Shown one piece after another: positions 1 through 31,782 of a DNA stretch of 31,782 nucleotides. Within the stretch, counting starts at the first letter, position 1, and the number at the start of each line of letters is the position of its first letter. The position numbers and the translations under genes are program-made. Origin of the DNA: Bacilli bacterium (GTDB lineage: Bacteria; Bacillota_I; Bacilli_A; RF39; UBA660); contig JAILQR010000093.1 in assembly GCA_024698845.1 (NCBI GenBank), positions 1 through 31,782 on the forward strand. Reading direction: 5' to 3'. Below the pieces are notes generated by a model, which was not told the DNA's origin, made no database searches, and saw only the letters and a list, made by a program, of their open reading frames with translations.

Positions 1-277
<277 letters not shown>

Positions 278-348
278 AAAGATTCTATTTCTAAAATCTA
301 TTAAATTTAGTTTAATCTAAGCTACTCAATAAATTGACTTTTCTTACT

Positions 349-364
349 TAGTTTTCAAAGATCA
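349..364 (-). promoter_or_regulatory. rrn leader boxA antitermination element
   Basis: Minus strand reads TGATCTTTGAAAACTA, the Firmicute rrn boxA motif, between the promoter and the 16S start. Confidence 0.8.
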
Positions 365-395
365 TTTCAGCACCTTTTTTTCTCGGTGCACTAGT

Positions 396-445
396 AATAT
401 ATCAAACCTAAAAGTTAAAGTCAACACTTTTTTTTAACTTTTTTT
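396..445 (-). promoter_or_regulatory. sigma-A rRNA promoter with UP element
   Basis: TTGACT (424-419), 17-bp spacer, TGn-TATATT (401-396), with upstream A-tracts. Confidence 0.8.
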
Positions 446-558
446 CAAAAAAACGACATTTTTTGTAAAATGCCTATTTTACAAGGCAAAAATGGTTCGT
501 TTTCATATCACTATTAATATAATTTATGCAAAAAAAATAAAAAAATGTTTAAATTTTT

Positions 559-1095
559 TTATTTATTTTTTGCAAGTTTTAAATACTTGTCATAATACAT
601 TGAAACAGTTTCTTTACTAAATGGAAATTCATTTCTCTTTTTTATCTCAATTAATCTTGATAATTCCTTTTTTAAAATATGATCAAGTTCATCAGAATAA
701 CTCATTATCTTTTTATGATAATTATATTCATTTCGATCTAGAACTCTAAATCCTCCATCTGGAAAAACTCGAAGATCTAAATCATAATCGATATATTTTA
801 TTGCATTATCTTCAATTATAAATGGAGATGCAATATTACAATAAAAGAACAATCCATGTTTCTTTAACTGTCCGATTATATTAAACCAACTATGGCGGTA
901 GAAAAACAGAATTGCCGTTTCCTTAGTTCGATGACTTCTACCATCACTTTCTGTAAGTTTAGTTCGATCATTTGCACAAACTAAAATTTCATCACTTACA
1001 TCAAGAACAATAGCCTCGTCACTAATACGGTCTATTTTACCATTATGTTTATAACAATGGATCGTTAGTCTATCGCCGACTTTTACATTATTCAT
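559..1095 (-). CDS. DUF402 family nucleoside tri/diphosphate phosphatase (YgaC/Ntdp-like)
   Basis: YKHNG..R, WFNII, YCNIASP and YIDYDLDL motifs. Start moved to ATG 1095, which follows GGAAGAGG. Confidence 0.9.
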   Translation of the reverse strand: MNNVKVGDRLTIHCYKHNGKIDRISDEAIVLDVSDEILVCANDRTKLTESDGRSHRTKETAILFFYRHSWFNIIGQLKKHGLFFYCNIASPFIIEDNAIKYIDYDLDLRVFPDGGFRVLDRNEYNYHKKIMSYSDELDHILKKELSRLIEIKKRNEFPFSKETVSMYYDKYLKLAKNK

Positions 1096-1167
1096 AATCG
1101 ATCCTCTTCCTATGTCCATTATAACAGGTAATAAAAAAAAGTACAAACATATAAAAAAGCTATATGT

Positions 1168-2355
1168 CTAGTTCGAAAGAACTTCTATAGCTTTTAATAA
1201 TTGTGAATCGATAATCTTTGTAACATTTCCATTTACGTCTTTTTCTAAAGTTAAATCAACATCAACATCAGGAGTTATTCCTTTTTTATCAATGTTAGTT
1301 CCATTCGGTGTATACCACTTAGCTGAAGTATACTTTGCCATAGAACCATCTATTAGTGAAATTGTTTGTTGTACTTTGCCTTTTCCATATGACGTTTTGC
1401 CAACGATAGTTGCTCCATAGCTTTCTTTTAGAGCACTTGCAACAATCTCTGCTGCAGATGCAGTATTTTCATCCACTATAACAACTATCTTATAATTAGT
1501 TTTAGCTTTTGTCTTGTCTTTTACAATATCATTTAGCTTCTTACTTTTTAAAGAGTATATTACCTTACCTTTTTCTAGAAATAAGCTAGAAACATCCTCA
1601 GCTGCATTTAGAAAGCCTCCTGAATTGCTTCTTAAATCAATTATAAGCGAGCTAATATTCTTATCTTTTAATTCATCAAGTGCATCGCTTACTTGGTTTG
1701 CAACTGTAGATGAGAATGTAGCTATCCTAATATAACCAATTGATGTATCATCAAGTACCTTGCTAGATATAGCAGGTACATATAGTTTTTCAGTAGAAAG
1801 TTCGAAAGTCAATTCCTCATTGTTTCTACTGACAGAAATTGTCATATTACCTTTTGATGATTTAATTCTTTTTGCAACTTCATCAGCACTTACATCTGTG
1901 ACATCAATTCCATTAATTCTAATTATTATATCTCCATTAAGTAGTCCAGCTTTTTCAGCGGGAGATTTAGAAAATACTTCTTTAATCATATGATCTTCAA
2001 TTAAAATACCAATACCTTTATATTCACCAGTTAAGGCATCATTTAACATACTAGTTTGATTAATATCCATATAAGTTGTATAGTTATCACCTAGATAATC
2101 AAGCATACCTTTAATAGCAGCTTCAATCATTTCATTTTTATTGATATCCTCATAATACTCTTCATTAACTGAAGAATATACTTCTAAAAATTGTCTTAAA
2201 GCAACATCGCCTTCAACATTTTTATATGAGATACCAGTACTTTTACTATATGATGAATAAACAATTATACCAGCGGTTAATCCTGATATAACAGCAGTAA
2301 CAACCATTATAATAATAATAGTAGATAATTTTATGTAAGCTTTTTTTACATTCAT
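1168..2355 (-). CDS. S41 family carboxy-terminal processing protease (CtpA/CtpB-like) with PDZ domain
   Basis: N-terminal TM segment, GIGI/SPAEKAGL PDZ motifs, IIDLRSNSGG, catalytic TASAAE and SYGKG. Likely start is ATG 2355 after GAAAGTGGG. Confidence 0.93.
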   Translation of the reverse strand: MNVKKAYIKLSTIIIIMVVTAVISGLTAGIIVYSSYSKSTGISYKNVEGDVALRQFLEVYSSVNEEYYEDINKNEMIEAAIKGMLDYLGDNYTTYMDINQTSMLNDALTGEYKGIGILIEDHMIKEVFSKSPAEKAGLLNGDIIIRINGIDVTDVSADEVAKRIKSSKGNMTISVSRNNEELTFELSTEKLYVPAISSKVLDDTSIGYIRIATFSSTVANQVSDALDELKDKNISSLIIDLRSNSGGFLNAAEDVSSLFLEKGKVIYSLKSKKLNDIVKDKTKAKTNYKIVVIVDENTASAAEIVASALKESYGATIVGKTSYGKGKVQQTISLIDGSMAKYTSAKWYTPNGTNIDKKGITPDVDVDLTLEKDVNGNVTKIIDSQLLKAIEVLSN

Positions 2356-2419
2356 TAGTATCCCACTTTCTCTTCTAATTAGAAATATAACATAATAAAT
2401 AAAAAAAAGAAAGTTTATA

Positions 2420-2914
2420 TTAAACTTCCTTGTTAAGTACATTAGCTATGTTTTCGTTACCTTCAACAAACTCTACTATTTTATTTTTCTTAACCTTTAT
2501 TAGAGTAGTTCCCTTTAATTTAAGGTTATCTATAGAATCAGTTTGATAACTAGATTCTTTAGAAATAAATTTTTTGTTGAACTCATTATCTAAATCCGCA
2601 GTGTAAAGAGGTAAACTATTTTTACCTGAATTATAATCTGAGGCTTTATTCATTATATATGTATTAGCAACGTCTTTTGAATCTAAAGCAAGAACATAAT
2701 ATTCCTCATCTGCTCTTTGAAGTAGCGTACCAAGAATAATTGATTCATATTGAACCTTACCTTCATTATTAGTTCTTTTAATTTTTTCTTCTTTATTAAA
2801 TACTGTTGTAGTTAAAAAATACATTCCGAAAAATAATATAACCAAAACCGCAAGTATTTTAATAAAACTTCTAATTTCTTTTTGTTCTTCTGAGTAATAT
2901 TTTTCCTTTTTCAT
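2420..2914 (-). CDS. hypothetical membrane-anchored protein
   Basis: Single N-terminal TM helix. AGGTGA RBS precedes ATG 2914. No family recognised. Confidence 0.8.
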   Translation of the reverse strand: MKKEKYYSEEQKEIRSFIKILAVLVILFFGMYFLTTTVFNKEEKIKRTNNEGKVQYESIILGTLLQRADEEYYVLALDSKDVANTYIMNKASDYNSGKNSLPLYTADLDNEFNKKFISKESSYQTDSIDNLKLKGTTLIKVKKNKIVEFVEGNENIANVLNKEV

Positions 2915-2945
2915 TAAAATCACCTGATAGGTAAATTATACAAAA

Positions 2946-2975
2946 AATAAAAAAGGAAAGCAACTACTTGCTTCC
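2946..2975 (-). terminator. intrinsic terminator after the ydcC/ssdC 3' part
   Basis: GGAAGCAA-gtag-TTGCTTTCC hairpin followed by a T-tract, overlapping the stop codon. Confidence 0.65.
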
Positions 2976-3710
2976 ACTTACACTCTTCGCATCAGTTATA
3001 GATGATGCAACAGAAATCATCTCACTTTTTGTTAAAGTATTACTAGTTAGATAGTAGTCTATATTATCTTTGTTCCACTTAATATAATTGGAGCTAACAA
3101 CACCAATAGTATCATTTATAAATGCAATATCTCCATAAACAGGTGTTACTGAAAATTCATCAGATATTTTAGACGCTTCTTCTATTAAAGTAAAAGGTTT
3201 TTCACCAGTAAATGTTAAAATAACTCTTTTTGATAATTCGTCACCTATCTTTTCACTACTAGTTAAGTACGTATTGCCAGGTAAATATAAAGGATATATG
3301 ACATCATCTAATACATTTAGAGTTGTTTTTTCACAATTTGTTCCCTCACATACTTCCTCTTTATTAGAAATATATTCATCAATTTTAAAGTATTTATCAT
3401 CTATATTCTTATTTAAATTAATTTTACTAAACTTAACTATAATTTCTTTCTTGTTATCAACATTATAAACTTCAACTTTTTTTAGTTTGTTATTACTATC
3501 AAAATAAATCTTTTCATACTTTAATTCACTATTGTTGGGATAGTTAACCATTGATTTTATAACACTATATTTTCCTTCTGTATAATATTTTGATTTGGAA
3601 TCTACTCTTATATCATTAAGTAATGATGATAATAAATAACTTTGAGATGAATTATCCGGCCATGAACTTTCAAATTTAAAGCTCTTATTTAGAGATGGTG
3701 TTATTACATA
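2964..3710 (-). CDS. ydcC: ydcC/ssdC-like sporulation lipoprotein (LolA/MucB-RseB-like), 3' part of a split gene
   Basis: The frame stays open 53 codons upstream of the ORF-track Met (3551), up to the junction: YVITPSLNKSFKFESSWPDNSSQSYLL. This matches B. subtilis YdcC as I recall it (FVLTPSLNKSFRFQSDWPNNSSQVYL). The C-terminus GEKPFTLIEE...DYYLTS..LTKSEM also matches. Confidence 0.88.
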   Translation of the reverse strand, partial: YVITPSLNKSFKFESSWPDNSSQSYLLSSLLNDIRVDSKSKYYTEGKYSVIKSMVNYPNNSELKYEKIYFDSNNKLKKVEVYNVDNKKEIIVKFSKINLNKNIDDKYFKIDEYISNKEEVCEGTNCEKTTLNVLDDVIYPLYLPGNTYLTSSEKIGDELSKRVILTFTGEKPFTLIEEASKISDEFSVTPVYGDIAFINDTIGVVSSNYIKWNKDNIDYYLTSNTLTKSEMISVASSITDAKSVSGSK

Positions 3711-5257
3711 GGCACAGTAAAGTTATAAAAAATATTTATATTTCTGTCTTCATCGATTTCTATCCTGTTTATAAGCTTTAATATAAGTTTCCTATCAATT
3801 TTATTATTTTTTAAATCACTCACAAGTTCATCAAGTATAGATATATCATTTTTATCGTAACGCTTAAGTTCTTCTTCCAACTTTATGTTTTCAGTTTCTA
3901 TAAGTTTAATTTGCTCTTGGAACTTATCATATTGTCTACTAAATAAGTCATCACTGATTTTCTTATCAAGTTTATCATTATATATAATATCTATTTTATT
4001 GTTGATAATTAGTAGTTCATTATTATTATGTATTATTTTTTGGCGAAGTATATCGTTTTTACATTTTGCCATTTTACTATTTTCTAATCTTAATTTAAGC
4101 AAATCGAAATCGACATAATTTAGATGCTTTTTTATATCATCAAGTATTAAAAATTCTATATCCTCATATTTAACATTATGTGGGGAACATAATTTTTCGT
4201 TTTTTCTTTTTATATAATAACTACATGTTCCATAAATATAATTATTGGTACTTCCACAAACATTTCTAAAAGTAATTTTATGTCCACACTCACTGCAATA
4301 AATAAGTCCACGTAATAGCAAGTTATTAGTTATGTTATTAACACAGCTTATATGTTTATTTATTTCAAAAATACTCTTAGCCTGGTTAAAAACTTGTTCA
4401 CTTATAATATTAGGAACAACATTTTTTGATATAATCCACTCTTCTTTAGATGTTCTTATTCTCTTTTTAGATTTATAACTTACTTTTCTTTGTTTTCCTT
4501 GAACTAAATTACCAATATATATTTCATTCTTTAGAATCGAATTAACTGTTCTTTGCGACCACACACCAATATGATTACACTTTGATCTAATATTCATATT
4601 TTTATTGACACTTGGTGTTGGAATTTTTTCTAAAGTTAATATGTTGCATATTTTAGATATACTGTATCCTTCTATAAATAGATTAAAAATTCTTTTAACA
4701 ATTAAAGCTTCATCATTATTTATGATTAATTTATGATTATCAAGAGGATCTTTATTATACCCATAGGGAGCATAAGCTCCTATAAATAGTCCATTAACCT
4801 TTTTTATATATAGTGAACTTTTAATCTTGTTAGAGATATCTTTTACATACATATCATTAAATGCACTTTTAAAAACAAGCATGTCATTATTAGATGAATT
4901 AGAAAAAGTATCTATACCATCGTTTATAGCAACATATCTTATATTATGCTCTGGAAAATATTTTTCAACATAATATCCAAATTCAATATGATCACGTCCT
5001 AACCTAGATGTGTCTTTAGTTATTATCATATTTATCTTTTTAGATTCACAATCACGTATCATACGAGAAAAACTCAGCCTATTAAATGTTGTGCCAGATA
5101 CACCGTCATCAACATATTCATCTATGAAAGTAAGATTATTATCATTTATATATTTATGTATTAAATCACGTTGAGTTTTAATACTGCCACTTTCTCCTAA
5201 ATTTTCATCTTCTCTTGAAAGTCTTAAATAAATACCTACTTTATATTTATTATTCAT
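3704..5257 (-). CDS. large serine recombinase (TnpX/SpoIVCA-like architecture)
   Basis: Catalytic YLRLSRED and ITKDTSRLGRD, recombinase domain (APYGY), Zn-ribbon (LIYCSECG...C...C) and coiled coil. Confidence 0.96.
   Translation of the reverse strand: MNNKYKVGIYLRLSREDENLGESGSIKTQRDLIHKYINDNNLTFIDEYVDDGVSGTTFNRLSFSRMIRDCESKKINMIITKDTSRLGRDHIEFGYYVEKYFPEHNIRYVAINDGIDTFSNSSNNDMLVFKSAFNDMYVKDISNKIKSSLYIKKVNGLFIGAYAPYGYNKDPLDNHKLIINNDEALIVKRIFNLFIEGYSISKICNILTLEKIPTPSVNKNMNIRSKCNHIGVWSQRTVNSILKNEIYIGNLVQGKQRKVSYKSKKRIRTSKEEWIISKNVVPNIISEQVFNQAKSIFEINKHISCVNNITNNLLLRGLIYCSECGHKITFRNVCGSTNNYIYGTCSYYIKRKNEKLCSPHNVKYEDIEFLILDDIKKHLNYVDFDLLKLRLENSKMAKCKNDILRQKIIHNNNELLIINNKIDIIYNDKLDKKISDDLFSRQYDKFQEQIKLIETENIKLEEELKRYDKNDISILDELVSDLKNNKIDRKLILKLINRIEIDEDRNINIFYNFTVPM
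3705..3732. repeat. attR (core plus P' arm)
   Basis: Core tacata at 3705-3710. Arm TAGGCACAGtAAAGTTATaAAAAA at 3709-3732. Confidence 0.9.
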
Positions 5258-5360
5258 CTCTTATGTTACCTTCCAATATACTGTATAAATATTTATATAT
5301 TAATTCATTAATGTTAGTTCCATCAAAATTAATATTTACTACTTTATATATTTTCTTCAT
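5250..5360 (-). CDS. 36-aa ORF overlapping the recombinase start; candidate directionality factor or leader peptide
   Basis: Translated by hand as MKKIYKVVNINFDGTNINELIYKYLYSILEGNIRDE*. It overlaps the recombinase by 8 nt (ATGAATAA) and has no SD sequence. Confidence 0.5.
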   Translation of the reverse strand: MKKIYKVVNINFDGTNINELIYKYLYSILEGNIRDE

Positions 5361-5397
5361 AAAACAAATTATGAAACATTTATAGATTTATACATAT

Positions 5398-5432
5398 AAA
5401 AAATAGACAATTATTTCTAATTGTCTATTTTA
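5398..5432. terminator. intrinsic terminator after giant surface protein 1
   Basis: AAATAGACAATT-atttct-AATTGTCTATTT perfect hairpin with A/T tracts on both sides. Confidence 0.85.
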
Positions 5433-5443
5433 ATTTAAGAATA

Positions 5444-8400
5444 TTATTTTCTTCTTTTTCTCATTATTACAACACCAGTAACAGAAAGTGTTGCAACAGC
5501 AAAGATACCAACATATAGCATAATGTCATCAAGTGTAATTGGATTATTTATTTTTGTATCTTCCTTAGTAGGTTCTACAATAGCTAAATCTTCTATATTT
5601 TTATAACCAAATGTTACTTCGATAACATCACTATTAACAGTTCCTTCAATATTATCTGGAAGTTCAACTAGTTCATAACCACTTGGAGTTACAGGTTTAT
5701 CAACCTTATATGGAGTAAACCATTTTTGAATAGATATAATAGGGTCTTTAATGTCTTTTCCTGTATCTATATCTACAAGTTTAGTTATAACTTTAGCATC
5801 CTTAACAACATATTCATAAAGGACTATTATTTCATCTTTATCTACTGTGCCAGTTGCATTAGATGGCATTCCTTTTAATTTATATCCATTTGGATCTTTT
5901 TCTAAAGGACTTGTTGTATATGTATCCCCATATTTTTTAGGAGTAACAATATCTTCAGTAAATTTTTCACCACTGTCTGGATCAATGTATCTAGCAATTA
6001 CATTACTGTCTTTTCTTACATAATAGTAAGTAACAGTAATACTGTCTGTTTCTACAGGTCCAGTAGCATTATCTGGAGTAGATACTAAGCTATAGTTAGT
6101 TGGAATTGGATCAAGAGCTACAGTAGTATAAGTGCTTCCATAAACAATTTCTTGAATATCATCATCAGCAACTTTTTGATTTGTATCTTGATCAATATAT
6201 CTTGTAGTTACTATTCCCTTTTGTGCTCTAAAGTAATATGTAATCGTAGTCATTTCATCAATAACTTCACCAGTTACTTCTCCATCAGTTCTTGATAGGA
6301 CATACGGAGCAGGAACACTATTTAAAGCAGGTGCTGTATAAGTTTCACCGTAATCATAATATGCTTGATCCTCATCTGCTATAGGATCACCTGTTTCTTC
6401 GTCTATATATTTTGTAATAACTAGGCCTTTATTTAATTTAGCATAGTAATAAATAATTTCTGTAAGTGGTTTTTCTAAGATACCACTTTCATCACCAACA
6501 TGACCAACAAGCTCGTATAAAGCAATTTGAATTGGGTTAGTAATGTAGTTATAACCTATTTCATGAACTTCACGAAGTTCATCAGCAAGGTTTGTATCAG
6601 TATTTTCTAATTTATAATTTACAACAAGTTCACCAGTTGGATTTTCATAGTTATAAATTACTTCTGTATTATCTTGTGCATAGAATCCTCGATAATTATC
6701 TGGGATTACATAATCTCCATTAGAATCTTTAACAAGATCATATGAAGTACTAATCTTAGGTTCTGTAATATATTCATCACCTATTTGACCAGCCATAATT
6801 TCATCACTATCAATTTTAATAGTTGTATTTTTTAAATAGTGATGAACTATTACTTTAGATGACCCCAAAGCAAATGTTACAACAATATTTTTGTTTTCTG
6901 TAACGTTAGTTAGCTTATCAAGTGTTACAATACCATCTTCGTCCGCATTATAACCTACAGATTTACCGTTGACTTTAACATCTTTAACATAGTAACCTAC
7001 ATCAGGTGTAATAGTTATGGTATTAGTGGTATCATCACCATACTTAACTGTTTCAACTTCGTAAGGATCATTACCTTCATATAAAGTATCGTTACCATTT
7101 GTAACTTTATAAGATCCACCAGCATTACTTTCTATATTTATATTAAACTTTTTACGTTTATTAAATAATTCTAGTGATACAGCAGCTGGAGTTTCTGGAA
7201 GAACTTCATCTGATAATTCGAATGTTGCAAATAATTGGCTTGTATCAAAATCAGTAGCTTGAGTTGCATATGGATATTCATCAACTACAGATTGAATGGT
7301 TTTACTACTAGATGTTAATGGAATAGATATTCTATTAGTATTTGTATCATAGTAGAAACCAGTGTAACTTGAAGCATTACCACTTACTGGATATTTATAT
7401 TGTTTAATCCATTCTACAGAAGAATCATTATTTACTTTATAGATTAATATATAATTACCAGAATTAATATGTACTTTTTCTCCACTTCGAAGTATTACAT
7501 CATGGTCTTCTAATGATCCGTTTAGGATGAATATATATCCATCATCAAGTTTATATGTATATTCTGGTCTTCCACCATAATTAACTCTTTTGTAGTCATT
7601 TGATGTATCATATTCTTCAAGTTTCTGAGCACTATATCTTGAAACTTCGATAATTTTAGATAAAGTACCATTTGCATCAAAGTGTGCAAGAATAATTTGG
7701 TTCTTCTTACTTGGTTCATCAGGAGTCTGTACTTTTAATGCATCTATATCAATTACATTAGATGTTGATGTTCCAAACATTCCATCAGTATATCTTTCAG
7801 CTGAAGTAATATAGTCAAATGAACCATCATCGTAGAAATTAAATATTGATTCATTTGATACATTGCTACCGTAAATATATGGAGTAGAATGATATGTCTT
7901 ATTAAATATTACAGGTTTTGCCCATAAAGCATTACCACTAGCATCAAATTTTCCAACTACCATATATTGGCCTCCACCAATATATAAAGATATTTCAACT
8001 TCAATTGTATTATCATCTAAATATCTTATTTCTGGATATGGTTCATATTGATCATAATAATATTTATTAGTAAATAAACTACTTGCGGCAGTTTCACCTA
8101 ATTGTTCAGTGTAGAATTCTAATAATTTATCATACATCTTATCCATTACTGGGAATGCAGATATAGAGTTTCCCTCTTTATCATATTTAACAACATATAC
8201 TTCACCATGAGTAGTTTCATTTGTTACAAACTCACCATTATCAAGTTCTATACCATATATGCTATAAGAATTTCTTCCACTAAGATATGCAAGTTTAACA
8301 AATCCGTTACTGTTTGAATCAAAAGCACTGTATTTATACGCATTTGGATAAGACATTGTATATGTATACTGATTATGATAATTTTCATCATCATCTTTTA

Positions 8401-11400
8401 TTAAATAATAATTACCATATGTACTGTTAGGATTTTTCGGTGCCGATCCATAGTAATAATATAAAGTTGTACTTCCTGGATTTGTTAGATCAACTTCATT
8501 ACCTTCTTTATCTAAGATAAGTACATATGTCTTACCAACTGCAATATAGTAATAATCTTCTTCCTCAGTAGCATGTAGATATGTTTGAGGAAAACATGAT
8601 GTACAAGTATTAAGTGTTTGCTCTATTATCTCTCCAGGATGAGATTCATTAGTATATATGTATTTGGTATCATATGGAGTCATATCATATTCTTTATTCC
8701 ACTCAACATGAGCAGATGAATCATACTTAACTAGAACAATTTTCTTATCTGTGTTATTAAGTGTAGCAGCTAAAACTCCATTATCGGCAGTATTGATAAG
8801 TCTAAATGGTTCATCAGATGGTAACATATCAGCACTTACAAACTTAACTCCTGCTTGAACAGCTGGTTTAGATTCACCAATACTGAAATATACAGTTTCA
8901 TCAGATATATCATACTTTTCATCAGCAGCTTGAATTTCTTTTAATACATATGAACCAGATTTTAAGTTAAGTGATAACTCACCATTTTCATCAGTTTTTA
9001 CAACATAATATTCTGTATCATCAATAACAATCTTCTCACCAATTGTTTTTCCATAAATATCTGTTGCTGCCACTAAATCTGTTGTTCCAGGTTTAACATA
9101 GAATATCGCATAGTATGTATTTGGAAGTCTATTTCCATTTTCTTCATCACTTTTTGTAACCTTGAATAATGGATAGTCTTCAACAGCTACTTTGAATTTG
9201 TTCTCTTCATATGCAGAATCTTCAAAATTTCCGTTTACTGTATAAGTTATATCACTTGCAGTATTAATTTTCGCATCTAGTTTAAATTCCCTTAATTGAG
9301 AATCAATACTATATCCTGCTGGTGCATATACTTCTTTAAGTGTATATTTATTAATTGTTGGATAGTTTCCACTTAATCCAGGAATTAAATATGTATTTCC
9401 TGAATAAGAAATTCTAAGTTCAACAGTTGCTTTACCTGTTGAATCAGTAGTTATATATTTACCGCCTTCAGGAAGTCCTGGACCACTAATTTTAAATTGT
9501 GCACCAGGTAACAAATCTCCTGTTGTAGAATCTACTTTTGAAACTTCAAATAAAGCTTTATCAATAACTTTAGTAGGTATTTCAAGAGCTAGTACAGGAT
9601 TATCATTAGAATCTAAAGCATAGTTTCTAACTGATTGTGTAATATTTTCATTTTTTGATTCAACTGCAACATTTGTCTTTTGAGCAACAGCAGCAAGTTC
9701 TTTATCATATGTAGCTACACCATTAACATAACGGTTAACACCTATAGTTGTAGACTCACTAGGATTATAATAAGCATAACTTCCTAGATTAGAACTTCTA
9801 TGATATTGAAGTTTTACATTGTATAAATGTCCAGCTTCAAATGGAACATACTCTACGTTATTATTTTTGTTAATTGCAACATTAACCGCTCCACTCATAG
9901 ATATACTTTGAGCTGAAGTTGTATTTGAACCAGTATAATTTGCTTTTGATATTTCTCTAGATGGAGTAATATCAGTTAAATCATCAATACCGCTTGTAAC
10001 ATATAATTTATATGTAGAAGTTCCATTATCATTCCAAATGTCTTTTAGTGTTGATGATACACCTATACGATATTCATCAGTAAAATTAGATAAATCTATT
10101 GTTGCATTACATTCAAAGTCTCCGCCAGTTTGATTGTTAGCTGTTCTAGAATTCATTGAAATACTTGAATATGCCGATGCATTAATTTGAGAATTACATG
10201 TGCCAATTGCCATAGTTGGATCTTGTTTAGTTGTAACACTAGGTTCATGAGTAGAATTACTACGAACTAATCTAACTTCAAATTCAGAAATTGGAGAGTA
10301 ATCACCCATTTGTACTTGTGAAATTGTATAATATTCACCTAGAACCATGTTGTTTAAATAAGCATGTCCATTTTCGTCAGTCCTAATATTTGTGCCATTT
10401 TCATGATTCTTACCAGTTACTTTAAATATTGCATTTGGTAAATCTTCATTATTAGCTACATTAAAATTATGTAGGTCAAGTGTATGTAGGATTTCTTGAT
10501 CTAAATCAATACTTACAGTCGCATCATTATTTAGAGTAATGTTTCTATAATTTCCAGTATTTGATAATACTAAAACATCATTTTCTCCATTAGCAATACC
10601 AAAAGTTTTAGATTCTTCATCTACTTGATATCCACTAATTGCTGAATATTGTTTTAAAGTATAAGTTTTATCAACATATAATCCTTCAACCAATGCATGT
10701 CCATTTGTATCAACATTTATAGATCTTGTATTTCCGTCACTATCAGTTAAGAAATAAACACCATTAGGCACTTTATTATTTGAGAATGATTTATATACAT
10801 TTAAATCCACACTATATTTTCTAGCAAGTCTTAAACCAATTTTTTGACCTGATACGTTTGATGAATGAGTACCAGCATCAGTTATATAGTCAAAATATGC
10901 ACCATGTGTATAGTATGAAACTTTATTTAAATTAGCCGTTGTTACTGGAAGTTTAATAGGATAACTAAAATCTAGTTCTTCCCTTACATCTAACTCAATC
11001 TCATCATCTACAATAATGTAGTAAGACTTAATATTTTGATAGTCAGTCGGTGTTGTTATCCAACCGTTAGACAAATCGCTTATGTCGCTTGTTGGATTTT
11101 CTTGCTCAGAATATAGAACTTGTACTTTACCTTCAAGTTCTGAAGGAATAACTATAGGACCAGCCATAGTTGAGTCATATTCTGTTCCAAGTGTACCCTC
11201 ACCAATTTGATAAGTATTTCCAACAAACCCAACTTTACCAATTATAGATATGTTTTTAACCGTAGTATCTGAGTTATTTAAAACAAATATATTCATAGTT
11301 GCATCACTTGATCCGCGAAGTGGATTAATATCTGCAACTAGTGGTGAAATAGTTTCTTCTCCACTACTTTCATAATCAGTTACAAGTGAACCTGTAATAA

Positions 11401-13573
11401 CTTCATTAGGAGCAGTGAATCTAGCTGATGTAGTAGCTTTTGCTACAGTATCGTTTGTTAAACCATTACCATTAATATCATAAATATCAGCAGTTTCATC
11501 TCTATAAAGAGTTGCACCTTCACTATAACCATATAAAGTAAATGATAAGGCTTGAGTCGGCATCTTAGGATTAATTACAGCATCTAATGATACAGTAATA
11601 GCATTTCCATAATTATTATCATTATCAAACATTATTTTAATAAAGTTATTATCCCCTATTTTTACAACTTCAGTATTAATAATATTATATATTGTTGATG
11701 TTGCTTCAACATTATTAGCATCTAATATTTCTTCTGGTAACTTAACAAGTAAAGTACCTTTAGTCCAATTTCTCGTATTAATACCAGTACTATTTGGAGT
11801 AATAGTCATTGTCATTGGGATAGATGAATCTGAAATTTCTCTTTCATAACTTGACTTATCTAATTCTATTTTTACATATGTACTCTTAACATCAAATACA
11901 GCATTTCTACTTCTAGGTAGCGCAGTTGATTCATAATCTCCATTACCTAAGTAATCTTGATATACTTCAAACTTAGTTTGAATTGATTGTGCAGCAGCCA
12001 TTGTACTTTCAGGTACATTATCAATTAATTTCTTAACATTAAATTGTTTTACAAACGAAACATATAAATAGATTGCATGACCAGCATCAAGTTCATTAGT
12101 AACAAGCTTTACTCGTTTAACTCCTTCTGGTAATTCTAAATCCTTATTTTTATTTTCGCTATTAACAACAAATAGTAATTCATCTGTTTCAGCATTTCTT
12201 ACTTCAACAATACCTTGTTTAAAGAATGATACACCCATATCTGATATTCTAATAGATTTTGTTGTTATGTAATCATCATAACCATTTCCTCTGTCAGTAT
12301 ATACAGCTTTACCACCAGCTCTTGAATCTATCCAAGATCTAATAGTCCAGTTTTGATTAAATGTATAATTATCTGGATCTTCACTAGAATTATAAGCTTC
12401 CATTATAGGTGATTTATCTACATAGTAACTTTCTAATTCTGTAACCATTTGACCAACTGTTATAACAGATTCATCTAGTAAACCTGGAGTAACAGGAACT
12501 AATCTCGTAATTTCATGAGAGAATAAAGCATCTTTCTTATTACTTTCAACTAAAGTATATTCTTTATCAGCAATACCAACATACCAAGCTTTAGTATTAA
12601 GAGTTACTGTTTCTTTTTTAACATTATCATTTACAGGATAAGTAACAGTTACTGTCCATTTAGTAGTTCTTGCTCCGTTTTCTTTAGTATTATACGCTGT
12701 ATTAGTTATAACTCCATCTTCAATAGTAGCTCTTCTATAAGCTGTGAATTTTTGAGTTTCTGGATCATAATCAACTACAGCATTACCTCCTAAAGCACTA
12801 ACTCTAACACTAGTTGGATGTTCACCCATTAAATCAGAAACAGTACCTTCTAAATGTGATTCATATATAGGCATTGAATCATAAGTATCTTCAACATATA
12901 CATTATATGTAACTGTGAAGTTATATTCAGATGTATTATTACCAAGTTTTACATTAGTATTTATATATTCAGAATATGAATCAACTAAGTATGTAACATC
13001 TTTTTGTATATGTTTTTCCTCACCAGTAATATTATCAACTACAGTACCAGTAAATATAACTTTATTATTACCGATATATTTATTTAAATCTTTATCGATT
13101 CTAGGAGATACATTTAAATAGAAAAATGAAGAAATACCATTACCAATAGTATTATTTAATGTAATAGTTTCAAAGTTACTACTATATTCAGACTTAGGCA
13201 TAATAGAACTTCTTGGTACAGTACCAGAAACAACTACATTTGAATTATCAAATTCTATCTTTGCATCTTTAAGTGTTACATCACCTAAAATTTTAAGTTC
13301 AAAGTATAATTTGTCACTACCTCTATTAATAATTCTAGATCCACGATATCCTTCAGCTTCTCCATCACCATCAGTATCTTTTAAGAAAAAAGCATCGAAT
13401 GTAACGTAATCTGTTCCATCTATTTTTTCATCATCATCTTCAACCCTGATGTAATCTTTGTAATCCTTTGCATATTGTGAAAATGTTATTTTTTTACCAC
13501 CTATAAAGCAGATAGCAAACAAAAAAACACTTAATATTCCTATTAAAGTCTTAATTTTATTATTTCTATTCAT
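5444..13573 (-). CDS. giant cell-wall-anchored adhesin-like protein 1 (2709 aa)
   Basis: Signal peptide, ~4 SpaA/Cna-B-like domains (KVDSTTGDLLPGAQFKI...YTLKEVYAPAGY), K(Y/F)DxxGxxxW propeller-like repeats, an InlB-B-repeat-like domain, 6 MucBP-like repeats, and NPITLD + TM + RKRRK anchor. Confidence 0.88.
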   Translation of the reverse strand: MNRNNKIKTLIGILSVFLFAICFIGGKKITFSQYAKDYKDYIRVEDDDEKIDGTDYVTFDAFFLKDTDGDGEAEGYRGSRIINRGSDKLYFELKILGDVTLKDAKIEFDNSNVVVSGTVPRSSIMPKSEYSSNFETITLNNTIGNGISSFFYLNVSPRIDKDLNKYIGNNKVIFTGTVVDNITGEEKHIQKDVTYLVDSYSEYINTNVKLGNNTSEYNFTVTYNVYVEDTYDSMPIYESHLEGTVSDLMGEHPTSVRVSALGGNAVVDYDPETQKFTAYRRATIEDGVITNTAYNTKENGARTTKWTVTVTYPVNDNVKKETVTLNTKAWYVGIADKEYTLVESNKKDALFSHEITRLVPVTPGLLDESVITVGQMVTELESYYVDKSPIMEAYNSSEDPDNYTFNQNWTIRSWIDSRAGGKAVYTDRGNGYDDYITTKSIRISDMGVSFFKQGIVEVRNAETDELLFVVNSENKNKDLELPEGVKRVKLVTNELDAGHAIYLYVSFVKQFNVKKLIDNVPESTMAAAQSIQTKFEVYQDYLGNGDYESTALPRSRNAVFDVKSTYVKIELDKSSYEREISDSSIPMTMTITPNSTGINTRNWTKGTLLVKLPEEILDANNVEATSTIYNIINTEVVKIGDNNFIKIMFDNDNNYGNAITVSLDAVINPKMPTQALSFTLYGYSEGATLYRDETADIYDINGNGLTNDTVAKATTSARFTAPNEVITGSLVTDYESSGEETISPLVADINPLRGSSDATMNIFVLNNSDTTVKNISIIGKVGFVGNTYQIGEGTLGTEYDSTMAGPIVIPSELEGKVQVLYSEQENPTSDISDLSNGWITTPTDYQNIKSYYIIVDDEIELDVREELDFSYPIKLPVTTANLNKVSYYTHGAYFDYITDAGTHSSNVSGQKIGLRLARKYSVDLNVYKSFSNNKVPNGVYFLTDSDGNTRSINVDTNGHALVEGLYVDKTYTLKQYSAISGYQVDEESKTFGIANGENDVLVLSNTGNYRNITLNNDATVSIDLDQEILHTLDLHNFNVANNEDLPNAIFKVTGKNHENGTNIRTDENGHAYLNNMVLGEYYTISQVQMGDYSPISEFEVRLVRSNSTHEPSVTTKQDPTMAIGTCNSQINASAYSSISMNSRTANNQTGGDFECNATIDLSNFTDEYRIGVSSTLKDIWNDNGTSTYKLYVTSGIDDLTDITPSREISKANYTGSNTTSAQSISMSGAVNVAINKNNNVEYVPFEAGHLYNVKLQYHRSSNLGSYAYYNPSESTTIGVNRYVNGVATYDKELAAVAQKTNVAVESKNENITQSVRNYALDSNDNPVLALEIPTKVIDKALFEVSKVDSTTGDLLPGAQFKISGPGLPEGGKYITTDSTGKATVELRISYSGNTYLIPGLSGNYPTINKYTLKEVYAPAGYSIDSQLREFKLDAKINTASDITYTVNGNFEDSAYEENKFKVAVEDYPLFKVTKSDEENGNRLPNTYYAIFYVKPGTTDLVAATDIYGKTIGEKIVIDDTEYYVVKTDENGELSLNLKSGSYVLKEIQAADEKYDISDETVYFSIGESKPAVQAGVKFVSADMLPSDEPFRLINTADNGVLAATLNNTDKKIVLVKYDSSAHVEWNKEYDMTPYDTKYIYTNESHPGEIIEQTLNTCTSCFPQTYLHATEEEDYYYIAVGKTYVLILDKEGNEVDLTNPGSTTLYYYYGSAPKNPNSTYGNYYLIKDDDENYHNQYTYTMSYPNAYKYSAFDSNSNGFVKLAYLSGRNSYSIYGIELDNGEFVTNETTHGEVYVVKYDKEGNSISAFPVMDKMYDKLLEFYTEQLGETAASSLFTNKYYYDQYEPYPEIRYLDDNTIEVEISLYIGGGQYMVVGKFDASGNALWAKPVIFNKTYHSTPYIYGSNVSNESIFNFYDDGSFDYITSAERYTDGMFGTSTSNVIDIDALKVQTPDEPSKKNQIILAHFDANGTLSKIIEVSRYSAQKLEEYDTSNDYKRVNYGGRPEYTYKLDDGYIFILNGSLEDHDVILRSGEKVHINSGNYILIYKVNNDSSVEWIKQYKYPVSGNASSYTGFYYDTNTNRISIPLTSSSKTIQSVVDEYPYATQATDFDTSQLFATFELSDEVLPETPAAVSLELFNKRKKFNINIESNAGGSYKVTNGNDTLYEGNDPYEVETVKYGDDTTNTITITPDVGYYVKDVKVNGKSVGYNADEDGIVTLDKLTNVTENKNIVVTFALGSSKVIVHHYLKNTTIKIDSDEIMAGQIGDEYITEPKISTSYDLVKDSNGDYVIPDNYRGFYAQDNTEVIYNYENPTGELVVNYKLENTDTNLADELREVHEIGYNYITNPIQIALYELVGHVGDESGILEKPLTEIIYYYAKLNKGLVITKYIDEETGDPIADEDQAYYDYGETYTAPALNSVPAPYVLSRTDGEVTGEVIDEMTTITYYFRAQKGIVTTRYIDQDTNQKVADDDIQEIVYGSTYTTVALDPIPTNYSLVSTPDNATGPVETDSITVTYYYVRKDSNVIARYIDPDSGEKFTEDIVTPKKYGDTYTTSPLEKDPNGYKLKGMPSNATGTVDKDEIIVLYEYVVKDAKVITKLVDIDTGKDIKDPIISIQKWFTPYKVDKPVTPSGYELVELPDNIEGTVNSDVIEVTFGYKNIEDLAIVEPTKEDTKINNPITLDDIMLYVGIFAVATLSVTGVVIMRKRRK

Positions 13574-13597
13574 TTTTCCTATTCTCCCTCTATTATA

Positions 13598-13626
13598 ATT
13601 TTAACTTTTTTGTATAATTGTGTCAA
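13598..13626 (-). promoter_or_regulatory. sigma-A promoter of adhesin 1
   Basis: TTGACA-17-TAAAAT followed by a GAGGGAG RBS. Confidence 0.75.
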
Positions 13627-13698
13627 TGTAATTACATTAATTTTTATTACTTATTGAAATATCTTTAATATTCTGAAATGATTAAAAATTATATATAT

Positions 13699-13729
13699 AA
13701 AAAAAGTGAACAATTAAGTTCACTTTTTT
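13699..13729. terminator. intrinsic terminator after giant surface protein 2
   Basis: AAAAAAGTGAAC-aattaa-GTTCACTTTTTT hairpin. Confidence 0.85.
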
Positions 13730-13734
13730 ATTTT

Positions 13735-16700
13735 TTATTTTCTTCTTTTACGAAGTACTACAACACTAGCAATAGAAAGTGTTGCAACAGCAAAGATACC
13801 AACATATAACATGATGTCATCTAAAGTAATAGGATTACTTATTTCATCATTTTTAGGAGGAACTATAGGAACTTCTGGTGTAATACTTGGTGTTGGTTCT
13901 TCCTCAGGAGTACCCTCTTTAGCATAAACATAAATAATTGTTGTGCTTTCTGCTTCGACCAATACAGATTTATTAGTAGGTTCCATATATAGTTTATAGC
14001 CTTCAGGAATTTCAGCTAATGGTGTAGATGTATATGTTTCTCCATAGTATAGTTCTTGTTGAACATAATCTGCTATATCTAAATATGAATCTTTATCAAC
14101 ATATTTAACAACAACAGTTCCTTTTGGCTTTCTATATCTATATTCTACAACTATATTATCTCTATCAACTGGTCCAGTAGCATTATCTGGAGTTTCAGTT
14201 AATACATAATATGCAGGTAAATTTGTTGGTTCACTTGTTGTATATGTTGAACCATATGAATATTCATCAACTTTAGGATCAACTACATTGTTTTCATTAT
14301 CTATATCAATATATTTAGTAGTAACTATTCCTTTTTTAATTCTATAGAAATATGTTACTTCTGTAATATCTTCTGTAGCTATGCCATAAGTATTTCCTTG
14401 AGATGATACTAACACATAATTTGTTGGAGTCGGATCAAGAGGTGTTGTTGAATATTCTTCATTATAATCATAGTAATCATATGTAGGATCTGAAAGTGGT
14501 TCATTACTTTCAATATCAACATAATTTGTTACAACTAACGCTTTATTACCTCTAGCATAGTAATAAGTAATTTCAGTTAGTGGTACATTTAATATACCAT
14601 CTTCAATTCCATCAACAGATACAAGTTCATATAAAGCAATGAATATTGGCTCAGTAACATAAGAAGAACCGCGAGGTTTAGTTTCAGTTTTACTTGGAGA
14701 AAGAGGAGTATCAGTGTTTTCTAAATAGTAATTTACTCTTAATTGTGCTTGATCAATATAGTAGTAAGTTACCTCAATATTGCTTTGACCGAATAATCCT
14801 TTGTAATTACTTGGAATTACATATTCTCCGTTATCATCTTTAACTAAATCGTATTGACCTGTAATTTTTGGTTCAGTTATATAATCTGATCCAATTTGAC
14901 CTGCTAAGATATCATCTCCAGCAATTCTTGTAGTAGTTCCATCTAGATAGTGATGAACTATTACTTTAGAATCACCTAGTTTGAATGTTACATAAATATG
15001 TTTATTTTCAGTAACATTTTCAATTGGATCTAAAATCGCAACTCCATTTTCATCAACTGAGAAATCTATCTTATTATCATTGATAGTTATAGATGAAATA
15101 TAATATCCAGCATTAGGAGTTACTTTAACTTCATTTACAGTAGTATCTCCATATTTAACATTTTCTACAGTACCAGGATCAGTACCATCATATAAGATGT
15201 TATTTCCACTTGATATTGTGAATGTACCAAATCCATTAGATTCTGCAGTTACTTCAAATACTTTTCTTGTATTAAATAATTCTAGAGCTACTTGACTAGG
15301 AGTTTCAGGTATAACTTCATCATCAATTTTAAACTCAGCAATCATCATAGTAGAATTTCTGTCTGTATTTAAAACATTATACGGAAGTTCTTCACCTATT
15401 TTTCTAATTGTTGGAGTACTAGCATCTAGTAAAATTCCAAATTTATCATTAGATAAATTAGATTCATATATAAATCCTGTTTGATTAGAATAAGGATATG
15501 CATATTGTTTTATCCATTCAACAGATGAATCACTGTTTACTTTATATATGATAACTGAAGGAGTATTTTCTAATACGAACTTTTCACCACTTTTTAATAT
15601 TACTTCTCTATCTAGATCATTATAGAAGTTATCATTTTCTAAAGCAGCTATATATCCACCATCTTCAGTCTTACTAAAGAAGTATAAATCTTTAAAATGC
15701 TTTACATTATAGAAGTCAAGAGTTGTATCAAATTTTTCAAGTTTGTTTGTGTTAGAATCTTGTAATTCAACAACATTTACTAGTTTACCAGATGCATTAT
15801 GTTCAAGTACGCTTAATGCTGAATTTGCTTCACCATCATGTCCTGGTTCTTCAGGGAATGTAAATTGTTGATCAGCAGTATTAAATAATGGATTAGGTGA
15901 TTGAGAATCAGTATATTTAACTTTTTGATACGTTGCAAGAGATGCAGAGCCATCATCATATACTCTAGCATAGTTTGTACCATTTCTTTGAGTTCCACTT
16001 TCATCAGAATATCCATTAACACCCATTGGAGTAACAAATTCTAAATTACCATCTTTATCAAACTTAGCATGGAAGTACATAGAATTATTTCTTGATGAAT
16101 GTCCACCAGTATATACGTTAATTAACATAGCTACGCTACCGTCATCAAGATAATTAATTGCATCCCTATGTAGTGAACTACCATTTAAACCAAAGTTACT
16201 TGGAAGTTCAACATTATTAGCAGCAGCATAATCAATAATACCTTGTTCAAGCTTATCTAAAATATAATATCCATCAACTAATTTACCGGTATTATCAAAT
16301 TTATATACTATGTAATCACTAGTTCTTCCAACAGGAACAACAGTTCCATCACTTCTATAAATTCTATAGTATTGCCCGTCTAGGAATGATAACCCAGCGA
16401 CACCTTTAGCACCGACATCAAATACAGGATAACTCATGATGTAGTTAACATATAGTGAACCGCTAAAACTATAGTAGTTTTCAGTATCCCCTTCTTTTAC
16501 ATAATATGGGTAATTTTGTGAAATATTTTCATATGAATTCCATGCTGTAGGATCAGTACTATATGGAGTAAATCCGGTAGAAGCATAATGATATGTCTTT
16601 ATACTATTTGGATAAGAAGCTGCAGTATCATAAATTGTATTACCAGTTTCTTTTTCAACTAATACTACTTGCATTGGACTTATAGCGAAATAGTATCCTT

Positions 16701-19700
16701 TATCGTTTTCTAACATATCCACGCTGCTATCCGAAGTATAACTATTAAAACTTGGTTCAGTATAATAAACTCTTTCAGGATCATCATGATATGTGTACAT
16801 ATAATTTTCATAATATCCACATGGAATATCTTTTGTCCATTCTACATTGAAATTGCTATCATACTTAGTTACACTTAGCACGTTATCTACAAGATTTGAA
16901 GTAAGGTACCCACCATCATTAGTTTGAAGCATTCTCATACCACTATTATATCGTGTAGCTCCATCAAATACTTCACTAGCTTTAATAAATGTTATACCTT
17001 TAGCTTGGTAATTCTTTCCTTCACCAATTGAGAAATATGTTTCTTGATCAGAAATATCATATTTATCATCAGCAGCTTGAATTTCTTTTAAAACATATCT
17101 ACCAGCTTTAAGAGCTAATGTAATTTCACCATTTTCATTTGTTTTTACAATATAATAATCTTCTCCGTCAATATTAATTTTATCACCAATATAGTTATTA
17201 TTAATATCTGTAGCTGGAGTTTTATTTCCATCATCATCAATTGAATATATTACATAGTAAGTATTAGGAAGAACATTTTGAGTTTCTGCATCCTTTTTAG
17301 TTACTTTAAATAGTGGATAATCATCCATTACAGCGTTATATACACCATTTTCGTAGCTTGTTTCTTTGAAAGTATTTCCAGTTGAATATTTAATTGTTGA
17401 ACTAGAAACATCACCACTATTATCGATTTCTTTATCAATAGTAAATTTTATTTCTTTAGGATCGATTGTATATCCCTTAGGTGCTGATACTTCTTGTACA
17501 GTATAAATATTAGTAAGCGGATAATCATCATCAAGTCCTAAATTCCAATAATTACCTGAGAATGATTGGAATAATTCGATTGAAGCATTACCACTTTCGT
17601 CAGTAGTTACATATCTAGGTGATGCAAATCCTGGACCAGATATTTTAAACTGAGCACCAGCAAGCGGATTATTATTTGTAGCATCAACTTTCTTAATATT
17701 TAAAACAGATTTTTGAATTTGAATATTTGGTATATCTAAATCTAAAATTGGTCTTTCAATATCAGAAACATCGTAATTTTCAAGTGATTGAATAACTTTA
17801 TTATTATCATCATTAGCTAAATTACTAACAGCCGTAGTTGCTACTAATTCTTTTTTTCCATTAACAGGATAAATTCTAATATATGTATTAAAGTATGGTC
17901 TAGAAGTTGTTCCACTTCTATGATATTGAAGGAATACATTATATTGTCTTCCACCAACAATATCTCGCATTATTTCTCCTTCTTGTCCACCACCCATAGC
18001 TTGAGTTAAAGAAGCCTTTTGAGAAATAGTTGTTGAATATGTAGGAGCTTTATCCTTATTTAATTCGATAGCATAAGGCGCAGCCATTGGATTCATATTA
18101 CTTGAAATAGCCCAAGTTAATGATGAATTAGCGGATGAGTCCCCCCACGCATCATAAAGTGAAGAATCAAAATCAACTCTATATGCATTTTCGTAATTTA
18201 ATAAGTCTAGTACATAATTACAATTTTGTTGCATTTCACTAGAACCAGAAGTTCTAGTTGTATTTAAATAAAATTCACTATGATCGCTATACCATGTATA
18301 TTCAGAAAAGTTTACTGTTGGACTACAGTAATTAGTTATTTTCGGTAATTGTCTAGATGTAAGTCTTAAGTTATGAGTACTAGCATCTCTTGATACCTTA
18401 AATTCAAAATCTTTAACTTCTGGATATCCTTCATTTAAAACTACTTCAGCTTTATAAGTTTTATCTACAACTAAATTATCTAAATAAGCATGTCCATTTG
18501 CATCAGTTCTTACATTTGTACCATTTTCATGGTTAGGTCCTGTAATTTTATAAATAGCATTTGGAATACCTTCATTGGTAGAACTATTAAAATGATTTAA
18601 ATCAAGTTTATATAAAACTTCTTGATCTACTCTTACTCTAACTAAGTCACGTGTTGCTCCATAATCCCAATCACTAAAACCATAATTTGAAAAATATAGT
18701 ACATCCTCATTTTCATTACTCATCTCAAATGATTTGTCAGTAGTTATTGAATAACCAGGATATGCACTTACTTGAGATAAAGTATAGTATGTATCAACAT
18801 ATAATGAATTTACTCTAGCATATCCATTTGAATCAAATACAACTGATCTTTGATTTCCATCCTCATCAGAAAGAATAAATACACCACCAGGAACAATTAC
18901 ATCATCTGAATATATTTTCATTAAATCAAATTCAGCATCATATAATCTTGATAATCTAACTCCAAGTTTTCCACCTGAAACTTCAGAGGAATATAACCCA
19001 GCTTCAGTTATATAATCAAAGTATGCACCATGAGTAAAGTAAGAATATTTATTTAAGTTTTCTGTAGTTTCAGGAGTTGTTATTGGATAACTAAAGTCAA
19101 CTTCTTGACCAACTTCTAGTTCATAGTCTCCATCGAAGATAATCATATAAGATTTAACATTTTGATAATCTGAAGGAGATGTTGTCCAACCATTAGATAA
19201 ATCGGATTGATCACTAGTTGGATCAGCCTTTTCACTATATAAAACAGTTACATCACCTTGTAGTGCAGCAGGAACAACTATAGGTCCTGACATATATGTA
19301 TCAAATTCAGTTCCAAGATCACCTTCACCAATTTGATATGTATTTCCAACATAAGCAACTTTACCAATAATACTTAAATTTTTAACATTTGATTCAGAGT
19401 TATTTAATACATATAACTCTATATCTGCTTGGTTTGTTCCACGAAGTGGATTTAAATTTGCGATAAGTGGTGAAATTGTTTCACTACCTTTATCATCATA
19501 ATTTTTAATTATAGTACCTGTTATAACTTCATTAGGAGCAATGAATCTGACTGCTCTAGTATCATAAGCAACTTTTTCATTTAAAACTCCATCTATATCA
19601 ACGTCATATATATCAGTATTTGTATCTCTATATTGAGTTAATTCTAAGTTCTTAGCATATAAATGGAAAGTACCAGTAAATGTTGATGACTTAGGATCAA

Positions 19701-21696
19701 TAATCGCATTCATGTTAACATTTATTTTTGCTGGAACATTACCTTCAACATATACTCTTATAAATTTCTTTCCACTAATTTCTAATTCTTCAAAGAATGA
19801 AGCATTAGGGACATCTAAGTCTTGAATATCAATAATTTCGTTTGGAACTTCTATTAAGAAATATCCACCTTTACTCCACGAAGAATATCCTGTTTGACCA
19901 CCATTTTTTTCAATATATAGTGTCATTGGTATACTTGATTCATGTGAGTTTCTTTCATAGTTAGATTTATCAAATTCTAAATCTGCAAATGATTCTTCAA
20001 CAGTAAATACTGCTGATGATGTTCTAGGTATTGGAAGTGACCCAACTATTACATTTGGATCGCTATAAGCTTGTTGAGCATCAAATCCACCTTGAATAGT
20101 TCCATCTCTTTCAATAGAATCTTTGCTAAAGTTTGTAGCAATCTTATCAAGTTCAAATTCTCTTGTTAAGTAAACAGTCATTTGAACACTAGTTCCAGGA
20201 TCTAGTTCATTAGTTTCAACAATAATTCTATGAATGTCTTCATCAAAATTTAATGTTTTACAATTATTAGAACCATTAATGGCAAACAGCGTTTTTCCTG
20301 TTTCATAATTTTTTATTACTGCTTCTCCGCCATTTCTACTATACAGATCACCAAAACATACTCTAACAGTTTTATATTTAGCATAGTTTGTATATTCACC
20401 TAATCCGGTATCAGTATATACAGCTTTACCACCTAAATCTTTATCAATAACAGAACTAATCATATATCTTTGGTCAAATTTATATGTCCATGAAGGAATA
20501 TTAGAAACATTATCGTACTTAGCAATTATTCCTGATTTACTTACAAACCAGTTATTGACAGCATCAGACCATTCACCAATTCTAGATTCTGAATCATCTA
20601 AGAATCCATCCTCTGCAGGAACAAGTCCAGTAAACATATGTCTTCCATTAATAGTAACATGCGTACTATCAACAGTTTCTAATTCTTTATTTTTGAATCC
20701 TGTATGCCATGCCTCAGCATGAATAGTAGCTTCTTTTTGATAAATACTAGAATCATAAGGATATTCAACTCTTACATACCATACTGTATGTCTTCTATCG
20801 TATTTCTTAGTATCATACGCAGTCTTAGTAATAACTAAATCTTCTAGTTCAGCAGTCTTAACAGCTTCAAATGTTTGATTAGAAGCATTGTAATTAGTTA
20901 CTACATTTGATCCATTAGCCGAAACAGAAACACTCTTTGGATGCATTCCTTCTAAATCAGAAATACTACCAGATAAATATGATTTATAAAGTGGAGTTTG
21001 GTTATAAGATTCATAAGTATCAATTGTATATGTAACAATAAATGAACCTAGTACGCCGTCATCATCTATTGATTGAATATTTGTTTTAATATAGTTAGAA
21101 TATGAATCAACTACATAACTTATTTCTTTTCTAATATTAGTAGACTCACCAGTTATGTTATCAACAACAGTACCTGTTAAAATAACCTTATTTGTACCTA
21201 TAAATTTAGTTAAATCCTTTTCAACATCTGGTGATACATTTAAATAAAATAATGAAGAAATACCATTACCAGCATTTTGAAGAGTTATATCATGATAATC
21301 TTCATTATATACTGTAGTTGCAAAAATACTACTCTTAGGTAATGTACCTGATACTTTAACATTCGAATTATCAAATGAAATAGTTGCATTAGTTAAAGTA
21401 ACATCACCAAGGACTTTTAATTCAAAATATAATTTATCACTATACTTATTTTGAATAGTAGCACCACGATAACCTTCTGCATTACCATCATCATCTTCAT
21501 CACGCAAGAAGAATGCATCAAATGTTACGTAATTAGTACCACTAATACTTTCGTCTCCATCTTCTACTTTTACATAGTCCTTGTAGTTATATGGACTATT
21601 TTGAAAAGATATTTTTTTGCCACCTATAAAGCAAACCGCAAATAAAAAAACAGCAAGAATTCCCCATAAATTTTTGTTTCTAATTAACTTCTTCAT
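13735..21696 (-). CDS. giant cell-wall-anchored adhesin-like protein 2 (2653 aa), paralog of protein 1
   Basis: Same domain order as protein 1, with 5 MucBP-like repeats, a Pro-rich linker and NPITLD + TM + RKRRK anchor. Confidence 0.88.
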   Translation of the reverse strand: MKKLIRNKNLWGILAVFLFAVCFIGGKKISFQNSPYNYKDYVKVEDGDESISGTNYVTFDAFFLRDEDDDGNAEGYRGATIQNKYSDKLYFELKVLGDVTLTNATISFDNSNVKVSGTLPKSSIFATTVYNEDYHDITLQNAGNGISSLFYLNVSPDVEKDLTKFIGTNKVILTGTVVDNITGESTNIRKEISYVVDSYSNYIKTNIQSIDDDGVLGSFIVTYTIDTYESYNQTPLYKSYLSGSISDLEGMHPKSVSVSANGSNVVTNYNASNQTFEAVKTAELEDLVITKTAYDTKKYDRRHTVWYVRVEYPYDSSIYQKEATIHAEAWHTGFKNKELETVDSTHVTINGRHMFTGLVPAEDGFLDDSESRIGEWSDAVNNWFVSKSGIIAKYDNVSNIPSWTYKFDQRYMISSVIDKDLGGKAVYTDTGLGEYTNYAKYKTVRVCFGDLYSRNGGEAVIKNYETGKTLFAINGSNNCKTLNFDEDIHRIIVETNELDPGTSVQMTVYLTREFELDKIATNFSKDSIERDGTIQGGFDAQQAYSDPNVIVGSLPIPRTSSAVFTVEESFADLEFDKSNYERNSHESSIPMTLYIEKNGGQTGYSSWSKGGYFLIEVPNEIIDIQDLDVPNASFFEELEISGKKFIRVYVEGNVPAKINVNMNAIIDPKSSTFTGTFHLYAKNLELTQYRDTNTDIYDVDIDGVLNEKVAYDTRAVRFIAPNEVITGTIIKNYDDKGSETISPLIANLNPLRGTNQADIELYVLNNSESNVKNLSIIGKVAYVGNTYQIGEGDLGTEFDTYMSGPIVVPAALQGDVTVLYSEKADPTSDQSDLSNGWTTSPSDYQNVKSYMIIFDGDYELEVGQEVDFSYPITTPETTENLNKYSYFTHGAYFDYITEAGLYSSEVSGGKLGVRLSRLYDAEFDLMKIYSDDVIVPGGVFILSDEDGNQRSVVFDSNGYARVNSLYVDTYYTLSQVSAYPGYSITTDKSFEMSNENEDVLYFSNYGFSDWDYGATRDLVRVRVDQEVLYKLDLNHFNSSTNEGIPNAIYKITGPNHENGTNVRTDANGHAYLDNLVVDKTYKAEVVLNEGYPEVKDFEFKVSRDASTHNLRLTSRQLPKITNYCSPTVNFSEYTWYSDHSEFYLNTTRTSGSSEMQQNCNYVLDLLNYENAYRVDFDSSLYDAWGDSSANSSLTWAISSNMNPMAAPYAIELNKDKAPTYSTTISQKASLTQAMGGGQEGEIMRDIVGGRQYNVFLQYHRSGTTSRPYFNTYIRIYPVNGKKELVATTAVSNLANDDNNKVIQSLENYDVSDIERPILDLDIPNIQIQKSVLNIKKVDATNNNPLAGAQFKISGPGFASPRYVTTDESGNASIELFQSFSGNYWNLGLDDDYPLTNIYTVQEVSAPKGYTIDPKEIKFTIDKEIDNSGDVSSSTIKYSTGNTFKETSYENGVYNAVMDDYPLFKVTKKDAETQNVLPNTYYVIYSIDDDGNKTPATDINNNYIGDKINIDGEDYYIVKTNENGEITLALKAGRYVLKEIQAADDKYDISDQETYFSIGEGKNYQAKGITFIKASEVFDGATRYNSGMRMLQTNDGGYLTSNLVDNVLSVTKYDSNFNVEWTKDIPCGYYENYMYTYHDDPERVYYTEPSFNSYTSDSSVDMLENDKGYYFAISPMQVVLVEKETGNTIYDTAASYPNSIKTYHYASTGFTPYSTDPTAWNSYENISQNYPYYVKEGDTENYYSFSGSLYVNYIMSYPVFDVGAKGVAGLSFLDGQYYRIYRSDGTVVPVGRTSDYIVYKFDNTGKLVDGYYILDKLEQGIIDYAAANNVELPSNFGLNGSSLHRDAINYLDDGSVAMLINVYTGGHSSRNNSMYFHAKFDKDGNLEFVTPMGVNGYSDESGTQRNGTNYARVYDDGSASLATYQKVKYTDSQSPNPLFNTADQQFTFPEEPGHDGEANSALSVLEHNASGKLVNVVELQDSNTNKLEKFDTTLDFYNVKHFKDLYFFSKTEDGGYIAALENDNFYNDLDREVILKSGEKFVLENTPSVIIYKVNSDSSVEWIKQYAYPYSNQTGFIYESNLSNDKFGILLDASTPTIRKIGEELPYNVLNTDRNSTMMIAEFKIDDEVIPETPSQVALELFNTRKVFEVTAESNGFGTFTISSGNNILYDGTDPGTVENVKYGDTTVNEVKVTPNAGYYISSITINDNKIDFSVDENGVAILDPIENVTENKHIYVTFKLGDSKVIVHHYLDGTTTRIAGDDILAGQIGSDYITEPKITGQYDLVKDDNGEYVIPSNYKGLFGQSNIEVTYYYIDQAQLRVNYYLENTDTPLSPSKTETKPRGSSYVTEPIFIALYELVSVDGIEDGILNVPLTEITYYYARGNKALVVTNYVDIESNEPLSDPTYDYYDYNEEYSTTPLDPTPTNYVLVSSQGNTYGIATEDITEVTYFYRIKKGIVTTKYIDIDNENNVVDPKVDEYSYGSTYTTSEPTNLPAYYVLTETPDNATGPVDRDNIVVEYRYRKPKGTVVVKYVDKDSYLDIADYVQQELYYGETYTSTPLAEIPEGYKLYMEPTNKSVLVEAESTTIIYVYAKEGTPEEEPTPSITPEVPIVPPKNDEISNPITLDDIMLYVGIFAVATLSIASVVVLRKRRK

Positions 21697-21718
21697 ATTC
21701 TAGACTCCCTCTAGTATA

Positions 21719-21747
21719 ATTTTAACTTTTGTGTCTATTTTTGTCAA
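21719..21747 (-). promoter_or_regulatory. sigma-A promoter of adhesin 2
   Basis: TTGACA-17-TAAAAT followed by a GAGGGAG RBS. Confidence 0.75.
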
Positions 21748-21844
21748 CGAAATAACCATTATTTATAAAGGCTCTTGAAATATTTTTAGAAAATTGAAAT
21801 GATAATAGATAAGGCATAAAAAATGTGGATAACCCCACATAATT

Positions 21845-21874
21845 TTTTTGATAACTTTTCTGTGCCTATACATA
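21845..21874. repeat. attL (P arm plus core)
   Basis: Minus strand reads TATGTA TAGGCACAGaAAAGTTATcAAAAA, 22/24 identical to the attR arm in inverted orientation. Confidence 0.9.
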
Positions 21875-22144
21875 GACACCGTCTTCATTTTTTAAAATTA
21901 TTTGTCTATGTTTATTATCTAAATTACTCAGTTCAACTCTATAAAATTTATCTTTTTTATAAAGGACGTTCAAATCATAATTATATTCTTCTTCGTCTCC
22001 ATAAATTTTCATATTGGCTAAAAGTTCATAACTATTAGAGTTATTAACATCATCACTAAAAGATTTAGTTACACTACTTATATCACTTTTAGTGCACCCA
22101 GTAATAAAAATAACAGTTATTAACAATACTATTATCTTTTTCAT
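21866..22144 (-). CDS. ydcC: ydcC/ssdC-like sporulation lipoprotein, 5' part of a split gene
   Basis: Lipobox ITGC (Cys17). YRVELSN...RQIILKNEDGVYV matches B. subtilis YdcC as recalled (YRVYLEN...QVILRNENGVFV). The frame stops immediately after the att core. Confidence 0.88.
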   Translation of the reverse strand: MKKIIVLLITVIFITGCTKSDISSVTKSFSDDVNNSNSYELLANMKIYGDEEEYNYDLNVLYKKDKFYRVELSNLDNKHRQIILKNEDGVYV

Positions 22145-22253
22145 GTATAAATCACTTTCCTTTTCATAATAAAATATACTTTATATATTTAATATTTATG
22201 AATGTATAATTCATAAAAAATAGTAAATAATACTATCAGAAAGGAATGTATAC

Positions 22254-22493
22254 ATGATAACAATACAAAAAATAGCGCTATTTTTTACGATTATTGGAGC
22301 TTTAAACTGGGGATGTATAGGATTTCTAGATTTTAACTTTGTATCATCTATATTCTCAGCTAATGGTGCTATATCAAATGTCATTTATTCTCTAGTTGGT
22401 TTATGTGGACTTATCAACATTGGTTTACTATTAACTGACTTAGAGCATGATGATCATGAGGATGTTCACACAAGAAAAAGAGTAACTCGCTAA
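22254..22493 (+). CDS. yuzA: DUF378 family small membrane protein (YuzA-like)
   Basis: TIIGALNWG...IYSLVGLCGLINIG motif and AGAAAGGA RBS. Confidence 0.88.
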   Translation: MITIQKIALFFTIIGALNWGCIGFLDFNFVSSIFSANGAISNVIYSLVGLCGLINIGLLLTDLEHDDHEDVHTRKRVTR

Positions 22494-22508
22494 TGAGTTA
22501 CTCTTTTT
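22475..22508. terminator. bidirectional terminator between yuzA and cdaR
   Basis: AAAAAGAGTAACTC-gctaat-GAGTTACTCTTTTT. Confidence 0.85.
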
Positions 22509-22510
22509 TA

Positions 22511-23920
22511 TTAACCATTACTAATTTTAATACCTATTGTATTACTTACAACATATGATAATCTTGGATCACTATTATCGATCTTAACATCAACATCATA
22601 GTCTCCAGCAGAATACTTACTTAAATCAATGTAAGCATTAATATCTTCAGGTTTAAGGTTATCAATAACTGATTGAACACCTTTAACTTGGATAACAATA
22701 TTACTATTTGTTGTAGCATTAGCAACAAGTCCTGATCCTAAATTCTTAGGAGTTACAGTATCCGGTTTAATTTCGATTGTTTTTTGTTTTTCATCATCGA
22801 ATGAAAGTGTAATAGTTGCCATATCTGCACTCATGTATTTAACACCTTGAGGTTTACTTAGAGATACAGTATATGATTTAGAATCATTACCACCTTGTCC
22901 AGAAACATTAACTGTCACAGGAACATTTTTAATGTTAGCTAGACTATCTTTATCTCCATAGACTTCAATAGAATATGATTCACTATTATTAATTAATATT
23001 TTAGAAATAGCCTTACCAGTTAATAATTTACCAGTTGTTCTAACACTTACTGGAACAGTAACACTATAAGTATCAAGTTTAATAGTAGCGTTTAAGCTTC
23101 CAGGAACTATTTCAACATCATCAATTATTTTACCTTTAGAGTCATATGCAACTAGAGGTATATTTTCAAGTTCATAAGAACCAGCTTCTTTTAACTCACT
23201 ATTGCTTAAATCAATTAAAGCTTTAACTGATGCTATTTCATTTAATCTTTCCTCACTACCTTTAACAACTACTTCAGATTTAGATAATTCTACACTATTA
23301 ACACTAAGTTTAGAATTTAATTTCTTAACATTTAATAGTTCATAGCTAACAGTAGATAAACTACTGATTTTATCCTTGATTCTGATATTAGCATAAGTAG
23401 GATTTAATTTATATGATAAAGATGAAATAGATTTAGTATAAGTAAGTTTTACTTTATGAGACATATTACTAGGTTGATAATCAGTTAAATCAAGAATTAC
23501 TTCATGTTCTCCTAATTGTTTAGCTAAGTAAATATCACTTTTACGACCTGTTAAAACCATATCTACAGTTTTAGGTGCACCTTCAACAACATATGCTTCA
23601 TCATTATATTTAACAACTACTGGAATGTTAGTAATAACTTCAGCATCATTTTCTACCAAATTAATTACTTTAGAATCAATTAAGAAGAACATTATTATAG
23701 CTAAAGCTAAAGATGCGTATACTAAGAACTTAGGTCTATTAATAAGTCTGTTTAAATAACTTTTACCTTTAATTTTTTCATTAATATTATATATAAATCT
23801 ACTAATCGGAGTAATAATAATCTTGTCTAATAATTTATATATAGATTTAAAGAAAGCAATAACTATATTAAGCACCTTATTCATTAGAATCTTCACCGCC
23901 TTCTTTATCATCAGCTTCAT
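22511..23920 (-). CDS. cdaR: CdaR (YbbR-repeat) diadenylate cyclase regulator
   Basis: TM segment followed by YbbR-like repeats (V.V.G....L..I..V.A.IDL), directly downstream of cdaA. Exact start uncertain. Confidence 0.88.
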   Translation of the reverse strand: MKLMIKKAVKILMNKVLNIVIAFFKSIYKLLDKIIITPISRFIYNINEKIKGKSYLNRLINRPKFLVYASLALAIIMFFLIDSKVINLVENDAEVITNIPVVVKYNDEAYVVEGAPKTVDMVLTGRKSDIYLAKQLGEHEVILDLTDYQPSNMSHKVKLTYTKSISSLSYKLNPTYANIRIKDKISSLSTVSYELLNVKKLNSKLSVNSVELSKSEVVVKGSEERLNEIASVKALIDLSNSELKEAGSYELENIPLVAYDSKGKIIDDVEIVPGSLNATIKLDTYSVTVPVSVRTTGKLLTGKAISKILINNSESYSIEVYGDKDSLANIKNVPVTVNVSGQGGNDSKSYTVSLSKPQGVKYMSADMATITLSFDDEKQKTIEIKPDTVTPKNLGSGLVANATTNSNIVIQVKGVQSVIDNLKPEDINAYIDLSKYSAGDYDVDVKIDNSDPRLSYVVSNTIGIKISNG

Positions 23921-24707
23921 AGAAGATTTCAGCTTTTGGACTTAATTCTTCTATTAGAGCCATTCTAAATTCATCAAGTGTTAAATTATAATTTAGTGCC
24001 CCATCACAAGCTATAGATAAACGTCCATTTTCTTCTGAAACAACTAATGCTAAAGCATCAGATTCTTCAGCTATACCAAGAGCAGCTCTATGTCTTGTAC
24101 CAAGTCTTTTATTAAGTGATGGATCCATGCTAGTTTTAAATACAACACCAGCACAAGTAATTCTGTCTCCTTGAATAATTACACCACCATCATGTAGTGG
24201 AGCATTTGGGAAGAATATTGTTTCTAATAAGTCATCAGATAAATCTGCATAAACTTTTGTAGCTGGATCAATATATTCTTGAAGTGATACTTCTCTTTCA
24301 ATAACAATTAAAGCACCAATTCTGTTTCTTTTTAAATATTCAACAGCTTTCATTATTTCAAATACAACATGTTCTCTTTCATCAACTGTTAAGATTTTAT
24401 GTCTTCCTAAAAGTTGAGTTCTACCAATAGTTTCTAAAACACTACGTATTTCAGGTTGGAATATAACAATGATTGCAAGTGGTCCCCACTGTACAACATA
24501 TTCTAGTAATATACCAACAGTGTATAAGTTAAGTAGATTACTTAATAATTTAAAGAATAATATAATAATTACACCTTTAAATATTAAAATCATCTTTGTG
24601 TTATTTTTAATATTTTTAAGTATGTAGTAGAAAACAAGCCATACTACACAAATATCAACAACTTTAGTAAAAATAGTCCAAACCATTGACCATGACATTT
24701 TACTCAC
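23877..24707 (-). CDS. cdaA: diadenylate cyclase CdaA/DacA
   Basis: Three N-terminal TM segments, IFQPEIR, PLHDGGVII and LGTRHRAALG motifs. Confidence 0.96.
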   Translation of the reverse strand: MSKMSWSMVWTIFTKVVDICVVWLVFYYILKNIKNNTKMILIFKGVIIILFFKLLSNLLNLYTVGILLEYVVQWGPLAIIVIFQPEIRSVLETIGRTQLLGRHKILTVDEREHVVFEIMKAVEYLKRNRIGALIVIEREVSLQEYIDPATKVYADLSDDLLETIFFPNAPLHDGGVIIQGDRITCAGVVFKTSMDPSLNKRLGTRHRAALGIAEESDALALVVSEENGRLSIACDGALNYNLTLDEFRMALIEELSPKAEIFYEADDKEGGEDSNE

Positions 24708-24782
24708 ATCCTTATTCTTGTTTTTTAATTATAGCAAATAATATAAAATTTATCTACCTTTTTATAATATAAAATAAATAAA

Positions 24783-24811
24783 AAAAGTAAGCGATTAACT
24801 CGCTTACTTTT
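24783..24811 (-). terminator. intrinsic terminator
   Basis: AAAAGTAAGCGA-ttaac-TCGCTTACTTTT. Confidence 0.8.
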
Positions 24812-24998
24812 ATTCATTTGATGAGCTTATTACCATTTCTTCTGGATTACTAGCAGATGCAACATTATTGTTATTTGAACCATCGGCATCTTTCTTTTCC
24901 TTCTTTGTATAACCGATTAAAGAAATACCAAAGAATATAGCTAGTATAATAAATAACCAATAATAATTAGTTAAAAATTTAAGAAAATTTAACATCAA
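24810..24998 (-). CDS. small single-TM hypothetical protein
   Basis: AAGGGATG RBS, one hydrophobic helix, terminator directly downstream. Confidence 0.65.
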   Translation of the reverse strand: MMLNFLKFLTNYYWLFIILAIFFGISLIGYTKKEKKDADGSNNNNVASASNPEEMVISSSNE

Positions 24999-25009
24999 AT
25001 CATCCCTTT

Positions 25010-26089
25010 TTATTCAGCAATAGTAAGTTCTCTATCAGCTGGTTGAATTTGAATAAATGTATTACCGTCATTTACTTTTAATTCAGTACCATCTTCATAA
25101 GTATATTTTGTTTGAGCTGTTCTTGATTCTTTACTCCATTTAATAGGTACAGCATAACCTTCAGAAATATAATATCCTGTACCAGAACCGATATTATGAA
25201 TTTCTTGTCTTCCATTATATCCGTCTGGAGATACAATATTATTGTTTTTTACTTTATAAGTAATTATGTTTTTAAATGTATATTGATTTTTAGTAATGTA
25301 ATCAGTATGAGCTGTTCCATTTACAAATCTCTTATATACTTTATTTTCTGGATCATAAGTATAACTTGTTGTAGTTCCTTTTGAATAAGGAATTGTTATG
25401 TTATTAGCAATAATTGCTCCAGTCTTTTTATCAAGTTCTACAGATTTAGCACTATATTTTAGTAATCTTCCTACATTTTTATTAAGTTCTGTTCTCTTTT
25501 TACCAACACCATTTTTATTTAGTAATTCAGTATTAGTAAATAAAGTATGTTCTCTAGCTAGTCCTTTTGGATTCCATCTAATACCAGTTTTAGGAGCTTC
25601 AGCTTCAATTCTATCAATACCTAAATTACCGAAGTCTGCTCCAGCTTGTGGACTATATCCATTATGAACATAAATAGCATCATTTTCTTTAACATAGTCT
25701 AAATAATAATGTCTAGAACTTCTAACAGGTCCTATTTTATCAACTTGTTTATCAGATTCAAAAATAGCCATGTATCTTGTAATACCACCTTCAACTATCA
25801 TTTCGTAAATGATGTATGCATCTTGAAGTCCACTATGCATTTGTCTAGCAACTGCTAAATTATTAATCATAATAGCAAATGGTCTTTTATTTGAAGTAGT
25901 ATCAATTATATTAATTTTTTCCTCAACTTTAACTGGTTTACTTTCACCTTTTTTATTATTCTTTGACGAAGTATTTTCATTTTTATTTCCTCCGAATACA
26001 AAGAATAATGTAGTAGCTATAGCTAGTACAACTAAAACTAGTGCTATAAGCTTAACTTTTTTATTAACTTTTATTTTTCTTTTACTCAT
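25010..26089 (-). CDS. DUF3048 domain protein (YerB-like)
   Basis: RPFAIMINN, GLQDAYIIYEMIVEGGITR and IGPVRSSRHYY motifs, N-terminal TM segment. Confidence 0.88.
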   Translation of the reverse strand: MSKRKIKVNKKVKLIALVLVVLAIATTLFFVFGGNKNENTSSKNNKKGESKPVKVEEKINIIDTTSNKRPFAIMINNLAVARQMHSGLQDAYIIYEMIVEGGITRYMAIFESDKQVDKIGPVRSSRHYYLDYVKENDAIYVHNGYSPQAGADFGNLGIDRIEAEAPKTGIRWNPKGLAREHTLFTNTELLNKNGVGKKRTELNKNVGRLLKYSAKSVELDKKTGAIIANNITIPYSKGTTTSYTYDPENKVYKRFVNGTAHTDYITKNQYTFKNIITYKVKNNNIVSPDGYNGRQEIHNIGSGTGYYISEGYAVPIKWSKESRTAQTKYTYEDGTELKVNDGNTFIQIQPADRELTIAE

Positions 26090-26137
26090 GTCTAATTCTC
26101 CTAACTTATAAAAAATTATAACATAAAAAGAGCTAGT

Positions 26138-26563
26138 TTAAAACATATTATTAGCTCTTTTTAAATCTCTTTCTTTAATTGTTTCTCTCTTGTCGTAAAG
26201 TTTTTTACCCTTACAAACACCAACTAAAACTTTAACATAACTACCCTTAAAGTACATCTTAAGAGGTATTAATGTTAAACCTTCTAGTTTTATTTTTTCT
26301 TCTAATTTTTTTATTTCTTTTTTGTGTAAAAGAAGTTTTCTACTTCTTCTCTCGTCATGATTAAACTGATTACCTTCTTCATACTTAGCAATGTATGCAT
26401 TTGTTAATACTGCTTCGCCTTTTTTTATGTGGACAAAACTATCTTTTAAATCAACTGAGCCTTTTCTAACTGACTTAATTTCTGTCCCAACTAAAGCAAT
26501 ACCAGCTTCAAGTTCTTCTAAAACAAAGTAATCAAATCTAGCTTTCTTGTTTATTATTTCCAT
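26138..26563 (-). CDS. smpB: SsrA-binding protein SmpB
   Basis: NKKARFDY, EAGIALVGTEIKS, RKLLLHKKEI and GKKLYDKRE motifs. Start set at ATG 26563. Confidence 0.97.
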   Translation of the reverse strand: MEIINKKARFDYFVLEELEAGIALVGTEIKSVRKGSVDLKDSFVHIKKGEAVLTNAYIAKYEEGNQFNHDERRSRKLLLHKKEIKKLEEKIKLEGLTLIPLKMYFKGSYVKVLVGVCKGKKLYDKRETIKERDLKRANNMF

Positions 26564-28658
26564 TACTATCACAAAGTTCAAAATCTATCATAGAAGCTTC
26601 TTTAGAAGCAGCTATGACTTTAACGTGAACTTCATCTCCTATTCTATAGATTTTCTTAGTATCTTTACCAACAAGAGATAAAAGATCAGGTACATAATTA
26701 TACATATCGTCTTTTAAATTTCTAACATGAACTAAACCTTCAATTAAATTAGGAAGTTCAACAAAGAAACCAAATGATGTTACACTAGTGATAATACCAT
26801 CATATTCTTCACCAATATGTCTTTCCATATATTCCGCCATCTTCATATCATCAACATCACGTTCTGCATTAATTGCAGCTTGTTCTCTTTCACTTGAATG
26901 TTCAGCAATTTGAACTAAGGCAGAATTGTAATAATTTATAGTATTCATAGACATATCATTATTAAATAAATATGTTCTTAATAATCTATGAACAGTAAGG
27001 TCTGGAAAACGCCTAATTGGACTTGTGAAGTGAGTATAGTTCTCACTAGCTAGACCAAAGTGCCCTATATTATCTTTTGTATATACAGCCTTTTTCATAC
27101 TTCTTAAAAGCATGCTTGATAAAATTTTAAATTCTTTCTTTTCATGTAATTCATTAAGAAGTTTTTGCATTGTAAGTGGAGTAAGTGAATTAACCTTAGT
27201 TTCCAGTTTATAACCTAGTTGCTTAACTAGCTTTAAGAAATCTTCAATTTTTTCTTCACTAGGAATATCATGAACACGGTAAATAAATGGAAGATCCATG
27301 TTGCTTATATATTCAGCAACCGTTTCATTAGCTATAATCATGAAGTTTTCAATTAATTTTTCTCCATCTCCACGTTCAACTTTAATAATATCAATTGCAA
27401 CTCCATCATCATCTTGAATAATTTTGGGTTCATCAAGATCAAAATCTATATATCCTTTTTTTACTTGATTTTTACGAAGAAGTTTTGCAAGTTCATTCAT
27501 TTTTAATAAGGTTTCCTTACATTCTTCATAACCATCAGGTACTTCATTATCCATTAGTATTTTATTAACATCTTTATAAGTCATTTTCTTGCGACTCTTG
27601 ATATAACTTGGATAAATTTCAGACACTATAACATTACCATTTTTATTAATAACCATATCACATGTGATTGATAACCTTATAACACCTTCGTTAAGTGAAC
27701 AAATACCATTAGATAATTTATGAGGTAACATTGGAATAACTGTATCTGCTAAGTATGATGAGGTACCTCTTTCAAATGCAGCATCACCAAGTGCAGTATT
27801 ATCTTTAACATAATAACTAACATCAGCTATATGTACACCCAAGCGATAGTTATCATCTTCCATTTCTAAACTTATAGCATCGTCGATATCTTTTGTATCA
27901 GCACCATCTATAGTAAAGATCATTTTATTAGTTAAATCACGTCTATTATATAAATCTTTATCTAAAACTTTAGTTGGTATATTTTCGAGTTCTTTTTCAA
28001 CATCTTTTCCGAAGTCATCATATATACCATACTTATATGCTATGCACTTAATATCCATTTTAGGATCATTTTTGTGACCTAAAACTTTAATTACAGCTCC
28101 TGCGTAAGTATTAACAGCAAGCGTTTTACCAATAGATACTAGAACCTTACTTCCTTCAACACAGTTTTTAAGTGTAGATTGTTCTAGTTTTATTTTAATA
28201 CCCAAGTTATCTTCTTCTGGTTTAAAGTACATTTTTCCTCTTTTATCTAGTACTATTTCACCAACAATATTCTTTAAATCTCTTTTAAGAATTTCAATAA
28301 CTCTTCCTTCTGGCTTTAACCCTTTTTTAGTTATTTCACACGTTACTAAATCATTATTAATTGCACCATTTAAATTATCTGCAGAAATATATAAATCATC
28401 TTCTTTAGGAATAAGTACAAATCCAAAACCTTTTCGATTAACTTGTAATTTTCCACAGTATACTCCTGGGCAGTTATCAAATAAAATGTATTTTCCCTTA
28501 TTAGTTCTAAATATTTCACCATTTTTTTGCATTTCATCAAGTAACGCAGTAATTTCGTTTAATTCATCTATTGTATGAAGTGCAAGCAAATTATAAATAT
28601 CTATAACTTCTAAAGCTTTCTTTTCTTTTTGTAAATAAGTTAATATTTTTTCTTTCAT
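26538..28658 (-). CDS. rnr: ribonuclease R
   Basis: GFGFV cold-shock domain, RNB catalytic FTIDGADTKDIDDA, HFTSPIRRFPDL, C-terminal S1. Start at ATG 28658 after AGGAGT. Confidence 0.97.
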   Translation of the reverse strand: MKEKILTYLQKEKKALEVIDIYNLLALHTIDELNEITALLDEMQKNGEIFRTNKGKYILFDNCPGVYCGKLQVNRKGFGFVLIPKEDDLYISADNLNGAINNDLVTCEITKKGLKPEGRVIEILKRDLKNIVGEIVLDKRGKMYFKPEEDNLGIKIKLEQSTLKNCVEGSKVLVSIGKTLAVNTYAGAVIKVLGHKNDPKMDIKCIAYKYGIYDDFGKDVEKELENIPTKVLDKDLYNRRDLTNKMIFTIDGADTKDIDDAISLEMEDDNYRLGVHIADVSYYVKDNTALGDAAFERGTSSYLADTVIPMLPHKLSNGICSLNEGVIRLSITCDMVINKNGNVIVSEIYPSYIKSRKKMTYKDVNKILMDNEVPDGYEECKETLLKMNELAKLLRKNQVKKGYIDFDLDEPKIIQDDDGVAIDIIKVERGDGEKLIENFMIIANETVAEYISNMDLPFIYRVHDIPSEEKIEDFLKLVKQLGYKLETKVNSLTPLTMQKLLNELHEKKEFKILSSMLLRSMKKAVYTKDNIGHFGLASENYTHFTSPIRRFPDLTVHRLLRTYLFNNDMSMNTINYYNSALVQIAEHSSEREQAAINAERDVDDMKMAEYMERHIGEEYDGIITSVTSFGFFVELPNLIEGLVHVRNLKDDMYNYVPDLLSLVGKDTKKIYRIGDEVHVKVIAASKEASMIDFELCDSNGNNKQES

Positions 28659-28659
28659 A

Positions 28660-29028
28660 TTAAACTCCTGATAATGTGCAAGTTTTCTTACCATTCGAAT
28701 CCCAACTTACACTTATTTGAAGTGATGGATTAATTGGTTGGTTAGTTTTAGGATTAATTAAATCATCAGATATCATACCATCTTTAATTAAATCATCAAC
28801 AGAAACCGTACAATTTGGATAACAATTACTTTTCTTTACTTTATTAACAGTTAAATCAATAAACACACAGGCAGCATCTTGAACTTTAGTTTTAAATTCA
28901 GTTATTTTACTTTGTTCCCTTTTTTCTTTCATATGATTTAAATTAACAGTAACTATTGTTGCTATTAAAATCATAAGACCTATTGATGCTATTAACTCTA
29001 TTAAAGTAAACCCTTTGTTATTTTTCAT
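28660..29028 (-). CDS. prepilin-type N-terminal cleavage/methylation protein
   Basis: KGFTLIELIA class III signal, hydrophobic helix and C-terminal cysteines. Confidence 0.85.
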   Translation of the reverse strand: MKNNKGFTLIELIASIGLMILIATIVTVNLNHMKEKREQSKITEFKTKVQDAACVFIDLTVNKVKKSNCYPNCTVSVDDLIKDGMISDDLINPKTNQPINPSLQISVSWDSNGKKTCTLSGV

Positions 29029-29106
29029 TACACTTCACATCCTAACATTATTATAACTCAATTCATGAGAAATAAAAAAAGATAAAGTGTTTAATTGCCT
29101 TATCTT

Positions 29107-29325
29107 TTACATTAAAAATAATACTAATGATATAACGAAGAATACAAGTCCTAGAGCTAATGTAAGTCTACTTACAAAAAGTTCTACTCCTCTTTCCTTC
29201 ATATTTTGGAAAAGTGTTTCATTTCCACCTGTTATAATTTGTCCTGCATCACTTGCTTTATTACTTTGAAGAAGTACGATAGCAATAATTAATACAGAAA
29301 CAACTAATAATATTGTTTCTAACAT
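29107..29325 (-). CDS. secG: preprotein translocase subunit SecG
   Basis: Two TM segments with IVLLQ and LF...KERG.E motifs, in its usual position between eno and rnr. Confidence 0.9.
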   Translation of the reverse strand: MLETILLVVSVLIIAIVLLQSNKASDAGQIITGGNETLFQNMKERGVELFVSRLTLALGLVFFVISLVLFLM

Positions 29326-29382
29326 AAAATCTCACGTCCTGTCAGTAAATAATGTACCATATATACGGGTTTTATGCAACAA

Positions 29383-29407
29383 AAAAGCTACTTTCTAAGT
29401 AGCTTTT
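29383..29407 (-). terminator. terminator after eno
   Basis: AAAAGCTACT-ttcta-AGTAGCTTTT overlapping the stop codon. Confidence 0.7.
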
Positions 29408-30623
29408 CCTCTATTCTAAGCAATTGATTATATTTTGCAATTCTCTCTCCACGGCTAAGTGAACCCGTTTTAATATATGGTATAGAAAGACCTACTGCAA
29501 AATCAGAAATAAATGTATCTTCTGTTTCTCCACTTCTATGTGAAATAATTGGTACATATTTATTCTTTTTAGCTAATATTAAAGTTTCAATTGTTTCACT
29601 TACAGTACCAATTTGATTAGCTTTTATAATAATTGCATTACCAGCACCCATATCTATACCTTTTTGTAAACATCTTGAGTTAGTAACAAAATAATCATCA
29701 CCAACAAGCATTATTTTATTACCTAATAATTTAGTAATAAGTTGAAAACTTTCAAAATCATTTTCATCAAATGGATCTTCAATACTAATAATTGGATATT
29801 TATCAACAATATATGAATAGAATTTTAATAAATCTCGTGCTGATAAAACTCTATTATCTATTCTATATGTATTTGTATTTTCGTTATATATTTCTGATGC
29901 AGCAACATCAAGAGCGATAAATACATCTTTACCAGGTACATAACCAGACTCATTTATAGCTTTAACAATATAAACTAAAGCGTCTTCTGTTGATCTAAGT
30001 GACGGAGCAAAACCTCCTTCATCACCAACAGCAACATGATAACCATCCTTTTTTAATATATCTTTTAAAGTATGAAACACCTCTGATCCAACTCTTAATC
30101 TTTCTTTAAAAGTTGGTACTACTGGAACAATCATAAATTCTTGAATTGCTAATCCAGAATCGGCATGTGCTCCACCATTTATAACATTCATCATAGGTAT
30201 AGGAAGAGATACTTTACTTGTAGATAAGTACTCCCATAATTCTTTACCTTCTAAATCACAAGCTGCTTTAAGTGTTGCAAGTGAAACAGCTAATGTTGCA
30301 TTAGCTCCAAGAGTACTTTTATTTGTTGTACCATCAATTTTTTGCATAATTCTATCAATAACAACTACATCAGCTTTTTTACCAATTATGGCAGGTTTAA
30401 TAATGTTATTAACATTGTTAACAGCTCTTCTGACGCCTTTACCATGATATCTTTCATCTTTATCACGAAGTTCAAGAGCCTCTCTTGAACCAGCAGATGC
30501 ACCTGAAGGTACAGATGCTCTATAAGTTTTGTTATTATCTAGTATTAAATCTACTTCAACAGTAGGATTTCCACGACTATCAAGGATTTCTCTAGCTATT
30601 AAATCTTTAATCACTTCTATCAA
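29388..30623 (-). CDS. eno: enolase
   Basis: AREILDSRGNPTVEV, VPSGAS, VGDEGGF, SHRSGETED and IKTGS motifs. Likely start is TTG 30623 or GTG 30614. Confidence 0.98.
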   Translation of the reverse strand: MIEVIKDLIAREILDSRGNPTVEVDLILDNNKTYRASVPSGASAGSREALELRDKDERYHGKGVRRAVNNVNNIIKPAIIGKKADVVVIDRIMQKIDGTTNKSTLGANATLAVSLATLKAACDLEGKELWEYLSTSKVSLPIPMMNVINGGAHADSGLAIQEFMIVPVVPTFKERLRVGSEVFHTLKDILKKDGYHVAVGDEGGFAPSLRSTEDALVYIVKAINESGYVPGKDVFIALDVAASEIYNENTNTYRIDNRVLSARDLLKFYSYIVDKYPIISIEDPFDENDFESFQLITKLLGNKIMLVGDDYFVTNSRCLQKGIDMGAGNAIIIKANQIGTVSETIETLILAKKNKYVPIISHRSGETEDTFISDFAVGLSIPYIKTGSLSRGERIAKYNQLLRIEEKLLRK

Positions 30624-30668
30624 CACCCTTCTTAATATTAGTATAGACAATCTAAGATTTTTAAACAA

Positions 30669-30695
30669 TAAAAAAAGTAACGTTTTACGTTACTT
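30669..30695 (-). terminator. terminator after the DUF308 gene
   Basis: AAGTAACGT-ttt-ACGTTACTT hairpin with a U-tract on the minus strand. Confidence 0.65.
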
Positions 30696-30700
30696 CTTTA

Positions 30701-31276
30701 CTACTTATTTTTCTTAATTATTTCGTCTTCATGGTTATTTAATAAAACAGTATTAGCAAGTTGAATAACACCATAGAAAATTGTAAATAATCCACAAAGT
30801 TCATTATAAGTCATATTTCCAAAAGGATTAATAATTAGTAGTATTCCTAAAATATAAATTAAGATAGCAGTTACTAATGTTAATAAAGCTGCATTATTTT
30901 TCATCTTAAATAATTTAGTAGATACAACTAATTTTTGAGTTCCACACACTAACATGAACAATCCATAATAGAATGTAAGATTTGATACTATATTACCAGG
31001 ATTAATAATCATTAAAAGCCCACATAAAGCTGCTAGAACTCCAAATATTAAGTCGTATTTAGATAAGTATAATTTCTTTTCTTTCCCACTCATCCACGCA
31101 AATACGCCACCAGTTATAATAAATGTAATTCCTAAAGCACTAACAATTGTTGATAGTTTAATATAAGATTTAGCATATAAAACAAATCCTATTGTTATAA
31201 ACGCAACATAAAGCACAACCCTTGTTAAATTATTAAATTTGTAATCACTAATATCACTATTTGAAAGCTTTGTCAT
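30701..31276 (-). CDS. HdeD/DUF308-like multi-pass membrane protein
   Basis: Six hydrophobic helices with repeated G...I..P patterns, GGAGG RBS. Confidence 0.75.
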   Translation of the reverse strand: MTKLSNSDISDYKFNNLTRVVLYVAFITIGFVLYAKSYIKLSTIVSALGITFIITGGVFAWMSGKEKKLYLSKYDLIFGVLAALCGLLMIINPGNIVSNLTFYYGLFMLVCGTQKLVVSTKLFKMKNNAALLTLVTAILIYILGILLIINPFGNMTYNELCGLFTIFYGVIQLANTVLLNNHEDEIIKKNK

Positions 31277-31297
31277 ATCATCTATCCTCCTACAATA

Positions 31298-31363
31298 ATT
31301 ATACTAAAAGTTGTAAATAAGTCAATTAAGATATTTGAATTTTTAAAACATCAATGGTATAAT
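31298..31363. promoter_or_regulatory. divergent sigma-A promoters
   Basis: Minus strand: TTGACT-16-TATAAT (31325-31298). Plus strand: TTGAAT-17-TATAAT with TG extension (31335-31363). Confidence 0.65.
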
Positions 31364-31391
31364 AATTAACTATTTAAAGGGAGGTGGTTGT

Positions 31392-31782
31392 ATGATAAAA
31401 GAAATTACTGCAATTGAGTTTGACGAGTACGCCAAAAATCATGTTCTTTCTAATTTTCATCAATCATCTAACTATGCGTCTTTGATGGCAAAAAGTGGTT
31501 ATGAAAGATTATATCTTGCACTAAAAGATGATAATAACCATATTATTGGTGCCACATTATTATTAACAAAAAAAATTAAACATATATTCAAATATGGTTA
31601 TGCTCCACAAGGATTTTTAATTGATTATAAAAACGATAAAGAAGTTAGAAGTTTTACAAACGCTATGAAACAGTATGCTAAAGACAATAAAATTATCTTT
31701 ATCAAAATTAATCCAGAAATTGCAACATATATATATGATCGTAATTTAAAGAAAAAGAAATTGTCAAACTATTCAATAATTA
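31392..31782 (+). CDS. FemABX/MurM family peptidoglycan bridge aminoacyltransferase, partial (not in ORF track)
   Basis: GGGAGGTG RBS. MIKEITAIEFDEYAKNH...FHQSSNYA...YGYAPQGF...IFIKINP is open to the window end. Confidence 0.85.
   Translation, partial: MIKEITAIEFDEYAKNHVLSNFHQSSNYASLMAKSGYERLYLALKDDNNHIIGATLLLTKKIKHIFKYGYAPQGFLIDYKNDKEVRSFTNAMKQYAKDNKIIFIKINPEIATYIYDRNLKKKKLSNYSII

Follow-up and report, generated by a model that had tools for sequence, protein, structure and literature searches.

An 18.16-kb large serine recombinase element splits a sporulation-linked lipoprotein gene in an uncultured ruminant gut bacterium and could be excised in the mother cell

For contig JAILQR010000093.1 (GCA_024698845.1), from a Bacilli bacterium of RF39; UBA660, the question is why two pieces of what looks like a single lipoprotein gene lie far apart, and whether the DNA between them is removed during development or has simply put the gene out of use. 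The window is the whole stretch of 31,782 nt that was analysed, and the host is an uncultured, predicted spore-forming ruminant gut bacterium whose genome measures about 1 Mb. The features on which the argument depends are as follows, in the reading direction of the split gene.

21866..22144, minus strand: 5' piece of the split gene, a 92-aa lipoprotein stub whose stop codon is supplied by the element side
21869..21874, minus strand: attL core TATGTA, with the predicted crossover dinucleotide GT
13735..21696, minus strand: cargo gene 1, encoding a 2653-aa surface protein with an N-terminal signal/TM, SpaA and MucBP repeats and a C-terminal TM anchor
5444..13573, minus strand: cargo gene 2, encoding a 2709-aa paralogue that is 42 % identical to the product of cargo gene 1
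5250..5360, minus strand: 36-aa ORF, candidate recombination directionality factor (RDF), overlapping the recombinase start by 8 nt
3704..5257, minus strand: large serine recombinase (LSR), 517 aa, abutting the junction, with a stop codon that spans the crossover
3705..3710, minus strand: attR core TATGTA
2964..3710, minus strand: 3' piece of the split gene, an orphan frame of 248 codons that matches positions 72-165 of 165 of the LolA profile

The stub carries the lipobox FITGC, ends in ...GVYV*, matches positions 9-95 of 196 of the GerS profile (E 2e-8) and retains 20 of the 22 columns conserved among intact orthologues. The orphan frame, which begins YVITPSLNKSFKF and in which neither a start signal nor an export signal of its own was found, retains 60/66 of the conserved columns. 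As the stub corresponds to the N-half and the orphan frame to the C-half of the GerS/LolA profiles, the two are complementary. When they are joined at the TATGTA core, a 338-aa protein is obtained in frame. Its alignment with P0006, the intact orthologue of 338 aa from a same-genus genome, covers both proteins over their full length (56 % identity), with one 1-residue gap on each side and a gap-free junction. This match is far beyond chance, and the stub and the orphan frame are confirmed as halves of a single gene. The first-pass annotation had proposed such an arrangement, with a 92-aa stub and a 248-aa frame that share TATGTA, lie 18,164 bp apart and reconstitute 338 aa in frame, and both the coordinates and the colinearity with P0006 agree with it. 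The halves show no decay: their identity to the orthologues in the genus is in line with that of the flanking genes (ratios of 0.90-0.93 for both halves vs 0.93-1.08), and no indels in the halves were listed for three other strains of the species. The gene is genuinely split; the target locus is new, the phenomenon is already known.

The distance between the two TATGTA copies (21874-21869 and 3710-3705) is that of the insert, 18,164 bp, and the att sites could be reconstructed around them. The reconstructed attP is CTGTGCCTAT GT ATAGGCACAG and the reconstructed attB is GGTGTCTAT GT AATAACACC; the predicted attB junction reads ...GACGGTGTC TATGTA ATAACACCA... from the stub side to the C-half side. 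The attP arms around GT form a perfect 10+10-bp palindrome, and GT is invariant across about 45 related att sites, in which the arms are 16-18 nt long. The inverted-repeat attP arms, the central dinucleotide and the short core shared by attL and attR that define an LSR element were all found, and attB falls where the codons of the gene are best conserved (G-V-Y-V|I-T-P). An LSR-mediated crossover at GT, between attB and the palindromic attP, is thus shown to have brought the element into the gene.

These junctions also bear on the possibility that the assembler wrongly joined the element into the gene. Although the host assembly is a fragmented MAG (129 contigs, 83 % complete), attL is spanned by independent Logan contigs of two runs that belong to different studies, both junctions show exact LSR att architecture, and the same junction is present in dozens of independent assemblies, some of which are single long contigs. 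A chimera can therefore be regarded as effectively refuted.

The insert consists of the LSR, the 36-aa ORF and two giant adhesin-like genes. The LSR has Pfam matches above the cut-offs to PF00239 (Resolvase), PF07508 (Recombinase) and PF13408 (Zn_ribbon_recom), matches a PHROG integrase with E 1.6e-97, and has the domain order of its class, namely a catalytic domain, a recombinase domain and a zinc ribbon with a coiled-coil insert. The residues of the catalytic motif, YLRLSRED, are invariant in 22 LSR homologues. The Pfam domains and the att architecture together bear out the earlier proposal of a serine-recombinase element within the gene. In the excised circle the LSR frame would extend to 552 aa. 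Among the related LSRs that of the window forms an outlier lineage, with 55-59 % identity to every other one, and in the phage and plasmid sets no relative above 38 % identity was found.

Directly upstream of the LSR, a 26-51-aa ORF homologous to the 36-aa ORF is present in about 54 of 57 related loci, lying within about 25 nt of the LSR or overlapping it (102 nt in G025). The 36-aa protein matches no known family. Its predicted complex with the LSR had an ipSAE of 0.57, compared with 0.00 for the best control, a result classed as weak support, and the predicted interface is formed by LSR residues 366-396 and 471-515, at the base of the coiled coil. Verified RDFs contact the junction between DBD2 and the coiled coil (PMC12286644), and GirX, a proven RDF, is merely 42 aa long (PMC5595907). 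We infer that the 36-aa ORF, which is coupled to the LSR gene, may encode its directionality factor.

For the cargo, relatives of large clostridial toxins were considered given the size of the proteins (~2,700 aa), and this was rejected as they carry SpaA/MucBP repeats and membrane anchors instead. A homologue of cargo gene 2, 42 % identical, is present in the same-genus genome G003, which lacks the LSR. Within the species, 26 synonymous variants and 7 non-synonymous ones were listed for the two cargo genes pooled. No relaxase, replication, phage or transfer genes were found in the element of the window.

The last result, the outlier position of the LSR and the presence of the element in all four metagenomes holding the species would fit an element that has lost its mobility and is kept as a vertically inherited, skin-like developmental switch. 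We consider this improbable, because the site is empty and the LSR lacking in four species of the same genus, which shows that the insertion is not old at the genus level, and because purifying selection acts on the cargo genes, which have the look of a functional payload. Such a domesticated element would also be a sub-case of the reading that we prefer below, excision in the mother cell, and no true alternative to it.

Related elements are widespread. The same codon of the target gene is the LSR junction in about 45 other genomes (>40 species-level MAGs of ~1-Mb gut Bacilli), and the same junction was counted in about 42 of the 56 LSR-bearing species-level MAGs, with which the loci sampled from G022, G025, G137, G178 and G262 largely coincide. 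Related LSRs are 97-100 % identical in hosts whose target proteins are just 43-66 % identical, and the divergences of LSR and target protein give a Mantel r of 0.33. An ~11-kb related element, carrying an LSR, the small ORF, a Mob_Pre (MobV) relaxase and HTH regulators, is 99-99.7 % identical in two genera (G022 and G178). Near-identical LSRs in hosts with divergent target proteins indicate that most of these insertions are recent horizontal arrivals. Long-term purifying selection can therefore not be read from the many occupied genomes, and intact halves elsewhere are no evidence of it, so that the check on selection in occupied relatives suggested by the first-pass annotation says little.

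The target protein belongs to Pfam PF27667/UCP033729 and, given its lipobox (LLSGC in P0006), is a lipoprotein. Its AF2 model (pLDDT 81.5) has RseB (2v42, E 1e-10) as the best Foldseek match, followed by MucB and LolA, over about 320 columns, and on this model the protein is assigned a two-domain RseB/MucB/LolA-like fold. Among 250 genomes of the class, the gene is present in 82/82 SpoIVA-positive and in 0/168 other genomes, which argues that it matters for sporulation. This profile, identical to that of SpoIVA, and the RseB/MucB-like fold are in agreement with the original description of a sporulation gene, and the perfect co-occurrence marks the gene of the UCP033729 lipoprotein as belonging to the sporulation core of the clade.

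The identity of the protein with GerS was rejected, as it scores 38.6 bits against an NCBIfam equivalog cut-off of 175 and has an extra C-terminal domain. GerS of C. difficile is likewise a LolA-like sporulation lipoprotein, whose profile gives weak matches to the target, but it has a single domain and ~200 aa. SsdC (YdcC) of B. subtilis, an RseB/MucB-like protein of about 338 aa, is under sigmaE control, with expression in the mother cell (PMC7769602). The target protein can be likened to it by fold only: both are of the same two-domain MucB/RseB-like class and ~340 aa long, whereas SsdC is anchored by an N-terminal TM and the target protein has a lipobox instead. A preprint on the sporulation gene set makes no mention of ydcC.

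The sporulation machinery of the host, which the first-pass annotation had named as a test of its reading, is represented by Spo0A (230 bits, cut-off 200) and SpoIVA (610 bits, cut-off 460), both above their cut-offs, and by a SigK-like sigma factor at 288 bits, under the cut-off of 299. SigE was not found in the host MAG, which is incomplete, and is present in same-genus genomes.

We therefore propose, with a probability of about 0.5, that the 18.16-kb integrative element in this sporulation-linked lipoprotein gene is excised in the mother cell and the gene rebuilt. The reversal of LSR integration would restore the intact 338-aa frame. The 36-aa protein would bind the LSR at its DBD2/coiled-coil junction and permit excision by attL x attR recombination. 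The setting would be the mother cell, which differentiates terminally during sporulation, on the model of skin, SPbeta, phi3T, gin and yin; the gene would be restored in the cell that needs it, and the forespore chromosome would keep the element. Mobility is a property of the element family, and a MobV relaxase is present in some relatives, so that horizontal transfer would be served by this excision as well.

Another explanation, whose odds we put a little short of even, is a plain insertional knockout. Here an LSR element descended from mobilizable ones would use this stretch of the gene as attB solely on account of its conservation across hosts, excision, if any, would be for transfer and not for development, and spores would be made without the protein or at reduced quality. 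The demonstrable mobility and recent transfer of the element family fit this explanation, and the copy in the window, having no transfer genes, may be a stranded one. In B. subtilis, spores still form when ssdC is lost and are rounder than wild type (PMC7769602), so that the host might tolerate a knockout. In G220 an unoccupied copy of the gene has a homopolymer frameshift, which suggests that the target gene may be lost at times. However, the co-occurrence with SpoIVA described above argues for a role of the gene in sporulation, and in the window neither the recombinase nor the small ORF that accompanies it is damaged. The element and its attL junction were found in independent ruminant metagenomes, no intact allele of the target gene is on record for the species, and the occupied allele, the sole one known from four metagenomes, shows no indels and no loss of conserved residues. 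In addition, spoIVA, which is not dispensable for sporulation, is split likewise in genomes with otherwise complete sporulation markers.

For the excision itself, no attB (skip 21869->3710) or attP joints were present in Logan contigs of four runs, which favours a knockout as far as it goes; at 5-11x these are too shallow to show absence. Two contigs of G022 stop precisely at the GT of the attL core. Taken as proof of coexisting empty sites these breaks are ambiguous, because a 99 %-identical element in a second host of the sample would break the assembly graph likewise. In the skin paradigm mature spores retain the element, so that spore-enriched DNA would be the wrong material for attB and sporulating cells the right one.

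For the timing, 20 spoIVA promoters from the lineage served to build a matrix (TCATATA-N14-CATAAAGTTAAAT, sigmaE-like). Its scores were not significant, as a knockout would have it, with p = 0.10 upstream of the small ORF and p = 0.10 upstream of the target gene; for related elements they range over p = 0.009-0.6. A conserved box, ACAAAATAAT...GCATATACAT, is located upstream of most small ORFs. In all cases of this kind that have been put to experiment, excision takes place during sporulation (PMC4191935, PMC5595907, PMC6957869, PMC10747680), and on present analysis mother-cell excision in sporulation is plausible, at roughly even odds. The earlier suggestion of programmed reconstitution at an unreported locus was thus upheld for the locus, which does not figure in the examined lists of sporulation genes known to be interrupted, and was not supported for programmed excision, given that no attB or attP contigs were seen at this depth and given the promoter scores.

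A close likeness is to gin, a non-phage element within gerE of Bacillus cereus ATCC 10987 with the LSR GirC and the RDF GirX. Both have an LSR with a very small, motif-less partner ORF, att inverted repeats around a short core, and a frame that precise excision rebuilds (PMC5595907). They differ in target gene, host and cargo, and gin has three LSRs compared with one here; for gin there is proof of RDF activity and of excision specific to sporulation, which for the element of the window are inferred. In skin, which splits the mother-cell gene sigK (SpoIVCA/Skr in B. subtilis, CD1231/CD1234 in C. difficile), the content of the LSR element is likewise variable and the recombinase is the sole part common to the copies. 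The target there is a sigma factor and here an envelope lipoprotein; the elements here are still horizontally mobile, and the LSR of the window has no close similarity (<=38 %) to any entry of the phage and plasmid sets. The recombination units of SPbeta (spsM) and phi3T (kamA) share the order attL-rdf-int-attR, with a small rdf upstream of int by attR, and the joining of an exchangeable unit to varying cargo (PMC6957869), but these are active prophages and the element described here has no phage genes. Firmicutes IMEs, which combine a serine recombinase with a MobV relaxase, resemble the ~11-kb element of G022 and G178, and differ from that of the window, which is without a relaxase. Developmental switching is not a role that is generally ascribed to IMEs.

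The splitting of spoIVA by LSR elements, seen in G014, G130, G234 and G067 of the class, concerns a gene essential for sporulation. Tentatively, and with somewhat less than even confidence, we suggest that a widespread family of LSRs with miniature RDFs in ~1-Mb gut Bacilli uses mother-cell sporulation genes as safe harbours, of which the gene of the RseB-like lipoprotein and spoIVA, the latter with different LSRs, are the known ones, and excises developmentally. If this is true, non-phage mobilizable elements would exploit terminal differentiation in the manner of skin and SPbeta, and the RseB-like lipoprotein gene and spoIVA would be two unreported loci of programmed rearrangement. If excision is developmental, the former would stand as a new locus beside the few genes of spore formers that programmed DNA rearrangement is known to rebuild, sigK, spsM, spoVFB, spoVR, gerE, kamA and yabG, with the split spoIVA as a possible second. 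The phenomenon would then reach a lineage that is uncultured and genome-reduced and for which sporulation is just a prediction, dozens of species at one site, and elements that are mobilizable, not of phage kind, and loaded with defence-type genes and giant adhesins.

Whatever the answer on excision, some 50 LSRs, each with defined attP/attB, and a conserved mini-partner make up a natural set, which is raw material for recombinase tools and for studies of directionality control. The cargo joined to these units varies, from relaxase-bearing mobilizable elements through single defence-type genes to giant adhesins.

The window is an entire contig (C99) of a metagenome-assembled genome (MAG; 745 kb, 129 contigs, 83 % complete), and all of its genes lie on the minus strand. 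The following features were identified:

22144-21866, minus strand: 5' stub of the split gene, a 92-aa ORF with a lipobox, ending ...KNEDGVYV before the stop
21874-21869 and 3710-3705, minus strand: two copies of the core TATGTA at a distance of 18,164 bp
3711-21868, minus strand: insert with three long genes and one short ORF
5444-13573 and 13735-21696, minus strand: giant cargo genes, paralogues of 2709 and 2653 aa, 42 % identical
5250-5360, minus strand: small ORF of 36 aa, overlapping the recombinase start
Within the insert, abutting attR, minus strand: large serine recombinase (LSR), 517 aa, with Resolvase, Recombinase and Zn-ribbon domains
3710-2964, minus strand: 3' orphan frame of 248 open codons, starting YVITPSLNKSFKF

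In profile searches, the stub aligned to positions 9-95 of the 196-position GerS lipoprotein profile and the orphan frame matched the C-terminal halves of LolA and GerS-related profiles, therefore the two are complementary pieces of one fold. Joined at the core, as the first-pass annotation had proposed, they give a 338-aa product that aligns end to end with P0006, an intact 338-aa orthologue from the same genus (56 % identity), without a gap at the junction. We consider it nearly certain (roughly 95 %) that this is an LSR element and that the gene it interrupts can be restored in frame.

The reconstructed attP is CTGTGCCTAT-GT-ATAGGCACAG, a perfect 10-bp inverted repeat with a non-palindromic GT at its centre, and the reconstructed attB is GGTGTCTAT-GT-AATAACACC, which is textbook LSR site architecture. 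At 3704-3712 the crossover falls inside the recombinase stop codon, a TAA formed by the T of GT and two bases of the host. The computed frame in the excised circle would continue for 35 aa to a total of 552 aa, so the C-terminus of the recombinase would differ between the integrated and excised forms; such a difference is specific to elements whose LSR abuts attR. The recombinase itself is an outlier, with 55-59 % identity to every other related LSR and no close relative in phage or plasmid collections.

No phage, replication or transfer genes were found in the insert. Both cargo proteins carry an N-terminal signal or transmembrane segment, SpaA and MucBP repeats and a C-terminal membrane anchor; a sortase signal is absent from both, the C-terminal end being a transmembrane anchor. 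The listed within-species variants of the cargo genes are mostly synonymous (26 versus 7 non-synonymous), so the genes appear functional. A cargo homologue (42 % identical) is also found in a same-genus genome without the LSR.

The survey of related genomes called for by the first-pass annotation recovered both states of the site. Four same-genus genomes have an intact gene of 338-349 aa and no related LSR, and the gene is split at exactly the same codon, with a related LSR present, in G022, G137, G178 and G262 of the same family and in G025 of another family. A scan of one genome per species detected 56 MAGs with an LSR of 47-67 % identity, all of them gut Bacilli labelled Mollicutes, Tenericutes, Erysipelotrichaceae, Ca. 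Onthousia, Faecimonas or Aphodocola. The LSR is followed, 25-3300 bp further downstream, by a C-half beginning at the junction residue in about 42 of these 56. All these sites share GT as their invariant centre, which supplies bases 1-2 of the Val codon in G-V-Y-V|x-T-P. The target lies within the most conserved part of the protein, and the arms of the related elements are long inverted repeats. In G022 contig ends fall exactly at GT, giving a branch in the assembly graph which could reflect empty sites, or the same element in a second host of the sample. One unoccupied target gene (L076, G220:C13:12300-12420) has an A7 run, A6 elsewhere, about 20 nt upstream of attB; sequencing error, slippage and a true pseudogene are all candidate explanations for the resulting frameshift.

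Many LSR pairs are 97-100 % identical though the target proteins of their hosts are only 43-66 % identical, and the Mantel correlation between LSR and target-protein divergence is only 0.33. An element of about 11 kb in G022 (L015, C18) and G178 (L082, C5:7000-19100) is 99-99.7 % identical between different genera whose target proteins share 43.5 % identity, which indicates that an integrative mobilizable element was transferred horizontally very recently. It carries the LSR, the small ORF, a Mob_Pre (MobV) relaxase, HTH regulators, Bro-N and a metallo-beta-lactamase-fold protein. The smallest relatives (about 2.8-3.5 kb; L018, L021, L024, L025, L030 and others) have one variable gene between LSR and attR, encoding Fic, Bro-N, RhuM, or an AbiEii toxin with a partner, which resembles defence or addiction modules. 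Judging from these sequence comparisons, the LSR elements are mobile; therefore, in most of the occupied genomes the intactness of the two halves is no evidence of purifying selection over the long term.

In about 54 of 57 loci, including the window with its 36-aa copy, the LSR is immediately preceded by a homologous ORF of 26-51 aa with the consensus M..EYKVNNIFNE.G.TLNELIS.FL.SFLD, either within about 25 nt of the LSR or overlapping it (102 nt in G025). This small ORF matched no Pfam, NCBIfam or PHROG family. The predicted complex with the LSR had an ipSAE of 0.57, versus 0.00 for the best control ('weak support' in the tool's verdict), with predicted contacts at LSR residues 366-396 and 471-515, the coiled-coil base and C-terminal tail. 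Verified recombination directionality factors (RDFs) bind at the DBD2/coiled-coil junction (PMC12286644), the proven RDF GirX has only 42 aa (PMC5595907), and the phi3T unit attL-rdf-int-attR has the same order as small ORF-int-attR here (PMC6957869). We consider the small ORF a reasonably probable RDF of this LSR. Most small ORFs (L019-L073, e.g. L025:680-760) are preceded by a conserved box, ACAAAATAAT-N~12-GCATATACATTTATAGAGGTG, also at loci with diverged LSRs; it has the look of a CATA-type -10, and its score with a matrix derived from spoIVA promoters was not significant. The small ORF of the window instead follows a terminator hairpin and GTATAAA-N13-CATAATTT, 5 nt before the ATG, and from this spacing its transcript may be leaderless.

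The first-pass annotation had tied its sporulation reading to a host with sporulation genes. Spo0A and a SigK-like sigma factor, as well as SpoIVA, are present in the MAG and its relatives (about 0.8-1.3 Mb), which fits the published prediction of sporulation in some RFN20, RF39 and ML615J-28-type Bacilli (PMC10868615). The target gene and SpoIVA occur in exactly the same 82 of 250 sampled class genomes, with identical per-family tallies and genome lists, and both are missing from six genomes of the window's own family. By this distribution, the UCP033729 RseB-like lipoprotein appears to belong to the core sporulation genes of the clade. For the intact orthologue, an AlphaFold model (pLDDT 81.5) matched RseB and MucB across both domains (E about 1e-10), and its N-domain matched LolA. 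A possible orthologue, SsdC (YdcC) of B. subtilis, is described as a 338-aa, RseB-like, sigmaE-controlled mother-cell protein (PMC7769602); SsdC is transmembrane-anchored, whereas the target protein here is a lipoprotein (Pfam UCP033729). Identity as the GerS equivalog was rejected (38.6 versus a 175-bit cut-off).

Sporulation also depends on spoIVA, a second gene interrupted in the class and found split in four genomes: G067, G014 (C3/C10), G130 (C1/C2) and G234 (C2/C9). The G067 pieces (L078 and L079; G067:C1:673438-673737 and 765071-766258) are 91 kb apart and complementary in Pfam (SpoIVA_ATPase 1-99 and 97-237 onward), where three LSRs in tandem abut the 3' piece and the 5' piece has a ParA-like gene nearby. 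In the other three (family f1), pieces of aa 1-124 and 121-492 lie at contig ends. No literature report of a split spoIVA was found. The literature lists of interrupted sporulation genes that were consulted contain sigK, spsM, spoVFB, spoVR, gerE, kamA and yabG, and neither ydcC/ssdC nor a LolA-like lipoprotein, in line with the first-pass annotation. The system is of a known kind, at a new locus and in a new host lineage.

All tested intervening elements of sporulation genes are excised in the mother cell; together with the spoIVA splits by LSR elements, this raises the prior for a developmental model, and we put a link between excision and sporulation at about even odds. A mobile or stranded element that simply knocks out the gene is quite possible, at somewhat less than even odds. 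The species is present in sheep and cattle gut metagenomes, and in four runs the element was found at 90-100 % identity (mostly ≥95 %) and at a depth similar to its flanks, and contigs from two runs of different studies bridged attL. These four runs, whose low-depth contigs drop rare variants, yielded no attB or attP contig, and no intact allele >62 % identical was present among 5.8 billion protein clusters. The two halves keep 60/66 and 20/22 of the columns conserved to 90 % or more among 36 intact orthologues, and their identity to genus orthologues relative to within-genus identity is 0.93 and 0.90 (flanking genes 0.93-1.08). No indels were listed in either half, and the split gene's listed variants comprise two synonymous changes and one I->V. 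With a matrix derived from 20 spoIVA promoters of the lineage, sigmaE-like in look (TCATATA-N14-CATA...), the score upstream of both the small ORF and the target gene reached only p = 0.10.

Downstream of the split gene (1168-2964), its close 3' neighbour is a 167-aa ORF without family matches, followed with an overlap by an S41 C-terminal processing protease with a CtpB_N-like domain on the same strand. The three may form an operon whose expression would be affected by the insertion, and their order is conserved in the genus.

Follow-up and report, generated by a model that had tools for sequence, protein, structure and literature searches.

Elements that intervene in sporulation genes have mostly been described as prophage relics. 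The skin elements encode SpoIVCA and Skr in Bacillus subtilis (PMC6957869) and CD1231 and CD1234 in C. difficile (PMC5025042), and gin of Bacillus cereus ATCC 10987, a non-phage element located in gerE, encodes GirC together with the 42-aa recombination directionality factor (RDF) GirX (PMC5595907). A review of IMEs knows of no RDF in those with serine integrases and leaves sporulation unmentioned, and recombinases of the Tn4451 type (TnpX/TndX) excise without an RDF (PMC5704250). The gene ssdC (ydcC) encodes in B. subtilis a 338-aa protein that is controlled by sigmaE in the mother cell; ssdC mutants of this species still sporulate, and their spores are rounder (PMC7769602). No ssdC/ydcC-interrupting element was found in the literature searched, so that ssdC represents an unreported target, which is used by the element family described here from mobile IME to stripped unit.

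The window, i.e. the whole analysed stretch of 31,782 nucleotides, is contig C99 of a 745-kb assembly (G000) with 27.5% GC and a completeness of 83%. The host encodes spo0A, spoIVA and sigK, and the genes spoIIGA-sigE are not in the 83% complete assembly and are present in all four congeners. SpoIIID had no match in four of the five genomes of the genus. The capacity of RF39 bacteria to sporulate is a prediction from gene content (PMC10868615).

Structure of the interrupting element

The element comprises 18,164 bp (positions 3707-21870) and interrupts ssdC/ydcC at codon 92. When it is removed, a 92-aa ORF reads on into a further 246 aa, giving a single frame of 338 aa, which is the length of B. 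subtilis SsdC (PMC7769602). The 5' half of the gene (21866..22144) is located on the minus strand, which also carries every other gene, promoter, att site and hairpin placed below on ssdC or the element; it starts with a lipoprotein-type signal, ends with a stop directly after the att core and joins in frame to the 3' half (2964..3704). The latter comprises codons 93-338 without stops or frameshifts and is 57-61% identical to the intact genes of four congeners. The equivalent gene (5' half) of a second strain, L100, matches the Pfam family PF27667 (YdcC).

The longest inverted repeat of the window (I1) pairs attR (3693..3736) with attL (21841..21884). Both contain the 7-bp core CTATGTA (3711-3705 and 21875-21869) with the crossover dinucleotide GT (3707-3706 and 21871-21870), and the rebuilt attP is symmetric about this GT at 24 of 27 positions. 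A GT centre is common to five other elements in the att comparison. A terminator-like hairpin inside attL (21823..21840; z -2.3), which is retained in strain L100, would shield the cargo from ssdC transcription. A 71-aa ORF on the plus strand (21823-22038) spans attL; this and other short antisense ORFs were taken as spurious, given their absence from sister elements.

The locus thus combines a split mother-cell sporulation gene (YdcC match, 338-aa rejoined gene), whose sigmaE control is taken from B. subtilis data only, with a large serine recombinase and a joining of attL and attR that restores the frame. We infer excision at sporulation, and the membership of the element in the skin/gin class is unproven. 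None of its four ORFs is a gene for a relaxase, rep, repressor or phage structural protein, and the integrase is the only long one beside two giant genes. Structural, lysis and repressor genes of a prophage are absent, the domains of giant gene B are exclusively those of surface proteins, and a PHROGs search with three ORFs matched the integrase alone. The element has no relaxase ORF of its own, and none was found in G000; no oriT-like match was found between the element and its mob-carrying sister elements. The window copy is not an IME, because it is without relaxase or rep, and it is not a CIME, because its integrase is retained.

The recombination unit

The large serine integrase (3704..5257; 517 aa) contains Resolvase, Recombinase and Zn ribbon domains and ends in a stop codon that spans the attR crossover. 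Its start is overlapped by a 36-aa ORF (5250..5360), a candidate RDF. An HMM built from 20 family members ranks this ORF first among the 471 ORFs of the window (E 5.7e-6), and an ORF of 36-59 aa is located upstream of nearly every family integrase. The small ORF matched no Pfam or PHROGs family, and atlas searches with it returned nothing usable. Its frame is kept in the second strain with six replacement changes and one silent change, which are few sites and mostly conservative, and there is no sign of purifying selection.

A CATA-type box is located just upstream of the small ORF in 24 of 31 distinct relatives versus 7% of random windows, a count in which kin are not independent, and it is accompanied in these relatives by an AT-rich ATA box at sigmaE-like spacing. 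We take both boxes to be sigmaE-like on the basis of the sigmaE consensus. In the window neither the small ORF (score -4.0, below zero) nor the integrase has an upstream match to the family promoter matrix, and the small ORF is without a ribosome-binding site of the relatives' type. The lost promoter match, the lost ribosome-binding site and the 6:1 ratio of changes would count against scheduled excision.

The predicted complex of the integrase and the 36-aa ORF scored 0.59 versus 0.02 for the best control, with a contact agreement of at least 71% and a partner pLDDT of at least 63; 58 of the 80 solved pairs reach the mark applied to this score, as do 2 of the 110 mismatched ones, and at or below 0.60 these comprise only seven solved pairs and both mismatches. 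The prediction lends weak support to a complex of the two proteins, and its score may echo integrase-RDF structures that the predictor had memorised.

The integrase sits on a long end branch (0.71), and its best full-length relative is 59% identical. On the excised circle its stop would be lost and the next one would yield a protein of 552 aa; the attL hairpin (21823-21840) precedes that stop. The stop loss could thus result in a non-stop mRNA and tmRNA tagging of the integrase. As a family-wide mechanism it was rejected, as it was seen in the window alone among 46 integrases.

Two giant surface-protein genes

Genes A and B account for 16,092 of the 18,164 bp (89%). Giant surface protein B (13735..21696; 2653 aa) comprises an N-terminal TM segment, a SpaA-like Ig stalk, a beta-propeller (residues 1560-2140), five MucBP repeats and an NPxT-like sorting signal with TM. 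Its paralog A (5444..13573; 2709 aa) has six MucBP repeats, and the two are 41.7% identical end to end. Common to both are an N-terminal hydrophobic segment, SpaA and MucBP domains and, at the C-terminus, NPITL followed by TM and basic tail; sortases are encoded by the host. From domain types only, we infer a role in adhesion. The N-terminal region of about 900 aa has no Pfam or PDB sequence match. For residues 1560-2140 of B, an alignment-based fold (pLDDT 77) predicts a beta-propeller with insertions, whose matches (Z 15-18, up to 17.6; rmsd ~3.4; ~285 aligned residues; 3-15% identity) are all generic propellers; atlas searches gave no more than weak propeller leads for this middle domain of B.

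Both genes are preceded by a predicted sigmaA-type promoter, TTGACA-17-TAAAAT, with an 11/12 consensus match (21719..21747 for B, 13598..13626 for A). These are the two top-scoring of 127 sites in the region, the exact pattern occurs only six times in the 745-kb assembly, and the upstream regions are 73% identical. Terminator hairpins follow B (13700..13729; z -6.4) and A (5400..5431; z -5.1), the latter located between the cargo and the recombination unit. An earlier note on this DNA had described an ssdC/ydcC-interrupting element without relaxase, rep, repressor or phage genes, whose cargo consists only of two giant paralogous genes, each with its own sigmaA promoter and terminator. Our results bear out this description, although its gene inventory missed the 36-aa ORF (5250-5360).

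Sister elements at the same codon

The comparison of cargo at the ydcC site across genomes, as proposed in the earlier note, documents that the cargo differs among them. A further 21 complete elements, between 2.8 and 10.9 kb in length, occupy the same ssdC codon and share the GT centre; the loci were cut at 10-kb flanks, so that large sister elements are visible only in part. In a 400-genome family sample, attR replaces the ssdC 5' half in 11 of the about 149 matches listed, and integrase searches added many further elements. About ten sister elements harbor a Mob_Pre (MobV) relaxase and many have HTH_36 or AAA_25 genes, and the element family therefore includes IMEs. Their cargo comprises Bro-N, RhuM/Fic, DNA methylase, YfhO, acyl-CoA ligase and a Cas9 fragment; none of the 21 has a giant-protein match, and no phage gene was recognised in the sister cargo examined. 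The Cas9-like fragment (744 aa) is located in L067:3478-5712, and restriction-type cargo, a DNA methylase plus an AAA protein, in L081:1759-9312. The stretch GTGTGTTATA is present in the attR arms of L066, L127, L128 and others and absent from that of the window; we assume that it resembles the pMV158-type MobV nick region. Judged by its gene content, the ssdC-targeting family is mobilizable in origin, not phage. The earlier note had set this element apart from gene-interrupting elements of the prophage type, a contrast that is undone by the Mob_Pre genes of the sister elements and by the published non-phage gin (PMC5595907).

Some hosts with only 39-45% identity between their SsdC proteins carry integrases that are 98-100% identical, thereby indicating recent horizontal spread across genera, and host and integrase relationships are barely correlated (Spearman 0.09). 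Split and intact ssdC genes are interleaved on the host tree, with 23 changes among 85 rows of a sample enriched for split genes. The hosts of sister elements include Ca. Faecimonas, Aphodocola and Onthousia, which we take to be members of the order RF39. All four congeners of the window strain exhibit the same gene order with an intact ssdC and no integrase, hence an empty site in 4/4. A pilin-like N-methylation protein ORF (28660-29028) lies between secG and rnr, and an ORF of the same size is found there in the congeners. One congener (G002 C3:297800-300000; L204) carries another serine recombinase and a Mob_Pre gene at a different site. More distant integrases of the same clade as that of the window (L179, L186, L167, L177, L165, L181, L199, L184, L189) adjoin sigK-like, cotZ, collagen-like, M14 peptidase, GH94 and peroxiredoxin genes or pieces of them, several of which are sporulation genes.

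Origin of the giant genes

Full-length homologs of the giant proteins with 34-38% identity are present at no fewer than five unrelated ordinary loci, among them sites before typA, after an amidase gene, after rplQ and before enolase, and no integrase was found in the fetched flanks. One homolog belongs to congener G003, whose ssdC is intact; this strain is outside the 400-genome sample, in which the adhesin search scored few candidates per genome. The corresponding insertion sites are empty in the genome of the window (C37:2666-2705, C37:10195-10265 and C28 after rplQ). In L101, L102/L205, L105 and L110, which belong to close relatives, the giant gene occupies varied intergenic spots, often directly after a terminator; it has a promoter and a terminator of its own, and no mobility gene accompanies it. 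Several homologs share the promoter region or motif of A and B.

The giant genes are thus, as far as their genomic distribution tells, a patchy chromosomal family of related bacteria that was acquired by the element as passengers of one species. Each of A and B has its best match in the other, which would fit a capture with subsequent tandem duplication. The earlier note had tied the giant genes to the element and named their occurrence elsewhere as refuting evidence; the homologs at ordinary integrase-free loci, including that of G003, dissolve this tie. The adhesin cargo is less special than first thought, and more is gained from the context of the element family.

Conservation between strains

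The assembly of strain L100 harbors the same element at 97% identity with every frame open and both att arms conserved. Contigs of four runs from four studies cover all 30 bins of the element and two of them bridge attL; one run is probably the source sample, and one of the four studies may have yielded the second assembly. Runs with the element are mostly from bovine and sheep gut, and no RNA run is among those listed. The element is accordingly no one-off insertion, an outcome that the earlier note had named as refuting its reading, and the variation in cargo between strains that this note had envisaged was not seen within the species, in which all strains seen have the same two giant genes. 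No attB (empty-site) or attP (circle) joint was listed for the four runs, which were searched as assembled contigs, where rare forms are lost.

Between the two strains, dN/dS amounts to 0.18 for the integrase (Fisher p 8e-10), 0.18 for gene A and 0.21 for gene B, the latter two also significant. The element is hence kept in several strains of the species under purifying selection. The MucBP end of gene A (5444-6400, codons 2401-2700) has a dS of 0.26, about three times that of the rest, which suggests a recombined patch. The divergence ratio of ssdC is 1.22 versus 0.84-1.12 for six flanking genes, and SsdC keeps 125 of 144 congener-invariant columns versus 90-99% in controls; the gene is unbroken and slightly accelerated, and the acceleration counts, as does the missing SpoIIID match, against our preferred explanation.

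Evolutionary scenario and alternatives

We regard it as reasonably probable that the element is a domesticated skin/gin-like recombination unit from an ssdC-targeting family of serine-integrase IMEs, which is cut out of the mother-cell chromosome and passed on in the spore. It would descend from IMEs of RF39-type gut Bacilli; its mob and rep genes are lost. In growing cells, where ssdC is presumably not needed, the element would be integrated and the giant proteins made from their own predicted sigmaA promoters. The integrase and the 36-aa factor would act in the mother cell, joining attL and attR at GT and restoring ssdC, while the spore lineage would retain the element. The giant genes would be a captured and tandemly duplicated copy from the patchy chromosomal family, their benefit keeping the element and the need for SsdC keeping the recombinase. 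A more far-reaching version, which we hold to be rather unlikely, states that the still-mobile, relaxase-bearing family hides in a mother-cell gene by means of a sporulation-induced RDF, that the window copy is a domesticated minimal unit with which captured surface genes of the host travel in the spore, and that the loss of the integrase stop (non-stop mRNA, tmRNA tagging) makes excision one-way. If true, it would provide a traceable route from IME to skin and a new directionality switch.

Excision may alternatively be unrelated to sporulation, with ssdC knocked out or restored by stochastic RDF-independent events, as for TnpX/TndX, and the island kept for its surface proteins only. The lost family promoter and ribosome-binding site, the neutral-looking changes of the small ORF and the mild acceleration of SsdC fit this explanation, as do the dispensability of ssdC for B. 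subtilis spores (PMC7769602) and the RDF-independence of Tn4451-type recombinases (PMC5704250). We nevertheless consider it unlikely, as the integrase is clearly under purifying selection, the att arms are conserved in both strains and the ssdC halves are without stop or frameshift despite the long isolated branch of the integrase. Preservation of the integrase could also result from continued mobility, i.e. a circle that spreads within the species in trans by a helper relaxase, transduction or transformation. Sister elements do move between genera, and the silent divergence of the element (0.07-0.11) exceeds that of its flanks (0.04-0.06) in the two strains; however, the flank estimates comprise few sites, the non-coding parts of the element match no mob-carrying element and no close integrase relative occurs in other hosts (best full-length 59%), which makes this quite improbable. 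Least credible, and in our view most improbable, is a prophage-derived, vertically locked cassette for swappable vegetative surface proteins: the window cargo consists of surface proteins only and, between strains, gene A has diverged about threefold more at its MucBP end than elsewhere (dS 0.26), but phage genes were neither found in this element nor recognised among the sister cargo genes examined, the cargo of the other elements is unrelated and never includes the giant proteins, and the same two genes are present in all strains seen. The homologs at ordinary loci outside the element largely refute this adhesin cassette. The vertical lock-in that the earlier note proposed for the case that spore formation needs excision was too strong: such a need places the recombinase under selection but neither favours the cargo nor disfavours a clean loss, B. 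subtilis forms spores even when ssdC is mutated (PMC7769602), and the site is empty in 4/4 congeners.

Under the preferred reading of a domesticated unit, the family in small-genome uncultured gut Bacilli provides a natural series for the origin of sporulation-gene-intervening elements and indirect evidence that the hosts still run the mother-cell programme. It also offers many sets of integrase, att sites and putative RDF.

Comparison with known systems

The giant proteins resemble cell-wall-anchored MucBP/SpaA proteins in their signal/TM, Ig-like stalk, MucBP repeats and sorting signal with TM and basic tail, and they differ by NPITL instead of LPxTG, a large inserted beta-propeller and the unmatched N-terminal region of ~900 aa. 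The sister elements correspond to the Tn4451 family and the streptococcal rumA IMEs (PMC5704250), as they likewise disrupt one particular gene and combine a large serine recombinase with Mob_Pre and HTH_36 or AAA_25, whereas the window copy has no relaxase or rep and thereby departs from IMEs with MobV relaxases.

With the 36-aa ORF as putative rdf, the organization attL-rdf-int-attR within a mother-cell gene is that of skin, the rdf of B. subtilis skin overlaps the integrase start just as the 36-aa ORF does, and integrases related to that of the window adjoin sigK-like genes in Clostridia. In contrast to skin, the element is not prophage-like, its target ssdC shapes spores and is not essential, and its sister elements are still horizontally moving. 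From gin it differs by another target gene, one recombinase instead of three, four genes instead of 31, giant surface proteins as cargo and an excision that is putative. It agrees with gin in being a non-phage element with variable cargo that splits a mother-cell gene and encodes a large serine recombinase with a very small companion ORF that lacks annotation, and the position and size of the 36-aa ORF match those of both Skr and GirX (PMC6957869, PMC5595907).
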